Virus record (IMG/VR): IMGVR_UViG_3300029267_006021
Source of the DNA: a virus
Direction: 5' to 3' (one strand)
Length of the DNA stretch: 64,000 nucleotides
The notes under the pieces were generated by a model. That model was not told where the DNA came from and made no database searches. It saw nothing but the letters and a program-made list of their open reading frames with translations. The position numbers and the translations under genes were made by a program. Positions 1-64,000 of the stretch are shown here, in pieces. Position 1 is the first letter of the stretch; each line of letters starts with the position of its first letter.

Positions 1-240
1 GTAAGTTATTAAAGCATTTGTCCCTTCTTCTGATTCTATTGCTTCTTGAACTTCATCTGAAGTTACTTTTTTGCCTTCTGAAACATAATCGTCTTCCTGA
101 TAGAGGAAATACCACTGATTGCCTCTTTTTACATATGTATGTGTACAAATAGGAGTATCAATAACAACCCAAGTTGTTTTGATTGGATCAAAATTTGCTA
201 GCTGTGCAGCAAGTTTTTTAAGTGCCTTGATTGTATTCAT
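1..240 (-). CDS. Hypothetical protein with LKKLA leader, 3'-truncated by the window edge
   Basis: Not in the ORF track. ATG at 240 is open to base 1 (MNTIKALKKLAAQLANFDPIKTTW...). A late-promoter variant lies at 276-288. Confidence 0.75.
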   Translation of the reverse strand, partial: MNTIKALKKLAAQLANFDPIKTTWVVIDTPICTHTYVKRGNQWYFLYQEDDYVSEGKKVTSDEVQEAIESEEGTNALITY

Positions 241-275
241 TTAGGGACCCTTAAAATTACTCATTTAAAATAAGT

Positions 276-288
276 ATTAATGAATTAT
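276..288 (-). promoter_or_regulatory. Putative phage late promoter variant (ATAATTCATTAAT)
   Basis: One mismatch to ATANTNNACTAAT, about 36 bp upstream of the ATG at 240. Confidence 0.5.
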
Positions 289-304
289 TAAAATAAAATC
301 ATGA

Positions 305-493
305 CTACACAGTTTCTTCTGGACCTATTTCTCTTTGCTCTTGAAAACCGCAATCAAAACATTGAATACCTAAAATCAAACAACCAAAGGATCTTTTGTT
401 ATCCCTGGTTCCTTTATACTCTCGAAAACGTATTGTGCTAACAAGTTTTGAATTGCATTTTGAACACTTAAACCCTTCTTTCTGTTTGGGCAT
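305..493 (-). CDS. Small zinc-ribbon protein
   Basis: CSKC...CFDCG pairs. Confidence 0.6.
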   Translation of the reverse strand: MPKQKEGFKCSKCNSKLVSTIRFREYKGTRDNKRSFGCLILGIQCFDCGFQEQREIGPEETV

Positions 494-495
494 CT

Positions 496-951
496 TTAAC
501 TTCCTTTGAAAGGTCGAATTGTTTTTGTTTGAGCGCGTGTTTTCTTCAGGCGTCTGCGTGCTCGAATTTCTTTGCGAATCATCATTAGACGGCCAAGTAT
601 CTGATTACAAGGAGCACACATCGTTCTGGTGTTATCTAAGTCACGTGAACCCATTTTTGCTTTGGGTTTGATATGGTCAACCGTGAATTCTATTAGTTTC
701 GCTGTCCAACTATCTACTCCATAGAGAATAAGAACATGGCCTTCATTTTCTTTGTGGTAGTTTAAGGAAAAGTAGGGCGCTTTCAAACCACACAGATGAC
801 ATTGTGTACCATTCTGCTTGAAAGATCTGAGTCTAAAAGAATTTCCTTTAACCTGTATGTTACCGATTTTAATCCATCTCACAGGGACCTGATCTAAGAT
901 CTCTTCGATCTCGTGATCTGAAATGTGTACTAGGTATTTTTTCTTGTTCAT
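496..951 (-). CDS. HNH endonuclease
   Basis: CHLCG...TVDHIKPKAKMG...N...MCAPCN. Confidence 0.85.
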   Translation of the reverse strand: MNKKKYLVHISDHEIEEILDQVPVRWIKIGNIQVKGNSFRLRSFKQNGTQCHLCGLKAPYFSLNYHKENEGHVLILYGVDSWTAKLIEFTVDHIKPKAKMGSRDLDNTRTMCAPCNQILGRLMMIRKEIRARRRLKKTRAQTKTIRPFKGS

Positions 952-955
952 ATAA

Positions 956-1028
956 CTCGGGAGGAAGGGTTTGAACCTTCAACCTTCCGGGTCAAAGCCG
1001 GACGTTCTGCCAATTGAACTACTCCCGA
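956..1028 (-). tRNA. tRNA-Gln (UUG)
   Basis: Acceptor TCGGGAG/CTCCCGA, anticodon arm TCCGG-CTTTGAC-CCGGA, T arm GAAGG-TTCAAAC-CCTTC. No encoded CCA. Confidence 0.93.
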
Positions 1029-1090
1029 TCATCTTCTTTAGGAATCTCGCGATATTTAAGATTAAGTTAGGACACCAGACTTACGCCTCG

Positions 1091-1230
1091 TCACCTAGGC
1101 AACTTCAAGAGAAGTTTGCTTTTGTTTGTTAGCAACATAAGCTACTAACTCACTCATCTTAACCCCACTTCTTTCAAAGTCAGGTAGCCTTATTCTCTTT
1201 GGGTTAGACGTAAACCCACTAGACAGTCGA
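1091..1230 (-). ncRNA. Putative omegaRNA scaffold overlapping the tnpB 3' end (copy 1)
   Basis: The last ~140 nt are strongly conserved at DNA level with 6440-6570, including the AACTTC-TCTT-GAAGTT hairpin and terminal TAGGTGAC. Boundaries approximate. Confidence 0.55.
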
Positions 1231-2471
1231 GCAATGGCAAATTTGCCATTGCTTCCCTGCTTACTTTTGATTGCTATGTTAGCAGCCCCATTCACATCAG
1301 CATTGATTAGAGTGCCTTTAGAGGTCCCGAACAAACCTCTATGAATACGTTTACCTAGATAAGTAGTGTGTTTCTCTGGGTACTCTTCATCTAAGAAACT
1401 ACACTTGGATGTGTAAGACTCATCTTGAAAAATTAGTTCTAGACCATAGATTTGGCACTTGTGTTTAAGTTTTTGTTTGAAATTGGCGAATGGTATTTGT
1501 ACAAAGTTTTGATTGTTGATCTTACCTAGTTTGATACTTTGTTTGATCTCACTAGACCAGTCACCAATGATGATAGTGCCTATATCCTTTTGAGCACAAT
1601 ACTTGATAATATAGGAGACCATTTGATTTAGATAGTTATTAATTTGATTCTTACGTTGTTGTGTTAGTCTGATTAGTCTTTTTGAACTCTTTTCTAGTTC
1701 AACTCCTTTCTTCTTTAAAGAGTTCTTGTGCTTGATGTAAACAGTCTTTAACTTTGCGGTTTGTTTGTTCCACCATCTGTTGATTGATTTGAGTTCTCGC
1801 CCATCCAGAATAAACGAACGTCCAGATTGGCAATCCAAACAAGTGGCAAAGTTATCAAGACCACAATCTATACTTAAGAGATTTGATTTATCTAAGTTAA
1901 GATTAGTTTTTGATTCGTCATGTTCGTAAGTGATCGCTAGTTCAAAGTATTGAGCGTTGTTGTGTTGAATTATAGCTACTTGTTTGATTTTGCCTTTAAA
2001 TTGTTTTTTAAATGAAATCTTGATCTTGTAGTTAGTTTTTAGGTTATTTTCTCTACAGACTTGTTTTGATGGGTGAAAATAGAAATAAGTATCTGTAAAA
2101 TTGAAACTCTTCGGTGACAGATAGATATGATAATAACCATCTTTTGGAAGATAATGTGGCATTTTGACTTTACAGTGATAGTCACCTGATTTTTGTTTCT
2201 TCTTTAAAGCGAAGAATGATCTAAAAGCCCAATCTATTCGAAGTTGGATGTGTGCTGCAACATCTGATTTCATCCTTTGTGTTTCTGGTAGTTGTTTTAC
2301 TAAATTATGGCGAGCGTACATACCTAAGAACTCACCATTATTAAAGAAATGTTGTCGCGTTATATAAAGAACTGAATTATAAAAATTTTTAGAATCTTTA
2401 CACATTTGTTTAAGAAATAGATAGTCCTGTTTTGATAATTTCCTAATCTGAATTTTTTGTGTAAGTATCAT
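1095..2471 (-). CDS. tnpB: RNA-guided endonuclease TnpB (IS200/IS605/IS607-type)
   Basis: RuvC-I SIDCGLDN, DESYTSKCS, RuvC-III NADVNGAANI. No tnpA nearby. Confidence 0.92.
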   Translation of the reverse strand: MILTQKIQIRKLSKQDYLFLKQMCKDSKNFYNSVLYITRQHFFNNGEFLGMYARHNLVKQLPETQRMKSDVAAHIQLRIDWAFRSFFALKKKQKSGDYHCKVKMPHYLPKDGYYHIYLSPKSFNFTDTYFYFHPSKQVCRENNLKTNYKIKISFKKQFKGKIKQVAIIQHNNAQYFELAITYEHDESKTNLNLDKSNLLSIDCGLDNFATCLDCQSGRSFILDGRELKSINRWWNKQTAKLKTVYIKHKNSLKKKGVELEKSSKRLIRLTQQRKNQINNYLNQMVSYIIKYCAQKDIGTIIIGDWSSEIKQSIKLGKINNQNFVQIPFANFKQKLKHKCQIYGLELIFQDESYTSKCSFLDEEYPEKHTTYLGKRIHRGLFGTSKGTLINADVNGAANIAIKSKQGSNGKFAIARLSSGFTSNPKRIRLPDFERSGVKMSELVAYVANKQKQTSLEVA

Positions 2472-2501
2472 ATCGATTATAATCGATAATTAGTAGAGTA
2501 T
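2471..2501 (-). promoter_or_regulatory. Late-promoter motif ATACTCTACTAAT (2489-2501) plus 18-bp perfect palindrome TATCGATTATAATCGATA (2471-2488)
   Basis: Read directly between tRNA-Glu and the tnpB start codon. Confidence 0.65.
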
Positions 2502-2504
2502 TAA

Positions 2505-2577
2505 TGCTCCAGGAGGGATTCGAACCCTCTTCTTCGGATCGAAAGTCCGAGATTTTATCCGATTAAACTACTGGAGC
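2505..2577 (-). tRNA. tRNA-Glu (UUC)
   Basis: Acceptor GCTCCAG/CTGGAGC, anticodon arm TCGGA-CTTTCGA-TCCGA, T arm GAGGG-TTCGAAT-CCCTC. Confidence 0.9.
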
Positions 2578-2579
2578 AT

Positions 2580-2936
2580 TCATAAAAATGGCTCCTCATC
2601 ATCTAACTCTTCTATTTGTATTCCGCCTTCTCTTAACCATTTGGCAACTATGTGTCTGTGACAAAATTTATCCTTACCTTCATAACACAACAAAATAGCA
2701 TCATTTCCTAGATCTTTAAGTACTTTTGTCGGCACAAAATTACGTTTTTTTATACATTCTAAATAGAGTTTTGTATACTCTTGTTCATTAATTTTACCTG
2801 ATTTTAGATCTTTGACTAACTGCATTGGTGGCCCAAGAAGAGGATAGTACTTACCTTTAAACCATTTTGGTTTTCCAGAAGTAATCGCGACTGCATTTGG
2901 ATTATTTTTACTTTTAGCGAAGTATGATGTTTTCAT
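2580..2936 (-). CDS. DUF488 family protein
   Basis: MKTSYF start and LLCYE..FCHRHIVAKWL signature. Confidence 0.85.
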   Translation of the reverse strand: MKTSYFAKSKNNPNAVAITSGKPKWFKGKYYPLLGPPMQLVKDLKSGKINEQEYTKLYLECIKKRNFVPTKVLKDLGNDAILLCYEGKDKFCHRHIVAKWLREGGIQIEELDDEEPFL

Positions 2937-3145
2937 TTGATCTCGATTTCTACGACTCTTTTAATTGCTTTAATTTCTAATTCTTCAGCCCGAAAAACAC
3001 GGTAATTTTCTAGCGTCCGGCTCTTGTCTTGCTCTAAACGATTTTTAATCCATCTGGAAGCAGCCTCTACATCCCCAAATTCTTTGATACCTTCACCATC
3101 ATCATCCGCATAACCATCTGAATAATGAAGCAGGATGGTACTCAT
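2933..3145 (-). CDS. Hypothetical protein
   Basis: AAGGA RBS, upstream TGTATAAT -10 box near 3170, ATGA-coupled to DUF488. Confidence 0.7.
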   Translation of the reverse strand: MSTILLHYSDGYADDDGEGIKEFGDVEAASRWIKNRLEQDKSRTLENYRVFRAEELEIKAIKRVVEIEIK

Positions 3146-3193
3146 TTTATTTCCTTAAAAAGATGTTGATTATACAATTATTATTTTTACATT

Positions 3194-3225
3194 AAACAAG
3201 ACCAGTAAACAAACTGGTCTTGTTT
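3194..3225. terminator. Intrinsic terminator hairpin
   Basis: AAACAAGACCAGT-aaacaa-ACTGGTCTTGTTT just downstream of the 3243..3671 gene. Confidence 0.75.
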
Positions 3226-3242
3226 GAATTTTATGTTATTAT

Positions 3243-3671
3243 TTAGAGTAGTGAATCCGAAATGATTTGCAATTTGTCTATAATATCTTGAGCGCCTTCC
3301 TTCGGATGGATAAACCACTCTCCCGATTTAAGTTTAGCGATGAGATCAGTTAAAGTTATATTTTTGGTGTTATCGTTCATGTCAGCAAACTCTATCTCTA
3401 TACTCTCACCATTGTCAGTATATCCATAAGCATCTGTATCAAAATGAGCAAAATATCCAGATTCGTAAATAGCCTGATTTGGATCACCCTCCTCTTTTAA
3501 CGCTTCTTGAAAATCGAGATCCTCAAATGTGCCTTTATCAACAAAACTTATGCCTGCAGGAGAACCGATTAGTTCTGCCAGATCGTTAATTAAGTCTGCT
3601 TTTTTTAGTATTTTAAGATCGTTAGCTAACTTTTTGAGTTGCTCTACGTCTGCTTTTCTGATTGGGTTCAT
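3243..3671 (-). CDS. Acidic protein with LKKLA leader (putative internal virion protein)
   Basis: MNPIRKADVEQLKKLANDL. TAGTTTGGAG stop/RBS junction. Confidence 0.7.
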   Translation of the reverse strand: MNPIRKADVEQLKKLANDLKILKKADLINDLAELIGSPAGISFVDKGTFEDLDFQEALKEEGDPNQAIYESGYFAHFDTDAYGYTDNGESIEIEFADMNDNTKNITLTDLIAKLKSGEWFIHPKEGAQDIIDKLQIISDSLL

Positions 3672-3689
3672 TTTTTTTCTCCAAACTAA

Positions 3690-4505
3690 CTACTCATGGG
3701 GACTTTCAGTAAAAATTTCTGATTCGCGTTCTTTATTAAAAGTTATTATTGGTAAACTTAATTCTGATCTACGTATCTTATTAATCTCTCGAGATAAATT
3801 AGGAGAAACTTTATCCCAAAAATCTGCAGGTGTTTTAGCATTAAACTTTGCATTTAATGCTTCCCAACTAGTCTCCTCCATATTAATATACTCAAGTAAA
3901 GTCTCTTTATTATGATGCACCAAGCCTAAAACCCTATCAATTGCCGAGATCTTTGCGTCTAAATTTGAACCAAGCAGTTTGGGCTTATTTTGTTTAAACA
4001 TATCCCAGGATCTTTTCCATTGTCCTTTATTTTGTTGACCTCTAAAAAAAGGCTTTACATCATCTCTCTTATCCAAAACTTCATATAATTCATCGATTTC
4101 ACTAAACGAAAGATCCAAACTATTCAAATCCAAATCACCACAACCTACAAATTTACTAAGGTCAACATCTTCGGGTTGTTCATAAAGAGGCTTTTCAGAA
4201 TTATAGAGCCTAACTCCAGCTTCTTTGTAGAGTTTTTGGTATAATGAAACACTGCCCCCTAGATCTTCCCAATACTCTAAACTTGGAACTCCATCTCCAC
4301 CTATAAAAGATCTAACTGGATGATGTTGAAAAGTATATAAAAAAACGTCATAAATCTTAAGTGCAAAAGAATTAATTTCAGGCTCGAAGTATTCTTGTGT
4401 AAGGCTGCCTGAGATGGCATAAAAATCATAGATATCCTGATTGGTAATTTTCCCACTAGACACCAAAAGATTCGCTAAACGATAAAGAAGAGAAATTGTT
4501 TTCAT
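3690..4505 (-). CDS. Hypothetical protein (leader LYRLANLL)
   Basis: Long ORF. ATG at 4505 with GGAAGGGA RBS preferred over the TTG at 4517. Confidence 0.75.
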   Translation of the reverse strand: MKTISLLYRLANLLVSSGKITNQDIYDFYAISGSLTQEYFEPEINSFALKIYDVFLYTFQHHPVRSFIGGDGVPSLEYWEDLGGSVSLYQKLYKEAGVRLYNSEKPLYEQPEDVDLSKFVGCGDLDLNSLDLSFSEIDELYEVLDKRDDVKPFFRGQQNKGQWKRSWDMFKQNKPKLLGSNLDAKISAIDRVLGLVHHNKETLLEYINMEETSWEALNAKFNAKTPADFWDKVSPNLSREINKIRRSELSLPIITFNKERESEIFTESPHE

Positions 4506-4518
4506 TTTCCCTTCCAAA

Positions 4519-4683
4519 CTATCTTAAGCGGCGTCCAAGACCCCTACCCTGGCCAAGACCTCTCCCATAACCATAACCCCGACCTGGACCATAACTAGGG
4601 CCTCTCCTTCTAACGCATGGGCCTAAACCACGTCCTGTTCCTGGGCCTGTTCCTCGCGGGCCTGTACGATCTCTTGCTGGCAT
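4519..4683 (-). CDS. DUF5320-like Gly/Arg-rich small protein (54 aa)
   Basis: Not in the ORF track. MPARDRTGPRGTGPGTGRGLGPCVRRRGPSYGPGRGYGYGRGLGQGRGLGRRLR with AGGAGG RBS. Confidence 0.8.
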   Translation of the reverse strand: MPARDRTGPRGTGPGTGRGLGPCVRRRGPSYGPGRGYGYGRGLGQGRGLGRRLR

Positions 4684-4717
4684 TTTGACCTCCTATTTAA
4701 GTGTTTAATAAAAGATT

Positions 4718-4730
4718 ATTAGTAAATTAT
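4718..4730 (-). promoter_or_regulatory. Putative phage late promoter ATAATTTACTAAT
   Basis: Consensus copy about 35 bp upstream of the DUF5320-like ATG. Confidence 0.65.
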
Positions 4731-4868
4731 AGAATGAAAGGTATTTCTAAGTTTTGTTTTGCTTTCTCTAAAGCTTGGTCTAGATTCTTTGATTTCCAGG
4801 GCATTGTATTGCCGAAAGCCTCTCTTAACTTTGATTTTATAAACTTTTCGTTTTCATGAGGTTTTGAA
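4727..4868 (-). pseudogene. Displaced C-terminal fragment of the 6557..8554 endonuclease gene
   Basis: Start-less frame SKPHENEKFIKSKLREAF...EIPFIL* that joins in frame to VVRYD when the tnpB element is removed. Confidence 0.6.
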
Positions 4869-5100
4869 CCTCTTGTGAGTCTCCTTGGTATCCTTAACCT
4901 TTGTCATTGAATTCTCCTCCAAAAATAGGAAACATTACAAAACTAACTTTTCTATTATACAAAATGAATACTTAAAAGTTTATTTATTTATCACTTTTTT
5001 ATTAATTAAGACGGGCTTCAGAAATTTCTAAGATCTGGAAATTAGTTTCTACTTTAATTATACAAAATGAATACTAAAAGTTAATATAATTAACGTTCTA

Positions 5101-5113
5101 ATAATTTACTAAT
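5101..5113 (+). promoter_or_regulatory. Putative phage late promoter ATAATTTACTAAT
   Basis: Perfect consensus copy about 38 bp upstream of the tnpB ATG at 5152. Confidence 0.65.
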
Positions 5114-5151
5114 TGGTTCTTATTTATGAATTAATAAAAGAGATAAAAATA

Positions 5152-6564
5152 ATGTATCTTGCACTTAAATCACAGATCAGAAAACTTAGTAAACAAGACT
5201 ACCTCATCATCAAACAAATGTGTAGAGATTCAAAAGATCTCTACAACAAATCTTTATACGAAGTCAGACAACACTTCTTTAAAACAAGTGGTCATCTCAC
5301 CTACTTCTCAAGATACAAACAGATGAAAAATCTTTCGTCTGTTAAGAGAATGAAGTCAGACTTTAGCATGCATGTACAACAAAGAGTTGATTTTGCCTTC
5401 AAATCATTCCTTGCTCTTGATAAAATGGCAAGAAATGGTGAGTATGATAAGGAAAAAGTAAATATACCACACTATCTACCCAAAGATGGTTATTATAACT
5501 TGTTTATGTCTCCGAAAAGTATTGGTTTTGATAGTGAGTATTTCTATTTTCACCCTACAAGTTATATCTGTAAAGATCTTCTATTGTCTCAGAAATACAA
5601 GATCAAAATACCTTTCACCAAAAAAATAGAAGGTATAATCAAAGAAGTTCAGATCATACCTAAAAATAATGCTCGTTACTTCGAACTCTTAATCACCTAT
5701 GAATATGATGAATCTAAAACTAATCTTAAACTAAATAAAGATAATCTTCTAAGTATCGATCTTGGGCTAGATAACCTTGCCACTTGTCTTGATCTACAGT
5801 CTGGGCGATCATTTATTCTGGATGGTCGAAAACTCAAATCACTTAACAGATGGTGGAACAAAGAGGTGGCAAGGTTAAGAGGCATCTATGAAAAACAAAA
5901 GAATAGTCAAAAGAAGAAAGGAGAGAAAGTTCAGAAAAGTTCTAAACAACTTGATCGGTTGAGTAAGTGGAGAAAGGGCCAGATAGGTAATGCTCTCAAC
6001 CAAATGGTGGCTCATGTTATCAAGTACTGTGCAAGTCATAACATAGGTACTATTGTCATAGGTGACTGGAAAGGCATTAAAGATGGTATTCAGATGAGAC
6101 ATGAAACTAAACAAAACTTTGTCCAGTTACCCTACAACTTGTTCAAACAGAAACTCTACTCCAAATGTCAAATGTTTGGACTTGGCTGTGAGTTTCAAGA
6201 AGAGAGTTATACTTCTAAGTGTAGCTTTCTTGAGCAAGAAAAGATCTGTAAACACAAGAAATATATGGGCAAGAGAATTTATAGAGGCTTGTTCAGAACC
6301 TCTAAAGGCATTCACATCAACTCAGATGTGAATGGTGCAGGTAACATAGGTGTCAAGTTCTTGTTAAATCAAAAACAAAGTCAAGATCTAAAACAACGTA
6401 TGCGAGGAGATCGGGTCATTGATCCGATTGAACTGAGTAGTGGGCTTGCGCTTAGCCCAAAGAGAATAAGGCTACCTGACTTTGAAAAGAGCCAGGTTAA
6501 GATGAGTGAGTTAGTGGCTTTGGTTGCTAATGAACAAAAGCAAACTTCTCTTGAAGTTACTTAG
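5152..6564 (+). CDS. tnpB: RNA-guided endonuclease TnpB
   Basis: SIDLGLDN, EESYTSKCS, NSDVNGAGNI. Clear paralog of 1095..2471. Start set at MYLALK by alignment to copy 1. Confidence 0.92.
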   Translation: MYLALKSQIRKLSKQDYLIIKQMCRDSKDLYNKSLYEVRQHFFKTSGHLTYFSRYKQMKNLSSVKRMKSDFSMHVQQRVDFAFKSFLALDKMARNGEYDKEKVNIPHYLPKDGYYNLFMSPKSIGFDSEYFYFHPTSYICKDLLLSQKYKIKIPFTKKIEGIIKEVQIIPKNNARYFELLITYEYDESKTNLKLNKDNLLSIDLGLDNLATCLDLQSGRSFILDGRKLKSLNRWWNKEVARLRGIYEKQKNSQKKKGEKVQKSSKQLDRLSKWRKGQIGNALNQMVAHVIKYCASHNIGTIVIGDWKGIKDGIQMRHETKQNFVQLPYNLFKQKLYSKCQMFGLGCEFQEESYTSKCSFLEQEKICKHKKYMGKRIYRGLFRTSKGIHINSDVNGAGNIGVKFLLNQKQSQDLKQRMRGDRVIDPIELSSGLALSPKRIRLPDFEKSQVKMSELVALVANEQKQTSLEVT

Positions 6565-8554
6565 GTGACATGGCGTCATATCTAACAACTAAAAAGAAGT
6601 AATCTCCATTGATTGCCAATTCTCTTTTAAGATAGTCTCTTTTCTGTGCCTCTTTAAAATGAATAATGTTTTTATGTATGTGATTTGGGAAGACAAAATG
6701 GTGATAGCCGTGATACTCTACAATTAAATTTAATGTTTGAAGATAACCATCATACAGAAACTTGCGACCTGTTTCTGGATTTCGAATTTCATTAAAAGAT
6801 TTTTCCTCTTTATAGGGCTGTCCAGTTATTTTAGAGATTAGTTCGAGGATCTGATGTTGTGTGACAAGATAACGTTTAGGTTTCAAACCTAAATGCTCCA
6901 TTTCCCTTCTAATAATTGGGCAGCAGAGGTTTAAACCTTTAATTGCCTTCGGAACGAAAACATCTCCCTTCTCATCGAGATAGGGCTTGAAATCTTCAAG
7001 ATTGAGGGTGATTAGTTTACTTGGAGGTCCTACCCAATTAGGGTCTGATTTCGTTTCAATTATTTTTTGAGTTCTCTTATATATGCGTAGATCATCAAAT
7101 TTAGTTAAACCCTTGCACCAGGAAGTTTGGCCTTGACGACCTTTAGAGGTTTTCTCTATGCGTGGATCAGTCTCTTTTGTTAATCCTTTAGACCAGCCAC
7201 CACTTTTCTTTTGTTTCTTTCGTATTTTAGATGAGACAAAATAAGAACCAGGGAACATTTTGCAGTAGTCTATTGTGGACATTTTATGTGTTTTAGTGAT
7301 ATGTGTGGCTAAGAATTGGCTTTTAAAATTACAATCGGATAGTTTACAATAGAGGTTACCATCTTTATCTTCCTCTCTAGAAATGCAATCATAACAAATG
7401 TTACCTAAAAGAAAATTTGGATCTTTTTGTTCTTGGCAAATAATGCAAAAATTAGCCTCTTCACATAAAATCTGTTGATCTGCTCTACGTTGTTTCACCT
7501 CCTCTAAACGATGATCAATTATTGCACAATTAGGCAGCTTTCGTTCGATATAGTGTTTAGAATGGTACAGAGATTCATAATCTTCTGTGGTTAAATTATG
7601 GTTGAAGCGTAGGTGATCTTTAAGATTGTTTTTCGTTCTAAATGGAAATCCTGATTTAGTTGTACATCCTGGAACCTTGCATTCTACATAATCTATGCCT
7701 TCTTTTTTATCTTTCCATTCTGCAAGATATTCCTCTTTAGCTATTACTTTTTTGCACTGTGAGCATAATAAAAAATGCTGAGTAGATGATTGATAAAGAG
7801 AAATCTCAAAAGACTTCTGACATCTTTCGCAAATGCCAGTCTTTGTTTTATCGTAGAAATCTGGGGGTCTGGAAGCACTGTCCTTCTGTATAGACTCTAT
7901 GCGTTTTTCTTCCGTTTTTATAGCGATTGTTGGCGAATTATACTTAGAGGTGTAGTCTGAAATTGATATCTTGTGTACACTGGGTAAGTGGCGTCGTAGA
8001 GTCGTCATTCGGTATTCCGAAAAGTGCTTGCCTTCCCTCTTGCATATCTGACACTCTACATAGTCTATGTTAATGCGTTTATCTTCCCATTTCTTAGATT
8101 CTTCTTGATTAAAATAATCTAAATGGGCTTGATCATTCTTTTTAAAAGCCATTCTTTTGATATGATTTGTGAGACCCTTAACATCTCGCACTCTAAGATT
8201 ACATACTGGGCAGAATATCTGTTCTTGTGATTTGTAATCTCTCTTTGATTTACATTTTGGGCATAGAACTTGTTTGAATCTTTTCATCTGAGATAAAGCA
8301 GATACAGTAGTAGAGAAAGTTTGATTACAGATCTGGCAGATGGTTGTTGTTTGTTTAGATGTTTTTTTCTTGCTGTGTTTCTTTCTCCTGGCATCTACAT
8401 CTTCCTTTGGGTATTCTTTTTTAAAGAGAGATGTGACTACACTTATTTCGAGATCAAATTGTTCGGCTACTTTTCCTGCTGAGAGATCTGAGCGAAATAA
8501 ATCTTTGATCGTCTGGTATTCTTCTTTGGTGAGACGGTTAATTGAGTAGCGCAT
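6557..8554 (-). CDS. Multi-zinc-finger protein with C-terminal PD-(D/E)XK-type endonuclease (free-standing homing endonuclease-like), 3' end interrupted
   Basis: Many CxxC/C2H2 fingers, WSKGLTKETDPRI NUMOD-like repeats, LYDGY...IVEYHGYHH...RDYLK nuclease motif. Confidence 0.75.
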   Translation of the reverse strand: MRYSINRLTKEEYQTIKDLFRSDLSAGKVAEQFDLEISVVTSLFKKEYPKEDVDARRKKHSKKKTSKQTTTICQICNQTFSTTVSALSQMKRFKQVLCPKCKSKRDYKSQEQIFCPVCNLRVRDVKGLTNHIKRMAFKKNDQAHLDYFNQEESKKWEDKRINIDYVECQICKREGKHFSEYRMTTLRRHLPSVHKISISDYTSKYNSPTIAIKTEEKRIESIQKDSASRPPDFYDKTKTGICERCQKSFEISLYQSSTQHFLLCSQCKKVIAKEEYLAEWKDKKEGIDYVECKVPGCTTKSGFPFRTKNNLKDHLRFNHNLTTEDYESLYHSKHYIERKLPNCAIIDHRLEEVKQRRADQQILCEEANFCIICQEQKDPNFLLGNICYDCISREEDKDGNLYCKLSDCNFKSQFLATHITKTHKMSTIDYCKMFPGSYFVSSKIRKKQKKSGGWSKGLTKETDPRIEKTSKGRQGQTSWCKGLTKFDDLRIYKRTQKIIETKSDPNWVGPPSKLITLNLEDFKPYLDEKGDVFVPKAIKGLNLCCPIIRREMEHLGLKPKRYLVTQHQILELISKITGQPYKEEKSFNEIRNPETGRKFLYDGYLQTLNLIVEYHGYHHFVFPNHIHKNIIHFKEAQKRDYLKRELAINGDYFFLVVRYDAMSPK

Positions 8555-8571
8555 GTTGACTCCTAATTTAA

Positions 8572-8607
8572 ATTATACAAGAAGCAGTCGACGGGATCAA
8601 GGGATTT
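8572..8607 (-). promoter_or_regulatory. Sigma70-type promoter TTGATC-N17-TATAAT
   Basis: -35 at 8595-8600, -10 at 8572-8577. AAATCCCTTGATC is shared with 32037-32049. Confidence 0.75.
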
Positions 8608-8667
8608 GTTAGGTTCAGCGGTTCTAGAGGCGGTTAGCGGAGCTGAACTGAAGAAAATTAGCTCAAA

Positions 8668-8707
8668 AAAATAAAGGTTTAAATTAAAGAATTTAAACCT
8701 TTATTTA
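8668..8707 (-). terminator. Intrinsic terminator after the tail sheath gene
   Basis: AAATAAAGGTTTAAATT...AATTTAAACCTTTATTT inverted repeat with a T-run on the minus strand. Confidence 0.75.
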
Positions 8708-8738
8708 ATATCTTTTAATTTTATTTAGTTCAGGTTCA

Positions 8739-11504
8739 CTATAATTTAGTTCTTAGTTGGAACTGACAAATGATCCATAAAAGAGGAAATACTGGCTGAT
8801 AAAAAGCCTCGACATTACATATCGTAGGATCACTCGCATCCACCTCGGCACTCACCCCCTTGTAATCACTTATAATCTCAGCCTGAACAAGCATCTTTAA
8901 TGTATTTGCGAGAGCTGTCTCAACATCACCTAAAACACTACTCAGGAATTTCACACCAATAAATCTCTGCAAGTTAAATCTTGCAACCTGCTGTACATAA
9001 TCAGCAATTGCTGTAACTGATGGAGTCCTCGTTAACACATTGTCTATCTTTGTCGTAAGTGATTGTCTGATAACTAAATTCGGATCGAGATCTTCGACCA
9101 CTGTCAAACCAGAAATGGCTGTCTGGTTCTGCTCAACAGAATCAAGTTGTCTTGTTAGTCTCTTAAACCCAAGCAGATACTTATTGGTCATTGGGGTTGC
9201 TACATCATACTGTGGAGATACATTTAAGCCAGCAAATGCAGCAGACATAAATGTACTATCAATCGCATACTCTTGTTCAGATCCATATTCATCAATTAAA
9301 CCAATTACTGCTCCATCTGGATAGATACCCCACATTCTTGAAGAATTGGTATTACGAGCAATTACTTGAGCCTCATTAGGAGTTGTTCCTAGCGAAAATC
9401 CAAAGAGGCCCACTCGCTCTGCTCTATAACGAATAGAACTCATCTGCTCAACATGAGCCTTCAGAGCAACACGAACTGAATCATCTGTGGTCAAGGGTAA
9501 TACGAAGTTCGGAAGATAAATTCTTTGTATAGGTTTTTCTAAATTTGTTAATGCGGTTATATAACTGGCTGGTGCTGCCTGGTTCTCACCAGTCTCTTTA
9601 AGAACTTGACAAAGGCCTAAAGCGATTGCACCATTCTGGAAGGCAAGATAAGCGGCGAGAGTCAATTCATTTGTTGTACTAAGGGGCCCAAAATCAGCTT
9701 CTACATCCTTAAATCGAGTGTAAATCTTACAAGAGTAATCTGTTTTAGCGTATTCATAAGTTACATAATAAAAATCACCGATACCAGGTTCATTGCCCGA
9801 TTTGTCGTAAGTACAAATTGTTGCAGTGTCTCCCACATTTATACCAGTCGTATTTATAACAATTGTCCAGAGTCCTGGAATCGACAAAATCGGTTGATTG
9901 CTTGTTGTGTGATTTGCGACTGTCTGGAATTGTAAGGTGTCACCTGTCTGATAAGTAACAGTGGAACCCTGTCTTATTGTAAATCTAACCCCAGTCGTTC
10001 CATCAATATAAGTCTTTTCCAACTCTCCTGTTCCTGAAGACCCACTTGGAGCAAGAGATGAAGTTACGCTATAAGTCGTAGACGAAGTAAAGGTTACTGT
10101 AACTATTTCTAAAGGAGAATATCCAGGTATTGTCTGTAAATCTGGGAATGATGTTGGGATTGCGCCAAGACCTGTTGGCCAAATGATGCCTTCTGTTGCG
10201 AAGTCTGGATCTGTAACATGATCTTGAGAACTGTTGTGGCGTAAGTAATAAACTGCCCCATTATCACGGCTTGTAATTTTATATGTACCAACGCCTGTAA
10301 CTCCTGGTGTAATTACTTCTAAATAATAGCAATCATCTGCCAAAATGTTATAGAAATAAGTTGCATAAACTTTATGCCCTACTGCTGGGGCATCTTTTGT
10401 CCAAACCTTTTTGGCGCTACCATCAAGCTTTTTGACTGTTACTTCACCAGCATTAAAAGCATTAACTGCGCTCGTACCAACAAATACTTTTATTTTGGAA
10501 GTATCATCAGTTACTAAATCTCTACCGCCTCCGTCAACAGGTTCGCGTGAAAGCGTAAATTCTTTAGTGCTTCCATCTCCCACACCCACTGGGTCCATAT
10601 AAACTACATTGTCAATTAAAGTGCGAGAGACTTGTGTGTCATCAAAATATTCATAACCTGGCGTATGTGTTCCAGCGCTAATAACAGCGGCTGCCCCCCA
10701 CTGTATTGTATCGTCTACAAGAACAAAATCTGTATCTTCAATAAAATCTGTTGAATCTGGAGAATAGCCCACTCTAATTATATCCGTGACATTTTTGTTG
10801 AATAAATCATCTCCAGTATCTTGATATCTATTATAGTAGTAGGTAACGAGTACTGTGGCGCCCGCTGCCGGAGCAGAACTCAATTGAAATGTTCCAGATG
10901 TACCTGCGATCGAACTAGGTGTAACTGTACTTCCATTAACCTTTACTGTAATATCTGCGACCGAATTTGTTATAATTCCACCACCTGTTCCATCAACAAT
11001 TGGTACATAATTTGTTTTAAAAACCTTGTTCGTTCCATCAGCCTGAGATGAAAGATCTTCATCTGCTATCTGAGTATCTGTTCTATTATAATAATAAGTT
11101 ATAAGAACGGTTGCGTCTGCTGCAGGTATTGAATCTAAATAAACAACTCCTGTAGCCCCCTGAACTGCTGAAACCCCAACAGGCTCATTATCTACAAGAA
11201 CAGTTACATCTCTTGGGTTTGTAGTAGTTTGTCCTTGTCCTGAACCTGTTACAATTGGAAAATTAGCAACAGTAAAACTTCGATTTGTTCCATCTAACTG
11301 GCTAGAAACATCTTCCTTTGAAATCAAATTATCAGCAATAGAAGAAGAGCCTCTAAAGAGTTCGTCAGTTGCTTCAAGAGTCTCTTTTCCAACACCAATA
11401 AATGCCGGGAATCTAATGCCCCCAGTAAAACTCGGCACAGTTTGATCAGTAAGGGTTCTAGTATATGGACCTGGAGGCACGTATGATGTAAAAGGACCGA
11501 CCAC
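8739..11504 (-). CDS. Contractile tail sheath protein with inserted beta-rich domains
   Basis: N-terminal YVPPGPYTRT, RFKDVEADFG, C-terminal sheath domain (HVEQMS...ERVG, IRQSLTT, FYQPVFPLLWI). GTG start with AGGAGG RBS. Confidence 0.9.
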   Translation of the reverse strand: MVGPFTSYVPPGPYTRTLTDQTVPSFTGGIRFPAFIGVGKETLEATDELFRGSSSIADNLISKEDVSSQLDGTNRSFTVANFPIVTGSGQGQTTTNPRDVTVLVDNEPVGVSAVQGATGVVYLDSIPAADATVLITYYYNRTDTQIADEDLSSQADGTNKVFKTNYVPIVDGTGGGIITNSVADITVKVNGSTVTPSSIAGTSGTFQLSSAPAAGATVLVTYYYNRYQDTGDDLFNKNVTDIIRVGYSPDSTDFIEDTDFVLVDDTIQWGAAAVISAGTHTPGYEYFDDTQVSRTLIDNVVYMDPVGVGDGSTKEFTLSREPVDGGGRDLVTDDTSKIKVFVGTSAVNAFNAGEVTVKKLDGSAKKVWTKDAPAVGHKVYATYFYNILADDCYYLEVITPGVTGVGTYKITSRDNGAVYYLRHNSSQDHVTDPDFATEGIIWPTGLGAIPTSFPDLQTIPGYSPLEIVTVTFTSSTTYSVTSSLAPSGSSGTGELEKTYIDGTTGVRFTIRQGSTVTYQTGDTLQFQTVANHTTSNQPILSIPGLWTIVINTTGINVGDTATICTYDKSGNEPGIGDFYYVTYEYAKTDYSCKIYTRFKDVEADFGPLSTTNELTLAAYLAFQNGAIALGLCQVLKETGENQAAPASYITALTNLEKPIQRIYLPNFVLPLTTDDSVRVALKAHVEQMSSIRYRAERVGLFGFSLGTTPNEAQVIARNTNSSRMWGIYPDGAVIGLIDEYGSEQEYAIDSTFMSAAFAGLNVSPQYDVATPMTNKYLLGFKRLTRQLDSVEQNQTAISGLTVVEDLDPNLVIRQSLTTKIDNVLTRTPSVTAIADYVQQVARFNLQRFIGVKFLSSVLGDVETALANTLKMLVQAEIISDYKGVSAEVDASDPTICNVEAFYQPVFPLLWIICQFQLRTKL

Positions 11505-11563
11505 TTTATGACCTCCTATCTTTATTTACTCAGATTATCACAAACTTCTAATCAGTACAACAA

Positions 11564-11576
11564 ATTAGTAGATTAT
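11564..11576 (-). promoter_or_regulatory. Putative phage late promoter ATAATCTACTAAT
   Basis: About 60 bp upstream of the sheath start. Confidence 0.65.
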
Positions 11577-12034
11577 TTTGAATCATCGAATTGTGATAAA
11601 CCTTGGGCTTCTCTTTTTTTGCGGTGTTCTGACAAAGCTTCTCGATATTCACCTAACATTGTTTTGCGTTTAGACACAACACGATCATCCGCTGGAACAT
11701 ATTCCATCTCCCCTGGATTTCCTGAGGGTAATCTTCTTAAACGTTTTTCTTTAGTTGACTCCCGATATTTTTCTTTTTCTTTTTGTCTTTGTTCAAAAAT
11801 AGGTCGGATCTTTTTATCGACTGTTTCACCAACTCGTCTATCTAACTCTTTTTGAGAGTAGGTTATATCAGAGCTATAGGGAGAACTATCTTTCACAATT
11901 GGAGGAGCAATTTGGGAAATTACTCTATTACAAGATTTTCCACAAATTGGGCACTCATGCGAACTAACATGCACTGGAACTAACCGTTCAAATAAAGCTT
12001 GACAAGATGCACATTTAAATTCGTAAAGTGGCAT
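11573..12034 (-). CDS. FmdB-family zinc-ribbon protein
   Basis: MPLYEFKCASC...CPICG. AAGGAG RBS before the ATG at 12034. Confidence 0.85.
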   Translation of the reverse strand: MPLYEFKCASCQALFERLVPVHVSSHECPICGKSCNRVISQIAPPIVKDSSPYSSDITYSQKELDRRVGETVDKKIRPIFEQRQKEKEKYRESTKEKRLRRLPSGNPGEMEYVPADDRVVSKRKTMLGEYREALSEHRKKREAQGLSQFDDSK

Positions 12035-12044
12035 GAATTTCTCC

Positions 12045-13505
12045 TTAAACCAAACGCTCGAAATTTCTATAACCCACACGCATGACTGGAACTTCATTTG
12101 GTAATATTGCTTCTAGCTGAAGAGACGAAACTTCATCTCCTCCGACCTCCCGAACATTCTCTTCACCTCCTAAAACATAATCAAATCTTCTGAAGGCAAA
12201 AGGTAGGGGCTTATGTAATTCCCAATCAGTCTCTAAAGATAGAGTTAAAGAAGACATAAAATACATGCTACCTTCGGTTTCATTATAGACTTCCTCAGAT
12301 TCACCTCCATGTGAGATATCCTTGACTACAATACCTTCACGATCGAGCCTTGGTTTTAAACCTTCCCATAAAACAGAAAGTGTAACATCTGCTAATTCTT
12401 CTCTCTGTAATGGGTCTCGAGCATAAACATTTATTGATAGAGAAAGGTCCCATTTGCCTCCGAAAGCCTGAGCTACTTGCTCTCGATTATTACGAATAAT
12501 AACTGCTTGTTTATCATCTTTTTCGACACCCCTCTCAAAAGCAAGAACAACACCTTTTATTGCCTGGTTATTACTTCTATCCTGTATTAATGGATAAGGG
12601 CCTCGTGAAGCTCCTGGGTATTTGTAACTCACAGTTAAAATTGTGCCTTCAGGCATACTCGGATTGATTAAAGTTAAAATTCCAGTAGTTGTATCTACTG
12701 TATATTCTGTACCCTCTATCATTTCAATTCGCTGATCACGCCAAAGATCTATAGGCACAGACAATACTGGGAAATGATCAAGTTGGAAAGTTGTCTCAGA
12801 TCCATCATAATCTAGAGTCAGAATTTCATCTTCTACCACATACAATGGATCAATTACAAATTCATTCTTACCTGTAACTTCAATATAATAGATACCTTGA
12901 GGTTCAAGAGTTCTATAATAATACATGACTTTAACTTCATCTGAAATAGCAGGAGCCATCTCTAAAGTTATTCGTCCAGTAATTGGATTTATTTCTTCAG
13001 GAAGAACAGGAACAGCGTTTACTGTAACACGTACAGATAAAGACTTAGTGGCATATTCTCCTGTTCTTGGGTCTACAATTGGGGTATTACTAACCTGAAT
13101 AATCCGTACAGTTCCATCCATTTGTGCCGAGACATCTTCTGTAACTTTAGCCTGTATATTTTCAACATCTTCACGAATCCATTCTATTGAGCGTCCCTTA
13201 TAATTTGCGACACGAGCTAAAAATACATGACTAATAACTGTACCTATAAAATTATCAGCTGCCAGCTTAATTAAATCGCCACTTATATTGTTGACTACAA
13301 TACCAAAACTTGGACGCTCATCAAAAGCATATTTATTTTGAATAAACTGCTCGATCTCCTTATAGGTCGGATGTCCCCGAAAAACTGTTTTCAATTCATC
13401 TATAATACGAAATTTAATAGCCTTAGTGAGACGACTCATATTAATTTTAGCCGTCTCACTGGGCGGAGTCGGCGGAGAAGTTGTAGCAGGAGTAGGCTGT
13501 GTCAT
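12045..13505 (-). CDS. Putative tail completion / sheath terminator protein
   Basis: Upstream of the sheath. SINVYARDPLQREELAD motif. Shares the EDVSxQxDG domain with the sheath. Confidence 0.6.
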   Translation of the reverse strand: MTQPTPATTSPPTPPSETAKINMSRLTKAIKFRIIDELKTVFRGHPTYKEIEQFIQNKYAFDERPSFGIVVNNISGDLIKLAADNFIGTVISHVFLARVANYKGRSIEWIREDVENIQAKVTEDVSAQMDGTVRIIQVSNTPIVDPRTGEYATKSLSVRVTVNAVPVLPEEINPITGRITLEMAPAISDEVKVMYYYRTLEPQGIYYIEVTGKNEFVIDPLYVVEDEILTLDYDGSETTFQLDHFPVLSVPIDLWRDQRIEMIEGTEYTVDTTTGILTLINPSMPEGTILTVSYKYPGASRGPYPLIQDRSNNQAIKGVVLAFERGVEKDDKQAVIIRNNREQVAQAFGGKWDLSLSINVYARDPLQREELADVTLSVLWEGLKPRLDREGIVVKDISHGGESEEVYNETEGSMYFMSSLTLSLETDWELHKPLPFAFRRFDYVLGGEENVREVGGDEVSSLQLEAILPNEVPVMRVGYRNFERLV

Positions 13506-14467
13506 TGTAAACTACTCATTCGTTCTTTTAGAATCTGTATTGCTTGCTCTACTTCATCTTCAGTTATTTTTGCGTCATCTTCAAGTAATTTCTTTAATTC
13601 ACGGTAGACATAAAGATAACCATACCGAGCTAAATATTTAAATATTAAATTTTGTGGCGAAACCATTTCATAATCTTCCCTACGCTGTTCTTTGATCTCA
13701 ACTCCCTCTTCAACAAATTTTTCTATTTCATCTTCCACTTCTTCAAGCTTTTGTTTGATCTTTTCAGCAAATATAATTTTGTTTTCAGGGCTAAGAGTTT
13801 TTATTGCCTCTAATAGTAAGTCTATATCTTTAAGATCTCTAAATATAGAACCAATCTGCAGATCAAAATTTTGAGCAATTTCTTCGGCATCTTTTAGAAC
13901 ATCAGCAAAAGCCTTTTCTGGATCAAAACCAATCTCGACTATTCGGGGCGGTGCTAACCACTGATTTCCAAAAATAGAGTAAATACCATCATGTTTTCCG
14001 ATATCTTCAACTCGTTTAAAAGCTTGCTCTTCTGACTCAAAATAAAATTCAATTGGATGCTCAGTTCTAAAAACAAATTCTTTTTCTTGAGTATTCAATA
14101 TTCTACGCCACTGGTCATTCATAAAAGGTATAACCAAATCTTCAGAAAGCGTAGATTCTTCTAGATCAATAAACTTAGAAACATCAATTATAACATGAAT
14201 ATCTAAATCGGTTTTTCTTGTATACTGATAAGAGGTGAGAGAACCTAAAACAAGCATGTCTATAAGCCACTCATCAAAATTAGCATAACCTTGTCCAATT
14301 AAAAAAGAGAAAAGCTTGCTTTGAATTTGCTCTTTGACAGATTTTCTTAAAAGACCTTGCTCATTCCAAATGGATAAATCCAAACCTTGCTGAGGGTAAT
14401 CTAAAATACTACTTTTCTTCTCACATTCGTTTGAACTATATTTACTCATAATCCTAGACGTTTCCAA
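13502..14467 (-). CDS. Pol-beta superfamily nucleotidyltransferase
   Basis: LGSLTSYQY...DLDIH motif plus HPIEFY. Confidence 0.75.
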   Translation of the reverse strand: METSRIMSKYSSNECEKKSSILDYPQQGLDLSIWNEQGLLRKSVKEQIQSKLFSFLIGQGYANFDEWLIDMLVLGSLTSYQYTRKTDLDIHVIIDVSKFIDLEESTLSEDLVIPFMNDQWRRILNTQEKEFVFRTEHPIEFYFESEEQAFKRVEDIGKHDGIYSIFGNQWLAPPRIVEIGFDPEKAFADVLKDAEEIAQNFDLQIGSIFRDLKDIDLLLEAIKTLSPENKIIFAEKIKQKLEEVEDEIEKFVEEGVEIKEQRREDYEMVSPQNLIFKYLARYGYLYVYRELKKLLEDDAKITEDEVEQAIQILKERMSSLQ

Positions 14468-14649
14468 AGCGCTTTAATCGTTGCATAATGTACTTCAAAT
14501 TCAATGCGAGGTAGTGTTGTCCACTTCTCAGGACTAATTTGATTTCGCTTAAAATAATCTTGTATTAGCTGATCCTTAACTGAAGTTCTACAATTGGTTA
14601 TCTCCCCATTAACAAGCCAAGTTCGCTTATCTATTTGTTTAAATTTCAT
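14446..14649 (-). CDS. Hypothetical protein
   Basis: Overlapping operon packing. Confidence 0.55.
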   Translation of the reverse strand: MKFKQIDKRTWLVNGEITNCRTSVKDQLIQDYFKRNQISPEKWTTLPRIEFEVHYATIKALWKRLGL

Positions 14650-14932
14650 CTTTTAAAGCTTCTTCCAGGAAATCTTCTAAACGAGATCTATTGAAAAAAT
14701 CAGAATCGATTATATCTTCAAAAATCTCATCAACGAACATCTGTATGATTTCCTGCTTATCTAAAGTTTCCCATTTCGCTTCATATTCCTCAGGCAAAAC
14801 TTGCTCGAGTTTTCTTTGAATCTTTGAAGCAATATTGTTATCAATTGTGAGACGAACCTGGGCTTCTTTTGAATGCTCTGTAAGATTTTCTATTAAATGT
14901 TTGAGTTCTGCTTTTTTCATTATAATCCCCAT
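14639..14932 (-). CDS. Acidic hypothetical protein
   Basis: Operon packing. Confidence 0.65.
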   Translation of the reverse strand: MGIIMKKAELKHLIENLTEHSKEAQVRLTIDNNIASKIQRKLEQVLPEEYEAKWETLDKQEIIQMFVDEIFEDIIDSDFFNRSRLEDFLEEALKDEI

Positions 14933-15312
14933 TCTGACAAAGTATAGAGATCAGTATATTCCCGATCCATAATCGGATCAAAAAACTGGGCAAGATTTGA
15001 ATAACTTCCATAAGACTCAAGAAGATCAGACAAACCAGATTCTTGAAGTTTTAAAGCCTCTTCTCTAGCACTCTTTAAAAGATCAAGTGTATCTTTTCTG
15101 GCTTTATGATCAATTTCTTTCCAAGGAACAATTAGATCATCTGGTTCACTTAAAACCTTACAAGTTCTAATCAATATCTCAAAAGCATATTTTTCATCTA
15201 TAATCTCTTCGAGTATTCGTTTAATCTCCTGGCACAAATTTAGATATTCTCTATGAGAGATTTTGTCAGCATATTTTTGAAGAATTCGACTAATTTGTTG
15301 ATCCATTTTCAA
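14920..15312 (-). CDS. Hypothetical protein
   Basis: Operon packing. Degenerate late motif at 15341-15353. Confidence 0.65.
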   Translation of the reverse strand: MKMDQQISRILQKYADKISHREYLNLCQEIKRILEEIIDEKYAFEILIRTCKVLSEPDDLIVPWKEIDHKARKDTLDLLKSAREEALKLQESGLSDLLESYGSYSNLAQFFDPIMDREYTDLYTLSEWGL

Positions 15313-15362
15313 ACCACAAAGAATAACTAATTTAGAGAGTATAAGTGTATTATTGAAATGGA

Positions 15363-15614
15363 TTATGAAGATTTAGGTTTTCTTCCCCGTTTTTTAGGTT
15401 CTGGCTTTTTAGGTTGCTTTTCTTCTGGAGGTATAGGAGGGGCTGTTTTTGCTTTCTTTAAAACCGTGACCCAACGATCACGAATAGCATCTCTAAGAGA
15501 AGCAGATTTTAGATACTCGTCATTTGAAAAATCAGCTATTTCATTTTGTGTGAGTTTTCTTTTTAATTCTGGAATATTGAGTGCTTTTACATTACACCTG
15601 ACTTGGACTTCCAT
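15363..15614 (-). CDS. Hypothetical protein with basic Pro/Lys tail
   Basis: AAGGAG RBS. Confidence 0.7.
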   Translation of the reverse strand: MEVQVRCNVKALNIPELKRKLTQNEIADFSNDEYLKSASLRDAIRDRWVTVLKKAKTAPPIPPEEKQPKKPEPKKRGRKPKSS

Positions 15615-15638
15615 TTAAATCTCCTTCAAATCTAAATC

Positions 15639-15788
15639 TTAAGCTTCTTCGATTTCTTTATTTGTGACGTTGTAAGTCACTGCCCTAAAAGGGAAAGATT
15701 GATCTGTAACCAAATACACATCCATTTTCAATGTAGTCGGACCATAATATGGATTAAGGATAAACATCTCTTGTTGTATAGTGGCCAT
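15639..15788 (-). CDS. Small hypothetical protein (49 aa)
   Basis: Not in the ORF track. MATIQQEMFILNPYYG...EEA* with AGGAG RBS, fills the gap. Confidence 0.6.
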   Translation of the reverse strand: MATIQQEMFILNPYYGPTTLKMDVYLVTDQSFPFRAVTYNVTNKEIEEA

Positions 15789-15799
15789 TAAGAATCTCC

Positions 15800-16279
15800 T
15801 CAATCCAAAAACTGTGGCATGTCTTGAATATTAAAATCTGGCATCTCAGTAGGTTCAAATGGAGCAAAAGTTGGCATATCTTGAATGATAATAAACACAG
15901 GCATATCTTCTAAAAGAATCTCTTCTTCATCGGCAATTTTTGAAGGCCTTTTTGCTTCCTCGAGCATCTTAACAACTTGATCAAGTTTTTCGGCAACCTT
16001 TAGACGAAGATCATAACTTAATTTGGTTTCATCTTCACTGACTACTTTTAAAGCAGGATCTTTATAAGCCAGTAAAGCATCCCAAACATATTTCATCAGA
16101 GAAAAGGGCGATCTCTTTGAATCAATAATAGAATTCATTTCTCTTTTGGATTGGTCATTTACTTTAGATTTATTAACAGTTTCATGTAGAAGATCTTGCA
16201 TTGGTTCAAGATCTAAACCCTCAAGTTGATGGGCTACATCTTCAAAAACTGATTTAAATTTCTTTCTAATATCAGCCAT
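15800..16279 (-). CDS. Hypothetical protein
   Basis: AGGAG RBS. Late motif at 16316-16328. Confidence 0.75.
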   Translation of the reverse strand: MADIRKKFKSVFEDVAHQLEGLDLEPMQDLLHETVNKSKVNDQSKREMNSIIDSKRSPFSLMKYVWDALLAYKDPALKVVSEDETKLSYDLRLKVAEKLDQVVKMLEEAKRPSKIADEEEILLEDMPVFIIIQDMPTFAPFEPTEMPDFNIQDMPQFLD

Positions 16280-16315
16280 TTAATAGACTCCTATAAATAA
16301 CTTAAAAACCAACTA

Positions 16316-16328
16316 ATTAGTAGAGTAT
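16316..16328 (-). promoter_or_regulatory. Putative phage late promoter ATACTCTACTAAT
   Basis: Identical to the copy at 2489-2501. Confidence 0.65.
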
Positions 16329-16329
16329 T

Positions 16330-17658
16330 TTAGTATTCGATGTTCTCAAAAGTAATTGTTCTGCCTTTTATTTCTCTCTTATCTGGAATTTCTGGTTTAT
16401 CAGTTATAACTGGACTATCGCTTGTTGTACCAGGAGGTTCTCGAGTATTATCGACTTCTGGAATTGGTCCCTCTATTGTAGCTTCTGGATATACTGGAAC
16501 CTTATAACGGGCATCTCTTGTGTCAATATATTGCACTTCAAAATGTTGTTGAAAAATCGCCCCATGAGCCCCTTCTGGTGTGATTGCTCCTACTGCATAT
16601 CTTTCGCCATTTGCTCGAATTATAAAATCTCTTTGAGAAAGTAAAGGAGATGGGCCAGTCCAAGTAGAAAAGGAAAAATTAAGCCTCATACCAGTTTCTG
16701 CAATTTCTTTATTTCGGGGAGCCTCTGGAGAAGCGATAATTATATCAAAAGGCCCAGAATAACCTCCTACATAGCCTGTCCCATAACAAATAGGACAATC
16801 ATGATAACTTCTCTTATGGGTATCCGACCAATCAGGACAACGAGTTCCCATCCATTTTCTAATAAATACTTTTACCCTTTCTCCCCCTTGTTGTAATATC
16901 CATCTATTGCGACGGATAGCTTCTCGCCACATCCAATTAATACGTTCAACTTGTTGAAATGTTTCACCTTCTACCTGATTAAGTGGGGTTTCAACTATTT
17001 CTCCCGTATCTTTACGTGTGCCTATGGTTGTAACTTTATAAAAAATTCGATTATCAATGCGTAATGGAACACTATTTGTATTATAACGATAAGTACATAA
17101 GACTCTGCTTGCTGAATTATTAAAATCAGGCAAACGAGCAGTTATAGTTTTTCTTGTTGCATGATCATAATAACCTGAAGTAATTAAAAACACCTCACCT
17201 GTTGAACCGATAACTCTATAAATCGGAGTTTCAACAAGTTCTCCGTCACCCTTATCTATCTTTACAACAATATCCTTTGTATCACTAGCGTATGATAATT
17301 GTGGAGAATCCTTGACTATTGGTCGATGCATTGTCTTAAAAATATATTCATTTCGTTCATTATCTCCTCGGCTTATAAAATTATTCGTTACATCCTCATC
17401 AACAATTAATTCATTCGTCACACGATCTCTATAGGTTAGAGTTCCAATAGGAGTTTCAGTTAAAAGTTTATAAGGCCCGAATTCACTATTTGGTGATTTA
17501 TAAACATTGACACCCGTTATATCAAAATTAGCATTATCTGGATCATCAACAGGATTATCAAAACGAATGTCTAAAGCACCATCAACAAAAGGATGTACAC
17601 AGAAAACATTACGAGGACCATTCGGATATAAATTATTTGTTTTGGAAGTTATAGACAT
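16330..17658 (-). CDS. Putative neck / head-closure protein
   Basis: GERVKVFIRK..GTRC...CPICYGTGYVGGY, then a beta domain with PLLSQRDFII...RY. Confidence 0.65.
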   Translation of the reverse strand: MSITSKTNNLYPNGPRNVFCVHPFVDGALDIRFDNPVDDPDNANFDITGVNVYKSPNSEFGPYKLLTETPIGTLTYRDRVTNELIVDEDVTNNFISRGDNERNEYIFKTMHRPIVKDSPQLSYASDTKDIVVKIDKGDGELVETPIYRVIGSTGEVFLITSGYYDHATRKTITARLPDFNNSASRVLCTYRYNTNSVPLRIDNRIFYKVTTIGTRKDTGEIVETPLNQVEGETFQQVERINWMWREAIRRNRWILQQGGERVKVFIRKWMGTRCPDWSDTHKRSYHDCPICYGTGYVGGYSGPFDIIIASPEAPRNKEIAETGMRLNFSFSTWTGPSPLLSQRDFIIRANGERYAVGAITPEGAHGAIFQQHFEVQYIDTRDARYKVPVYPEATIEGPIPEVDNTREPPGTTSDSPVITDKPEIPDKREIKGRTITFENIEY

Positions 17659-17664
17659 GAAATT

Positions 17665-18462
17665 TTAACCACTAGACCGAACGAAATATTTACCCCGTAG
17701 AGATTCAGCAGCGGCTTCAAGTTCTGGATTATTTACACTACGAGCAAAATTGGCAATCTCCTCTCGCATGCTATTCAGCGTTTGTGAAACATAACCTCTA
17801 CTAATACCGAGGTCTTCTTGAATTTGTTGCCCAGTTTTACCCTCAAGAAGCATATCAAAAACTTTGCCGAATCGTTCTTTAGTTTCATATAGATAATTAC
17901 GAATATCCTTAACTAGTGTATTATATTCCGATTCAGTTTCAGCTGTGTCTCTGATATCTATAAGTAAATCAGCTGGGATACCGGCTCCTTCTTCACTCTC
18001 TTCTGTAATAATTGGAGCTGTCCGTTCATATTGTTTTTGTAAACGTTTTTTATAGTCAAAGATACGACTCTTGGTATTTGTAATAATCATATTATGTAAT
18101 TTACCCCGATCAGGATCAAAGCGATCAAGCCAATCAGGCAATGATGCCAAAACTTCAGCCTGAACTTCTTCTACATCCATACCTCTAAGGCCATATTTTC
18201 GAATAGTTCCAGAAACTAAACCCGTAATACTAAATCCCTCGCCGTCTGGAAGAGTCTCTACAGGTATACCTTTTTCTTTGACCTGTTCTATAAACCATTT
18301 ATCAATTGCTTTTAAAGTATCATCACAAAGCTTCTTAAAATAAGCAAAATGTTCTGAACTAACTTTTAAAGAAGACAGAGTCTTTAAAGCTTTGAGCAAA
18401 AAATTTAGAGCCATTCTTTGAGTTTCTGAAACTTTAGTTACCATTTTTGGAATCTCCTTCAA
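17665..18462 (-). CDS. Sigma70-family-like RNA polymerase sigma factor
   Basis: Region-2-like DVEEVQAE...LDRFDPDRGKL...RIFDYKKR and region-4 HTH GKTGQQIQEDLGISRGYVSQTL. Confidence 0.7.
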   Translation of the reverse strand: MKEIPKMVTKVSETQRMALNFLLKALKTLSSLKVSSEHFAYFKKLCDDTLKAIDKWFIEQVKEKGIPVETLPDGEGFSITGLVSGTIRKYGLRGMDVEEVQAEVLASLPDWLDRFDPDRGKLHNMIITNTKSRIFDYKKRLQKQYERTAPIITEESEEGAGIPADLLIDIRDTAETESEYNTLVKDIRNYLYETKERFGKVFDMLLEGKTGQQIQEDLGISRGYVSQTLNSMREEIANFARSVNNPELEAAAESLRGKYFVRSSG

Positions 18463-18721
18463 TCTTCTTATTCAAAAACTGTTGATTGAGAATCAAACCT
18501 TTTACATAATCACTATAACGCTTGTCAACCCGAGCATTAGTTTTTTCTATTGCTTCTTGTTTTGTGGATTCTTGTTCTATAGATTCTTGTTCTATAATTT
18601 CTTCCTGTTCTAAGTTAAACTCTGGATTTTCAACATAAAAAAAATCAAAGGACAAAGGAGGTAAGACAAATATATTAGGTTCCTGTCCTCTAAGTTTTGA
18701 AAATTTTCTCAGTATCGCCAT
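18434..18721 (-). CDS. Hypothetical protein
   Basis: First gene after the late motif at 18755. EQES repeats. Confidence 0.65.
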   Translation of the reverse strand: MAILRKFSKLRGQEPNIFVLPPLSFDFFYVENPEFNLEQEEIIEQESIEQESTKQEAIEKTNARVDKRYSDYVKGLILNQQFLNKKIEGDSKNGN

Positions 18722-18754
18722 TAGAGAAACCTATAAAGGCCAATTAATAGAGGT

Positions 18755-18767
18755 ATTAGTGGATTAT
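18755..18767 (-). promoter_or_regulatory. Putative phage late promoter ATAATCCACTAAT
   Basis: About 34 bp upstream of 18721. Confidence 0.65.
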
Positions 18768-18844
18768 AGATTAGGGAAGTGTATTCACAAAAAATAAGAC
18801 CAGGTCTTACCCAGCCTTATTTATTTGAGAGTTGCCGTGTATGC

Positions 18845-19165
18845 CTACTTATTTAGATCTAATTCTTTTAAAAAGTCGTCTAATTTTCCCTTATCTTTAA
18901 CTTCTGACACAACATCTGTGGTAAGATTTTTGGCTACCTCTGGATTCTTTGTTTTCTGTCCCTCAATTGCTTTAGTTGCTGCCCCAGCAATATCTTTAAC
19001 ATTTTCTAAATCTTCTTTGAGGGTGTCTGCTGTTTTCTTATTTACCCAACCATGCCGAACAGCGATTGCTAAAGCAAAACCTAATACAGGGATCACAATA
19101 CCTGAAATAATGACTGCAACCAACTGAACTGTTTCCATTGAAGAACCAGTATCTAAAAGTAGCAT
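18845..19165 (-). CDS. Holin-like membrane protein
   Basis: One hydrophobic helix followed by a charged C-terminus. AGGAGG RBS. Confidence 0.45.
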   Translation of the reverse strand: MLLLDTGSSMETVQLVAVIISGIVIPVLGFALAIAVRHGWVNKKTADTLKEDLENVKDIAGAATKAIEGQKTKNPEVAKNLTTDVVSEVKDKGKLDDFLKELDLNK

Positions 19166-19175
19166 CTGAAACCTC

Positions 19176-19442
19176 CTATGCTAAAATAGCGGCGACAGTA
19201 CCAGCCAACTTCAAAATTTCTAACACTTTAAAAGCTCCGTCTTTTAAAGATTCAACGACTTCAATCTTATCTTTTTGAGAATTGAGGGCCTCAGCGGCTT
19301 TCAATAAAATATCAGCAGCCATTTCATCTGTAAGATCAGTTCTTTCTACATTGACATCAATATTATACTGCTTAAAATAATCATCTACTGTCATCTTTTC
19401 AGACGGTTTATTTTCTTCTGGTTTGTTTTGTTCTTCTGACAT
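19176..19442 (-). CDS. Hypothetical protein with hydrophobic C-terminus
   Basis: AAGGAG RBS. Confidence 0.7.
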   Translation of the reverse strand: MSEEQNKPEENKPSEKMTVDDYFKQYNIDVNVERTDLTDEMAADILLKAAEALNSQKDKIEVVESLKDGAFKVLEILKLAGTVAAILA

Positions 19443-19549
19443 TATCTTCTCCTTCTATCTCAACTGGTTAACAGTTATTTGTTAAGAGTGGGTGCCCTAG
19501 CACCCACTCCAGGGAAAGGAGGCTTGGCTGTGGACCAAGCAGAGGAACC

Positions 19550-19951
19550 TCACTTAAATTGACTAATAAGCTTCTTGACCTCTGGAATTGTTTCATTTGA
19601 AGCCTTTATAACATCTGTAAAATTCTTAATTTCAAGTGTACTTGAATGTGCATCTTGATGGGCCAATTTAAGATAGGTAACCAGAAATAAAACTTGTTTT
19701 CTTGTTTCGACTACTTGATCTTTAACCTTGGTCAAAATCTCTTGACGAGTTTCTTCTGTCATTTTACCAGATGCTACAAATTCCGCTGTATTTTTGGAAA
19801 CATGATTATAATAATTTAAACAAACTGTTTCCACATTTTTATCAGCCTTTGGTCCAATCTCATAAGCTTTATCAGTAGCCGCAATATAGTCAGCTGGGTG
19901 CTTACAGCCAAAACTAACAAGCAGAATCAAACCGATAAAAATTTTCCTCAT
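19550..19951 (-). CDS. Lipoprotein (possible spanin component)
   Basis: Signal peptide MRKIFIGLILLVSFG-C lipobox and helical body. Confidence 0.65.
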   Translation of the reverse strand: MRKIFIGLILLVSFGCKHPADYIAATDKAYEIGPKADKNVETVCLNYYNHVSKNTAEFVASGKMTEETRQEILTKVKDQVVETRKQVLFLVTYLKLAHQDAHSSTLEIKNFTDVIKASNETIPEVKKLISQFK

Positions 19952-20014
19952 TTCGTCTCTCCTAAAGATTTAACAAAACTATATGTTTAATATACAAGAA
20001 CCTAAAAAACTGTT

Positions 20015-20482
20015 TTAAACGTGACGTTCAAACATAATATCATGATTAAATTTGAGGTTTCTAAATTGCCCCAAAGATCTATTTCTCCATATAGCAACTG
20101 ATAAAATAGATTCTTTAGGCAAAAAGAAAAAACCATCAAGATCAAGAGTACCTTTTAGCCATCTAAATACAATTAAATGATTCAGAACAAAAGAAATACA
20201 ATGGGATTTGCCACTTAAAAATACAAGTTTGCTTTTTTGTTCTTCTTCGTCATAAACATATTCATCTGAGGATAGATCTTCAATTTCAAGTTTATTTTTT
20301 ATGAGCAACTCAATTAAACTCGAAACATTACGAATTAAAATTAAGTCTTCAGTGGCTGACTTGACGCCTGAATTAAAGATTTGTTGTTCTTGATCTAAGG
20401 ATGTAGGTTTTGTGTTTAGATTATTCTTACAAATTTCTTCTAGGAGAGCAACTTCGTCTTCATTGAAAAAATCACGCATCAT
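20015..20482 (-). CDS. Hypothetical protein
   Basis: ORF. Late motif at 20494-20506. Confidence 0.65.
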   Translation of the reverse strand: MMRDFFNEDEVALLEEICKNNLNTKPTSLDQEQQIFNSGVKSATEDLILIRNVSSLIELLIKNKLEIEDLSSDEYVYDEEEQKSKLVFLSGKSHCISFVLNHLIVFRWLKGTLDLDGFFFLPKESILSVAIWRNRSLGQFRNLKFNHDIMFERHV

Positions 20483-20493
20483 AGTTAAAATGT

Positions 20494-20506
20494 ATTAGTG
20501 AATTAT
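20494..20506 (-). promoter_or_regulatory. Putative phage late promoter ATAATTCACTAAT
   Basis: Directly upstream of 20482. Confidence 0.6.
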
Positions 20507-20526
20507 ATGTGAAGATGTTTTAAAAT

Positions 20527-21951
20527 TTAAAGAGGTAATTGATCTGCTTGTCTGTACCAAACTATAATTTGAGCATCCTCGCTGCCTGAACCTGCCAAAG
20601 TCCCAGAGGCATTTCCAGCATTATCACACCCTGTAATGGCTAAATCATCTCCAGTCCCATCATTCCAAGTACCATGAATTCCCTGTATTCTTGCATTTGC
20701 ACTTAAAGAACCAGTTAGCAAGTATTTATCAGGATCTCCTGCTGCTTTTGTACCCAAACCAGCTTTCGTGGCACCAGCAGCTCCAGTTAAAGATTTTCTA
20801 AGACAAATTGCTGTTTTAATAACAGCCGCTCCAGTAGGGACATTCCAACCAAGATCATGATCAGCTGCTGCTCCTCCTATCCCTAACCAAATTTCCTTTC
20901 GTTTGAGGTCGCCAACGCACCAATCACCAGAATCATAACAAAGAAATTCTCCAGTTCTTCCATCAGCCCAAATAAGGCCTTCTGGAGGATTTAATGGAAA
21001 TGCACGAGAATTATCTTCATCAGTAGACATAAAAAAATATCCAGGATTATCAGCACTCGAAATGCCGGCCCCAAAATCTACAGAAACATCATTATTGCCC
21101 ATAAACCTAAATTCAGTTCTTCCATAAGCTGTCATTGAGCCTCCACCCGCATTCGAGACTATTGTGACTCCACCAGAATGGGGTTGAATATTAAAAATAT
21201 TATGATTAAAAAAATCGACATAATTAGTTCCGCCACCAAAATCAAATAGATTTATTGCAGCAGAAGGATAACCAGAAAAATAGCAATTAAACATGCGTAT
21301 GCGAGACCCATTGACAAATGTAATAGTATTTGCTGGGTTACTAAAACCGTAGGAGCAATTAAAAGCATACCAATAACCGTCCCCACCAGATGAGTTAGCA
21401 TCTAAATCAGTAAAGGATGAATTATGAGCAACATTTGATTGGTATAAGAAACATCCGTCTGCACCATGTGTTCTGGTAATTGCTCCGCCCATGATCGAAT
21501 TTTCCATATAGATATTCCATTTTGATTGCCCAGAAAAGCTGCCATTCAAATAAATGTTACAAAATCCAAGATGTCTTCTAACTATCTCAGCACTAGCACT
21601 AGCTAAAGTAATATTCCCCACAACTTCAGTGTTATTTTGCAAATATACTCCTCCGTCTCGAGGTATATTCACTATAATATAAGTATCTCTACTCACAACT
21701 GGACTAAAACTACCTCCTGTCAATGTGTGGGTTTTACCTGGGGCAAGATTAATAATTATAGGCTCACCTGCAGCTAATTCAGCGTCTGCTGCAGCAGAAG
21801 CTTCATTGATTGTTGAATAGGCATCAGAGTCATCTGGGTTTACATACCAAGTTGGGCCTGAATAAGTTGCTATTAGGTAATTGGTTCTTTGTGTGTCTCT
21901 AGCTAAGGTTTCTGGACCAAATCTAAGTGCTGTTTCTAAGTAGTCACTCAT
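20527..21951 (-). CDS. Putative virion fibre/spike protein (beta-helix-like core), paralog A
   Basis: YSTINEA...IINLAPG beta-helix cap, G/N/S-rich core. Paralog of 35536..36960. Confidence 0.6.
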   Translation of the reverse strand: MSDYLETALRFGPETLARDTQRTNYLIATYSGPTWYVNPDDSDAYSTINEASAAADAELAAGEPIIINLAPGKTHTLTGGSFSPVVSRDTYIIVNIPRDGGVYLQNNTEVVGNITLASASAEIVRRHLGFCNIYLNGSFSGQSKWNIYMENSIMGGAITRTHGADGCFLYQSNVAHNSSFTDLDANSSGGDGYWYAFNCSYGFSNPANTITFVNGSRIRMFNCYFSGYPSAAINLFDFGGGTNYVDFFNHNIFNIQPHSGGVTIVSNAGGGSMTAYGRTEFRFMGNNDVSVDFGAGISSADNPGYFFMSTDEDNSRAFPLNPPEGLIWADGRTGEFLCYDSGDWCVGDLKRKEIWLGIGGAAADHDLGWNVPTGAAVIKTAICLRKSLTGAAGATKAGLGTKAAGDPDKYLLTGSLSANARIQGIHGTWNDGTGDDLAITGCDNAGNASGTLAGSGSEDAQIIVWYRQADQLPL

Positions 21952-21998
21952 GAGTGTTTGACTTCTAATGGTTTAATTGTTATTGAGATAAGAAGATT

Positions 21999-22029
21999 AT
22001 TAGTAAATTATAGATTATAATTTACTAAT
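21999..22029. promoter_or_regulatory. Back-to-back pair of late-promoter motifs (ATAATTTACTAAT on both strands)
   Basis: Minus copy at 21999-22011, plus copy at 22017-22029. Confidence 0.7.
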
Positions 22030-22031
22030 TA

Positions 22032-22120
22032 TTAGAATGAGTATAAAGTTCATTCTTGAAGATGGAATGAACTTTCACATAGGTTAGGAGATGTGTGGTA
22101 GGAACACATCTCCTAATTTT
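22032..22120 (+). ncRNA. Candidate ~90-nt structured small RNA (or 16-aa micro-ORF at 22037-22087)
   Basis: Follows a plus-strand late motif. 11-bp stem at 22045-22075 and 13-bp stem at 22084-22116 followed by TTTT. Confidence 0.45.
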
Positions 22121-22123
22121 ATG

Positions 22124-22414
22124 TTACTTTGTTTGACACCCAACCAAAAAGTTCTCTATGATATCTTCTTGATGTTCTGAATCTTCTTTGACTTTAGACA
22201 ACATAGAATTGATGAGAGTTCGAAAATTTATGCGTTCATCAAAATATAAATTAAGAGATAATTGAATTGCTTTAATCGTAGAACCTAGATCCATTTTCTG
22301 TTTCATGTACATATCTGTATAATTTGAAATAGTCGAAAGAACCTCTTTCTCTTTAAGATGTACTGAAGTTTCAACATATTTTCTAGTTCTACCTGCCCAT
22401 CTTGCAATTGCCAT
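22124..22414 (-). CDS. Hypothetical protein
   Basis: ORF with AAAGG RBS. Confidence 0.65.
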   Translation of the reverse strand: MAIARWAGRTRKYVETSVHLKEKEVLSTISNYTDMYMKQKMDLGSTIKAIQLSLNLYFDERINFRTLINSMLSKVKEDSEHQEDIIENFLVGCQTK

Positions 22415-22596
22415 TTAAAATGCCTTTCAATTGTTTTTCATAGTACATTTTAAAAGTAGATTATGTTTACAATTTGATCAGAGAAAATTCGATGACTATC
22501 AGTTTTTGTTCTTGGATGAGATCTTCTGGTGTTTTATTGCGAAGACTTTCTAGTGCTCGATTTATAGCTTTTTCAAGAGATTCCCAATGTTTTTGT

Positions 22597-22983
22597 TTAG
22601 TCATGGGCACTATCTTTATTCTTCCTAAAACTACTTAAATCTTCTAAAAACTTAGGAAGATTTTCTACAGTCACAAGTTCAAAACTAAAAAAATGATAGC
22701 GGCTACTTTTACTCAAAACTTCTAATTTTTTCCATAAACAAAGCCAAGAGCAAAAACAAAATTCGTCACAACTGGAATCATTGTCTTTCTCAAGTGAAGG
22801 CCTAATAAAGGCACGCATTTCAGTATGAAAACCTTCTGATCCAGATTCCCATTCAGCTTTTTTCCCACAAAAATCACATTCAAAATGTGTTACTGATTTC
22901 TTTGAAAGCAAAGAATCACATTTAGAACAGCGTTCATATTCTACTTCACGTTTAAGCATCAACAAACTCCGATCTGCTTTCAT
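22597..22983 (-). CDS. Cys-rich (Zn-binding) hypothetical protein
   Basis: CSKC, CDFCG, FCSWLC. Confidence 0.65.
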   Translation of the reverse strand: MKADRSLLMLKREVEYERCSKCDSLLSKKSVTHFECDFCGKKAEWESGSEGFHTEMRAFIRPSLEKDNDSSCDEFCFCSWLCLWKKLEVLSKSSRYHFFSFELVTVENLPKFLEDLSSFRKNKDSAHD

Positions 22984-23251
22984 GAGGAGCAGGAGTCCCT
23001 GCTAAAAGACAAAGAGGCGTACAAGCTGCTGCTAAAATTCCTCTTTTAATTTGACATAATGGGGTACTTAGTCCTATCAATCTATCGAGGTGTTGTACCA
23101 AAACATAAAACATTGAAAACAAAATGCTTATTTTATCCGTGACTCTTTCTGCAATTCTCTCTGATGCTTGTTGCATGAGTTCTAAAATGTTTAAAGATTC
23201 GGTTATTTCTAAAAATAATAGATGATCATTAGGAATTCGGTTATTTTTCAT
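22952..23251 (-). CDS. Hypothetical protein
   Basis: Operon packing. Confidence 0.5.
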   Translation of the reverse strand: MKNNRIPNDHLLFLEITESLNILELMQQASERIAERVTDKISILFSMFYVLVQHLDRLIGLSTPLCQIKRGILAAACTPLCLLAGTPAPHESRSEFVDA

Positions 23252-23465
23252 TTTTAGATTCCTCTATCTCATAATCGAATTCTGCATTCATCCAGGTAGC
23301 ATTGCGAATGAAGTTTTTAACTCCTTCAAGATAGCAGATATAGCGGATTAAATCACCAACTACACTAGAATCCCAATCTTTAAATGGAAAGGAATCTAGT
23401 TGTTTCTGAATTTCTTCTAGATCAGGACGTTTCACTTCAAGATTCTTCTTTTTGTCTTTGCTCAC
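23241..23465 (-). CDS. Hypothetical protein
   Basis: Operon packing. Confidence 0.6.
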   Translation of the reverse strand: MSKDKKKNLEVKRPDLEEIQKQLDSFPFKDWDSSVVGDLIRYICYLEGVKNFIRNATWMNAEFDYEIEESKNEK

Positions 23466-23775
23466 GGATCATCTGCTCTCTAAGAATTTCGGCACGATTT
23501 CTAGAATAACCCATTAATTTAAAGCGCTGATATGATTTAGTTACTGCTTCTTCATCCCCACTGAAACATCGATCTGTCCAATCTCTGGCCCCTGCTCGAT
23601 AAGCTTCTTCTACAGTAGTCTTAAATTTGTTTGATAAATAGACAAGAATTGAGCTGACCCAGGAAGCCAAACTCAATTCCTTAGGGCCATCTTCTTTTAG
23701 ATAAGGAGGTAGATCTAATTTTAAATAGCTGATTATCTCCTGTATTTCCTCAATCTCAGATCTGACGTCAAACAT
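23437..23775 (-). CDS. Hypothetical protein
   Basis: GAGG RBS. Confidence 0.65.
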   Translation of the reverse strand: MFDVRSEIEEIQEIISYLKLDLPPYLKEDGPKELSLASWVSSILVYLSNKFKTTVEEAYRAGARDWTDRCFSGDEEAVTKSYQRFKLMGYSRNRAEILREQMIREQRQKEES

Positions 23776-23790
23776 GAATACCTCTACTAC

Positions 23791-24315
23791 TCATTTTGAT
23801 TTAGTAGCGACATAATCAAAATTTGACTCATCAAATTTTAAAGATATTTCATAGGGTTCTGAATTTTCTACCTCAACAAAAACTTTAATACCAAAACCTT
23901 TAATTGGTATTCCTTTAAATTTAAGATGCCGAACTAATGGCAAAATTTCACCATTTGCCATTCTCACAAGCATCTGACTCTCACCAAATGTTTTGCTAAG
24001 TATGCTTTGATTCTCTTTGTCCATTTTAATAGCCTTTCTAAAATCAGGGCGACAATTCTCGCAATAAAATTGAATTTTTTTGGAACCAGGTCTCAAAATT
24101 ATGTGCGGTGAGGCCCCAGGAGCTGGTTTTCCACATATAGAACAAATGGGAGATTTGATCTCAGCGAAATCTTCTGAAATAATGCTCTTCTCAATCAACC
24201 GAATGCAGGCTTCAGATACAACATCTAACTCCTCATTAAGTTTCAAGCTAAGGTCTGATGGGTCAATACCTGGGGAATGTTTCAAAACTTCAAGTATTCG
24301 TTTTTCAAGACCCAT
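23791..24315 (-). CDS. Winged-helix plus zinc-finger protein
   Basis: N-terminal RILEVLK...DLSLKL...ACIRLIEK wHTH-like region. CSICG...YCENC. Confidence 0.55.
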   Translation of the reverse strand: MGLEKRILEVLKHSPGIDPSDLSLKLNEELDVVSEACIRLIEKSIISEDFAEIKSPICSICGKPAPGASPHIILRPGSKKIQFYCENCRPDFRKAIKMDKENQSILSKTFGESQMLVRMANGEILPLVRHLKFKGIPIKGFGIKVFVEVENSEPYEISLKFDESNFDYVATKSK

Positions 24316-24324
24316 TATCCCTCC

Positions 24325-24561
24325 TCAGAGATAAAGACGATAACCACAATCTGGATAATCAGCCTCCTCTGCTATTAATTCAATAGAAGCAAGTTCTCGT
24401 TCCTTGTTAAAACCTAAATCTTTTTGGTCCAACCATTTACGCACTTTTTCATAGGCCTGCCCTGGATCTGGAGCAACCACAAAAGCAACACCATGAGCCG
24501 GTCCTGTTATTTGTGTAGTCATGCCTTGACAAGTCACCTTGTAGAGTTTATCTGTAGGCAT
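24325..24561 (-). CDS. Hypothetical phage protein
   Basis: GAGGAG RBS. Confidence 0.7.
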   Translation of the reverse strand: MPTDKLYKVTCQGMTTQITGPAHGVAFVVAPDPGQAYEKVRKWLDQKDLGFNKERELASIELIAEEADYPDCGYRLYL

Positions 24562-24571
24562 CTAAAACTCC

Positions 24572-24874
24572 TCAACTCTCTATAGATTTATACAAAATAC
24601 AACCAAAAACTGCATCAACCAAAGGCGATGTACCATCGGAACTTTGAAGCTGAATTTCTCTTTGAAGCTTTTCACAAATACCATCTGGGCACCATGTTCC
24701 TTCTAAAGTAAAGTAACGTTTCAGTAGAGAATCTCGGTCTTTAAATGATTCAAGATCAGTTATTTGGTTAAACACAGCCTCTCGGTTACCTTGCCAAAAA
24801 ATACATGTGGCACATCTATTTTTGAGGTATTGTTTTAAATCATGATTCATTTTGTTAATTTGGGTTCCCAACAA
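24572..24874 (-). CDS. Cys-containing hypothetical protein
   Basis: CATCIFW...GCI. Confidence 0.6.
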   Translation of the reverse strand: MLGTQINKMNHDLKQYLKNRCATCIFWQGNREAVFNQITDLESFKDRDSLLKRYFTLEGTWCPDGICEKLQREIQLQSSDGTSPLVDAVFGCILYKSIES

Positions 24875-25143
24875 TCACAGGTCCCACAAGGGTCTACCTC
24901 TCTCCTTTTTGCCCATTCAATCCATTGGGATTCCAACAAAACAGCTTCTTCATTGGTTCTACGTTCCCTTATCTTATTATTGTACAAAAATTCTTCCTTC
25001 AACCAAACACTTCCGCATAAAGGCCTTTCTGGAGCATTCAGTGTGCAATAGTATTTGTCGAGATAATCATAGCAGTTAAAAACAAACTTACAGTCTCTAC
25101 AGCAAGGTTGTACTCTGTAGTTTCTCACCATGAAACCCAACAA
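24847..25143 (-). CDS. Cys-rich hypothetical protein
   Basis: CCRDCKF...GTCDCW. Confidence 0.65.
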   Translation of the reverse strand: MLGFMVRNYRVQPCCRDCKFVFNCYDYLDKYYCTLNAPERPLCGSVWLKEEFLYNNKIRERRTNEEAVLLESQWIEWAKRREVDPCGTCDCWEPKLTK

Positions 25144-25601
25144 AAAACCTTACCATCTTCATCTTTGAATTCTTCAAACATCTTTAAAATTTTTACAATC
25201 CATTTTTGATTTTCTAAAGGCTTTTTCACTTTAAAATAACTAATAGGAAGATAAAAATAACACCCATTACGAATCTCACAAACATCTAGCAACCAATGCC
25301 AAAAATCTTGATAGGGTGGTTCATACCAATGCCCCCTCTCAATATCTACTTTGTGCTCAGCACACCAAACCTGTGAACTACCTCGTGTTTTGCCTTCTGG
25401 ATCTATCTTTCCATAACCTTTAGAATCACACCAGGCATCGAAACTATGTATACCATGAAACTTGCCAGCAAAGTCTCTTAGGTCTACATTATGTTTTTGT
25501 TGTACATAGTTAACTATCTCATGATAATCCCAAGCTGTTTTAATTTGTTTTCTAGGCTTCTTCATCATCTTCTTCTGGAACTGAAAAATCCTCTGAACCA
25601 A
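25125..25601 (-). CDS. Hypothetical phage protein
   Basis: PYQDFWHWL...WVSW. Start uncertain. Confidence 0.7.
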   Translation of the reverse strand: MVQRIFQFQKKMMKKPRKQIKTAWDYHEIVNYVQQKHNVDLRDFAGKFHGIHSFDAWCDSKGYGKIDPEGKTRGSSQVWCAEHKVDIERGHWYEPPYQDFWHWLLDVCEIRNGCYFYLPISYFKVKKPLENQKWIVKILKMFEEFKDEDGKVFCWVSW

Positions 25602-26496
25602 AATTTATAAATAATTGCATTTGTTCAAGTAATGCTGCATGTGTATCAAAGGATCTCTCTCTAAGATACTGTATAACTTCTTCAAGAAGCTCATTATTAC
25701 TCATCATAGAATCAATATCACGAGGTATGTCGCTCCAGGGAGGAGTTATAGCATCTGGAGGTATCGCGTTTTTCCAACCAAGTAATGTTCTTAGCAATAA
25801 ATCACGAACACCCACTACTGTATTACCACACAGATGAACTCTACCTGGATCTTTCCAAGAAGTCATTCGCCAAGCGATATAACTATGTAGAGTGCTCTCT
25901 TCTTTTTGACAGCGTTCACAAAAATTCTGATGGAGTGTATCGACTTGATATAAAATAACACCATCAGATTCATAAATACGGGATACATCAGCAAGTATAT
26001 AATCCCCTTCCTGAAAAACAATATCTTTAAGATAGTCAAAAACAAAAGAATCGATTTCAAAATCATTAGAAACTGAAATATTATTTTCTTTTTCTAATTG
26101 ATTTAATGAAAATGGGAGTATTAAAGTAAAATCATAATCATAATTTCCAGAGTCATCCATTGTATCAAAATTAATATTAATAGCATGCTCACAAAGTTGT
26201 CTAAGTGAAACCGTTTTTAAACGTTGTACTGCCCGTTTTAAAACATTGTTAATAATCTTAGAACAAAGATTAAAGGTGAGATCCTGTTCAGATAGGGTTT
26301 TGCAAACTTCTAAAATACGGTCTTGCAACCAACCTAGATCAACAGAAGATGCTGGATAACCTTGAGATATATTTATTGTTTTAAGATTTTGATTTGTATC
26401 TTCTCGTAGTTTAGCGGAGAGTTTACAAAAATTCTCTTGGCGAATATCAGGCCCAAATTGAGGCCAATCATATTTGTCATAATCAATATCTTGCAT
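25552..26496 (-). CDS. Hypothetical protein
   Basis: 314-aa ORF with AAGGA RBS. Confidence 0.75.
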   Translation of the reverse strand: MQDIDYDKYDWPQFGPDIRQENFCKLSAKLREDTNQNLKTINISQGYPASSVDLGWLQDRILEVCKTLSEQDLTFNLCSKIINNVLKRAVQRLKTVSLRQLCEHAININFDTMDDSGNYDYDFTLILPFSLNQLEKENNISVSNDFEIDSFVFDYLKDIVFQEGDYILADVSRIYESDGVILYQVDTLHQNFCERCQKEESTLHSYIAWRMTSWKDPGRVHLCGNTVVGVRDLLLRTLLGWKNAIPPDAITPPWSDIPRDIDSMMSNNELLEEVIQYLRERSFDTHAALLEQMQLFINFGSEDFSVPEEDDEEA

Positions 26497-26758
26497 AGTT
26501 ATTCCTTAAATGCTATTTTACAGTTTAAACAAAACCTTAAAGAAATTATCTATGGTTTTCCAAAATTTCTATCAGTTACTTCTTCAGTGTTTTATAGCGG
26601 GGAAGGTTGAAACCTAAACGCAGTTCACATGCAAGGCAATACTCTCGTCCCTTTTTTGCCAACCTTCCACATCGCTTACATTTAGCATGCTCCCTACTAA
26701 TCATAGCACTTTCTCTCATTTGCTAGTACAGACAATCAGTTGTCCTTCCCTCCACGCA

Positions 26759-26917
26759 TCATGTCTCGTGATAGAAAGAGATGCTCGTATCGAAGGCAAA
26801 GACCTTGCCGCATTTCCCACACTCCTGCTCATATATTTGGTCTTCCTCGTAGCCGTACCCGTCGTCGTGGCAGATGTCCTGCCCCTCACCACAGTACGGA
26901 CATTCAACGTCTTTCAT
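26759..26917 (-). CDS. Zinc-ribbon protein
   Basis: MKDVECPYCG...ECGKCGKVF with GGAGG RBS. Confidence 0.7.
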   Translation of the reverse strand: MKDVECPYCGEGQDICHDDGYGYEEDQIYEQECGKCGKVFAFDTSISFYHET

Positions 26918-26962
26918 CTGTCCTCCGAATCTTGAAGTTCTACCAAACTGCATTATTGGTTT

Positions 26963-27238
26963 TTAAGTCGGCAAGTCTTCGCCCAATGCTTCCTTGTATG
27001 CATACTTAAATGCATCTTTTTTGGCTTGTTGCCAACTGTTCATTTCTTTGTTTATCTCTTTCTTCATCCATGCTGGTAGCCATGGCTTTTCAAATTCTGG
27101 CTTTTCATCAAACGACGATGTTCCGAATCCGGAAAATCCAATCTCATAATTTCGCCACGCAACATACTTGTCTATTCTCTTTTGAAAAAGCCAACTAAAT
27201 ACCTTCAAAAACCAACGATAACTTCTACTGTATTTCAT
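26963..27238 (-). CDS. Hypothetical protein
   Basis: GGAAGG RBS. Confidence 0.6.
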   Translation of the reverse strand: MKYSRSYRWFLKVFSWLFQKRIDKYVAWRNYEIGFSGFGTSSFDEKPEFEKPWLPAWMKKEINKEMNSWQQAKKDAFKYAYKEALGEDLPT

Positions 27239-27331
27239 ATTTCACCTTCCTATTCATTATTGCTTTATGAACTCAACACAAAATACCTTGGGTCTCGTAC
27301 CCAAGGTAGTTGACTTGCCCTAATTGCTTCA

Positions 27332-27550
27332 CTAAAATTCTTTAGCCTTTTCTTCTTCAAGAGAGGTTTCAAATTCCTTGATCTCATCAAAATCATAAGT
27401 ACATCCGGTATGGTGGATATCTGATTCGAAAGCAATACGATTTGGTAAAGGCGAATCATAACCATAATGAATTTCTGTGACATTTCTAATTATAGTTTCA
27501 GGAAGTTCTGGATCCTTAAGAACTACTCTAACTTTAATCCCGAAATTCAT
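27332..27550 (-). CDS. Hypothetical protein
   Basis: Operon packing. Confidence 0.6.
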   Translation of the reverse strand: MNFGIKVRVVLKDPELPETIIRNVTEIHYGYDSPLPNRIAFESDIHHTGCTYDFDEIKEFETSLEEEKAKEF

Positions 27551-27743
27551 ATCTAATCCCCACTACAACATTTTCAAAAACCTTATCTAAAAATTCTCTT
27601 TTCCTAAGAATGTCATCTGCTATTTTGCATACTTTTGAATGATCTCTTTCTGTATTAAATTTCTTGTGCAACTGGATTTTTTGTTCTCTTGTCAAAATAT
27701 CCCAGGTTAAGTTAAACAAAAAGAGACGAGCTTGATCTTCCAT
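27534..27743 (-). CDS. Hypothetical protein
   Basis: AAGGAG RBS. Confidence 0.6.
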   Translation of the reverse strand: MEDQARLFLFNLTWDILTREQKIQLHKKFNTERDHSKVCKIADDILRKREFLDKVFENVVVGIRYEFRD

Positions 27744-27744
27744 T

Positions 27745-27966
27745 CTAATCTCCTTCTTGAAAAATACAATCGCTTAATTGTCCGAGCCAATGGCCCATGT
27801 CTCTGCACATAACAACCGGATCGCCTATTGGAGCCTTTGAACCGTTTGTGAACTTCTGCCAATCCCCTCCCGGACAAAATACTCGATCTCTGCACTTAGG
27901 GCATCTCGCTCTATTAAACCGAGCGGAGATGGTTAGCCTTGGGTCCTCATAATCAGCATAGGTCAT
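27745..27966 (-). CDS. Zinc-ribbon-like protein
   Basis: CPKC...CRDMGH. GAGGA RBS. Confidence 0.6.
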   Translation of the reverse strand: MTYADYEDPRLTISARFNRARCPKCRDRVFCPGGDWQKFTNGSKAPIGDPVVMCRDMGHWLGQLSDCIFQEGD

Positions 27967-28125
27967 TTTGGGTCCTCTTCATCATATGTTTCTATACCTG
28001 TTCCATTGCAATCTGGGCAGGGGAGACGGAGTACGCCAGTTCCGCTACAAAGAGAACAAATAACAAATTCGCCATAATATTCTGTGATGTTTTCACCTGG
28101 TCCCGTTATGATGATGGTCATTGTT

Positions 28126-28362
28126 TTATCCTTTGTTTATTGGACGTTCATGAGGACACCGTCCTTCAACATAGTCATACACAACTCCTCGTCCATAGCA
28201 CCTACCACATTTTACAAATGCGCGCTCAGCCAACCTCTCATTAATCTTTTGTAGTCTCTTGCTAAAACCCGCCGGGGCCATTTGATTATATGCGTCCCAA
28301 TCACCAATAATTGTCCCTTCTCCATGACAACAAGGGCATTCATAGGTTTTAACTTCCTTCAT
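28126..28362 (-). CDS. DnaJ-type zinc-finger small protein
   Basis: CPCCHGEG...CGRCYGRG. Confidence 0.7.
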   Translation of the reverse strand: MKEVKTYECPCCHGEGTIIGDWDAYNQMAPAGFSKRLQKINERLAERAFVKCGRCYGRGVVYDYVEGRCPHERPINKG

Positions 28363-28597
28363 CTCAAACTTCTTTCAATTTTGATTAGAATCCTCTGGTG
28401 GCCAAATTTGGTGCACCCAATGTACTGAACATCCAAGAAATGCATCCCAATAACCGCCACCTTCATAGACAGGAATGTGGTTGGCTACCTTAAGGCTTGG
28501 TATTGGCTTTGCTGTGACATTATCAGTAGTCATCTTTACTCCTGAATTAAACTTTCGAATCTATCTAAAATCCTGGTTTCACACTTGCTGACCCGAA

Positions 28598-28756
28598 TTA
28601 TTCCACTTCATGAAACTCAATCTTGATGTCGAAAGCTGTACCACATCCTGGGCAGACCCATCGAAAGGTTCCCTGAACATACTCTCGACTCTTAATTTCT
28701 CCCTTAGCATCCTGCCATGTCCCACAGGCGGGACAATAAACAGCTAGATTATTCAT
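28598..28756 (-). CDS. Zinc-ribbon protein (52 aa)
   Basis: Not in the ORF track. MNNLAVYCPACG...CPGCGTAF with AAGGAG RBS. Confidence 0.65.
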   Translation of the reverse strand: MNNLAVYCPACGTWQDAKGEIKSREYVQGTFRWVCPGCGTAFDIKIEFHEVE

Positions 28757-28819
28757 AATTGCTCCTTTGAGAGATCTTGTGGCTTAACAGGATGACAAAC
28801 GGAGCATATTCATACACAA

Positions 28820-29107
28820 CTATCCTTGACCAATCTCATCAAAAATAGAAAAGGTATCTGCTAAATCTCGCAAGCGTTCTTGGCACTTCTCAAGGATCAC
28901 AAATTCATCTAAATCACTATAAGTCTCATCATTTTCTGAATCCCAAATGACTTCATGTCCTAACATAATCTGATAATAACAAGCCAATGGCGCGCACATA
29001 AAAGCAAATGCTGGGGCATCTTCGCTTTTGTTAAGTAACGTCTCTTCATAGGTCTCACTAAGATACCTGACAATACGGCAAACCTCTCTTAGTGTTTCGT
29101 CGGCCAT
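28820..29107 (-). CDS. Hypothetical protein
   Basis: AGGAG RBS, TAATG coupling. Confidence 0.65.
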   Translation of the reverse strand: MADETLREVCRIVRYLSETYEETLLNKSEDAPAFAFMCAPLACYYQIMLGHEVIWDSENDETYSDLDEFVILEKCQERLRDLADTFSIFDEIGQG

Positions 29108-29373
29108 TATTTATCTCCTAAAGATTTTAACGCCATCTCAGATTCATCCCAACCCTTCTCCCAACATAATCTTAGTATGTGATCCTGGGGTTCCAGGTAG
29201 AGCATGTAACTCTCGTCTCTTGAAATCCCATCCTTATGTGCCCAAACGCCCCGCCAATAGTTTTGCTCATCTTCAGTTCTTCGATTATACTCAATCGAGG
29301 CCCAGACTTTATCATGATCTGATTTATCTTGACGCCAGAATGCTCTCCATGCTCTTTGTAGACGTGACCACAT
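29107..29373 (-). CDS. Hypothetical protein (Rmf-like W..GW motif)
   Basis: YWRG...CWEKGW. GAGG RBS. Confidence 0.6.
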   Translation of the reverse strand: MWSRLQRAWRAFWRQDKSDHDKVWASIEYNRRTEDEQNYWRGVWAHKDGISRDESYMLYLEPQDHILRLCWEKGWDESEMALKSLGDK

Positions 29374-29385
29374 AAATTCGCCTCT

Positions 29386-29613
29386 TCACTTGATATCGAT
29401 CTCTCTTTCAACTACCCGGACGTAATCTTCTTCACTAGAATACCTAGCATAGAAGAGCCAATCGGAGATCTGACTCTCTTCGTAGATCTCTGGAGAGCCG
29501 CAGTATTCCTTGGCAGTTTTCCTGGCGTAATCAATGGCTTTTTCATCTGAACTAAAAGCTTCAACCTCGATATCTGTATGGCGATCATTAATTAAAACGA
29601 TGTAGACTTTCAT
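29386..29613 (-). CDS. Hypothetical phage protein
   Basis: MKVYIV... with AAAGG RBS. Confidence 0.7.
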   Translation of the reverse strand: MKVYIVLINDRHTDIEVEAFSSDEKAIDYARKTAKEYCGSPEIYEESQISDWLFYARYSSEEDYVRVVEREIDIK

Positions 29614-29661
29614 GTATTAACCTTTCAAGTTTGTTATTTTACAAGAGAGGTTTGTAATTGT

Positions 29662-31842
29662 TTACTCGAGAAAAGGCTCTTCATCATCTAAACATAAATC
29701 TGAAGGGCCATCTTTCATGATCTCTTCTATTGTTTCTTTTGGTAAATTAAATAGTTGTTTCGTGGTTATAGTCTTTTTCTTTCTATAATCTCGGACTAAA
29801 TGTTTATGTTCTGAATTAAGGACCCAAAACTCACCACAGAATTCCTTAGTCAAACGCAAAGCTTCCTCAGAATTCTCAAATAAGAAATCTTCCCAAATAA
29901 CTAAACATTCTAAACCAAGCTTTTTATAGATAAGTATATGATCTCTTTCTGCTTTCGGTCTATCTATTCCAGGACGTGTTGAGTGGGGATGTACACCAAA
30001 AGTCTCAATCACCTTTTTTGAAAGTTTTATAGGTTGAACAATAAAATCTGGACAATGTGATCTGCGGGTTCCAGATTCCCTTCTCCAAAAACTACCACCT
30101 CCAACATAGGTGATATGTTCGGGAGTCAAGTCATCAAAAAGACATTCACATCTTGTCTTTATAGGGTATAAGCCGGAAACTCGATTATACAACTGAAAAG
30201 GATTCTCTACGCCATATTTTAAAAAACAAGTCTCTTTTGCTTTTTGTTGTCTTTGTTGAACAAAATTAGGATCCTTAAATTTTTGCTTATTCTCTTCAAT
30301 AAAATTAGGATCCTTAAAAGGGTTATCGACCCCTAATGTCTCTAAATTTGTTTTCTTACGCTCCTCTAAAACTTCTGAGCATTCTAATTGATACTCTGGA
30401 AACCTACTCATAAATTCGTCAACTGTGAGATTATGTTTTGAAAGATGAAGATCTAGCTTTCTATGTCTGTTTGGTTTATTTTCAGCCTTACAAAGAGGGC
30501 ATACAACATAATCTTTACCTTCTACCATATTCGATGAGTAAAGATAGCGGCCTAAAATTCGATCAAGTTCTCCTCTTTTAATATATCTACAACGTGAAAG
30601 ATGATTTGCCATAACTCCAATAAAATTCTTATCTGGCTTTTCAGTAATAATTGAGCCACAAGGACACTCAAAATATAGAATGCCCTTTTCTTTAAGATCT
30701 TCTATTTTTAAATCTGTATTCTTAGGTTTGGGTTGAGAACGAATTGGACAATCTGGATAAACTAACCTGTAATCTTCAACAGAAATAGAATGAAATCTTT
30801 TTAAATGGGAAACGAGATCTTCATATCGTCTCAAAGGATTACCTAATACCTCACAAAGTTTGCAAATAACATAATCTTCATTTTCTTTAGCTTCTGGATG
30901 GTAGAGACCTAATTTCAAAACGTAGTCTCTACCAGTAGAAGATTGAGAATATAGCGGATCAATTTTTCTACTGCATTCCGAATCTTGTCTAATTAAATGC
31001 CAACCCAAATAATTCAAATTAGGGAACTCTTCTTCACAAACAGGGCAAATATAAGGACCTCTAGGGTCGTAACGAGGTTCCTTAGGTATGGGTTTTTCTA
31101 CTCCTCTATCTCTCCAAGATTGTGTTGTATTTTCAATTCGTGTTTTAACTAAATTTTCACAAATAATAGGTGCATCCGGATAAGCAGTTTGATATTGTTC
31201 TTTATTTAAACCATGTACTGTCAGATGAAAAGATAATAATGTATAACGATTAGAGAGTTTGTTTTGTTCTCTACAAACCTGACACACTACATAATCTTTG
31301 TTTTCTATGGCCGTAGAAGCATATAGACCTTGTTTAAAGATGTAATCAAAGTCTTCTTCAAAATAGAGTTTTGGCACTTTAGATTTACATTCAGAAACAT
31401 TAATATGTTTTGCAAAACCTTTTCTACTATTAAATCTTTTATTACAAGCAGGACAGGGATAGGGTTTTTCTTTCTCTTCTTGGGTTTTCTTTTGTTTGTG
31501 ATAAACGCAATGCTGTTTATGTGAACTTAAACTTCGTTTCGACTTAAATCTGTGAAGCTTTTCTTTGTTTCTCTTACATAATTCACAAATAATGTAGTCT
31601 TTACCTTCTATTGCATCGGGATAATAAAGACCTTCTTTAAAGAAATAATCATGGTCTTCAGTGAAATATTCTTTGGGAATTTTAGACTTACATTTGGAGG
31701 TTCTAAAGTGAGCAAAAAGAGATTTCCTATTTGGGTAGACCTTTTCGCAGGATGGGCAGGTATAAGGACCTTGTTTTGTTAGGAAGTTTCTATTTGTTGA
31801 TTGATTTCTATTTGTTGATTGGCCTTGACTTCGGGCTGGCAT
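29662..31842 (-). CDS. Multi-zinc-finger protein with C-terminal endonuclease (homing endonuclease-like)
   Basis: Four repeats of a Y.CP.C...H...E..DY..C..C module, KYGVENPFQ repeats, CPDF...KVIETFG...LVIWE nuclease. Confidence 0.75.
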   Translation of the reverse strand: MPARSQGQSTNRNQSTNRNFLTKQGPYTCPSCEKVYPNRKSLFAHFRTSKCKSKIPKEYFTEDHDYFFKEGLYYPDAIEGKDYIICELCKRNKEKLHRFKSKRSLSSHKQHCVYHKQKKTQEEKEKPYPCPACNKRFNSRKGFAKHINVSECKSKVPKLYFEEDFDYIFKQGLYASTAIENKDYVVCQVCREQNKLSNRYTLLSFHLTVHGLNKEQYQTAYPDAPIICENLVKTRIENTTQSWRDRGVEKPIPKEPRYDPRGPYICPVCEEEFPNLNYLGWHLIRQDSECSRKIDPLYSQSSTGRDYVLKLGLYHPEAKENEDYVICKLCEVLGNPLRRYEDLVSHLKRFHSISVEDYRLVYPDCPIRSQPKPKNTDLKIEDLKEKGILYFECPCGSIITEKPDKNFIGVMANHLSRCRYIKRGELDRILGRYLYSSNMVEGKDYVVCPLCKAENKPNRHRKLDLHLSKHNLTVDEFMSRFPEYQLECSEVLEERKKTNLETLGVDNPFKDPNFIEENKQKFKDPNFVQQRQQKAKETCFLKYGVENPFQLYNRVSGLYPIKTRCECLFDDLTPEHITYVGGGSFWRRESGTRRSHCPDFIVQPIKLSKKVIETFGVHPHSTRPGIDRPKAERDHILIYKKLGLECLVIWEDFLFENSEEALRLTKEFCGEFWVLNSEHKHLVRDYRKKKTITTKQLFNLPKETIEEIMKDGPSDLCLDDEEPFLE

Positions 31843-32006
31843 AAGGAAAGTGAAACCTCCCCTCTCATAAGTTTTAGAATTAAATGCTCTAAAATCGCAT
31901 TTTTGGGTATCCTATTGAGTTTTGCATAGGCATTGAGAAATTTGAGTATAGTTGGGTCGAGTGTTGTGAATACTGGTATTTTTTTGATTTTATTGGGTTT
32001 TTGCAT
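31779..32006 (-). CDS. Ribbon-helix-helix-like regulator
   Basis: VFTTLDPTILKFLNAYAK...KNAILEHLI. ATG lies 7 nt after the -10 box (leaderless). Confidence 0.6.
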   Translation of the reverse strand: MQKPNKIKKIPVFTTLDPTILKFLNAYAKLNRIPKNAILEHLILKLMRGEVSLSLCQPEVKANQQIEINQQIETS

Positions 32007-32012
32007 GTTTAT

Positions 32013-32049
32013 ATTATACTCTATAGGGGAGATATAGATCAAGGGATTT
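32013..32049 (-). promoter_or_regulatory. Sigma70-type promoter TTGATC-N18-TATAAT
   Basis: -35 at 32037-32042, -10 at 32013-32018. Confidence 0.7.
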
Positions 32050-32080
32050 CTGAAAGTATTCTCAAAAAATTTTTTATACT

Positions 32081-33457
32081 CTAGTAACCTCTCACGTTAA
32101 ATGAGGCATAGTTGCGAGGCGAGACAACGCCAGATTTATTGAATGGACCAAGATGAACACTCAAGCCTATTCCGTACCTGGGCATATTTAAACCCTTCAT
32201 TATATGAATGGACTTCTTGTACTGCTCGACCATCTTGTCAAACATCCCTTCGGCATTATTCTTCAAGCTCTCATACTTTGCACTCTTGTCTATATCCAAT
32301 GATATTGCACTGATACTGTACGAGTTATGAGCTAAAATTCCATTGGATAACATAAAATTTTCATTTCCAGGAACAGATAAATCAAACATAAACTCATGTG
32401 GTTCAGATTCAATTATACTCCTCAACTCCTCAGCAACAATTTTATCATTCTCGATCACTACAATTTTATCATCAATATCTAAATTTCTGGGCTGTATCTC
32501 TCTTAAAAAATCATCTTCTAAGGCAAATAAACTATGATCCTCTGTTGTGGTGATTTTTCTACCTTTCTCTGTTATACATGTAAAAGTCCGTTTATAAGGG
32601 ACTTTATGTCGCAGAACGTCACTTATACTCTCATATGTAACTTTACCGTCTAGAGATGAAGATTTGACACATAATTTATTTGCCTCAAAACTTAATTTAA
32701 TTTTATGTTCCGCAGGACTAGTAACTATTTCCCAAAGATCTCCAATAGTTATCCGAATTTCTTCACCGTCTTCCAACATTAGATCCAATTCAGAATCTGC
32801 TGCAACTGAGAACTCGTCGAGAACCCAATTGGCTGCCCGAGCCATAAACGCGTACGTAGAAGCACCTATAGTAATCATCGTACGCATGTTTAACAGCATG
32901 TTATCTAAAGACCAATCAGTCTCAGGCGGATACATATTCACCCGATCCAAAGCCATTTGTAAATATTCAGATAGCTCATAATCTTCCCAAATATATCCAA
33001 AAGTTCGAGTTAAATTTTGAATCTCATCCTCTGAACTGGGAGGAGCAAAACGATAATTACGATCCGGATTATTGTCACGTAACAAAATACGGAGACGCTG
33101 AATTAAATCAGTCACTCGCTGCGTATATAAATAAGGGCTCAAACCTCCAGAGGCTACACTAAAATCCTCAACTGCTTCCATCTCGGCACTAGAAGCAGAC
33201 TCCCAGAAATGCCAACGAATTCTATAGAGACCTACTGCTGCATCAAACGGTACCTGATAGGGAGCATAATAAAAACCAACATTAGTATGTGAAGGTATTC
33301 TTTGGAACGGCCCAATTAAAACTTCGGCTCCTTGTGTCATATCATACAAAGTATAATAAATATTATAAGCATTTGTAGGTTCGCCTATATCATTCCTTAG
33401 AGTTACATTAAGATCATTTGGCCCAAGTACTTGACCTCTTTGAAAGGTGATAGGCAT
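32081..33457 (-). CDS. Putative head-tail adaptor (neck) protein containing an intein
   Basis: LIQRLRILLRD...WEDYELSEYL...DEF|SYSISAISLDIDKS. Ig-like N-terminus. Confidence 0.65.
   Translation of the reverse strand: MPITFQRGQVLGPNDLNVTLRNDIGEPTNAYNIYYTLYDMTQGAEVLIGPFQRIPSHTNVGFYYAPYQVPFDAAVGLYRIRWHFWESASSAEMEAVEDFSVASGGLSPYLYTQRVTDLIQRLRILLRDNNPDRNYRFAPPSSEDEIQNLTRTFGYIWEDYELSEYLQMALDRVNMYPPETDWSLDNMLLNMRTMITIGASTYAFMARAANWVLDEFSVAADSELDLMLEDGEEIRITIGDLWEIVTSPAEHKIKLSFEANKLCVKSSSLDGKVTYESISDVLRHKVPYKRTFTCITEKGRKITTTEDHSLFALEDDFLREIQPRNLDIDDKIVVIENDKIVAEELRSIIESEPHEFMFDLSVPGNENFMLSNGILAHNSYSISAISLDIDKSAKYESLKNNAEGMFDKMVEQYKKSIHIMKGLNMPRYGIGLSVHLGPFNKSGVVSPRNYASFNVRGY
32324..32809 (-). mobile_element. 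Mini-intein (162 aa, no homing endonuclease)
   Basis: Starts SVAADSE, block B TTEDHSLF, block F FDLSVPGNENF, ends ILAHN followed by Ser+1. Confidence 0.9.
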
Positions 33458-33487
33458 CTCTAATCTCTGGCAGGCCTGGATTTTCTT

Positions 33488-33850
33488 CTAGACTAAACCT
33501 AGCTTCTCTTCCATCTCAACATAAGCATAAGAAATTGCTTGACTTATATCACCACTGGCAACCATATCTTCTATGTGCTGTACCTCAGAATCAGAAAAAC
33601 TCATTTCAAAAGCTTTCTTATAAAGATCTTTAATATTTGTTCCTAACTGTGTTTCAATATCATAAAGATGATCAGGAAGATCGCCAGGTTTCTCAAGTAT
33701 TTGCATCAAATCTTTTTCATATGGAAGTAACTTTTTCAAAATACCTAATAATTCTTTGTCATGTGTCGTGAGAGCAGATTCGAGTTTCTGTTCATATTCA
33801 CCAAATTCTAGCTCAGCAGCAATCTTTTTCAACTCTTTGACTGGGTCCAT
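33488..33850 (-). CDS. Acidic protein with MDPVKELKKIAAE leader
   Basis: Leader encoded by the repeat. GGAG RBS. Confidence 0.8.
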   Translation of the reverse strand: MDPVKELKKIAAELEFGEYEQKLESALTTHDKELLGILKKLLPYEKDLMQILEKPGDLPDHLYDIETQLGTNIKDLYKKAFEMSFSDSEVQHIEDMVASGDISQAISYAYVEMEEKLGLV

Positions 33851-33908
33851 TTTTTTCTCCAAAAACTAATCTCTGGCAGGTCTGGATTCTCTTCTGCGGC
33901 TTCTCATT

Positions 33909-34142
33909 TTATTTATTTTTCGTTTTCTTCTGAACCAATTTATTTAGATATCCTTGACCAATAGTATCAGTAGTTAGCCATAAAGCAACGTAGTCAGCTG
34001 TCGTACCCATCTCGTAATTATCAGCCCACTCCTCAAAAGAATCTTTTAAATCTGCCCAATAAGAAGCATCATAAAATGTCATTGACACTTCAGGATCTTC
34101 TATCTCAGCAGCAATCTTTTTCAACTCTTTAATCGGATCCAT
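33909..34142 (-). CDS. Acidic protein with MDPIKELKKIAAE leader
   Basis: Leader encoded by the repeat. GGAG RBS. Confidence 0.8.
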   Translation of the reverse strand: MDPIKELKKIAAEIEDPEVSMTFYDASYWADLKDSFEEWADNYEMGTTADYVALWLTTDTIGQGYLNKLVQKKTKNK

Positions 34143-34157
34143 TTTTTTCTCCAAAAA

Positions 34158-34724
34158 CTAATCTCTGGCTGGTCTGGATTCTCTTCTGCGGCTTCTCATT
34201 CTAGGGTCTGAAAAAGCTTGTGATTGAGCCTCTTCGCGAGCCTCTAAACATTCAGGGCATAAAGTATTACCAGGAGGTAATGGGCCTGCCCCACATTGTT
34301 GGCAATAACCTGCAGACTTTAAAAACTCGTCTAATTCTGCCGTAATTTGTTCTAGTTCATGAGACAGATGTTCTTCTATTGGAGGAGATTCCTCTTCGAC
34401 TTCCTCTATTTTTTCCTCTATCTCTTCTATCTGTTCTACATCAACAATATTTTCTTTAATCGCTACAACATGTTCTTGCATCTTGACTAAAGATTTCTCA
34501 ATCTTAGACAAGGCCTTCTGAGCGGCTTCACCTGAGGATTGTTCTTTTAAAACAGTAAGAGCATCTTGAGATTTCGTTATTTCTTTTTCCAATTTTTCAG
34601 CAACTTTTTGTATATCTTGGACTTCCTCTTTTTCTTGTTCTTCTACTGCTTCTTCAATCTCTTCAATCTTTTCATCAGTAGATAAACGATTAAGGTGCTC
34701 TGCCAATTCTTTAAGATCGAGCAT
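34158..34724 (-). CDS. Glu-rich coiled-coil protein with zinc finger
   Basis: CQQCG...CPEC. Its C-terminal MRSRRRESRPARD is part of the repeat. Confidence 0.75.
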   Translation of the reverse strand: MLDLKELAEHLNRLSTDEKIEEIEEAVEEQEKEEVQDIQKVAEKLEKEITKSQDALTVLKEQSSGEAAQKALSKIEKSLVKMQEHVVAIKENIVDVEQIEEIEEKIEEVEEESPPIEEHLSHELEQITAELDEFLKSAGYCQQCGAGPLPPGNTLCPECLEAREEAQSQAFSDPRMRSRRRESRPARD

Positions 34725-34738
34725 TATTCATCTCCAAA

Positions 34739-34930
34739 CTAATTAGGGTTCCGTGGATGTATTTCAGGAGGCAGATAATTAGGCAGCAAAATGCCCCACT
34801 CTAAACTCTGCTTTGTATTAGCCCCACGTCCCGTTACATCTGTTCTAAATTCTTGAAGATCTTCCCCAAGAGAATTTAGAACACTTAAGAGATTAAAATT
34901 CTCGCCTGACTGTGTACCATCAACACTCAT
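34739..34930 (-). CDS. Small protein, GRGANT paralog
   Basis: AAGGAG RBS. Confidence 0.7.
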   Translation of the reverse strand: MSVDGTQSGENFNLLSVLNSLGEDLQEFRTDVTGRGANTKQSLEWGILLPNYLPPEIHPRNPN

Positions 34931-34943
34931 TGGTGTCTCCTTT

Positions 34944-35156
34944 CTAGTTTTGTATCTGGCCTAAGCCTTGGTCACCCGGTGTGATAGCCTCGTAGCTGCT
35001 CATTCTGGGTGCCAACCAAACTGCTAGATCTTGGAAACCTTGAGCCTGAGTATTGGCTCCCTTACCTTTCATATTGGCAAGCCAGTAATCATTTAAATTC
35101 TGACCTGTCGGAAGATAGATATTGTAGTTGTAGTTAGCTTGATCAACATTATTCAT
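34944..35156 (-). CDS. Small protein, GKGANT paralog
   Basis: AAGGAG RBS. Confidence 0.7.
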   Translation of the reverse strand: MNNVDQANYNYNIYLPTGQNLNDYWLANMKGKGANTQAQGFQDLAVWLAPRMSSYEAITPGDQGLGQIQN

Positions 35157-35180
35157 TTTCGTCTCCTTTAAAGATCTTGC

Positions 35181-35432
35181 TTATGAATGCAAGATTGACT
35201 TCTGAGCGCGAATATAATGGACAAAGTCTAAAGCCGAAACTTTAGCATTGCCATTATAATAATCTTCCTTTAATCTGGGTATAGTCCCTGTGTCTTCAAA
35301 ATAAAAATAAACTCGATCAGTCTCTCTCACATGTTTTACTTGAGAACAACCAGCTGTTCTCAAAAAAGCACTTAAGTATAAGTCAGCTGTTTTATAAAGT
35401 TCATTCTTTGGTTGAACCATCGCTATCTCCAT
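35181..35432 (-). CDS. DUF5659-like protein
   Basis: YKTADLYLSAFL...RVYFYFE...YYNG. Confidence 0.65.
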   Translation of the reverse strand: MEIAMVQPKNELYKTADLYLSAFLRTAGCSQVKHVRETDRVYFYFEDTGTIPRLKEDYYNGNAKVSALDFVHYIRAQKSILHS

Positions 35433-35461
35433 TCAAATCTAAATATCACTTGATATAGAAA

Positions 35462-35474
35462 ATTAGTAAATTAT
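35462..35474 (-). promoter_or_regulatory. Putative phage late promoter ATAATTTACTAAT
   Basis: Heads the 35432->32081 operon. Confidence 0.65.
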
Positions 35475-35535
35475 AAGATGTATGTAATAATCTTCTTATT
35501 CCAACAACAATCAAACGATTAGGAGAGGTTTATTT

Positions 35536-36960
35536 ATGTCTTCACAGTTAGATGCTGCGCTCAAGTTTGGTCCAGAAACTTTAGCAAGTGATTCAGAAAA
35601 GACTGGATATCTTTGGGCTACTTATTCAGGCCCTACCTGGTACGTGAACCCAGATGATTCGAATGCTTATGCAACGATTAATGAAGCATCTGCTGAAGCT
35701 GACGCCACACTTGAATCTAATAAACCAATCATTATTTTACTAGCTCCTGGTAAAACTCATACTTTAGTTGACGAAAGTTTTAGCCCGGTTGTTAATAGAG
35801 ATACTCGGATACAAGCTGTCAACGCTTCTGATGGAGGTTGGTATCAAGACCCAACCACAACAATTATTGGTAACATCATACAATCTTCGGCTGCAGGACA
35901 ATCAGTAAGGCACAATTTTGAATTAGATAATGTTACTCTTACAGGCTCTATTCATTTTGCTCCTAAATGGAATTCTTTCTTTAACCACTGTGCTTTATCA
36001 GGACCATTTACTAGAGAACATGGATCTGATGGTTCTTTTATACGGATGTTCGATATTAATATGACAACAAATTGGACAGATCTAGATGCAAATGGAGGTG
36101 GAAGCAATGGAACAATTCATCTCTTTAATGCCAATCTAAACCAATTAAATGCTTCGGATATTTTTACCTTGATTGATGGAGCTGATTTAAGAGTTTTCAG
36201 TTGTCGTTTTGCTAGTTATGTTGGAAACGGAGGCCATCTATTTGATCTTTCGGGTGGTTCTAATAGCATCCGAGCATTCAACATTAATACTTTTAAATTG
36301 TCACCGGCAAATGATTTCAGCTTGGCTGTAGATTGTGCTAGCTCATCTTTCTGGGGATATGGAAAAACACTCTTTAATTGCTGGACGAATGGCGCTGGGC
36401 AATTCAATTTTGGCGTTGGTATGCATTGGGGAGATTCTAGTGGACGAATTGACTATTCTACAGATGAAGACGCCAATGAGCCAGAACCTTTAAACCCACC
36501 TAAAAATCATATGGTTTGGTATGATAATAGAACAGGCGAAGTTCTCACATGGAATGGTAGTATTTGGATTACTGGCACGCGTTATCGTAAAGAAATGGCA
36601 ATTGGTATTTCGTCAACTCCAGCTGCCGAACATGATATCGGTTGGAATATCCCCGCTAATTGCCACGCTGTCAAAGGTTCAATGAAAACTCTTAAAACGC
36701 TAACTGGGGCAGGGGGTTGCACAAAAGCAGGTTTAGGAGTCGCAGGCGACTTAGATAAATATAGTGAAACATCTAACCTCTCAGTAGGTAATCGCGTTGG
36801 GAAACTCAATCCTAATCCTTCTCCTGATGGTGGTGGAGATGATTTAAAAATTTATGCCACATCTGGAGGAGGGGTCGCAGCAGGTACTATCGCTGGATCA
36901 GGAACAGAGGACATACGATTAATGGTTTGGTATGAAGCCCCAATAATCATACCTAGTTGA
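35536..36960 (+). CDS. Putative virion fibre/spike protein, paralog B
   Basis: 474 aa, colinear with 20527..21951 (ATYSGPTWYVNPDDS identical). Confidence 0.6.
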   Translation: MSSQLDAALKFGPETLASDSEKTGYLWATYSGPTWYVNPDDSNAYATINEASAEADATLESNKPIIILLAPGKTHTLVDESFSPVVNRDTRIQAVNASDGGWYQDPTTTIIGNIIQSSAAGQSVRHNFELDNVTLTGSIHFAPKWNSFFNHCALSGPFTREHGSDGSFIRMFDINMTTNWTDLDANGGGSNGTIHLFNANLNQLNASDIFTLIDGADLRVFSCRFASYVGNGGHLFDLSGGSNSIRAFNINTFKLSPANDFSLAVDCASSSFWGYGKTLFNCWTNGAGQFNFGVGMHWGDSSGRIDYSTDEDANEPEPLNPPKNHMVWYDNRTGEVLTWNGSIWITGTRYRKEMAIGISSTPAAEHDIGWNIPANCHAVKGSMKTLKTLTGAGGCTKAGLGVAGDLDKYSETSNLSVGNRVGKLNPNPSPDGGGDDLKIYATSGGGVAAGTIAGSGTEDIRLMVWYEAPIIIPS

Positions 36961-37828
36961 TGACTTCTAAGATCTGTTTTGCTCTTTCTTCCCAGGTGTG
37001 ATTTCTATAGGTATGCTCGAAACCTTTTTCTGCTACACTTTTTCTCTGACTCGGATTTAATAAATAATATCTTAAAAGAGAACGCAAAGTCTCCCCTTCA
37101 TCATTTACTGGGTACAATACAATTTCTTCTCCGGGTACAAAATATGGTGTAATATTTCGAGTATTATCTATAAAAGTACAACGTCTTAAAGCTGTTTCAT
37201 TGAAACCTCTGCCAATTGTTTTATTTTCTGTCCCGTCTCTATTTATTTTAGATCTATTAATACATAAGATAATCTTACTTCTTAGATATAAATTAACTAC
37301 TTCTTTTACTGAAACCCACTCATTATTGGAAATTATTTCTATGTTTCCAAAAGATTTTAAACGGGAAGCCCATGAAGCCGGTGTAATTACCTGTACTTTA
37401 AATTCTTCAGACAAAGGTTTGAGCCATGAAAGAACTTCTGGCCTTGGATCAAATAAAGTACCACAGAAAATTATGTCGATGTCTTGATATACTTCTATAG
37501 CTTTATAAACTTCAAGATCTACGCCTAAAGGTAAATGAAATACTGGGCAGTTATAAAATTGTTCTAGAGACTTAATAGCATTTTCTTCCACAGTAAATAT
37601 AATATCTGGAGAACCTTCTGAAAGATTCTCATAAAGCCCCTCAGTATCATAATAAATTAATGTTGGTGATTTTTCTGAATAGGTAGGCAAATCTAATGTA
37701 ATACAATAATCAGGTGAATCTTGAGAATTAACTTCTAGTTTTTTAAATGCTCTATCTAGGCCATTTAAAATAGGTAAACGTCTAAGATTATTACCATAAG
37801 AAACTAAAGAAATTTTTGGAGAAGTCAT
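36953..37828 (-). CDS. Glycosyltransferase (CgeB / GT-B-like)
   Basis: HLPLGVD..Y, DIIFCG, YLRSKIILCIN...RGFNE...FVPGEEI...HTWEERA. Confidence 0.8.
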   Translation of the reverse strand: MTSPKISLVSYGNNLRRLPILNGLDRAFKKLEVNSQDSPDYCITLDLPTYSEKSPTLIYYDTEGLYENLSEGSPDIIFTVEENAIKSLEQFYNCPVFHLPLGVDLEVYKAIEVYQDIDIIFCGTLFDPRPEVLSWLKPLSEEFKVQVITPASWASRLKSFGNIEIISNNEWVSVKEVVNLYLRSKIILCINRSKINRDGTENKTIGRGFNETALRRCTFIDNTRNITPYFVPGEEIVLYPVNDEGETLRSLLRYYLLNPSQRKSVAEKGFEHTYRNHTWEERAKQILEVIN

Positions 37829-38217
37829 TTCTTTTTTTCTTTATCGATCATTTGTTCAAATGATTTTTCACTTCGACCTTCAGACTTAGCATATTTTGAA
37901 GCTTCCTTCCAGGTGTCAAAAATTTCAGGTTTGCCTTCTTTGTTTTCGACATTAGGAACTAATTTTGGTGTTGAGTGGCTTTCTCTTTGTTTTTTATCCA
38001 TTAATTTTGAACGTCGTTGGCGATAATTATTTTCTCTATTTACTTTACTCGGAGGAGGACCAGTGAGCCCATCTTTGATATTAAAATTTGTACAAAAAAT
38101 GCGTTGCATTGGTTCCCCACATTCTGGACAATCATGTTCTCGCTTTTCTTCAGACATCTTATGAAAATGTTCTTCAAGCAAATTGCATTTTCGACAAACA
38201 AATTCATAAATAGGCAT
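37825..38217 (-). CDS. FmdB-family zinc-ribbon protein
   Basis: MPIYEFVCRKC...CPECG. Confidence 0.85.
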   Translation of the reverse strand: MPIYEFVCRKCNLLEEHFHKMSEEKREHDCPECGEPMQRIFCTNFNIKDGLTGPPPSKVNRENNYRQRRSKLMDKKQRESHSTPKLVPNVENKEGKPEIFDTWKEASKYAKSEGRSEKSFEQMIDKEKKK

Positions 38218-38228
38218 TTGTTTCCTTT

Positions 38229-39368
38229 CTACTCTTCTGTTAAAACACGTTCCATCCAATCTTGAGTTAAAGCAGCCACTAAATGTTTGCACAAAAAGGC
38301 ACGATTTGTTGGACCATCTAACGGGAGTTTATGCCGAACATTAACCCTAGGAAGCGAACCATCATCTTCCCGTTCTCCATATCCGTAACCACGTGTCCAA
38401 GAGCTGCGCGAAGGACCCCAAAATTTGAAGGCCGGACAAGTACATTTCACTGCAATATGAAGATCTGAAAAATCTTTACCCAAAATATCTTCAGGCTTCT
38501 GTGATACACCTTTATACTCTGGAAGTATTTTTATTCGCACTAGATGTCCAGATGGATCACTTCCTTCATGAGGACAAATGACGCGCAGTGTCCAAACCAA
38601 TTTCTTTAAATCTGAACGTACAAACTTAACAGTACAATCTTTTGCTAGAACCTTATTCCGTCTTATTGTCTGATCTACAAGCTCTTTAGCTGTCCAAGCT
38701 ACCCTCGGGACTTTTTGATAAACTTTCTTAACGGGTGGGCCAGATGGTAGAGATTCTATAGGTCTATCTTCCCTAACCTGACGATGTTCTACCCATTTTT
38801 GATAAAGCGCTGGGGTCTCTTTTAAATCTCGATGGAACTCCAGGAGCTCAAATTGAAGATCATTACGTGATTGATCCGGAGTTAAGTCTCGATATCTATC
38901 GGTTCTCCACCACTTCTGCCAATCCCAAAAACGTAAGTAGTCTTTTGTTTTAGTTTCTGTAGGAGTTACAGGTCTAATGATCTTTCGACCAAGGTCACCA
39001 AAACCCCCTTGACCAAAATAACCTGCATCTCCTTGAGCCTTAAGATAACGAAAAATAATTCTACTTACAGCATTTTTATACTTTGGAGTGTCCATAAAAT
39101 AAAAGAAATTATTATAAAATGAAGAAGGGGGCCAACCATCATCTGGGCGCCATTTTTGTGCATTGTCCCACTCAGCCGGAAATCTAACCGGATAGCGGAC
39201 ATTATCCTGGTGTATGCGATTCCAATCAAGCCTAGTTTCTGGCCCAAAATAAATACCGTCATCTATTTTATTAACAGGACTTGTTGAACGGCTCGGAACA
39301 ATTACGAATTCTCGTAGGGCATTTAAACGTTCGCGACGTTCTAATTTATCTTCTCTAGAATTTGACAT
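38229..39368 (-). CDS. SWIM zinc-finger protein
   Basis: KCTCPAFKFWG...LCKHLVA. Start moved to MSNSRE to avoid overlap. Confidence 0.7.
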   Translation of the reverse strand: MSNSREDKLERRERLNALREFVIVPSRSTSPVNKIDDGIYFGPETRLDWNRIHQDNVRYPVRFPAEWDNAQKWRPDDGWPPSSFYNNFFYFMDTPKYKNAVSRIIFRYLKAQGDAGYFGQGGFGDLGRKIIRPVTPTETKTKDYLRFWDWQKWWRTDRYRDLTPDQSRNDLQFELLEFHRDLKETPALYQKWVEHRQVREDRPIESLPSGPPVKKVYQKVPRVAWTAKELVDQTIRRNKVLAKDCTVKFVRSDLKKLVWTLRVICPHEGSDPSGHLVRIKILPEYKGVSQKPEDILGKDFSDLHIAVKCTCPAFKFWGPSRSSWTRGYGYGEREDDGSLPRVNVRHKLPLDGPTNRAFLCKHLVAALTQDWMERVLTEE

Positions 39369-39370
39369 AA

Positions 39371-41848
39371 TCAAACCTTTCGGGGCGGTTTTAAACCCAC
39401 AATATCTTCGCAACCTTGTCTTAAAACACAAGTTGTTGTCCGGATTACATGAAATTTTTGAAGCCATTTATTTTTAAATCGTTTTAAAGATTGATAATAA
39501 CTCGTTATCCAATTTTCTGGATGAGCTCCTGATTCACGGTGCTCAACCGGCAATTGAATAGCATAATTTTTAAACCCTCTAGATAAAGATTCAAGACAAA
39601 TATCGGCACCATAGAGATGAGATTCTATAATACGTTCATCGAATTTTAAGCCTAAATCCTTACGAACAACTAAAAAACACTCGTCAACTGTCTGTGCTTC
39701 TCCCTCATTTTTACTCCAACGCCCTTCTGGAACTTTTAAACCTCCCATTATCTTACCCTCTTGCGTCCACCCAGCGACTCCTATTACCCCCCAATTAGAC
39801 GGGAGATCTTTTATTTTGGATTCAAGCTGTTTAAACCAACCTGGATAAAAATGTAAATCTTGATGACACAATATGACATATTTTGATTTAGCTTGTTGCA
39901 AGGAACGATTATAGGCCGAAGCAATTGACAATTTTTCGACTAAATTAAAAACAGGTAAAAATTCTAATTTTTGAGATAGCTCTCGATTTGGACGAACAAT
40001 ATTATCCATCCACATTTTAGGACGAGTAACACAAGTTACAATCGTAAATGTAGGCTTTGTAACTTTGGGTCCTAAATAAACTTTATGTCTAAAATCTGAT
40101 AAATAAAAATGTTGATCTGGAGAATAATTCCATTTTTTCTGCAAGTATTCAACATCCTTAGATCGTCCACCGCGTCTTATTTTCTTTGAAGTTGCGGCTT
40201 CTTCGTGTATCGCCACAGTACCAGAACTTACAACAGATTTCTTTTTAAGTCTATATGCAACACTGAGACAAAGATCTATGTCTTCATAACCATAATCATA
40301 ACCTGCCGGAAAACCACCAATTTCTTTAAAATCCTCCGAGCGCATTAATAAACAGGCCCCGGTAATAGCTTGAAATTGACGATCTACTTCAGCAAAATTG
40401 CGCAATTTTGGAGACATAAAAAAATGCGAAAGATTAACTGGAATTCTATTGTGTTGAAAAAGAACCCCAAGATGCTGCGGAGTTCCATTCGGATAATATA
40501 AACGTCCTCCCACAATTCCCACCTCTGGATCATTCCGCAGAATGTTAACCATTTCAGTAAGCCAATTCTTCTTTGGAATTACATCATTATTTAAGAATAA
40601 AACATAATCTCCAGAAGCATGCTCTCGAAAAATAGCGTTGTTTAATTCGCCAAAACTACCTAAATTATTTGCACGAGGCGTTATTGTAACTCGAGGGTCT
40701 TCAAGACGTTGTAAAACATCTACAGAATTATCAGTTGAACCATTATCACAAACATGCCAACGCCATTCTGGATAAGTCGTATTCTTACTAATTGCTTCAA
40801 AACACCTTTGTAATAGATCTGCTCGATTAAAGTTAAGAGTTATAATATCAACTAAACCAACGATTTTCTTTGAAAATACTGGTTCTAATTTAGTAGGCTT
40901 ATGAATAATCTTTTTATTAAAAACAATTGTAGGTTCTACCTCTGTAAAAATAGGCACTTGAGGTACAACTCTTTTTGCTGGAGCTGGTGGGGCAGCCCCT
41001 CTCAAACTAAAAGAAATCGAACCATCGATAACTTCTTTATTTATCTTTAAGATTCCCCCATTATGCTCTCTAAGTATACGAACACCAATAGCTTTGCCTG
41101 ATTCACCCTTATCTGAGGAAAGCGTAAGAATAAATTTTTTATTTTGGGCTTTAGTCGGAGATAATGGTAAAATTAATGGGAAGCCATTAGTCACTTGATT
41201 AGCAAATATCGTATTTTTGAAAAGAGAATGTCCTTGATCATCTGATAAATCTATAGATAAGGATCCCTCAATAGAACCATAATTATCTAGATCTAAAGAT
41301 AGACCATCAACAACCCCAAAATCCCCAATAAATTCTTGCTTAATAGCTGAACCTTTTAAAATCGGATAAGTATAAGAGGATCTGCTAGGATGTCCTATTT
41401 TTGGTATTCGACATTTACTTCTAAAAACAACAAATCCAGGTACAGGTTTATTATTTAAATAGCGTTGACCTTGAAAGAGTCTTGAACTCTTCCAAATAAC
41501 GACATTGTTGCTCTGAAAGGAAGCAGGAGCTTCAATTTCAAAAATAAAATCTCTACCTCGCGATTTCTGTAAAGGTTGAAATTCAAAAGGATGGTAAAGA
41601 TTATCTCGTATATTTGCTAAATGCTCAACCAAACGAACAATTTCATAGGCACTTCCTTGCTGCCGCAGTGTAAAAACAAGCTGTCCGACATTAGTGCGAT
41701 TATATGTTCCAAATTTAACTTCAATACAATTTAAATTATCCATCCGACAATGAAAAGTTTGTCCAATTTTGACTCCGGCTATAAGTTCTTCACATAAACT
41801 TTCAGAGCCCGAAATTTGACAATCGAGCATTGCTTTATAAGATGTCAT
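39371..41848 (-). CDS. Multidomain glycosyltransferase (two N-terminal beta domains, GT2 and a second GT2-like domain)
   Basis: CDNGSTD, FLNND, AITGACLL, EDIDLC. Second domain LCHQD...TVDEC...HLYGADICL. Confidence 0.85.
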   Translation of the reverse strand: MTSYKAMLDCQISGSESLCEELIAGVKIGQTFHCRMDNLNCIEVKFGTYNRTNVGQLVFTLRQQGSAYEIVRLVEHLANIRDNLYHPFEFQPLQKSRGRDFIFEIEAPASFQSNNVVIWKSSRLFQGQRYLNNKPVPGFVVFRSKCRIPKIGHPSRSSYTYPILKGSAIKQEFIGDFGVVDGLSLDLDNYGSIEGSLSIDLSDDQGHSLFKNTIFANQVTNGFPLILPLSPTKAQNKKFILTLSSDKGESGKAIGVRILREHNGGILKINKEVIDGSISFSLRGAAPPAPAKRVVPQVPIFTEVEPTIVFNKKIIHKPTKLEPVFSKKIVGLVDIITLNFNRADLLQRCFEAISKNTTYPEWRWHVCDNGSTDNSVDVLQRLEDPRVTITPRANNLGSFGELNNAIFREHASGDYVLFLNNDVIPKKNWLTEMVNILRNDPEVGIVGGRLYYPNGTPQHLGVLFQHNRIPVNLSHFFMSPKLRNFAEVDRQFQAITGACLLMRSEDFKEIGGFPAGYDYGYEDIDLCLSVAYRLKKKSVVSSGTVAIHEEAATSKKIRRGGRSKDVEYLQKKWNYSPDQHFYLSDFRHKVYLGPKVTKPTFTIVTCVTRPKMWMDNIVRPNRELSQKLEFLPVFNLVEKLSIASAYNRSLQQAKSKYVILCHQDLHFYPGWFKQLESKIKDLPSNWGVIGVAGWTQEGKIMGGLKVPEGRWSKNEGEAQTVDECFLVVRKDLGLKFDERIIESHLYGADICLESLSRGFKNYAIQLPVEHRESGAHPENWITSYYQSLKRFKNKWLQKFHVIRTTTCVLRQGCEDIVGLKPPRKV

Positions 41849-42065
41849 CTAGTCAATCCGTTTATACTGGCAAAAAATCACTGACCTATTTTGCTTTTTA
41901 ACTAACTCAGGAAATTCCTTCTGGGCCATCCTCCTCATTTCCTTCCTAAACAAAGAGATTTCTTCTTTCGTGAAGTTTTTTGATTAGCAAATAAATTTTA
42001 GTCTTCACAGATATTTACCAACTAATCCAATTGATTATACAAAATTAGTTAATTATGTACTGATG

Positions 42066-42809
42066 TTATTTCTTTTTATTTGGTGGGATTTTTGAAACCT
42101 CAACTTTACCCTCTTTTAAATTTTTATCAACATAAGTATCAAAATCTTGGCCTAAAATATCTTCAGGTTTTGTTTCTTTCTTTGCGGAAGGATTTTTTTC
42201 TTTTGGAGAGAGAGAGGATATGTGTTTGTCAATATGCTTTTTTAAGGTTTTATCTATAACAGCAAGACGCATAAGAGTATTAACATTTTTAATTTTTAGC
42301 ATTTCTTTTTTGCGTGTTGCCCAATGCTGATTAAGATCCCAACTTTTAATTAAATCAGCATCATCAACATTAGACATATTTTTCAGTTGTTCAAACTGAA
42401 TTGAATGATCTTCATCTTCTCGATCTTCAAAGCCAATCTTTGGTTTTTTAGAATCTTTGGTTTTCTTTTGTTTAGACTCATCAACAGCTTTTGAATCTTC
42501 TTCATAAACTATTTGTTCAAATTCTTTTTTCTTCGTTTTTGCTTCAGATTTCTTAACTCCTTCAATTGGACGAGATTCCTCTACTCCTTCATAATCAATA
42601 CGAGAATCTGCTGATTCAGAAAGATCCTCCATAGCAACAAGCCAACCTCTTTTAATCGCACCAACAAGAGGACTTGGTCGCACATTCTGTTCAACATTAC
42701 CAAATTTGACCTTACCTGCATCTTTATCGAAGAATAAAATAGAATCTTTAACTAGATCGCAGGAAAGTTCGCCAAAATGAAAACTCTGCTTTACGATGTA
42801 CTGTTTCAT
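42066..42809 (-). CDS. Charged hypothetical protein
   Basis: ATG at 42809 with AAGGA RBS. Late motif at 42854-42866. Confidence 0.7.
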   Translation of the reverse strand: MKQYIVKQSFHFGELSCDLVKDSILFFDKDAGKVKFGNVEQNVRPSPLVGAIKRGWLVAMEDLSESADSRIDYEGVEESRPIEGVKKSEAKTKKKEFEQIVYEEDSKAVDESKQKKTKDSKKPKIGFEDREDEDHSIQFEQLKNMSNVDDADLIKSWDLNQHWATRKKEMLKIKNVNTLMRLAVIDKTLKKHIDKHISSLSPKEKNPSAKKETKPEDILGQDFDTYVDKNLKEGKVEVSKIPPNKKK

Positions 42810-42853
42810 GGAAGGTCCTTTCAATCTAAATTTAAATCTAATTAACAAAACGC

Positions 42854-42905
42854 ATTAGTGAACTATAGACAAAAAAACAAAAACTTGATGAAATAGTTTA
42901 CTAAT
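42854..42905. promoter_or_regulatory. Divergent late-promoter motifs (ATAGTTCACTAAT minus, ATAGTTTACTAAT plus)
   Basis: 42854-42866 (-) and 42893-42905 (+), each facing a gene. Confidence 0.7.
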
Positions 42906-42955
42906 ATCAAGATTTGAGTGTTAACCAGGAATTGAGTATCTTTCAGGAGACAGTC

Positions 42956-43468
42956 ATGCCGTTTTACTACAACACTGGGACGGACAATTTTTCAGGTTTA
43001 ACTGTGGGGTCAGTCTTTGTTAAGGACCTTGGCGAGCGTACGCATAAGGTTCATGGCCCACAAAGAATGACGCCCAATCCAAACTTTGGGTCAAAAAGTG
43101 CTACTTTGATGGCAACCCTAACTGCCCCAGCAGGCTACACTTATTCAATTGGGGCCGACGGATTTATCCGCCTCACAAGGGATGCTGACGGCTTTCTAAT
43201 GAGTTATTACTCAATTACACCGATGGATGTAGCCAACGGGTATATTGCTTATAAAAAGCCGGTGCTGGGCTGGGATGCCACAGCAAACAGATGGGTAATG
43301 TTGTGGCAACCAACGAATATCGGACAAAATAGATACTTTCCTCACCCGCAGACTGGAAATGTTCCAGTAGTTGTTTGGGTTGACCCTACTGGAGACCAGA
43401 TCAGAAGTCATAATACAGGACAAATACATGACTTCATCGCTCGCGGCATACTCGTACTAACCGTTTAA
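42956..43468 (+). CDS. Putative virion structural protein
   Basis: AGGAG RBS, own late motif and terminator. Confidence 0.65.
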   Translation: MPFYYNTGTDNFSGLTVGSVFVKDLGERTHKVHGPQRMTPNPNFGSKSATLMATLTAPAGYTYSIGADGFIRLTRDADGFLMSYYSITPMDVANGYIAYKKPVLGWDATANRWVMLWQPTNIGQNRYFPHPQTGNVPVVVWVDPTGDQIRSHNTGQIHDFIARGILVLTV

Positions 43469-43472
43469 CAAA

Positions 43473-43507
43473 AAATAAGCCCATGATTAAATCATGGGCT
43501 TATTTTT
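43473..43507. terminator. Bidirectional intrinsic terminator
   Basis: AAAATAAGCCCATGATT-a-AATCATGGGCTTATTTT between convergent genes. Confidence 0.85.
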
Positions 43508-43512
43508 TCTAA

Positions 43513-43737
43513 TTAGCTCCAAACATCAAGCCGCTTTTTAGCCAAAGTCAGAAGATGATCAGCCTTTTTCATTCTCTCAATAGAAATTTCTCTCTGTTCT
43601 TCGTTTAAATCCTGCGCTAAATGCGATTCAAGAGATAGAAAAGAAACCGCACTAGCAATGAACAAAATAAGATCCCCTAGCCCCATAAATTCAATTTCTT
43701 CCTCAGTTGTTTCAAAAACAATTGGGCGTTCTTCCAT
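43513..43737 (-). CDS. Hypothetical protein
   Basis: AAGGA RBS before MEERPIV. Confidence 0.6.
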   Translation of the reverse strand: MEERPIVFETTEEEIEFMGLGDLILFIASAVSFLSLESHLAQDLNEEQREISIERMKKADHLLTLAKKRLDVWS

Positions 43738-43748
43738 TTGAATTCCTT

Positions 43749-44513
43749 TCAAATTTGGGACGTAGACCAAGACCATGTTTTTACATAGTCTTTCAATTGC
43801 TCAGCAGACATTCGACGAATTTTATAATACTCCTGCTCGTTTAACTTTGAAAGATTATTCTCAACGCTATTATAATGGCGAGGATGAGACAAATGATATA
43901 AATGTCCAGAAGTCCTTATAATTTTAAAACCTAATTTTTTAAAACGTATCAAACGTTCATTATCTTCATAACCCCAAGATCTAAAATTCTCATTCTCCAT
44001 CCCGCCTTGGTAAAAAGCCTTTTTGCTCCAAAAAAAGGCTCCTCCAACAGCACGTGGATTAGTACAATGACATTGACCATCCCTAATTGAATTTAAACTA
44101 AGTTCCGCTCGAATCGTAGGATGAAACTTTTCAGGAACATCTAAGCATCTGCCAGCATAAGGTAAAACACCTGAAGACTGTCCTGACACAAGAGAACCTA
44201 CTGCTTCTGTATACTGACGAAGAGGAAGTAAAATATCAGCATCATAATTAACGATAATGGGAGTCTGTGAAAGTTTTGCCAAATTATTTAAAATTCTAGT
44301 ACGATGAAACCATTTATTTTCAGAAGGGAAGTGATAAACTTTACAATTCTTACCAAAATCTTCTAAGGTAAATATTGGAGATTCTTCTCCAATTAAAATA
44401 TTAGTCTTAAAATATTTCTGAAGATAGTCTACAACAAGATCTAAACAAGATCTTCGCTTTGGCGAATCAACACGAATTGGAATAGTAAACGTTGTATTAC
44501 TTAAATCAATCAT
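43749..44513 (-). CDS. Glycosyltransferase (GT7/GT2, galactosyltransferase-like)
   Basis: YDAD, GGMENENFRSWGYEDNE, LYHLSH. Confidence 0.85.
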   Translation of the reverse strand: MIDLSNTTFTIPIRVDSPKRRSCLDLVVDYLQKYFKTNILIGEESPIFTLEDFGKNCKVYHFPSENKWFHRTRILNNLAKLSQTPIIVNYDADILLPLRQYTEAVGSLVSGQSSGVLPYAGRCLDVPEKFHPTIRAELSLNSIRDGQCHCTNPRAVGGAFFWSKKAFYQGGMENENFRSWGYEDNERLIRFKKLGFKIIRTSGHLYHLSHPRHYNSVENNLSKLNEQEYYKIRRMSAEQLKDYVKTWSWSTSQI

Positions 44514-45511
44514 TTCGTCTCTAAAAATTTCTCAACAAAAGATAAAATAATCTTTGAAGGGGGCTCCTCAGATAGATAAAATGACTGGTCTCTAACTGGA
44601 GCCGAAGATAATAACCAAGAAGAATCTGTTATTGAAAATTGACATCTCTTAGCAAAATTAAATACAAAGGTATCTTGCCACTCCGCCAAAGAACGAAAAA
44701 CTAAAGTAGACTTTCCAAAAAAAGGAGAGATCTTCTGCAGACTACCAGAATCCGTTAAAACAAAGGAACACCTAGAAAGATAATCAATCATCTGGGTATA
44801 AGAACAAGGCTCCAATTTCTGGATATTACTCGGCAAACTCATTTTTCGAACTAAACTATCAATACGATGGTGCACGAAAAACTTTATTGGAATTAAAATA
44901 CGGCTACAAAATTGAATAATTTTTTCTAGCTGTTTAATATTACAATTCTCTTGACGATGTATTGTCATTACGCCAAACTCTTCAAAACTAATTTTTGGAT
45001 CAAGTTTATTCAAATATTCATACTCAAGGTCCCCACAAAAAATACCATTGGATACTTGTTTTAGTGCCCTCTCAGAGGAACAAAATTTTAAGGAAGAAAC
45101 GCTATCAACAAAAAGACGATTAATTTCTTCAGGCACTAAGGAATCTCCACATCTTTCCCCTGCCTCTATATGAGCAACAGGTATACCTCTTTTATAAGAA
45201 GCGAGTGCGGCACAAAAAGTAGAATTTGTATCACCAAAAGTCATAACAATATTTGGATTCATTAAAGACAAAAAAGTATTGATCTTTAAAAGACATTCAG
45301 ATATAAAATTCAATTCAGAATAATTTGTTAAATCTAACGTAAAATCGATCTCTAAACCTAAATCTTTAATAATCTGAGAAGAAACATTCGGAGAAAAATG
45401 TTGATAAGTGTCTACAATCTGATGATCGACTCTTAATCTTTTACATAGATCATAAAACGGCTTAATTTTTATATATTGGGGTCGGGTTCCTATAATACTT
45501 AAAATTTTCAT
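44510..45511 (-). CDS. UDP-N-acetylglucosamine 2-epimerase (WecB/WbpI-like)
   Basis: GTRPQYIK, GDTNST, HIEAG.R, PEEINR, TDSG. Confidence 0.9.
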   Translation of the reverse strand: MKILSIIGTRPQYIKIKPFYDLCKRLRVDHQIVDTYQHFSPNVSSQIIKDLGLEIDFTLDLTNYSELNFISECLLKINTFLSLMNPNIVMTFGDTNSTFCAALASYKRGIPVAHIEAGERCGDSLVPEEINRLFVDSVSSLKFCSSERALKQVSNGIFCGDLEYEYLNKLDPKISFEEFGVMTIHRQENCNIKQLEKIIQFCSRILIPIKFFVHHRIDSLVRKMSLPSNIQKLEPCSYTQMIDYLSRCSFVLTDSGSLQKISPFFGKSTLVFRSLAEWQDTFVFNFAKRCQFSITDSSWLLSSAPVRDQSFYLSEEPPSKIILSFVEKFLETK

Positions 45512-46623
45512 TTTTCTAAAGCTTTCTTTACAGAATCAACAACATAATTAACTTCAGTATCTGATAACTTTGGATATAAAGGAAGAGATATTGTAGATGC
45601 CCCAATTCGTTCAGTCTCCGGAAAAGCTTCTTCTTTTTGTTGGAATAAATCTCTAAATTTACGCAACAAATGTAAAGGCTCATAATTAATAGTAAAGCCT
45701 ATACCAAAAGATCTAAGATTTTCCATTATCTTCTCTCGCTTATTTGGGTCAACCCAAATTGTTGAAAGATGATAACCGCTCTGAGAATTTGGATAAATTT
45801 TTGGCATTATTGTTGAAAAATGTTTATGATATTCAATATCAATTTCTTTTCGTCTTCTCCAATGTTTTTCAATTTTAGACATCTGAGGCAAAAGTAAAGC
45901 GGCTTGTATATTTGACATGTTATATTTCCACCCTAATTCAACTAAATCCCAATGACTAATTTTATGAGCATATCTTAAAGAAACTTCCTTATCAATCCCA
46001 TGCGTGTGTAAAAGTCGGACTTTATCTATTATATCTGAACGATTAGATATAAGAGATCCTCCCTCACCACAAGTTAAACTCTTCGTTGCATAAAAACTAA
46101 AACAAGATGCATCACTCAATTCACCTACCCTGATCCCATCACGTGAGGCTTCTAAAGCATGAGCTGCATCTTCTATGACAATTAAATTATAATTATCAGC
46201 AATTTTTCGAATTGCTCTCATATCACACATCTGTCCATACAAATGAACAGGCAAAATAGCTTTTGTTTTAGGAGTAATCGCTGCTTCAATTAAATTTGCA
46301 TCGAGATTTCCAGTATCTCTTTCAACATCAACCCAAACAGGCTTTGCCCCAATATGTACTAAAATTAGAGAAGTAGCAACAAAGGTTAAAGGCGTTGTTA
46401 TAACCTCATCTCCTTCTTTAATACCTGCAGCTAAAAGAGCCAAATGAAGAGCCCCAGTACAATGAGATAGACCAACGCAGTAGTCTACAGATAAATAATT
46501 GGCGAACTCTTGCTCAAATTGTGTAACCAAAGAACCTGTTGTTAAAAATTCCGAATCTAAAGCAGAACAAACAGATTCTTTTTCTTCTATATCTAAATTG
46601 TGTTTAAAAAATTCTACTTTCAA
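45508..46623 (-). CDS. DegT/DnrJ/EryC1/StrS sugar aminotransferase
   Basis: PVHLYGQ, EDAAH, SFYATK...GEGG. Confidence 0.93.
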   Translation of the reverse strand: MKVEFFKHNLDIEEKESVCSALDSEFLTTGSLVTQFEQEFANYLSVDYCVGLSHCTGALHLALLAAGIKEGDEVITTPLTFVATSLILVHIGAKPVWVDVERDTGNLDANLIEAAITPKTKAILPVHLYGQMCDMRAIRKIADNYNLIVIEDAAHALEASRDGIRVGELSDASCFSFYATKSLTCGEGGSLISNRSDIIDKVRLLHTHGIDKEVSLRYAHKISHWDLVELGWKYNMSNIQAALLLPQMSKIEKHWRRRKEIDIEYHKHFSTIMPKIYPNSQSGYHLSTIWVDPNKREKIMENLRSFGIGFTINYEPLHLLRKFRDLFQQKEEAFPETERIGASTISLPLYPKLSDTEVNYVVDSVKKALEK

Positions 46624-47660
46624 TGGAGAATTACCTTTCCATCTGGGAGTTTAATAGGAACCTCACGCATCCATCTTAGAGGTTCCCACCATTCACGGTT
46701 TGCCGCATACCATTTAATTGTTTTTTGCAAACCTTCTTTAAATGGAGTCTTTGCCTTCCAGGACCATTGCTTAAAAACTTTTTCAGTGGAAGCAATATGC
46801 CTAGTTACCTGTCCTGGACGATCATAAATGTACTCGATTAAATCTGAAGATTTTTCTAAGGACGATAAAATAAAATTGGCAATAAAGTTCAAATCATAAT
46901 CTTTACCTGAACCTGCATTAAAACATTGGCCAAATAAATTTTCACTTGATCTTAGGATAGTATCCAAAATTTCACAATGGTCATGAACAAAAATCCAATC
47001 TCGTGAAGCTGTCCCGTCTCCGTGGATTTTCAAAGGCTCGTTTAAAAGAGCGTTCGTTATGAAACGAGGTATTACTTTTTCCAAATGCTGGTTTGGGCCA
47101 TAATTATTAAAAGGTCTAACAATAATGGCAGGTATATTATAAGTCTTCCAATAAGAATAAACTAATCTATCAGCTCCGGCTTTTGCACTAGCATATGGGC
47201 TCATAGGTAAAAGTGGATGTTCTTCAGTCATCGGATCTTCTACCGCTGTACCGTAAACTTCTGACGTTGAAATATGTATAAACTTTTTTACTTTTGGATT
47301 TTTTAAAATAGCGCTACAAAGCGTTTGTGTTCCTAGAACATCTGTCTCAAAAAAGATACGATTATCAAAGATAGAGCGAGCAACATGACTTTCAGCAGCA
47401 AAATGAACGATGTAGTCAGAACGATCTACTAATGGGTTAACAATCTCAGGATTACAAATATTTCCATACCAAAACTCAAAACGATCAGAATCTAAAAGAG
47501 ATTTACTAAAATTCTGGAGATTACCTGCATAAGTCAAAAGATCTAGAACTATCAAACGGCATTGAGGATATTTATTAAAAAGAAACTTTACAAAATTGCT
47601 TCCAATAAATCCTGCCCCACCTGTAATTAAAATAGTAATCTGATCCATCAGTCCCTCCAA
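46620..47660 (-). CDS. rfbB: dTDP-glucose 4,6-dehydratase
   Basis: GGAGFIG, DLLTYAGN, HFAAESHV, SPYASAK, NNYGPNQ. Confidence 0.85.
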   Translation of the reverse strand: MEGLMDQITILITGGAGFIGSNFVKFLFNKYPQCRLIVLDLLTYAGNLQNFSKSLLDSDRFEFWYGNICNPEIVNPLVDRSDYIVHFAAESHVARSIFDNRIFFETDVLGTQTLCSAILKNPKVKKFIHISTSEVYGTAVEDPMTEEHPLLPMSPYASAKAGADRLVYSYWKTYNIPAIIVRPFNNYGPNQHLEKVIPRFITNALLNEPLKIHGDGTASRDWIFVHDHCEILDTILRSSENLFGQCFNAGSGKDYDLNFIANFILSSLEKSSDLIEYIYDRPGQVTRHIASTEKVFKQWSWKAKTPFKEGLQKTIKWYAANREWWEPLRWMREVPIKLPDGKVILH

Positions 47661-48568
47661 ACAGCTATACCAAAACCTGACGCCCCATAACCATTCCCAT
47701 TATATAAAAGATATTTTCTAGAATCATGTTTAAAAACACAAGGGAAACAAACTGATTCTGAATCCCAACCATCTGCAGAAATACTCAAGCCAATAAATTT
47801 ATCTTTTCGTTGCCAACTTAAACCATCCAAAGACTCGGCATAACCTATTCGAAATGTTTGAGCTTCTTTTGAAGCACGATAAGAGTACCACATTTTATAG
47901 AGATTATCTTCTTTTAGAACACATGGACGGCCTATAGAATACTCAATATTGGAATTGAAATCTATACAAATATGTCCAGACCTTTCCCACTCAAGCCCAT
48001 CAGAAGATTCTGCATATTTAATATGATAATAATGTTTAGGCTTATTATGCTCGACTACCCATTTAACTCCAGAACTATACCACATTCGAAAATAATTGTC
48101 TTCTTGGAGGACCCAACAAGTCCCGGCTAAAAATGGATCAATTTTATTACGACCTAAAATAGGAGATTTGGAGAGGCGAGAAAAGATAGATTCATCATTT
48201 TGGTTTGCTGCTACACCAAGAAAAGAGTACATTGGAACTGTTTTTCCTAAACTCCAACCAACATAATATAGGTATTTAACGCCACCAAAACTTAAAATCT
48301 GACAAGGAAAAAGACCGCTATCATCAAAAGTCCCTAAATCTCCTAAACTTAAAACAGGCCTCTGATCAACATCAATAATAACTTGTTTATTTAGATTAAA
48401 TTTTAAACGCCCAATTTGAGACCTATTTAAGGCATCTCGAGCAGCAAAATAAATATGGAAAAGATCTGTCCCAATATGCTCAACGCAGGGCATTGCAGCA
48501 TGCGAGCAAAGCCAATCCAAATTTGCATCTTTTGGATTAAAAATTAACCCTTTTTTAAGCCATGGCAT
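47648..48568 (-). CDS. Beta-propeller glycoside-hydrolase-like protein
   Basis: Repeated MWYS...IGYAES.DG..W blades. Confidence 0.75.
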   Translation of the reverse strand: MPWLKKGLIFNPKDANLDWLCSHAAMPCVEHIGTDLFHIYFAARDALNRSQIGRLKFNLNKQVIIDVDQRPVLSLGDLGTFDDSGLFPCQILSFGGVKYLYYVGWSLGKTVPMYSFLGVAANQNDESIFSRLSKSPILGRNKIDPFLAGTCWVLQEDNYFRMWYSSGVKWVVEHNKPKHYYHIKYAESSDGLEWERSGHICIDFNSNIEYSIGRPCVLKEDNLYKMWYSYRASKEAQTFRIGYAESLDGLSWQRKDKFIGLSISADGWDSESVCFPCVFKHDSRKYLLYNGNGYGASGFGIAVWRD

Positions 48569-49292
48569 TTCTTTTTGCCTGAATTAAAATACTAGTACAA
48601 AGTTCTGGATAATGGATTCCCTCTTTAAAAAGACCTGTTATGATCGAATTTGATAAATTCAAAGACTCAATTTGTTTAGTTGCAAAGGGCTTTAAATAAA
48701 TCCCCTCAACTGAATTAACATAATAACCACAAGCAGACACTAAAGAATTTAAAGAATTAACTGAAAAAAGGCGCTTATGTCCTACAGAAAGATCTGCTTC
48801 ACTTAAATCAGACAAATTTTTAATAAGCCCGGCATGTAAACCTAAACGCTTATTTAAAGCCTCAAAATTAGGAACAATAATAAATAAAGAACCGTCAGGC
48901 ACTAAATGCTTTCTAAATCTCTTTAATATAACTTCAGGATCTTGTACATGCTCTAAAATAAAACCCATCATAATAACATCAAAATAATCACTTGATTCAT
49001 ACTCCTCAAAAAGAGTATGAATTATCTTAGTATCTCCAATGGCTTTCTCTTTAAATTTATCAATTGCTTTTTTTGATCCCTCTATAATAACATGTTTAGA
49101 AAAATGTTTAGAGAATTTTAAAGAAGAGTCTCCATAACCAATACCTAATTCTAATACTGATAATTCTTCGGGGTTCTTTAACTGTGTTATAATTCTATCT
49201 GTGTACCAGTTTATAACTAATTTGGTTTCATCAGCATAAGGAAATGCTTCATAATTTGTATAGAAAGCATCAAGACTATCAAATAAAGACAT
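48555..49292 (-). CDS. Class I SAM-dependent methyltransferase
   Basis: LELGIGYG, FILEHV.DP. Confidence 0.9.
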   Translation of the reverse strand: MSLFDSLDAFYTNYEAFPYADETKLVINWYTDRIITQLKNPEELSVLELGIGYGDSSLKFSKHFSKHVIIEGSKKAIDKFKEKAIGDTKIIHTLFEEYESSDYFDVIMMGFILEHVQDPEVILKRFRKHLVPDGSLFIIVPNFEALNKRLGLHAGLIKNLSDLSEADLSVGHKRLFSVNSLNSLVSACGYYVNSVEGIYLKPFATKQIESLNLSNSIITGLFKEGIHYPELCTSILIQAKRNAMA

Positions 49293-49319
49293 AACAAACC
49301 TCTATTTTATTTTTACTAC

Positions 49320-49985
49320 CTAAAGCTTCATAAATCTACTAAATTGTTCTGAATCTAAACGAAAAGGTTTTGTGGGTTCCGTAACAAACACTTGTTTATC
49401 TGTTGTATCATTTAAAATAACTGTTTGTGAGCCAATAATGCATTCGTTTCCTATTTTTAAAGCATTACGAATGAAAGAATTGCCTCCTATAAAACAATTA
49501 TTTCCAATTTTGACATCTCCGCAAACAACAACATGTGACGAGAAAAAACAAAAATTTCCGATCTCAACATCATGGCCAAAATGACAACCGCTCCAAATAA
49601 CTGTGCCGACTCCAATCTGCATAAAAGGTTGTAAATTATTATCTTCTAGAATAAAAGAATTTTCTCCAATTTGAGTATCTCCCCAATGAGTTGCTTTTGA
49701 ACTCAGATATTTTGCAAACTTATATCCTTTTTCCTTTGCTTCAAGATATTTTGATTCACGTATAGAATTCAACTTTGAATAACCAATCGCTACAAACATC
49801 TCAAAAGATGAAGGTGGGGCATACCTCTCAATTTCGTCGAAAGGGATAACAGGTAGACCACAAAAATGACTTTCTTGTGGTTGGTCCTCTGTGAAACAAG
49901 TAATCGCATAAGAAGAATCTTTGATAAAATAAAAATGAGCTAATTGCGCAAATTTAGAAGTACCAAAAATAATAAGATTAGGCAT
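49320..49985 (-). CDS. NeuD/PglD-family sugar acyltransferase
   Basis: Rossmann N-terminus with VAIGY and hexapeptide repeats. Confidence 0.9.
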   Translation of the reverse strand: MPNLIIFGTSKFAQLAHFYFIKDSSYAITCFTEDQPQESHFCGLPVIPFDEIERYAPPSSFEMFVAIGYSKLNSIRESKYLEAKEKGYKFAKYLSSKATHWGDTQIGENSFILEDNNLQPFMQIGVGTVIWSGCHFGHDVEIGNFCFFSSHVVVCGDVKIGNNCFIGGNSFIRNALKIGNECIIGSQTVILNDTTDKQVFVTEPTKPFRLDSEQFSRFMKL

Positions 49986-49997
49986 TACTATCTCCTT

Positions 49998-50714
49998 CTA
50001 TAGTCTGAGACCCCCGTCTACCTGCAAAATTCGACCATTAAAAAAAGCATTTTCAATAATAAATATAAAACCTTTAATGATCTCTTCTTCAGTAGCTAAA
50101 CGTTTTAAAGGAGTCTGTTTAATCCATTTTTTCTGTAAATCTATAGGCATTTTACTTGTAATGCCTGAATCTACAAATCCTGGAGCAATCCCAGCAACTC
50201 GAATCTTGAAATTGGATAACTCTTTAGCCCATGTTAAAGTTAAGGATTCAACTGCGGCTTTCGAAGCGCTATAAGCAGATTGTCCGGAGTTTCCTAAGGA
50301 AGCGATAGAACTAACATTAATAATTAAACCCTTAACTCGATTCTGGACCATTTTCAGGACAACTTCACGAGTAACATAAAAAAGCCCATTTAAATTAACA
50401 TCGAAAACTTCATGCCATTCATCTATTGGGTGAGATATCAAACCTGATTCCGAAAAACCAACTAAAAGATGATCCTGTGTGACTGCCGCATTATTAATTA
50501 GAATGTCAACTGGATCAAGATCTTTTAAAGAATGATAAACATTTATTGCTTGGGAGACATTACACTTAATAAAATTATCAAAGGTAGCGGAATTATTTTC
50601 AACCAAATCTAAAACCGTGATTTGAGCTCCACGTTTCTTTAATTCTATAGCAAGAGATAAACCAATACCCGAAGATCCTCCTGTAATCAAAATATGTTTG
50701 TTAAGTAGAGCCAT
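49998..50714 (-). CDS. SDR family 3-oxoacyl-ACP reductase-like
   Basis: TGGSSGIG, NNA, YSASK, IAPGF. Confidence 0.88.
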   Translation of the reverse strand: MALLNKHILITGGSSGIGLSLAIELKKRGAQITVLDLVENNSATFDNFIKCNVSQAINVYHSLKDLDPVDILINNAAVTQDHLLVGFSESGLISHPIDEWHEVFDVNLNGLFYVTREVVLKMVQNRVKGLIINVSSIASLGNSGQSAYSASKAAVESLTLTWAKELSNFKIRVAGIAPGFVDSGITSKMPIDLQKKWIKQTPLKRLATEEEIIKGFIFIIENAFFNGRILQVDGGLRL

Positions 50715-50717
50715 TCA

Positions 50718-50951
50718 CTAAAAACCCTTCTTCTTTAAGACTTCAAGTATCTTCAAAAAGCTCTTCATTTCAATAATATCAGCAACTTCTAAAGTTATTC
50801 CAAATTCACTCTCAATAGTACTCATAATTTCTAAATGCCGCATTGAGTCCCAACTAGGAGTTTTTTGTAAAGAAACAGATTCATCAACTTGATCTGCGGA
50901 TAAATCAAAAATATCAGACAAAATTTTCTTGATTTGTTCTTCTAACATCAA
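50718..50951 (-). CDS. Acyl carrier protein
   Basis: WDSMRHL phosphopantetheine site, IESEFGI. Confidence 0.9.
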   Translation of the reverse strand: MMLEEQIKKILSDIFDLSADQVDESVSLQKTPSWDSMRHLEIMSTIESEFGITLEVADIIEMKSFLKILEVLKKKGF

Positions 50952-52525
50952 ATGCTCTCCAAAAAATTAGATTTAAAATAATCTACAAGAAGACGATAAA
51001 GAATTTTTTGAGTAGGTCCCTTTGGGATCTCCGATAAATCCGACAGCGTGTTGATTATAATTACTTCTTTCGGGCACTTAAAATAAGCAAGGTAATCAGC
51101 GCAAAACCCAATAATTGTCTTTTTATCAAGTGAACTATTTATAGTTAATTTTACAAACGCACAAAGTTCTTGTCCAAGTATGGGATCAGGTATACCAATC
51201 ACTGCACAATCTGCAATTTCTGGATGCTTAAGTAAAACATTTTCAGTCTCTGATGGATATATATTTTCTCCGCCTTTTATAATCAGAAAGTCATGTCTAC
51301 CCGCAAAATAAAAATAACCATCTTCTGTCTCATAACCATAGTCACCAGTATGGAACCACCCATTTCGAAAAGATTTTTCATTGAGGTCAGGCAAATTATA
51401 ATAGCCCCGTGTCACATTTAAACCACAAATACAAATCTCGCCAACTTCATTAAGAACAACATGGCCATTTTCATCTAAGACTTTCATTTCATTTATATTG
51501 AGAGGTCGCCCAACTGATCTCTTTCTTCGTTTTTCTGCTGGGTAATCATTAAAACATGAAAAAGATGTAGTTTCAGTTAAGCCAAAGCCTTCAAAAATTG
51601 GAACTCTAAAAGCGTCTTCAAACTTCTTTTGAATTTCTTCAGATAATGTTTGCCCCCCACAAATTATACCTTGTAAACTGCCCCTACGCTTTGATTTCTT
51701 CTCTCTTAATAAAACTGATAAAATAGAGGGCATTACACTTAACCAAGTACACTGATATTTTTCAACAATCTCCCAAAAAGACTTTAAGACCAAAACAGAC
51801 TCTACAAGAACTAAAGAACCTCCCACACTTAAAGGAGCAAGAAGAGTTACTACCTGCCCATTATTATGAAAAAGAGGTAGTATACATAAGGTCCTTGTCT
51901 CCTTATTAAATTGAAATTTCTCTGCAATAGCCTGGGCGTCATAAATTAGATTAGCTTGAGATAAGATCACACCTTTAGGGTTACCTGTAGTCCCTGAAGT
52001 ATAAATAATAACTGCATCATCCCAGAGAGAAGTCCTTAAAACATCCAAATTCTTCACTGAAAATAAATGTTCTGACGCAGAAAAGAGATTTAAATCAATA
52101 GAAATTTTCTTTATAGATAGAGTGTCAACTTTCGAGGATAACTCTTGTTTATAAAATAAAATCTTTGAATCACTATTGTTAGCAATAAAATCGATCTCTC
52201 GAGAAGATAATTTAGGATTAATTGGAACTACAATGATACCTGAAACAAGACAAGCAAAATATAATAACACGAATTCTTTACAATTATCGGCAAGTAAGCT
52301 AACATGATCTCCCTTTTTGAGTCCCATATTATGCTTTAAATAATAGCTTCCAGAAATCGCTGAGTAATATAATTCCTCAAAAGTCATTTGTGAATCAAAA
52401 AAGATTAAAGCTGTTCTAGAACCATAAAGAGTAGTCTGTTCTCTCAAGAGTTTATAAATATTAATATAACGAGGTGGGACCGCTTGAGAAAATTTAAGTT
52501 TCTGATGCTCTTCTAATTCAGCCAT
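50948..52525 (-). CDS. AMP-dependent acyl ligase (adenylation enzyme)
   Basis: YTSGTTGNPKG, GFGLTE, WFHTGD, GGENIYP. Confidence 0.92.
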   Translation of the reverse strand: MAELEEHQKLKFSQAVPPRYINIYKLLREQTTLYGSRTALIFFDSQMTFEELYYSAISGSYYLKHNMGLKKGDHVSLLADNCKEFVLLYFACLVSGIIVVPINPKLSSREIDFIANNSDSKILFYKQELSSKVDTLSIKKISIDLNLFSASEHLFSVKNLDVLRTSLWDDAVIIYTSGTTGNPKGVILSQANLIYDAQAIAEKFQFNKETRTLCILPLFHNNGQVVTLLAPLSVGGSLVLVESVLVLKSFWEIVEKYQCTWLSVMPSILSVLLREKKSKRRGSLQGIICGGQTLSEEIQKKFEDAFRVPIFEGFGLTETTSFSCFNDYPAEKRRKRSVGRPLNINEMKVLDENGHVVLNEVGEICICGLNVTRGYYNLPDLNEKSFRNGWFHTGDYGYETEDGYFYFAGRHDFLIIKGGENIYPSETENVLLKHPEIADCAVIGIPDPILGQELCAFVKLTINSSLDKKTIIGFCADYLAYFKCPKEVIIINTLSDLSEIPKGPTQKILYRLLVDYFKSNFLESI

Positions 52526-53753
52526 GTAAAAATTTCCCGACTCTCTCTAAACCTGTATGAATTTTTTTAAAACTTCCTACAAGCGGCCCAAAACTTAATC
52601 TAATACCTTTTTTCATCGAATTACCAAAACCCCATCCTGGAACAAATAATACATTAGTTGCTTCCAAAACTTTTTTCACAAAGCCAACGCTATCGGCTTC
52701 AGTTTTAATACAAATATAAGGTGCACTCTGAGCAGATATGTAAGGTAATTTTAAATTAGTTTTTATTTCTTCTTCAACAAAAGAAGCGGTTTTCTTATAA
52801 AAATCTCTTATTTCAGATATATACCCAGTCAATAAATTATTATCTAAAACTACTTTATCGATAAAATGAGTAAAAGCTAGCTGATGTAAAGTATCGGGAC
52901 TTAAACTCAATGAATTCTGTATTGATCTTAAGGAATCTATAATAAATTCTGGAGCCTCAACCCATCCCATTCGTCTTCCGAGATTTTTCGCCCACTTTGA
53001 ATTTGAATGAATAGACAAAAAGTTTGGGCTTGGTGCCCAAGAAAAATACTCAGGAATTTCCTCAGTAAAAGTAAGAGTTTTGTAAGCAAAGTCTAAAATA
53101 AGGAAACTATCAATTTTTTCGACAGCCTCTCTAGCCCGTTTAACAAAATTTGTTGGAAGTATTTGTGAAGTAGGATTATCCGGAGATATCAAAATAACAA
53201 CTTTCGGTTGCTCTTTTAAAATGAAATTAGATAAATCATCTGTCTTTTCATTTACTTCATACTCCCATAATTGTGTATTTAAAACAGGAAAGCGTATAAT
53301 TTCTATATCACAAGCTGTTAAAGACTGTATTGGATAATTGCAATAGGTTGGGTCTAAAAGTAAAATCTTTTCTCCAGGATTCATTAAACAAAGAATAAGA
53401 GCATAAAAGAGTTGAGTAGAACTCGACCCAATAGCAACATTAGCCACTTTTAAATCTTTAACATTAAAAAGGATCTGCTCAAACTGAATAATAGCCTCTT
53501 TACATTCATTAAAGCCTAAAGTCGGGGAATACTCACCAGTAAAGTCAAAACTATCTCTTATAAGAAATTCATAAGATTCAGATAAAGATATAGGAGCGTG
53601 ATGCCCAACGAATCCACCGGCAAAGCTAATTAGATCTTTCGGATTTAAACCAAGAGACTTAATAAATTGTGGGTCGGCAAAGTCCATAATCTCCCGAATA
53701 GGAGAAGGTCGCTGCAAAAACGTCATAGCTTTTTTTGAAATTTGATTTTTCAC
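52518..53753 (-). CDS. PLP-dependent class I/II aminotransferase
   Basis: SPDNPT, DFAY, SNSKW...GRRMGW. Confidence 0.88.
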   Translation of the reverse strand: MKNQISKKAMTFLQRPSPIREIMDFADPQFIKSLGLNPKDLISFAGGFVGHHAPISLSESYEFLIRDSFDFTGEYSPTLGFNECKEAIIQFEQILFNVKDLKVANVAIGSSSTQLFYALILCLMNPGEKILLLDPTYCNYPIQSLTACDIEIIRFPVLNTQLWEYEVNEKTDDLSNFILKEQPKVVILISPDNPTSQILPTNFVKRAREAVEKIDSFLILDFAYKTLTFTEEIPEYFSWAPSPNFLSIHSNSKWAKNLGRRMGWVEAPEFIIDSLRSIQNSLSLSPDTLHQLAFTHFIDKVVLDNNLLTGYISEIRDFYKKTASFVEEEIKTNLKLPYISAQSAPYICIKTEADSVGFVKKVLEATNVLFVPGWGFGNSMKKGIRLSFGPLVGSFKKIHTGLERVGKFLHG

Positions 53754-54511
53754 TTTAAATCCTCAGGTGTCAAAATACGCACATTCTTTGGTTTTGGTAT
53801 TACCATTCGTCCTGTTAAAATATCTAAACTCTCCTGTCCATGATTAAAAAGTAAGTCAACAATAGATAAATGCGAAATAAAAACATCTTGTTTCCATGTC
53901 TTCTGATTATAGTAAGGATGTTTATAGTCATGCCACAATAATGAATAACCCACTTCCTTAAATTGATCTTCATCTATATAATTCTTAGCTAAAACACCTG
54001 AAATATAAACTTTAACTTTGGGTAAAGTTTTCAAAATAGCGATAAGTTTATCACTTTTTTCAAGATGAGAAACATTCTTAAATTTTTGAGAAAATTTAAA
54101 CACTACATCTTTAATTCCGAGATAATTGACTATTTCAAGAACCAAAGCATAATTCAAATTTGAAATGTTAGAATGTTTTTCTCTTAAAGGTTTCTCAATC
54201 AAAGGAAAAACTTCAGGAAAGAAAGGAGTCTTTTTATAACAACTATATATAAGATTTAAATGCTTTTCTATCCAAGGTTGTGAATAACTAATACCAACTT
54301 CGCAAATTTTATATTCTCTAGAACTTTTTTTAAGATTAACTGGAACAGTAAGCCAACTCCATCCTTGGGGTGTACGACATCTATTTCGACTACGCCAATC
54401 TCGTTTAGTCCATTGAACATCATCAAGAAAAATAAAATAGTCACTCTGATCAATAAAATCAAAGAAACCTAACCAAGGTAAGTAGGCCGATTGTAAGATA
54501 GTACATTTCAT
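53750..54511 (-). CDS. WbqC family protein
   Basis: ILQSAYLPWLGFF...DDVQW...W.RNR...LSIVDLLFN.G. Confidence 0.92.
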   Translation of the reverse strand: MKCTILQSAYLPWLGFFDFIDQSDYFIFLDDVQWTKRDWRSRNRCRTPQGWSWLTVPVNLKKSSREYKICEVGISYSQPWIEKHLNLIYSCYKKTPFFPEVFPLIEKPLREKHSNISNLNYALVLEIVNYLGIKDVVFKFSQKFKNVSHLEKSDKLIAILKTLPKVKVYISGVLAKNYIDEDQFKEVGYSLLWHDYKHPYYNQKTWKQDVFISHLSIVDLLFNHGQESLDILTGRMVIPKPKNVRILTPEDLK

Positions 54512-55119
54512 TTATAAACATACACCGAATATTCCCATAAAGGGTAATCATGTCGCAAGATAACGCGGGGACTCAAATTTTCAATACAAAAATTAAGCAT
54601 TTTCTGTGGAGAATAATAAAATAAATGTTCTTCCTCAAAATCAACATATGAAGTCATCATGTTAAAAGCCAAACCTTTTCGAGTAAATTCAAAAAGCTTT
54701 ACGAGCATTGATTTTACAAACTCTTCCCATTCAGCATTTAAAATCTGATTTTTGACATAAAATAAACCTGAAATAACAATAAAGTCAGATAAAATTGGAG
54801 GCTCTTCTAAAACGTTTAATATCTCAAAACAAACTCCAGGAAATAAAGATTTAGCTTCTTGAATCATACTTTCAGAAATATCTGTCCCGGTATATTTACA
54901 GGAAATTCTCTGATCTCGAAGATACTTCAAAAAATGTCCGCAGCCACATCCCACATCATGCACTAATTTGTCTGAAAGGTCACCTATTTCACTTAAAATC
55001 TTAAAACGAAGATTCTGTGAGACATTATCTTTCCAATCAACTCCTTTAGATGTTGGACCATGAAGAGCAAGTTTAGATTCATAATAGTCTATAGTTTCTT
55101 TATAGATCTTCGGGAACAT
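54508..55119 (-). CDS. Class I SAM-dependent methyltransferase
   Basis: DVGCGCG, YTGTDIS, HDYPLWEY. Confidence 0.9.
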   Translation of the reverse strand: MFPKIYKETIDYYESKLALHGPTSKGVDWKDNVSQNLRFKILSEIGDLSDKLVHDVGCGCGHFLKYLRDQRISCKYTGTDISESMIQEAKSLFPGVCFEILNVLEEPPILSDFIVISGLFYVKNQILNAEWEEFVKSMLVKLFEFTRKGLAFNMMTSYVDFEEEHLFYYSPQKMLNFCIENLSPRVILRHDYPLWEYSVYVYK

Positions 55120-55975
55120 TTTTTAATTCTCGTTTTTCTTTACAAGTCCAATCTTGACAATTACGACAAATTTCTGGAACTTTTGACCATTGTTCCAAAA
55201 TATGATATTTTGCAAAGTCATGTACTTGTTTTGACCAAATTTCTTTAAGGGGCGTAGTATTAATATTTGAAAATACTGTGCGCCCATCCCAATCATTTAC
55301 ACAAAACGGAGTTCTGCCATCCCAATAAATGCCCAAAGTATCAAGAAGAGAAGGGCAAGAATAGCGATCAATTTCAGGTTGGTCGACTTCAACCATATCT
55401 ATCCACTGAGCAGGCTCTTTTATAAAAACACTAACCTCTCGCTGTCCCCAATAATCTGCAAAGAGTTTCTTTTCTTGTTCATTTTCAGCCATTGAAATCA
55501 ATTGAACAGAAACCTTTAAGTCTTTGGGCTTTATTTTTAAAAATTGATCAACATTATATAGAACCTTATTAAAATCTCCTCCAATTCGGATCTTTTTATA
55601 GGTTTCTTCAGTTGCGGCATCAATCCCAATATAAATTTCAGTGAGCCCTGCATCAATCAAAGATTTGGAAGTCTCTGGATCTAAAGCATTTCCATTAGTA
55701 TTAATTAAGTGATGTTTTAAACCTAAATATCTTCCAAATCGTATATATTCAGGTAGTCTATTTTTAATTATTAAAGGCTCCCCTAAAAAACAATACCATA
55801 AACGGATATGAGTATTAAAATCGGCAATTTGTTCTAAAATATTTAACATAAGTTCTTTTTTCATATTACCTAATTTACGCTTCGTTGTTCTTCGACCGCA
55901 CATCTTGCATTCAAGTTGGCAGTGGGCAGTTGTTTCAACAACAATATTTCTTGGATAACTCAAATCAACAATCAT
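55100..55975 (-). CDS. Radical SAM protein with SPASM/Twitch domain
   Basis: CQLECKMC, GEP, C...FCVND...CRNC. Confidence 0.9.
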   Translation of the reverse strand: MIVDLSYPRNIVVETTAHCQLECKMCGRRTTKRKLGNMKKELMLNILEQIADFNTHIRLWYCFLGEPLIIKNRLPEYIRFGRYLGLKHHLINTNGNALDPETSKSLIDAGLTEIYIGIDAATEETYKKIRIGGDFNKVLYNVDQFLKIKPKDLKVSVQLISMAENEQEKKLFADYWGQREVSVFIKEPAQWIDMVEVDQPEIDRYSCPSLLDTLGIYWDGRTPFCVNDWDGRTVFSNINTTPLKEIWSKQVHDFAKYHILEQWSKVPEICRNCQDWTCKEKRELKNVPEDL

Positions 55976-55977
55976 CT

Positions 55978-57081
55978 TTAATTCATCCTTTCATAACATG
56001 AAATTAAATTTTTGAGCATAAATTCCTTACCATACTTTTTGTAGCGGTCTCGAATAGAGATATAACGTTCTTGAAGATCTTTAAGATTCTCGATCGCATA
56101 TAACAAAGTGTGTATTATCTTCTTTTGATCTAAAGGCGTTCTCAATAAATGTTCTTTATGTTTTAACAAATTTTGAGTTTCTGGGGAATCAAAAATAATA
56201 ACGACTGCCCCGGAATAAAGTGCTTGAACATTTGTTCCAGCGAAACCTGAATCATGTGTTGTCATCGAATAAATAATATTATGTTCTTTAATTAACTGAG
56301 CAAAATCTCTTTGTGAGAGTTTTTTACTTATAAATGTACAATATTGAGAGATCTTTAATCTTTTTGTTAGATCTCTCATTTTAATAAGATAAGGCATCCC
56401 ATCTTGAACAGATTGACCAACCACTAGTGTTACATGCACATTAGTATATTTTCGAAGTAGACTTGGGATTGATCTAATTAGAAATTCTTGATTATAATGC
56501 GGAACCATAGAACGGGGCGAAAGAATTTTAGGTTCTAAAGAAACTTCACGTTGTTTTTCATAAAATGAAAGGTCAATCAAAGGTCGAAACATTACATATT
56601 TATTAGAAAGTTGTACACCGTAGAATTTTTCAAAGACCGGAACCATATGCGCCATACCATGCAAAAAATAATCAATAGTTTTAATACAAAAAGACTCATA
56701 ATATTTTGATTTTTTTGTTGGCCTTTTTATAGTTTGTGAACTCCAAGGCATAATGCATGTAGGCAATTTAAAAGTCTCTTTTGACAACCAAGTAGGAATA
56801 CAAGAATAAGTTAAGGAATGCCCATGAACTAAATTAGGCTTTTCAATTTTAAAAACTGTAGCTAAAAAATTACGCAATTTCGGAATATTGAAGGAAGATG
56901 CCCCATGATAAGATCTATAAGGATAGTGGTAAACCGGAATATGTTTAGAAGTTACACTCTGATGCTTAGGCATATAACTTATTAAACATTGTTTATAGCC
57001 TAATACATCCAAGGATTGTACTACATCTCCCAAATGTACAGAATGTGCTCCGCCGATATGACAAATCTTAGGCTTTTGCAT
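55978..57081 (-). CDS. GT4-like glycosyltransferase
   Basis: SVH..., KPNLVHGH, ILSPRSM..HYN, QALYSG. Confidence 0.75.
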   Translation of the reverse strand: MQKPKICHIGGAHSVHLGDVVQSLDVLGYKQCLISYMPKHQSVTSKHIPVYHYPYRSYHGASSFNIPKLRNFLATVFKIEKPNLVHGHSLTYSCIPTWLSKETFKLPTCIMPWSSQTIKRPTKKSKYYESFCIKTIDYFLHGMAHMVPVFEKFYGVQLSNKYVMFRPLIDLSFYEKQREVSLEPKILSPRSMVPHYNQEFLIRSIPSLLRKYTNVHVTLVVGQSVQDGMPYLIKMRDLTKRLKISQYCTFISKKLSQRDFAQLIKEHNIIYSMTTHDSGFAGTNVQALYSGAVVIIFDSPETQNLLKHKEHLLRTPLDQKKIIHTLLYAIENLKDLQERYISIRDRYKKYGKEFMLKNLISCYERMN

Positions 57082-57083
57082 CT

Positions 57084-57653
57084 TTAAATCTTCTGTAAAA
57101 AATATTGGATACCTATAAATTCAATTAGTTTCACGTGACCAGATTGAATAAATTCATCTACTGCACGGATAGGTCCTTCAAAATAAGGTTTTTTAATGTA
57201 GTCATCTCCAGTTATAAAACCTCCAGGCTTAACCTTTAAATAACAAAGATCTAAATCTTTTTTAACAAAAGCATATTCATGATTTCCATCAATATAAACC
57301 CAATCAAAATAATTATCTGGAAAACTAGATAGCGTTTTATCTGAATAGTCTCGATGTACCTTAACAATTTCTTTTTGAATTAGAGAATTGAATCTAACAA
57401 GAACATCTTGATACATTTTATCTAAATCCTTTTGTCCGAAAACCTTTCTTCTCTGGTTCGTCTCTTGGTGTAAAGGTGTGTGATTCTGAAAAACCCAGGG
57501 GTCTATTAAGTGTAATTTCTTAGGCTGGGTCAATGATAAAATCAATTGAGACCCTTGACCATAAAGAACACCAAGCTCTGCGCAAACACTATTTTTTGGT
57601 AGCTTTTTAAATAAAATTCTTCTCTGCTCACTATGATATAATTTTTTCGCCAT
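57084..57653 (-). CDS. SAM methyltransferase (Methyltransf_24-like)
   Basis: AELGV..G, IDPW, YIDGNH.Y, GGFITGDDY. Confidence 0.9.
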   Translation of the reverse strand: MAKKLYHSEQRRILFKKLPKNSVCAELGVLYGQGSQLILSLTQPKKLHLIDPWVFQNHTPLHQETNQRRKVFGQKDLDKMYQDVLVRFNSLIQKEIVKVHRDYSDKTLSSFPDNYFDWVYIDGNHEYAFVKKDLDLCYLKVKPGGFITGDDYIKKPYFEGPIRAVDEFIQSGHVKLIEFIGIQYFLQKI

Positions 57654-58374
57654 AAGCTAATAAGCCTTTCTTACTTTGATTATAGGCAACAACCACATTT
57701 TCAAAATAATGTTTGTGTAAAAGAAGATTAAGAGATTTTCTTGAATAATAAAACAAATGGTTAGGGATATCTATAGTAAACTCATTAGCATCCACAGAGG
57801 GTACTGAAAGAGATATTACACCTTCCTTTCCTAAGATACGATAGACTTCTTCAAGAAATTTATTTGGATTACCTAAATGCTCTAAAAGTTGATGAAAAAT
57901 TATAATATCGAACTCGCCATCTTTAAATTTAAAATCGAAAATAGTTCCTTTTTTAACATTTAAAGCATAAACTGTTTTACAATAATTCAAATATCCATCA
58001 TGTAGGTCTAAACCCAAACAGTCATAACCTAAATTTACAAATCTCTTCAAGAAAGACCCCGAATAGCAACCAATCTCAAGAACTTTACCCTTAGGTTTTA
58101 AATTAGAAAATTGTGATAAAAAATTAAAGTATTCGGGGTAAACATTTTTTTCTCTAAATTCTGTATCATTTTTAATCAAATTAAAGGATTTATTTTTTCG
58201 GGCATAATGTTGAACTAAAAATTCTCCTGTAGGTAAAGGTTGGGCAAAATAGGTTTCGCATTCTTGACAAAAGAAAATTGAAAAGGAACCTTGATTCACT
58301 ATCTTCATTCTTTTTTTAGAATGTTTTGGATTAATGGCTGTTGCAGAATCTTTCTCACAGATGGGACAAATCAT
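57631..58374 (-). CDS. SAM methyltransferase with N-terminal zinc ribbon
   Basis: CPIC...CQEC, LEIGCYSG, LLEH. Confidence 0.88.
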   Translation of the reverse strand: MICPICEKDSATAINPKHSKKRMKIVNQGSFSIFFCQECETYFAQPLPTGEFLVQHYARKNKSFNLIKNDTEFREKNVYPEYFNFLSQFSNLKPKGKVLEIGCYSGSFLKRFVNLGYDCLGLDLHDGYLNYCKTVYALNVKKGTIFDFKFKDGEFDIIIFHQLLEHLGNPNKFLEEVYRILGKEGVISLSVPSVDANEFTIDIPNHLFYYSRKSLNLLLHKHYFENVVVAYNQSKKGLLAYGEKIIS

Positions 58375-61100
58375 GGTCTTTTCCAAAATTGATTGTAACC
58401 TTCACCCATCCAATATTCCCATTTAGAAGGTAAAGCTGTACAAACACCATCTATAGAACCTGGATCTTTTATAGTGTCTTTGAAATACTGATTAAAAATA
58501 GATTTAGTTAATTCAGGTTTCCAAGAAAATTTATGAGCATTTATATTTAATTCTTCAATCCAAGTGGCATAAGGTTGTTTCTTTACTTTTTTATCTGTGT
58601 TATATACATCGTCTTTAATCATTGGGTTAAAAGTCATTGGGTTCATTGAACCTATCCGCATTCTAGGAAAACCCCATTTTCTAGGATTTTCACCCAAAGC
58701 TTGGATAAAACTATTAATACCATAGCATTTTCCGCACTGCCCACAATTTGGGAAACCAAGCATACAACTTCTTTGCCATTTCATTGAATCTGGATATCTT
58801 TTAATTAACAAAGTTTGCATTCCGTAATGAGCGAGTCCCCAAAATGGACAGTTTATTTCATAACCCGTTGCTTTAGAAATACTATCAAAATGAAAAACTG
58901 AACTATTTGTACGAATCGGTGTATTGTCACGAACCCAAACTTTTGAATCTGGAGTATTCAAAGCAGTTAAAATTGTATTAGAACCATAAGCATGAGCAAG
59001 AGGCAAAGCAAAAAGCCACCAAGGAATAATTTTATAACCATTTCTCACAAAATCTGTTTTAATATAGAGTGAAGAAATATTATTTTGTTTATAAAAACCT
59101 ACCATTGCTTTTTTGCGTTCTGCCCAAACCTCTTCACCTCGAGATACAGCAATATATTGATTACCTACTATAAAACTCTTAAGCGGAAATCCAAGTTCCT
59201 TAACTAATAATGACAAAAGTAATCCATCCTTGCCCATACCATTTGAACATAAAATAGGTCCTGTATTCTTAACTTCTTCTGCTTCCACAATTTTTTTAGC
59301 AGACACTTTAACTGGCGATTTAGTTTTTACTAAACCATAAGAATTTGAAGCATGATTCAAACGCACATGGTCATTAATACAATCAACCTCTTTTTGAGTT
59401 AATTCATCAAACTCAATTGGAATATTATTCCAAGCAAAATGTTCTGACATTATAATCCCACACATAAAATTTGCTAAATGGCGTGGAGTATGAATAACTT
59501 TTTCAGTATAAACTATAGTTAAATTTTTTCGGTTCATATGTTTTAAAAAATGAGGCCATAAAAAAGTAATGTGTTTATCACAAATATTAGTCTTAATCTT
59601 CATCAGAGTCTCCTTTGCTTTTTGAGAAATAAATAAATTTTCACTAACTAAACTCTTACAACGTTTAAGGCGGATCCAAACTTCTCTTGGAATATGTTTT
59701 GATAAATCAATTTTATGTTTAACAAAAGGATAGTGACACTTTCTCATTAATTTGCCACGAGTATTAGAAATATTATTTAACCCATTCGAATCAAAACCCT
59801 TCAACCAATTTTTTGAAGTTAGTAAAGAAACTTTTAGTTTTCGTTTAACAATAGTCTTAAGAGTATGAAAAATCCAACTATCAATAGAAAATCGACGATC
59901 TATCAAAGGTAACCTTTTCATTAAATCTGTACGGATAGCCATATTTAAACCAGTATTCCCCTTACCTTTAAAAAGAACAGTAATATCTGTAGCAATATCA
60001 TAAAAAGGCCCTAATTGTGCTTGAACCCAATCTGGTTTTTGTTGCTTGAATAGATCATAGGTTTCTTTCAATCTAAAAGGCTGAGAATAACAATCAGCAG
60101 CTTGCAATAAAAAACAAAGAGAACTATTACTTGCCTGTTGAGCCAACTGATACCATTTCCGTGATAAAGGCTGCCAATTTTTAAGACTATTATACTCTAA
60201 TCTCTGACAACGTATTTTTGCGAAGGCTTCTCTATAGTCTTCTATTTGTTCTCTACCAAATGAAAATTCTTCTTCTTCTATAATTAATAATTCCCAATCG
60301 AAATTTATATTCTTTTGACGAACTAAACTCTCTAAAGCGAGCCATGCAATATGTTTCCCTCTAAAAATTGGAAGAGCAACTGTTAATTCTATCTTCGATT
60401 TCTTTTTGGATCTTCTTTTTCTTGCTTCTTGCTTAGCTATGCCATAACCATTTAGAGCTTCTTGAAAATTACTACCCCGAGAAAGAGAATGGGGAAGAGA
60501 GCGATATAAATAAAGAGGCTTTGGTATATGCAATGGGGTTGCTACTTCCTCTAATTTTAAAATTAGATCTTTATCTACTGCCCCTTTAAGTTTTGTATTT
60601 AAACCTGGAGTTTTTAGATAAATAGATCTTCGGAAGGTTTGTAGAGCACTAATGCAATCTACTTCTAAACTAGTTTTCCCTTTAGGTAATGCTCGACTCC
60701 ATCCAGGATTTTGTTTTCTTAATTCAGAATCACAAACGAAAAAATTGGTATAAACAAAACCTGCATTTGGGTGCTCTCTATAGAACTTAAGGACTTCTTC
60801 AACACAAGTAGAGGCTAAACCGTCATCTGAGCCTAAAAAACAAACTATGTCATTTTTAGATTGCAAGATCAACTGATGAAGCGAAGCAGCACATCCTAAA
60901 TTTTGACTATTAAAACTTAGATGAATTTTTGGATGGTTTGCATAATCTTGAAGTATAGCCCGTGAATGATCTGTACTATTATCATCTACAATATAAATTT
61001 CCCAATCTTGGGAGGTCTGTTGAAAAATTGAGTCAATACATCTCCTTAAAAAGCGTCCTTTATTATAATTAGGAATTAATATTGAAATTTTTTCAATCAT
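58371..61100 (-). CDS. Fusion of GT2, a second GT-like domain and a PP-loop ATPase-like domain
   Basis: IPNYN, VDDNSTD, LGSDD. QAADCYS. SNGMGKDG...RSC...CGQCGKC. Confidence 0.75.
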   Translation of the reverse strand: MIEKISILIPNYNKGRFLRRCIDSIFQQTSQDWEIYIVDDNSTDHSRAILQDYANHPKIHLSFNSQNLGCAASLHQLILQSKNDIVCFLGSDDGLASTCVEEVLKFYREHPNAGFVYTNFFVCDSELRKQNPGWSRALPKGKTSLEVDCISALQTFRRSIYLKTPGLNTKLKGAVDKDLILKLEEVATPLHIPKPLYLYRSLPHSLSRGSNFQEALNGYGIAKQEARKRRSKKKSKIELTVALPIFRGKHIAWLALESLVRQKNINFDWELLIIEEEEFSFGREQIEDYREAFAKIRCQRLEYNSLKNWQPLSRKWYQLAQQASNSSLCFLLQAADCYSQPFRLKETYDLFKQQKPDWVQAQLGPFYDIATDITVLFKGKGNTGLNMAIRTDLMKRLPLIDRRFSIDSWIFHTLKTIVKRKLKVSLLTSKNWLKGFDSNGLNNISNTRGKLMRKCHYPFVKHKIDLSKHIPREVWIRLKRCKSLVSENLFISQKAKETLMKIKTNICDKHITFLWPHFLKHMNRKNLTIVYTEKVIHTPRHLANFMCGIIMSEHFAWNNIPIEFDELTQKEVDCINDHVRLNHASNSYGLVKTKSPVKVSAKKIVEAEEVKNTGPILCSNGMGKDGLLLSLLVKELGFPLKSFIVGNQYIAVSRGEEVWAERKKAMVGFYKQNNISSLYIKTDFVRNGYKIIPWWLFALPLAHAYGSNTILTALNTPDSKVWVRDNTPIRTNSSVFHFDSISKATGYEINCPFWGLAHYGMQTLLIKRYPDSMKWQRSCMLGFPNCGQCGKCYGINSFIQALGENPRKWGFPRMRIGSMNPMTFNPMIKDDVYNTDKKVKKQPYATWIEELNINAHKFSWKPELTKSIFNQYFKDTIKDPGSIDGVCTALPSKWEYWMGEGYNQFWKRP

Positions 61101-61974
61101 TTTTAAAGGATCTCAAAGCAGAAACCAGAGCAATCGCAGGCTTTGCGTCATCAATACTGAAACCTTTACCTTCCAAAATTTCTTGATAGCATACAGTATG
61201 TAAAGGCTCTAGCCCTTTAGAAAGATCCAAAACATAGTCATCAATCATAAAAACTCGTCGAGCAAATTCGTCCTCTTCTAAATCTTTTGAATCAAGTGAT
61301 AAAGACCAGTTAACTTTTGCATGTTCTAAATCCAAAAAACCAGAAACCTTTGCAGGAGAATACTCTGAAATCAAATATGACTTAACAGACCCAAAAAACC
61401 AAAGTACAAGATCAAAAAGATGAATACCAATATTAGTTACTAAATCTCCAGATCTTATCGAGTCGCCTTTCCATGAAGTATGATACCAAGGACCTCTACG
61501 AGTAATATAATCAATTTTTACTATAGCGTGTTCTGAATTTGAAGACTCAATTATCTTTTTTAACTTTAATACTTCAGGATGATATCTCAATTGTAAGATC
61601 GCATAGATTCTTTTGTTAAAGCGTGCTTCTAGCTCTTGTAATGGGTCTAAGTTCCAGGGGTTAATAGTCAAAGGTTTCTCACAAATAGCGTTTGCTCCCA
61701 AACGCAAAGCTATCCGACAATGGGCATCATGCAAATAATTAGGAGTACAAATACTAATATAGTCTACACCTTCTCCTTTAAGACGGAGTTTTTCTAAATG
61801 TCTATCAAATCTCTCGATCTCAGTAAAAAAGCGAACATCAGAAAAGTAACTATCCAAAACACCTACAGAATCATGCGGATCACAAGCAGCAACCAAAGTA
61901 TGTCCAGTATCTTTAATTGCTTTTAAATGCCGAGGAGCAATATAACCAGCAGCTCCTAGTAAAGCAAATCTCAT
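61093..61974 (-). CDS. wbpB: UDP-GlcNAcA 3-dehydrogenase (WbpB/WlbA-like)
   Basis: GAAGYIAPRHLKAIK, TPNYLHDAH, ICEKP, WKGD...NIGIH. Confidence 0.85.
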   Translation of the reverse strand: MRFALLGAAGYIAPRHLKAIKDTGHTLVAACDPHDSVGVLDSYFSDVRFFTEIERFDRHLEKLRLKGEGVDYISICTPNYLHDAHCRIALRLGANAICEKPLTINPWNLDPLQELEARFNKRIYAILQLRYHPEVLKLKKIIESSNSEHAIVKIDYITRRGPWYHTSWKGDSIRSGDLVTNIGIHLFDLVLWFFGSVKSYLISEYSPAKVSGFLDLEHAKVNWSLSLDSKDLEEDEFARRVFMIDDYVLDLSKGLEPLHTVCYQEILEGKGFSIDDAKPAIALVSALRSFKND

Positions 61975-62537
61975 TTTTGGACAAGCTCTCCAGAAACAAG
62001 ATGATACTCTCTACCGCATAAGCAACGAACATTTGACGTTATTAAATTAAGAGAATTACCACATTTACAAACCCAACCTCTATCTATAGCCGGATTCCCA
62101 TAAAACAACTTAAAATTGGGGAGATCTTGAGTAACAACACTTCCAGCTCCAACAAATGAATATTTACCAATCTTACGGGGACAAATAATCGTTGAATTAG
62201 CACCTAAGGTTGCTCCCTTACTGATGACAGTTTTTTCATAATTTTTATTTTTGGGAAAACGGCTTCGAGGACGAAGAACATTTGTGAAAACTACACTTGG
62301 GCCACAAAAAACATCATCTTCCAAGAGAATTCCAGCAAAGATTGAAACATTATTTTGTATCTTACAATTATCCCCAATAATAACCTTCTCTCCTATAAAT
62401 ACATTTTGACCTAAAGTACAATTTGACCCAATTTTAACATCTCTAGAAATATGAGAAAAATGCCAAATCTTTGTATCTGAACCAATAGAGGTATTTGAAT
62501 CAATAATAGCCGAAGAATGCGTATAAAATTTAGGCAT
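61971..62537 (-). CDS. wbpD: WbpD/WlbB-like N-acetyltransferase
   Basis: KIWHFSH, LGQNV, KIQNNVS, GPSVVFTNV..PRS, GWVCKCG. Confidence 0.85.
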   Translation of the reverse strand: MPKFYTHSSAIIDSNTSIGSDTKIWHFSHISRDVKIGSNCTLGQNVFIGEKVIIGDNCKIQNNVSIFAGILLEDDVFCGPSVVFTNVLRPRSRFPKNKNYEKTVISKGATLGANSTIICPRKIGKYSFVGAGSVVTQDLPNFKLFYGNPAIDRGWVCKCGNSLNLITSNVRCLCGREYHLVSGELVQK

Positions 62538-63645
62538 CAAAAAAATCCTTAATCGTTCTAACAACTTTATAAATTTGTCTTTCTGAGATGCCAGCAAACA
62601 AAGGTAAGGAAAGAACTTCTTGAGATACTCTTTCAGACTCAGGCAAACTACCTACACTATAAGTATAATTAGAAAAAATCTTTTGAAGATGTAAAGGTTG
62701 GGGATAATAAATTGCACAGCCTATCCCTTTTTCTCTCAAAAATTGAATTAAAGCAGGGCGTTTCTGAACCCTAATAGTAAAAAGAGCCCAAGATGACTTA
62801 AGATAATCTTCTGGAAATTTAGGAAGAACTATCTTTTCATTTAAATTAAAAGAGGAAAAAATCTCCAAATATTTTTTAGCTGCTTGTTCTCGACGCTCTC
62901 TCCAAAGATCTACATAGTCTATTTTTATAGAAAGTAAGGCTGCTTGAAGGGCATCTAATCTAAAATTCCCTCCCATTTGACTAAAAGTAAGAGAACCAAT
63001 AGACCTTTGCTGTCTCATTGCTAAGATTTTCTCTAGCAATTCTAAAGAATTTACGCTAATGAGACCCCCATCTCCAAAACCCCCAAGAGGCTTGGTTGGG
63101 AAAAAACTAAAACAACCTAAAGAACCGAAGGTACCAACTTTTCTGTCATTGATTGTTGCCCCAAAAGCCTGTGCAGCATCTTCAATAATAAAGATATTAT
63201 GTCTATTGGAAATCTTTAAAATTTCTTCCAAATTAATAGGCAAACCATAAAGATGTACAGGAATAACTGCCTTTGTTTTGGAAGTAATTGCCGCTTCAAA
63301 ACTCTCAACAGAAATATTAAATGTTTCAGAATTTATATCTACAAAAACTGGTTTAGCTCCAACCCAACAAATCGCAGATGCTGTGGCAATAAAAGTAAAA
63401 GAGGGTAAAATAACTTCATCTCCGGGCCCAATACCTAGAGACTTTAGAGCAAGTATTAGAGCATCTGACCCGCTTGAAACACCTACTGTATGTTTAGAAC
63501 CTAAAAACTTAGAACATTTTGTCTCAAAATCAGTAACTTGGGCTCCCAATATAAATTGATTAGAACTCAAAATCTCTTGAAAAGATTCTGTTAAAGATGA
63601 AGTTAAAGGGGCATTTTGAAAAGATAAATCAAATAAAGGTATCAT
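62530..63645 (-). CDS. DegT-family aminotransferase (WbpE/WlbC-like)
   Basis: EDAAQAFGA, SFFPTKPLGGFGDGG. Adjacent to wbpD/wbpB. Confidence 0.88.
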   Translation of the reverse strand: MIPLFDLSFQNAPLTSSLTESFQEILSSNQFILGAQVTDFETKCSKFLGSKHTVGVSSGSDALILALKSLGIGPGDEVILPSFTFIATASAICWVGAKPVFVDINSETFNISVESFEAAITSKTKAVIPVHLYGLPINLEEILKISNRHNIFIIEDAAQAFGATINDRKVGTFGSLGCFSFFPTKPLGGFGDGGLISVNSLELLEKILAMRQQRSIGSLTFSQMGGNFRLDALQAALLSIKIDYVDLWRERREQAAKKYLEIFSSFNLNEKIVLPKFPEDYLKSSWALFTIRVQKRPALIQFLREKGIGCAIYYPQPLHLQKIFSNYTYSVGSLPESERVSQEVLSLPLFAGISERQIYKVVRTIKDFFDA

Positions 63646-63971
63646 TAACCGATCTCCAATTTATTTAACCTCTCATAGTCGAATCTTCTACCAATAATCT
63701 TATTATCTCTAAAAATCAAGTGATAAGGAGGATTCTTAACATAATTTTTTAAAATTAAAGGCACATCATAGGGAAATTGGATTAATTTCTTAGAGTATAA
63801 TTCCTTAATTAAATCGGAAGCATCCTTATGCAAAACTTCTTTAAGATAAGAAAGATGATCCAGATTAAGATGCATCTTCCTTCTAAAAAGTCTCCATTTT
63901 GAACGATGAACTCTATAAACAAAATGTAGATCAGATTTAACGTCTACTGAAATAAAATAATAACCAGCCAT
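63645..63971 (-). CDS. Hypothetical protein
   Basis: TAATG-coupled to the aminotransferase. Confidence 0.6.
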   Translation of the reverse strand: MAGYYFISVDVKSDLHFVYRVHRSKWRLFRRKMHLNLDHLSYLKEVLHKDASDLIKELYSKKLIQFPYDVPLILKNYVKNPPYHLIFRDNKIIGRRFDYERLNKLEIG

Positions 63972-64000
63972 TTCAAATGTTTTACAACCCTTTTTCCAAA

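Follow-up and report, generated by a model that had tools for sequence, protein, structure and literature searches.

TnpB is the ancestor of Cas12 and, to our knowledge, the only natural role demonstrated for it is keeping IS elements in bacterial chromosomes after their excision by TnpA. In the IS1341 group, the tnpB-only members of the IS200/IS605 family, a lone tnpB is accompanied by an omegaRNA that runs over the 3' end of the gene to the right end of the element, and the guide is derived from the flank. The TnpB of ISDra2 and IS605 shows the RuvC D-E-D residues and a guide that matches the donor joint, and it is predicted to bias inheritance through break-induced recombination, with the sister chromosome as target once TnpA has excised the element (Meers et al., PMC10055086; Karvelis et al., PMC8612924). 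TnpB-driven homing has been described (PMC10055086), TnpB makes omegaRNA by processing its own message (PMC10278001), and "non-restorative homing" is a category listed in a review in which homing into co-infecting phages appears as a concept (PMC13565253). TnpB-family genes whose transcription was measured in infection include the tnpB of cyanophage A-1(L) (bioRxiv 10.64898/2026.02.14.705889), a recent pick-up because it is identical to host IS copies, and Cas12r of the Thermus Lalka phages, a highly expressed middle gene with a CRISPR array (bioRxiv 10.64898/2026.04.20.719267). The free-standing homing endonucleases Seg and Mob of T4-like phages offer a functional analogy, as their genes have lodged within or between conserved genes of the phage (SegB in the tRNA region).

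We analyzed two tnpB cassettes, W1 and W2, that lie in a 64-kb stretch of viral DNA, called here the window, and hold the only tnpB copies of their type in it:

1083..2503, minus strand: cassette W1, from a TAATA block to the right end (...GGCGT), by family alignment
1095..2471, minus strand: tnpB of W1, 458 aa (Pfam), with RuvC D202/E351/D392 present
5099..6576, plus strand: cassette W2, from a TAATA block to the right end (...GGCGT), by family alignment
5152..6564, plus strand: tnpB of W2, 470 aa (Pfam), with RuvC D-E-D present

Both products, which are 60% identical, matched the Pfam OrfB_IS605 (RuvC) and Cas12f1-like TNB families above the curated cut-offs (65.8 and 40.1 bits for W1, 62.9 and 28.9 for W2). 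This bears out the original prediction that both ORFs are TnpB; the second copy starts at the ATG at 5152 and not at the TTG at 5113. The residues D202, E351 and D392 (W1 numbering) are invariant in 22 aligned homologues, W2 included. The profile matched solved structures of Cas12f/TnpB type, with an alignment to Cas12f structure 8j3r spanning the RuvC motifs; the W1 sequence alone matched no solved structure at E 1e-5, in keeping with its distance in protein sequence from the ISDra2/IS605 enzymes. The CxxC...CxxC zinc ribbon of TNB, judged by eye on the alignment, is absent from W1 and W2, where one Cys is found (SKCSF); the one-Cys variant is common to the whole clade and to archaeal relatives, and still scores above the Pfam TNB cut-off. 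W1 and W2 are, on these sequence features, intact TnpB nucleases with predicted activity. Identity with TldR, a nuclease-dead regulator, was rejected because the catalytic triad is intact, and identity with a Type V CRISPR-Cas (Cas12) system because no adjacent repeat array was found within positions 1-9000. No Shine-Dalgarno site precedes tnpB in W1 or in the related L005 and L008 copies.

The relatives of these genes form a small group. Only seven distinct relatives were found at 56% identity or above, all of them on phage-like contigs and all with the promoter-like box described below; among 5.8 billion proteins, only P0002-P0007 exceeded 45% identity to W1. Small ORFs, tRNA arrays and GIY-YIG or DNA polymerase genes are the neighbours of P0002-P0007, and the flanks of L002 and of the TnpB-free L097 are syntenic with the tRNA region of the window phage. 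The nearest cellular relatives (archaea, cyanobacteria, Firmicutes) are at most 45% identical. Gene-body dN/dS is 0.06-0.18 with saturated dS, and the dS of 3.2 between W1 and W2 indicates that they are not a recent duplication. The clade is therefore phage-only in its observed distribution and, by these ratios, under strong purifying selection, with W1 and W2 apparently long-diverged members of a small tnpB-omegaRNA lineage in related large tailed phages. We found no filled and empty allele pair within one phage population; judged by contig counts, both cassettes are present on this phage's contigs.

Downstream, the two cassettes show the RNA component and the flank expected of a TnpB system:

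1083..1267, minus strand: omegaRNA scaffold of W1, about 185 nt (RNAalifold), sharing 173 nt with the 3' end of the ORF
6394..6576, plus strand: omegaRNA scaffold of W2 (RNAalifold, 3' conservation)
1063..1082, minus strand: predicted guide of W1, AAGTCTGGTGTCCTAACTTA, the first 20 nt past the family conservation
6577..6596, plus strand: guide predicted for W2, CATATCTAACAACTAAAAAG, in antisense orientation to the zinc-finger gene at codons ~654-660

RNAalifold on seven sequences gave 59 pairs, 16 of them with compensatory changes. Of the scaffold cells, 96.8% were paired against 32-47% in slid controls, and none of 500 shuffles reached the observed values. Over the last 62 codons, where the omegaRNA overlaps the gene, dS drops five- to ten-fold, and the last 145 nt of W1 and W2 are 85.5% identical, much more alike than the remainder of the two genes. 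A conserved 3' stretch of about 140 nt ending in TAGGTGAC had been proposed, and the conservation is a real omegaRNA scaffold at the level of predicted structure; the proposed end point did not hold, as six of the seven family members remain conserved for another 7 nt, up to GGCGT, which places the right ends at 1083 (W1) and 6576 (W2). The guides first proposed are consequently offset by 7 nt, and the predicted ones start with AAGTCTGGTGTCC (1082 downwards) and CATATCTAACAAC (6577 onwards). That of W1 is phage DNA lying past the right end, ahead of tRNA-Gln. Each guide is unique in the window, with no second match, and in IMG/VR neither the W1 guide (23-nt version) nor that of W2 had an exact match; in the related alleles that were found, 4-8 of 20-22 positions deviate from the guides, with no intact target among them. 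Neither a CRISPR-like array nor an extra stand-alone omegaRNA was present in the ~93 kb of genome examined. The sequence xTAA precedes all cassettes and TCAT adjoins the guide match in both intact alleles. If the TAM is TAA-like, the W2 guide would be without a TAM in the L011-type allele and homing would not be expected there.

What sets the cassettes apart from the IS1341 group, with which they share the lone tnpB, the omegaRNA placement and the flank-derived guide, is among other features their 5' end. Exact copies of the 13-nt box ATAnTnTACTAAT stand before both genes, 17 nt from the ATG in W1:

2489..2503, minus strand: promoter-like box of W1, TAATACTCTACTAAT, an exact motif match, invariant in 7/7 clade members
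5099..5113, plus strand: promoter-like box of W2, TAATAATTTACTAAT, an exact motif match 38 nt before the ATG
11564..11576, minus strand: box before the tail sheath gene at 8739-11504 (PHROG 2839, E 9e-26)
4718..4730, minus strand: box before a DUF5320-family gene at 4519-4683 (precomputed Pfam match), in the same place in L011 (3735-3747)
17665..18462, minus strand: phage sigma factor gene, candidate reader of the box (PHROG 1740 RNA polymerase sigma factor, E 1.8e-9)

Both predicted motif sites, 2489-2501 on the minus strand and 5101-5113 on the plus strand, were confirmed. At one mismatch or less the window holds 15 matches where 3.5 are expected, a count reached in none of 100 shuffles, and on our reading most of the matches listed are intergenic and oriented toward a nearby start codon. 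The same 13-mer precedes at least nine unrelated phage genes and an orthologous gene in another phage. The box would then be a signal of the phage itself, promoter-like in character and with putative promoter activity and timing. A box also stands upstream of a gene for a beta-helix, tailspike-like protein, which is a lead only.

Within the clade the box is kept in all seven members, in at least five different contexts and in spite of saturated dS, while the sequence of the spacer between box and ATG is variable. Cellular copies are without it: none of 80 cellular homologues had a box within 100 nt upstream of tnpB, so that its occurrence in bacterial copies independently of the phage, which the original prediction had named as a test, was not seen. 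The box is also missing from two TnpB-free alleles of related phages, L011 at the W2 locus and L097 at the L002 locus, and for this reason it appears to travel with the cassette; it is, on this comparative evidence, part of the cassette and selected. Moreover, ATTATTTACTAAT stands 17 nt ahead of the ATG of a third tnpB in this genome, a gene only 24% identical to W1 whose IS605 element also encodes a Y1 TnpA; the site falls inside the element, in the spacer between tnpA and tnpB. The box was missing from both of the non-phage relatives examined, one of them 65% identical and the other cyanobacterial. The third, unrelated tnpB thus seems to have gained it by convergence. The view that the TnpBs are phage-adapted and wired to a phage promoter is upheld by these observations, but "late" is less secure, since the label leans mainly on the sheath, the one structural gene with a firm annotation, and a one-mismatch variant (18755-18767) also lies upstream of the operon holding the sigma factor gene. 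Nor need the box be the sole promoter of W1, because this cassette holds a sigma-70-like TTAATA-17-TATAAT in its left end, ending 4 nt before the ATG, and lies, in the same direction, within an operon of tRNAs and small genes that follows an early-type TTGTATAAT at 3169-3177. W1 transcription could come by read-through from the early-type promoter or from the sigma-70-like site. For W2, scanning the same strand upstream of the start gave no sigma-70-like site.

The insertion loci were compared with those of related phages:

2504..2578, minus strand: tRNA-Glu(TTC) (ARAGORN, Rfam), ending 0 nt before the W1 cassette
956..1028, minus strand: tRNA-Gln(TTG) (ARAGORN, Rfam), 54 nt after the W1 right end
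6557..8554, minus strand: zinc-finger gene truncated by W2, its last five codons and stop read from the W2 right end
4727..4861, minus strand: orphaned zinc-finger 3' end, 44 codons and stop, whose frame-2 translation matches the P0122 C-terminus
4862..5098, no strand: extra 237 nt left of W2, absent from the uninterrupted L011 allele, which came in with W2

Besides the tRNA and zinc-finger genes, an HNH gene and a DUF488 gene are neighbours of the cassettes. W1 resembles the L001 and L002 copies from TTAATA, the first bases past the 3' end of the tRNA, up to GGCGT and no further. The zinc-finger homologue P0122 (65% identical, 705 aa, no TnpB nearby) runs 45 aa further than the truncated gene, and the orphaned 3' end sits across the W2 block with no in-frame start codon. 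To the right of W2, homology to the L011 zinc-finger gene resumes within 2-3 nt of 6576. To its left, the extra 237 nt carry two minus-strand early-type TTGTATAAT promoters (4954-4962 and 5057-5065, a 103-nt direct repeat), and a Shine-Dalgarno sequence with a 17-codon mini-ORF lies at 4854-4907 (minus strand) in the W2 left block. At the other locus, L002 compared with L097 misses 233 nt on the left (two tRNAs and 15 codons). Hence a clean insertion 3' of a short target, without gain or loss of flank, was observed at neither locus, the comparators L011 and L097 being 65-85% relatives and not isogenic. In the window phage, the counterpart of the L002 target locus has the sequence TATAA|GAAGCA..., which resembles an empty donor joint. 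A tRNA adjoins both W1 and L001, and co-transfer of such neighbouring markers is possible.

In accordance with the original prediction, no tnpA is adjacent to W1 or W2. The genome, however, does encode a Y1 TnpA, recovered by the genome search that the prediction had proposed (which covered about half of the 194-kb contig); it belongs to the different IS605 element mentioned above, ~12 kb past the window end, whose ends are unlike those of W1 and W2. The left and right ends share no k-mer of 8 nt or longer in any of the seven cassettes, hence there are no paired hairpins, whereas the third element, as a positive control, shares the 21-nt hairpin CCTTGGGTCTyGTACCCAAGG at both ends. The W1 and W2 cassettes apparently no longer look like TnpA substrates, and new sites would for that reason be reached by recombination and not by peel-and-paste transposition.

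With a box and a scaffold each, the cassettes look like selfish nuclease units under the expression programme of the phage. We consider it probable that they are spread by recombination in the manner of homing endonucleases and run by that programme, and we infer from the sequences the promoter, the omegaRNA processing, the TAM, the cleavage and the homing. Each cassette would consist of a TAATA 5' region with the box, the RuvC nuclease gene and the ~185-nt scaffold ending in GGCGT, the adjoining 16-20 nt of phage DNA serving as guide. In infection, phage machinery, probably the RNA polymerase of the host directed by the phage's sigma factor, would initiate at the box, and a single transcript would yield TnpB and, once processed, the omegaRNA. 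The ribonucleoprotein would cut a TAM-flanked match to the right flank of the cassette, namely the same locus as it exists, free of the cassette, in a co-infecting relative; repair of the break by phage recombination from the cassette-bearing genome would copy the cassette and neighbouring markers into the relative. Overall this would be the behaviour of a free-standing phage homing endonuclease, but RNA-guided. The role would be that of ISDra2/IS605 TnpB with a different target, a co-infecting phage genome, in cassettes without a cognate TnpA. The setting agrees circumstantially with homing: a location rich in tRNA and homing endonuclease genes (the tRNA cluster also has HNH and GIY-YIG genes), presence or absence among related phages, and untidy boundaries with possible marker co-transfer; the location and the boundaries are as in T4 Seg/Mob. 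Recognition would nevertheless be by RNA and not by protein, and the likeness is one of function and not of membership. Unlike the A-1(L) tnpB and Cas12r, the W1/W2 clade is old, phage-restricted, devoid of an array and provided with a phage-type promoter box.

Other readings were weighed against this one. It is unlikely, in our view, that the cassettes are ordinary IS1341-type passengers, in which the 5' block is a transposon left end (a TnpA recognition and cleavage sequence including the TAM) that resembles the phage motif by chance and expression comes from read-through or a host-type promoter. The tnpB-only state is the norm of that family, with an upstream-ORF tnpA in 0/10 sampled cellular relatives, a Y1 TnpA is present in the genome, the 5' block begins where similarity between copies begins, as a left end would, and W1 has both its sigma-70-like site and its early-type operon. 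Chance resemblance, however, agrees poorly with a 13-mer that recurs before so many unrelated phage genes and, in the third element, sits in an internal spacer away from the ends; the cassettes lack matching left and right hairpins, those of the genome's TnpA element being quite different, and W2 opposes all its neighbours in orientation, with no sigma-70-like site to drive it. Mobilization by a cognate TnpA acting in trans, encoded by the host or in phage DNA beyond that examined, would make W1 and W2 true transposons whose untidy junctions are secondary rearrangements. The partial coverage of the contig leaves room for such an enzyme, and both the TAA before all cassettes, as for a conserved target or TAM, and the joint-like L002 target locus would suit it. 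We regard it as quite unlikely, given the absence of paired end hairpins, the ~235 nt gained or lost on the left at both loci with a TnpB-free comparator, and a sole observed TnpA that belongs to a different element family.

The original prediction also offered these proteins as domesticated weapons, and we weighed a role as weapons or regulators acting on host or rival DNA and not on a cassette-free allele. Phage TnpB derivatives with such roles exist, as Cas12r (bioRxiv 10.64898/2026.04.20.719267) and TldR (PMC10705468), and strong purifying selection on old residents of phage genomes would fit. Yet the weapon reading found no support, because the single guide of each cassette is adjoining phage DNA that matches only its own flank in the window and nothing exactly in IMG/VR; the absence of arrays and stand-alone omegaRNAs in the ~93 kb examined and a D-E-D triad intact unlike that of TldR also speak against these roles, which we judge very unlikely. 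Homing by recombination remains our preferred reading, and we extend it only tentatively. It is possible that this lineage dropped TnpA transposition and became a phage-specific, RNA-guided counterpart of homing endonucleases with its own phage promoter (probably late and phage-sigma-dependent), passing by break-induced recombination from one co-infecting relative to another and taking neighbouring markers, for instance a tRNA, along. Promoter capture might then be a general route of adaptation for OMEGA elements in lytic phages, as an unrelated IS605 element of the same phage would have undergone it independently. In the same vein, the in-frame TAA of the window phage, where the L002 cassette abuts its target, could be a trace of conflict, whether as a mutation for TAM escape or as an empty joint.

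These cassettes provide a defined system that combines a phage-restricted clade under strong purifying selection, a predicted guide and target locus with cassette-free alleles in related phages, and a sequence signal linking cassette expression to the phage programme. Their compact nucleases of 458-470 aa and well-defined 185-nt scaffold make them ordinary candidates for study by biochemistry. Were homing between co-infecting phages to prove true, non-restorative homing, so far a proposed category, would be demonstrated, and the cassettes would represent an intermediate step from transposon nuclease to domesticated system, in which transposon ends were lost and promoters of the host element captured. 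RNA-guided nucleases would then count, alongside protein homing endonucleases, among the drivers of mosaicism in phages.

The two tnpB-omegaRNA cassettes, W1 (1083..2503, minus strand) and W2 (5099..6576, plus strand), form part of a 194-kb contig (35% G+C; ENA sample ERZ27256778) from a tailed phage that is divergent. This phage has genes for a tail sheath, a sigma factor and tRNAs, as well as a large block of glycan genes. A Megablast comparison of 20 kb of the window revealed no DNA-level similarity to GenBank phages. The tRNA region of this phage is syntenic with L002, a phage-like contig bearing a related cassette, and with its TnpB-free relative L097. The HNH and GIY-YIG genes near W1 form a cluster of selfish nuclease genes (L010 is the same phage's DNA before the window start).

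1095-2471, minus strand: tnpB of W1, 458 aa
5152-6564, plus strand: tnpB of W2, 470 aa
496-951, minus strand, and L010:16271-16549: HNH and GIY-YIG endonuclease genes of W1's tRNA-rich region

No further TnpB copies were found in the window. Both proteins contain OrfB_IS605 and Cas12f1-like TNB domains, and the ATG start of W2 lies 39 nt inside a TTG-started ORF. When 20 relatives were aligned with them, the RuvC residues D202, E351 and D392 showed no variation. Solved Cas12f/TnpB-type structures were matched by a profile search, the profile being needed because phmmer found no PDB match to W1 alone. The dN/dS values of 0.06-0.18 over the gene body indicate that W1/W2-type proteins are under purifying selection. 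The two proteins are 60% identical; a dS of 3.2 ruled out a recent duplication as their origin and marks them, by this measure, as old paralogues. Among 5.8 billion clustered proteins, six clusters exceeded 45% identity to W1, namely W2's own and five from other contigs (59-81% identical), whereas the next-best matches (38-45%) were archaeal, Elusimicrobiota and other cellular TnpBs. The contigs of all close relatives are phage-like and feature DNA polymerase A, genes for NAD salvage, GIY-YIG genes, tRNA arrays and many small ORFs. Additional clade members were found neither in IMG/VR with the W1 TnpB as query nor in JGI metagenomes with the clade alignment. The broader cellular family is likewise tnpB-only where sampled.

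The original prediction placed a late promoter motif just upstream of each tnpB, and exact copies of the 13-mer ATAnTnTACTAAT are indeed present at 2489-2501 (minus strand) and 5101-5113 (plus strand). In its 15-nt version this box ends 17 nt (W1) and 38 nt (W2) before the ATG. The window holds 15 matches at no more than one mismatch versus 3.5 expected, and in our reading most of them are intergenic and point at a gene start. The genes behind the box include the tail sheath gene and, as a lead only, that of a protein with a beta-helix, tailspike-like signature; further genes considered here are:

17665-18462, minus strand: sigma factor gene (PHROG 1740), in an operon preceded by a one-mismatch box at 18755-18767
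20527-21951, minus strand, and 35536-36960, plus strand: two 474-aa ORFs

The position before the tail sheath gene favors the late timing that we infer, but, given the variant before the sigma operon, late genes may not be the only ones that the box serves. Most box-preceded genes had no PHROG annotation. An Atlas search with a 159-aa protein returned nothing usable, and with a 474-aa one it gave a sub-threshold beta-helix, tailspike-like signature, a lead only; the leads for the first 474-aa ORF are beta-helix and pectate-lyase-like (tailspike-type). A second upstream element, TAATAATCTTCTTAT, is common to both 474-aa ORFs, and the leaders that come after it resemble each other; the two 5' regions may therefore be paralogous.

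Four lines of evidence from sequence comparison indicate that the box belongs to the cassette; the fourth, from an unrelated IS605 element, is given further below. The form TAATAnTnTACTAAT stands 15-40 nt before the ATG in all seven family members, and the bases separating it from the ATG vary. The settings are unrelated and number at least five: the cassette follows a tRNA or a 77-aa gene, or lies back to back with one of three different divergent genes. Boxes without a TnpB link start with AAATA, CTATA or TTATA instead. Occurrence of the motif in bacterial copies of the element, which the original prediction had named as counting against it, was not observed: it was absent within 100 nt upstream of tnpB in 80 of the 80 cellular homologues fetched with flanks, and only four matches at no more than one mismatch occurred elsewhere in 429 kb of their DNA. 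Alternatively, the cassettes could have inserted beside promoters already present at the target. This was rejected because neither TnpB-free allele (L011, L097) shows a box at the corresponding place and the right flank of W2 is antisense coding DNA. L011 keeps a box before its orthologue of the gene at 4519-4683, so that the box is a phage signal conserved independently of the cassettes. Concerning expression, W1 could also be transcribed by read-through from an early-type promoter at 3169-3177, or from an internal TTAATA-17-TATAAT that ends 4 nt before its ATG.

The last 145 nt of W1 and W2 are 85.5% identical, well above the remainder of the gene pair, and the predicted 3' conservation common to both copies is thus real. 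However, it does not stop at TAGGTGAC, as had been proposed, and extends 7 nt further to GGCGT in 6/7 family members, which places the right ends at 1083 and 6576. The 20-mers originally put forward as guides include these 7 nt of scaffold; the guides would begin AAGTCTGG... and CATATCTA.... In an alignment of the final ~185 nt of seven distinct elements, RNAalifold predicted 59 pairs, and compensatory double changes occur in 16 of these. Pairing on the named structure was found in 96.8% of cells versus 32-47% with the partners slid, and none of 500 shuffles reached the observed values. Independently of this, the dS drops to 0.18-0.8 in the last 62 codons versus >1.4 elsewhere, a synonymous collapse that is the signature of RNA constraint over coding sequence.

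The W1 and W2 guides had no other match in the window and no exact match in IMG/VR, and related alleles mismatch them at several positions. The sequences offer two candidates for the TAM (the motif adjoining the target): xTAA stands before all of the cassettes, but TCAT adjoins the guide match in the two intact alleles. A role as weapons against host or competitor DNA had also been suggested. Since in these searches the guides match only their own flank, no repeat array was found within 1-9000, and blastn and nhmmer searches of the window, L010, L095 and L096 yielded no stand-alone omegaRNA that would supply other guides, this reading is without support.

W2 cuts a zinc-finger gene whose counterpart in L011 is intact (705 aa vs 665 aa, 65% protein identity); the 44 codons that the cut gene lacks are orphaned beyond W2, at 4727-4861. 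A scan of IMG/VR with the zinc-finger protein gave no match. W2 came with an extra 237 nt, in which two early-type TTGTATAAT promoters point leftward and which also hold a Shine-Dalgarno site and an ORF stub of 17 codons. In the interval 4854-5098, the two TTGTATAAT copies lie in a 103-nt direct repeat, the Shine-Dalgarno site is strong, and all signals, including the 17-codon ORF (MTKVKDTKETHKRFKTS), are directed toward the orphaned gene end and not toward W2. This DNA looks like what is left of the 5' end of a divergent neighbour that once adjoined the cassette and moved with it, and the cassettes of L005, L008 and L009 have divergent neighbours of just that kind. In L002 the cassette stands in place of 233 nt present in L097, and the DNA lost comprises two tRNAs and 15 codons. 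An in-frame interruption of the upstream 77-aa gene was rejected, as its homologue P0126 has the same end point and the gene is therefore complete. The orthologue of the L002 target in the window phage is a 54-aa gene (L010 ~15201-15340, ~2.8 kb before the window start). It contains a TAA in frame, in precisely the codon that the right end of the L002 cassette adjoins. With a slash at the joint, the alleles read ...ATCATATAA/GAAGCAACC (L010), ...GTTATTCAT/GAAGCAATC (L097) and ...GGCGT/GAAGCAATT (L002). For the L010 TAA (TATAA/GAAGCAACC), conceivable explanations are an empty joint whose TAM is of the TAA type, a TAM-escape mutation, or chance (~1 in 54).

The tRNA abutting the cassette of contig L001 (L001:9894-9968) has the anticodon CTA, of amber suppressor type (ARAGORN label Pyl). 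It and the window tRNA-Glu (2504-2578) are reciprocal best matches (75%) with identical spacing and otherwise unrelated flanks; the adjoining tRNA may travel along with the cassette. A tmRNA is predicted in L001 as well, at 13366-13711. Directly before the W1 ATG (2476-2491, minus strand) lies a perfect 16-nt palindrome, ATCGATTATAATCGAT, with TATAAT at its centre, and L005 and L008 have palindromes of different sequence but conserved structure at the same place. The left and right end regions had not even an 8-mer in common in 7/7 cassettes, whose hairpins are unlike those of the IS605 element described below. Given the lack of matching end hairpins and the untidy left sides of the two loci that have a TnpB-free comparator, the cassettes read as spread by recombination and not by peel-and-paste.

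The original prediction regarded the tnpB genes as lacking a tnpA. The phage does encode a Y1 TnpA, but in a separate element in its DNA beyond the window end (L096):

L096:5386-6966, ~window 76046-77626: complete IS605 element, ~12 kb beyond the window end

Its genes for a Y1 TnpA (133 aa, PF01797) and a TnpB (375 aa) are divergently oriented, and this TnpB shares only 24% identity with W1. The same 21-nt hairpin occurs at both ends, as expected of a TnpA substrate. The 51-nt tnpA-tnpB spacer holds ATTATTTACTAAT (12/13) 17 nt before the tnpB ATG, overlapping an opposite-strand early-type TTGTATAAT that faces tnpA; no box was found in the closest relative (65%, L098) or in the cyanobacterial relative L099. 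All three tnpB genes of the phage, from two unrelated lineages, thus carry the box, whereas the non-phage relatives examined do not. The closest cellular relatives of the IS605 element are from filamentous cyanobacteria (50-55%), a hint as to the host. The intergenic stretch 27258-27320 shows a left-end-like TTTATGAACTCAACACAAAATA, the exact hairpin CCTTGGGTCTCGTACCCAAGG and a right-end-like TAGTTGACT; judged by these matches it is a miniature derivative of the element, which suggests that the IS605 TnpA has been active within this phage genome.

Phage-borne TnpB, tnpB-only elements, omegaRNA and TnpB homing are already known, and transcription of TnpB-like genes during phage infection has been reported (bioRxiv 10.64898/2026.02.14.705889, 10.64898/2026.04.20.719267). 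One mRNA can give both TnpB and omegaRNA (PMC10278001). TnpB homing by repair from element-bearing DNA (PMC10055086) has a repair step like the one proposed here between co-infecting phages, a category of homing listed in a review (PMC13565253). In full-text searches of the literature we found no description of a phage-restricted TnpB clade without transposon-end hairpins, of a TnpB clade carrying its resident phage's promoter box, or of convergent gain of the box by an unrelated IS605. The behaviour proposed for the cassettes is like that of the T4 Seg and Mob endonucleases. SegB sits among the T4 tRNA genes, and W1 likewise lies in a tRNA cluster, adjoining an HNH gene. In the best-supported model, the phage programme would transcribe the cassette from the box, a single mRNA would yield TnpB and omegaRNA, TnpB would cut DNA that matches the right flank of the cassette itself and is flanked by a TAM, and the break would be repaired from the cassette-bearing genome, so that the cassettes would home between co-infecting phages.

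Follow-up and report, generated by a model that had tools for sequence, protein, structure and literature searches.

Genes of the glycan locus

The window analysed here, a 64-kb stretch of DNA, carries on its minus strand a glycan region (36953-64000) with 18 genes for making or tailoring sugars and 5 for glycosyltransferases (GTs), the latter encoding 7 GT domains, as called with Pfam, NCBIfam, and PDB sequence searches. A preliminary description had counted about 20 sugar-pathway genes and five GT genes; the number of GTs stands, and the sugar and tailoring count is slightly lower. Twenty-two genes form a single 20.4-kb operon running from 63971 down to 43513, and they are tightly coupled, as that description had it, with intergenic gaps of 27 nt at most and overlaps of 4-28 nt between most genes. 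The operon runs past the end of the window, its 5′ end, promoter, and some 4 kb of additional genes lying beyond base 64000, and its last ORF encodes a small protein with one hydrophobic segment by Kyte-Doolittle and no Pfam family:

43513..43776, minus strand: 87-aa final operon ORF

Three adjacent genes at 63.6-61.1 kb (Module A) strongly match solved enzymes of the Wbp (Wlb) pathway, WbpA/B/E/D/I, which makes UDP-ManNAc3NAcA in Pseudomonas aeruginosa O5 and Bordetella:

62530..63645, minus strand: WbpE/QdtB-type sugar 3-aminotransferase (DegT); Pfam PF01041 E 1e-108, PDB QdtB E 1e-84, WbpE 3nu7 E 9e-68
61971..62597, minus strand: WbpD/WlbB-type 3-N-acetyltransferase with hexapeptide repeat; PDB 3mqg E 1.3e-55, Pfam Hexapep
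61093..61974, minus strand: WbpB-type UDP-GlcNAcA 3-dehydrogenase (Gfo/Idh/MocA); PDB WbpB 3o9z E 4e-83, full length

Judged by enzyme family, Module A is a predicted route from UDP-GlcNAc-uronic acid to UDP-2,3-diacetamido-2,3-dideoxy-hexuronic acid. It resembles the bacterial pathway in the adjacency of its WbpB, WbpE, and WbpD/WlbB homologs but differs in its phage setting, in that WbpA is not in the window, and in that the candidate WbpI, a WecB-type epimerase scoring under the family cut-off, lies 17 kb away.

The second group of sugar genes comprises a cassette for an acylated 4-amino-6-deoxyhexose (Module B, 55-44.5 kb) together with tailoring genes:

57631..58386, minus strand: SAM methyltransferase; Pfam Methyltransf_23/11
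57084..57653, minus strand: Methyltransf_24/TylF-like O-methyltransferase; Pfam PF13578 E 3e-15
55100..55975, minus strand: radical-SAM/SPASM enzyme; Pfam PF04055 and PF13186
54508..55119, minus strand: SAM methyltransferase, cassette member; Pfam; kept beside WbqC in bacterial loci
53750..54511, minus strand: WbqC-family protein, predicted ATP-dependent amide ligase; Pfam PF08889 E 3e-67
52518..53753, minus strand: class I/II PLP aminotransferase; Pfam PF00155 E 2e-29; homolog in metagenome locus L007 46% identical
50948..52525, minus strand: acyl-AMP (acyl-CoA/ACP) ligase; Pfam AMP-binding E 1e-83
50718..50951, minus strand: 77-aa acyl carrier protein (ACP); Pfam PP-binding 23.6 bits against a 20.8 cut-off
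49998..50714, minus strand: FabG-type 3-ketoacyl reductase; Pfam adh_short, NCBIfam PRK08217 E 8e-67
49320..49985, minus strand: NeuD/PglD/VioB-type amino-sugar N-acyltransferase; NCBIfam TIGR03570 167.5 bits against a 160.8 cut-off
48555..49292, minus strand: SAM methyltransferase; Pfam
47648..48568, minus strand: GH130-like protein, cassette member; weak Pfam and NCBIfam GH130 matches
46620..47660, minus strand: RmlB-type NDP-hexose 4,6-dehydratase; TIGR01181 E 2e-102, 343 bits, under the 365 cut-off
45508..46623, minus strand: PseC-like sugar 4-aminotransferase (DegT); Pfam E 2e-113, TIGR03588 E 3e-99, under cut-off
44510..45511, minus strand: WecB-type UDP-HexNAc 2-epimerase; Pfam Epimerase_2 E 9e-49, TIGR00236 154 bits, under the 210 cut-off

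By enzyme family, the dehydratase and the PseC-like aminotransferase are a predicted route to an NDP-4-amino-4,6-dideoxyhexose, the 4-amino group of which may be acylated in two ways. One would be ACP-dependent, through the acyl-AMP ligase, carrier protein, FabG reductase, and NeuD/PglD-type N-acyltransferase; the other would use the WbqC ligase, for which a BshC-like fold is predicted (AF2 model, pLDDT 78; closest to BshC with Z 11.3 over 225 aligned residues, then class I LysRS with Z 10.2). The four methyltransferases, radical-SAM enzyme, and 2-epimerase are likewise assigned by family to further sugar tailoring. Homologs of the radical-SAM/SPASM enzyme adjoin WbqC in 26 of 80 bacterial genome loci, and homologs of the GH130-like protein (33-52% identical) also adjoin WbqC in bacterial loci. 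The glycan chemistry is in this way partly resolved, into a putative 2,3-diacetamido uronic acid module and a bacterial-type acylated 4-amino-6-deoxyhexose cassette, and the rare, methylated, and acylated sugars first proposed find support at the enzyme-family level as rare, N-acylated, and probably methylated sugars.

The GT genes are distributed across the region:

58371..61100, minus strand: 909-aa fusion protein, two GT-A domains followed by a MurL/PP-loop-like C-terminal domain; Pfam GT2 at residues 6-161
55978..57081, minus strand: GT4 (GT-B) glycosyltransferase, 367 aa; Pfam Glycos_transf_1 E 1.6e-7
43749..44513, minus strand: 254-aa GT-A glycosyltransferase; Pfam Glyco_transf_7C E 4.5e-8
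39371..41848, minus strand: 825-aa GT made up of a pair of CBM/lectin-like beta-sandwiches, a linker, and a pair of GT-A domains; Pfam, K4CP match, AF2 model of residues 1-330 and fold searches
36953..37828, minus strand: 291-aa CgeB-like GT (DUF3880 and Glyco_trans_1_2); Pfam E 2e-18 and 5e-6

In a PDB sequence search the first GT domain of the 909-aa protein matched residues 375-568 of the K4CP chondroitin polymerase (E 8e-24); its second GT-A domain and C-terminal motifs are visible in alignment, and an Atlas model gave similarity to the MurL family at TM 0.5-0.78. The two double-GT enzymes are both chondroitin-polymerase-like; the 825-aa protein has lectin-like modules in addition, and the 909-aa protein an adenylating domain of MurL-like type. 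One relative of the 909-aa protein (68% identity) and four of the 825-aa protein (46-52% identity) were found.

Residence in a huge phage

By its gene content the element is a large (huge), uncultured phage, with tail sheath, terminator, minor tail, and connector genes syntenic with those of huge phages, in agreement with its earlier designation as a jumbo phage. The glycan locus lies directly upstream of a block comprising an 83-aa gene, connector, minor tail, terminator, and sheath, and phage features occur between and beside the GT genes:

42034..42056, minus strand: promoter-like site preceding the sub-operon of the 825-aa GT; one mismatch to the phage motif, plus TGTATAAT
38229..39467, minus strand: 412-aa conserved phage protein; SWIM-like zinc motif by reading of the sequence; matches Tunturi_5 gp336 ('tail protein') at 28% identity
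37825..38292, minus strand: FmdB-type zinc-ribbon protein; Pfam PF09723, conserved in relatives
35536..36960, plus strand: 474-aa S/T/G-rich protein convergent with the GT genes; paralog of 20527-21951

The 412-aa protein, the zinc ribbon (a 35% identical homolog of which lies near a GT2 gene in relative G006), and the phage motif all bear out the partial interleaving with phage genes reported initially. The motif ATARTYYACTAAT occurs at 16 sites against 1.9 expected, ahead of the sheath and other tail-module genes and of the genes at 42848 and 42914, and its copy ahead of the 825-aa GT has one mismatch. Named a late promoter at first, it is indeed a phage-specific motif common to tail genes; late timing is only suggested, and that part of the name was overstated.

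GT genes recur in this position among relatives. A giant multi-GT ORF is found at the equivalent position in two huge phages (G028 and G038; 1333 and 1256 aa) and 11-20 kb upstream of the minor tail gene in three others (G013, G010, and G008), and another (G001) has a different set of sugar and GT genes upstream of its connector, with no multi-pass protein there either. Of 37 relatives, only 2 had DegT and 9 had GT2, so the glycan system is not core to the clade; a screen of 50,697 phage records returned few DegT matches and essentially no WbqC.

The closest counterparts of Module B are bacterial WbqC cassettes, in metagenome locus L007 and in Nitrospinota, Planctomycetota, and other MAGs, which have up to 10 genes in common with it at 39-57% identity: dehydratase, aminotransferase, WbqC, methyltransferase, GH130-like protein, NeuD-type acyltransferase, FabG, ACP, ligase, and class I aminotransferase. 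All 10 are in L007, together with a Wzx-type flippase. The bacterial loci contain the flippase and other multi-pass membrane proteins, whereas the phage copy is without these and stands in one operon with Wbp genes and polymerase-like GTs.

These bacterial counterparts of Module B (39-61% identical) and the slightly lower GC of the glycan part (0.32-0.33 vs. 0.35-0.37) might raise the suspicion of an assembly chimera, or of polysaccharide genes from a bacterium misjoined to phage DNA, yet we consider this highly improbable. No bacterial homolog exceeds 61% identity; strand and GC skew are the same as in the phage part; glycan and tail segments correlate in tetranucleotide composition at 0.72-0.82, compared with about 0-0.6 for unrelated loci; phage genes and the phage motif lie between the GT genes; and GT islands occupy the same position in relatives. 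The 909-aa and WbqC proteins are also on record on a 194,034-bp contig (four contigs per cluster), and an 87,557-bp JGI contig carries the 825-aa protein. On this genomic evidence the glycan genes are resident in the phage, and the contiguity without a chimeric junction described at the outset is upheld by the matching tetranucleotide signature.

Target of the glycan

We detected no Pfam match to Wzx, Wzy, ABC-2, Bac_transf, or Glycos_transf_4 in any ORF scanned in the 64-kb window, beyond which the operon continues, and a Kyte-Doolittle scan, a crude measure, of all ORFs of at least 50 aa in the 64 kb found no real gene with more than two hydrophobic segments. As positive controls, the same hydrophobicity scan around WbqC homologs was positive for multi-pass proteins at 17 of 25 loci from metagenomes and 34 of 61 from genomes, and Pfam recovered the flippase adjoining the L007 cassette; in bacteria the homologous cassette typically has such parts no more than 10 kb away. 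A Wzx-type flippase was found in none of 37 related huge-phage records by a search that was positive in 13 of 14 control genomes. These scans agree with the original statement that the window has no Wzx/Wzy/Wzm-Wzt, initiating phosphoglycosyl transferase, or multi-pass protein. With no membrane export parts in the window, the chain is probably attached to something within the infected cell.

We tentatively favor, at somewhat less than an even chance, a phage-resident glycan assembly line without membrane components that, late in infection, places its chain on an acceptor of the phage's own making, most likely virion protein of one or more kinds. The seven soluble GT domains would join the Module A and B sugars in the cytoplasm, and the outcome would be a particle coat of unusual acidic, acylated, and methylated glycan. 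A virion protein is the most plausible target, as position and comparison with relatives suggest, and to that extent the proposed attachment to virion surface proteins holds; no acceptor was identified by sequence, and the virion proteins in the window have neither Ser/Thr C-terminal tags nor an enriched sequon. The 474-aa S/T/G-rich protein, 44% identical to its paralog over the full length and without a match in family and phage searches, we infer only as a candidate fiber or acceptor. Also set against a virion target are that GT genes at a module junction could simply mark an accessory-gene hot spot, that the system is not core to the clade, that a transporter in the part of the operon beyond base 64000 would alter this reading, and that jumbo-cyanophage clusters have been published as host-surface modification (PMC7824862).

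Host surface glycan remodeling is a serious rival, though we judge it unlikely. Phage nucleotide sugars and peripheral GTs would act on host undecaprenyl-linked intermediates, and the initiating transferase, flippase, and ligase or polymerase of the host would deliver an altered O-antigen, capsule, or S-layer glycan, which could block superinfection or grazing. Module B clearly derives from bacterial Wzx-type surface polysaccharide loci, and remodeling is the published interpretation of the 15-24-gene jumbo-cyanophage clusters (PMC7824862, PMC12801897). O-antigen GTs are normally soluble or peripheral, so the absence of membrane segments in the GTs is uninformative, and because soluble GTs can act on host undecaprenyl-linked intermediates, a flippase-free phage is still compatible with a host-surface product. 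However, there is no membrane step in the 64 kb and no Wzx in the 37 relatives, although the bacterial source loci have them; a foreign repeat unit must be accepted by the host flippase and ligase; several relatives have GT genes at the connector-tail junction, and the tail-gene motif also occurs in part of the locus; and large multi-domain polymerase-like GTs with lectin-like modules are atypical of Wzx/Wzy repeat-unit assembly.

Rather improbable is another kind of product: an oligosaccharide, either free or lipid-linked, a secondary metabolite that is glycosylated, or modification of an unpackaged cytoplasmic protein of host or phage. A resemblance to natural-product tailoring sets does exist in the ACP, the adenylating ligase, the radical-SAM enzyme, the class I aminotransferase, and the several methyltransferases, and jumbo cyanophages with a predicted sugar-derived metabolite cluster are described (PMC7824862), but the presence of seven GT domains, with two chondroitin-polymerase-like double GTs among the enzymes, speaks for a polymer, and the same tailoring cassette stands beside a flippase in bacterial polysaccharide loci. 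Phage GTs related to LPS/teichoic-acid enzymes do hypermodify DNA, sometimes near structural genes (bioRxiv 10.1101/2023.12.21.572611); that the GTs here hypermodify hydroxymethylated bases is nonetheless very doubtful. The DNA-modifying systems described there have genes for a C5-methyltransferase and a TET-like oxidase in the same operon, and their sugars are hexose, HexNAc, or heptose (bioRxiv 10.1101/2023.12.21.572611); acylated diamino uronic acids are unlikely base adducts. Pfam scans of the window found no cytosine methylase/C5-methyltransferase, TET-like enzyme, thymidylate-synthase-like hydroxymethylase, or T4-type GT, leaving DNA, the other target named in the preliminary description, without support.

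Comparison with known viral glycan systems

Virion glycosylation is known for mycobacteriophages Che8, Corndog, and Myrna (Freeman et al. 2023, as cited in PMC12619734), where, according to that citing account, the glycan is attached in the cytoplasm to capsid and tail-tube proteins. As far as that account goes, soluble phage-encoded GTs adjoin structural genes in both systems, theirs with or without a methyltransferase, but the mycobacteriophage cassettes comprise 2-4 genes and use host nucleotide sugars, whereas about 25 genes with whole sugar pathways are present here, and no C-terminal acceptor tags were seen in the virion proteins of the window.

Megavirinae giant viruses encode 6-33-gene glycosylation clusters for fibril glycans, with sugars including viosamine, bacillosamine, and QuiNAc and multi-domain GTs of 3-4 GT domains (PMC10117803). 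The phage locus is like those of Mimivirus (R132-L143), Moumouvirus, Megavirus, and Tupanvirus in being virus-encoded, in its bacterial-type rare amino sugars, methyltransferases, and multi-domain GTs, in content that varies among related viruses, and in not needing a bacterial-type export step (PMC10117803). Unlike this tailed phage with its predicted glycan, the giant viruses infect amoebae and their glycans are chemically shown on virion fibrils; the Wbp-type diamino uronic acid, ACP-dependent acylation, and WbqC ligase predicted here also set the chemistry apart.

Jumbo cyanophages carry clusters of 15 genes in P-SSM2 and 22 genes with 13 GTs in S-SCSM2R, and another in S-SCSM1 (PMC7824862, PMC12801897). 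With 15-24 such genes in these phages (PMC7824862, PMC12801897), the unusual complexity for a bacteriophage once claimed for the present locus was overstated. Both are large myoviruses combining nucleotide-sugar synthesis with several GT families, variable among relatives and with a putative target in each. They differ in that the structural genes are phage-G/Tunturi_5-like here and T4-like in the cyanophages, in their enzyme sets, and in that the locus described here abuts the connector-tail module.

Phage identity and the tail module

Nearly all genes in the window lie on the minus strand. The 921-aa tail sheath, identified by homology to huge-phage sheaths, aligns over ~90% of its length, at 37% identity, with those of Tunturiibacter phage Tunturi_5 (308 kb) and of an uncultured phage of 485 kb; its kinship to the sheath of Bacillus phage G is more distant. 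Further proteins of the window have counterparts in Tunturi_5.

Tail-module proteins of the window
8739-11504: tail sheath, 921 aa
12045-13505: counterpart of the Tunturi_5 tail terminator
16330-17658: counterpart of the Tunturi_5 "minor tail protein"
32081-33457, minus strand: counterpart of the Tunturi_5 head-tail connector, interrupted by an intein in the window
38229-39467: 412-aa phage protein, counterpart of a Tunturi_5 "tail protein"

A profile of the minor tail protein detected 112 relatives in IMG/VR, on contigs of up to 618 kb, and the order connector, minor tail, terminator, zinc ribbon, and sheath is conserved across them. The connector homologue is 27-48% identical to Tunturi_5 gp319 and to relatives, and proteins of the window are recorded in a protein collection on a contig of 194,034 bp. 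Because of the sheath and tail homology, the kept gene order, and this contig record, the element is, on sequence grounds, assigned to a huge-phage clade as a large phage, its 194 kb being borderline for what is usually called a "jumbo" phage.

The connector intein (Pfam Intein_splicing, E 4e-15) occupies residues ~227-350, and alignments of three relatives (L178, L183, and L187) to the connector cover its first 217-224 residues only. Near the start of the window are two TnpB-type (OrfB_IS605/Cas12f-like) genes at 1095-2471 (minus) and 5113-6564 (plus), the second with extended -10 boxes TGTATAAT nearby at ~4961 and ~5064, and two tRNA genes, Gln-TTG and Glu-TTC (956-1028 and 2504-2578). A 1.6-kb stretch at 27239-28819 (minus) is without any ORF of at least 80 aa and is dense in ORFs of 48-78 aa, several with paired CxxC zinc-ribbon motifs. 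Two small acidic proteins at 33488-33862 and 33909-34154 (minus) have the N-terminal leader MDP(V/I)KELKKIAAE(L/I) in common.

The motif ATARTYYACTAAT occurs at 16 sites in the window against 1.9 expected, a number reached by none of 100 shuffles, and nearly all sites are intergenic and directly upstream of genes, including those for the sheath and other tail-module proteins.

Sites of the motif
11564-11576 (minus), 16316, 18755, 20494, 21999, and 35462: example sites
42854 (minus) and 42893 (plus): sites in the glycan region
42044 (minus): site with one mismatch, ahead of the gene for an 825-aa glycosyltransferase (GT)

It is a phage-specific promoter-like motif, for which "late" timing is suggested by the neighboring tail-module genes; it is not conserved in G001, a related huge-phage record. 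A gene resembling phage sigma factors is found at 17665-18462.

Organization and enzymes of the glycan locus

Pfam, NCBIfam, and PDB sequence searches assigned 18 sugar-pathway or tailoring genes and five GT genes to positions 36953-64000. From 63971 down to 43513 there are 22 consecutive genes, none separated from the next by more than 27 nt and many overlapping by 4-28 nt; scans for sigma-70 promoters and terminators in this stretch stayed at chance level, and no ATARTYYACTAAT site falls within it. This stretch is a single long operon that begins outside the window. Behind a promoter-like site of its own, the group at 41848-36953 comprises the 825-aa GT, the 412-aa phage protein, a zinc ribbon, and a CgeB-like GT.

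An assembly chimera, in which the glycan locus would have been joined artificially to phage sequence, is extremely improbable. Tetranucleotide profiles correlate between glycan and tail-gene segments with r of 0.72-0.82, compared with 0.81-0.89 within each group and ~0-0.6 against unrelated loci. The glycan part has a marginally lower GC content, strand and skew are as in the rest, conserved phage genes sit between GT genes, and no bacterial homologue of the glycan genes exceeds 61% identity. The preliminary description had reported tightly coupled sugar-pathway genes with five GT genes, contiguous with and interleaved among phage genes, and on gene content, spacing, composition, and the position of the phage genes it proved correct.

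Module A, at 63.6-61.1 kb in the operon, contains three enzymes of the Wbp/Wlb type.

Genes of module A (minus strand)
61093-61974: WbpB dehydrogenase (PDB 3o9z, E 4e-83)
61971-62597: WlbB/WbpD acetyltransferase (PDB 3mqg, E ~1e-55)
62530-63645: sugar 3-aminotransferase, with WbpE among its matches (PDB 3nu7, E 9e-68)

In the Wbp/Wlb pathway the WbpB/WbpE/WbpD trio converts UDP-GlcNAcA to UDP-GlcNAc3NAcA, and module A would carry out the same conversion. WbpA, the UDP-GlcNAc 6-dehydrogenase, is absent from the window, and the candidate for WbpI is a WecB-type epimerase (44510-45511) that scores 154 bits against a cut-off of 210. In module B, the families of two enzymes, an RmlB-type dehydratase (343 bits, narrowly short of its equivalog cut-off) and a PseC-like aminotransferase, predict an NDP-4-amino-4,6-dideoxyhexose as product. 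A NeuD/PglD/VioB-type acyltransferase, above its family cut-off, has as neighbors an acyl-AMP ligase, a carrier protein of 77 aa, and a FabG reductase, a set that suggests N-acylation with a 3-hydroxyacyl group. The remaining enzymes are four methyltransferases, a radical-SAM/SPASM enzyme, a GH130-like protein, and the WecB-type epimerase. The GH130-like protein (47648-48568, minus) has weak matches only and is kept in bacterial WbqC cassettes at 33-52% identity; cyanophage S-SCSM2R has a GH130-type gene among its glycan genes (PMC12801897).

WbqC (53750-54511, minus; PF08889) has no solved relative in a PDB sequence search. The structures most like its AlphaFold model (pLDDT 78) are those of BshC (Z 11.3 over 225 of the 253 residues) and of class I lysyl-tRNA synthetase (Z 10.2), with pantothenate synthetase and MshC ranking below both, so that a BshC-like or class I aminoacyl-tRNA synthetase-like nucleotide-binding fold is predicted. 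The BshC-like fold of the model fits, and suggests, an ATP-dependent amide ligase by which a sugar amine would be linked to a carboxylate or an amino acid. None of the species genomes found matches WbqC at more than 46% identity, and the protein points to no host; the radical-SAM/SPASM enzyme adjoins WbqC in 26 of 80 bacterial genome loci.

Glycosyltransferases (minus strand)
58371-61100: 909-aa GT with two GT-A domains
39371-41848: 825-aa GT with two lectin/CBM-like beta-sandwich modules
36953-37828: CgeB-like GT
43749-44513: 254-aa GT

The first GT-A domain of the 909-aa protein is closest to the glucuronyl-transferase half of the chondroitin polymerase K4CP. Its C-terminal ~400 aa contain a PP-loop-like motif and a Cys cluster, and in the Atlas model this part resembles MurL-family adenylating epimerases (TM 0.5-0.78); the protein may reasonably be read as a uronic-acid transferase coupled to carboxylate activation. 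Among 5.8 billion proteins, only two relatives of the fusion turned up, one close (68% identity) and one partial. Neither the 909-aa nor the 825-aa GT had a match in a search of viral contigs; their relatives at 46-68% identity are on Logan or JGI contigs, and matches of the large GTs in the phage database cover the GT2 domain only and come from short, doubtful "phage" records. The CgeB-like GT had no tblastn match in the phage database and no PDB sequence match, and the 254-aa GT had marginal PDB sequence matches only.

Membrane components in the window and in bacterial cassettes

The window had been described as free of export and initiating components and of multi-pass membrane proteins, and Pfam and Kyte-Doolittle scans of the 64 kb agreed. 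No initiating phosphoglycosyl transferase (WbaP/PglC Bac_transf or WecA Glycos_transf_4) was matched by Pfam among the ORFs of 36.9-64 kb and the larger ORFs elsewhere in the window. Pfam likewise detected neither a Wzx flippase (Polysacc_synt) nor any other flippase, polymerase, or ABC-2 family in window ORFs, and for a Wzm/Wzt or KpsM/KpsT transporter the window contains no ABC or ABC-2 membrane family and no multi-pass protein. The polymerase-like double GTs would fit a pathway of this ABC-transporter-dependent type, which gives weight to the 5' part of the operon beyond the window. When every ORF of at least 50 aa was scanned by Kyte-Doolittle, no real gene had more than two hydrophobic segments: the two-segment ORF is the adenylating ligase, from a soluble enzyme family, and the sole oddity is the 87-aa ORF that ends the operon, with a single hydrophobic stretch. 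Of a Wzx/Wzy-type O-antigen or capsule locus, the window holds the sugar-pathway genes and GTs together and lacks the initiating transferase, flippase, and polymerase.

As controls, 80 metagenome and 80 genome loci were fetched with WbqC homologues, many of which have the cassette in common with the window, and were put through the same hydrophobicity scan with thresholds of four segments for metagenome loci of at least 12 kb and six segments for genome loci. A multi-pass protein was present in 17 of 25 metagenome loci and 34 of 61 genome loci, versus none in the 64-kb window. One bacterial locus on a 150-kb contig (L007) encodes homologues of 10 window genes at 39-57% identity: class I aminotransferase, ligase, ACP, FabG, NeuD-type acyltransferase, GH130-like protein, methyltransferase, WbqC, dehydratase, and DegT. 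The cassette is followed there by UDP-glucose dehydrogenase, epimerases, and then a Wzx-type flippase. By this comparison, module B (55-44.5 kb) is a bacterial surface-polysaccharide cassette that, as far as the window extends, came into the phage stripped of its membrane partners. None of 37 long related phages encodes a Wzx-type flippase (PF01943).

Bacterial WbqC cassettes are often flanked by proteins of 600-1100 aa with 8-13 predicted membrane segments (for example L007:10738-12675 and L005:7980-11309, with similar ORFs in L006, L018, L056, L074, and L079). The two that were examined match no Pfam family; one possibility is that these proteins are GT-C-type transferases or polymerases dedicated to the cassette sugar.

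Acceptor, alternative products, and known systems

The glycan locus is directly upstream of an 83-aa gene and the connector. In two related huge-phage records (G028 and G038) the same junction is taken up by giant ORFs (1333 and 1256 aa) in which four to five GT2 matches fall, and three others (G013, G010, and G008) have GT2-domain ORFs of 1376-1810 aa 11-20 kb upstream of the minor tail gene. G001, whose sheath is 47% identical, carries a different set upstream of the connector (RmlB-like, two GT2, methyltransferase, GT9-like, Capsule_synth, and GDP-mannose dehydratase genes), again with no multi-pass protein. Counting against a core virion role, DegT was found in only 2 of the 37 relatives and GT2 in 9; the junction could be no more than a hot spot for accessory genes. 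The sequence of the nearest relative in IMG/VR (L167, 76% identity) stops at the connector gene and narrowly misses the locus; the glycan region had no megablast match in the phage database, and a 44-mer at the window end had no exact match in viral or metagenome contig collections.

Two 474-aa S/T/G-rich paralogues, 44% identical over their full length, are encoded at 20527-21951 (minus), behind the phage motif in the tail module, and at 35536-36960 (plus), convergent with the CgeB-like GT. Neither has a family match or a phage-database match, tblastn included, and they may be fiber proteins or glycan acceptors. No Ser/Thr-rich C-terminal tags were seen on the tail proteins in the window, the capsid gene lying outside it, and no sequon enrichment was seen in the virion proteins of the window. 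The beta-sandwich modules of the 825-aa GT have phage baseplate or tail-tip modules (Z 12-13) and many CBMs among their best structural matches; as modeled, they are suggestive of a virion acceptor and not specific to one. The N-terminal beta-sandwich was rejected as an acceptor clue, its matches being spread over CBMs, lectins, and the tail or baseplate modules of phages.

Cytoplasmic assembly of the glycan on a phage-made acceptor, probably a virion protein, is the reading we tentatively favor. Four observations bear on the acceptor indirectly: where the locus lies, the lack of a Wzx-type flippase in the 37 relatives, the motif shared with tail-module genes, and the architecture of the 825-aa GT. 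The proposal in the preliminary description that the phage builds its glycan on a cytoplasmic substrate, most plausibly virion surface proteins, holds as regards the rare-sugar pathways and the lack of export genes in the window, whereas the acceptor has reached only candidate status. Remodeling of the host envelope through host machinery is less likely but a serious rival. Some other product is improbable. Glycosylation of phage DNA is very improbable: DNA-hypermodifying GT clusters accompany cytosine methylase and TET-like genes (bioRxiv 10.1101/2023.12.21.572611), and no Pfam scan of the window detected a C5-methyltransferase, a 5mYOX/TET protein, or a dNMP hydroxymethylase.

Within the favored reading of cytoplasmic assembly on a virion protein, we consider possible, though doubtful, a mimivirus-style heteropolysaccharide coat on the phage's own neck or tail fiber proteins. 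The polymer would consist of acylated, methylated diamino-uronic and 4-amino-6-deoxy sugars, would be assembled in the cytoplasm by polymerase-like multi-domain GTs, and would be attached to neck or tail fiber proteins such as the 474-aa paralogues; the GT islands at the connector junction would form a lineage-wide, fast-changing virion "serotype" locus of the huge-phage clade. If the glycan is on the virion, huge environmental phages would join giant eukaryotic viruses and a few mycobacteriophages as makers of complex glycan coats, with a bearing on adsorption, evasion of host or predator recognition, and particle stability, and the locus would show how a phage strips the membrane steps from a bacterial surface-polysaccharide locus and rewires it. 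Irrespective of its target, the locus offers a compact set of rare-sugar enzymes (the Wbp module, the ACP-dependent N-acylation branch, the predicted WbqC ligase, and the GT-MurL-like fusion), and the uncharacterized WbqC/GH130-like/radical-SAM cassette gains a testable biochemical hypothesis.

The kind of system is already known from published cyanophage, Megavirinae, and mycobacteriophage clusters. Jumbo cyanophages encode 15-24 sugar and GT genes, read as modifying host capsule or LPS against superinfection (PMC7824862, PMC12801897). Megavirinae have clusters of 6-33 genes with multi-domain GTs, and rare bacterial-type amino sugars have been chemically demonstrated for their virion fibrils (PMC10117803); the window resembles them in its rare amino-sugar pathways and multi-domain GTs. 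In mycobacteriophages, small GT cassettes of the phage glycosylate the virion (Freeman et al. 2023, as cited in PMC12619734); these cassettes, as in the window, are adjacent to structural genes, and relatives of the window keep GTs at the connector junction. Among 50,697 phage records WbqC is all but missing. Novel features are the clade in which the locus occurs, its size, the combination of a Wbp module with an ACP branch and WbqC chemistry, the GT-MurL-like fusion, and, as judged from homology, a clear derivation from a flippase-bearing bacterial cassette.
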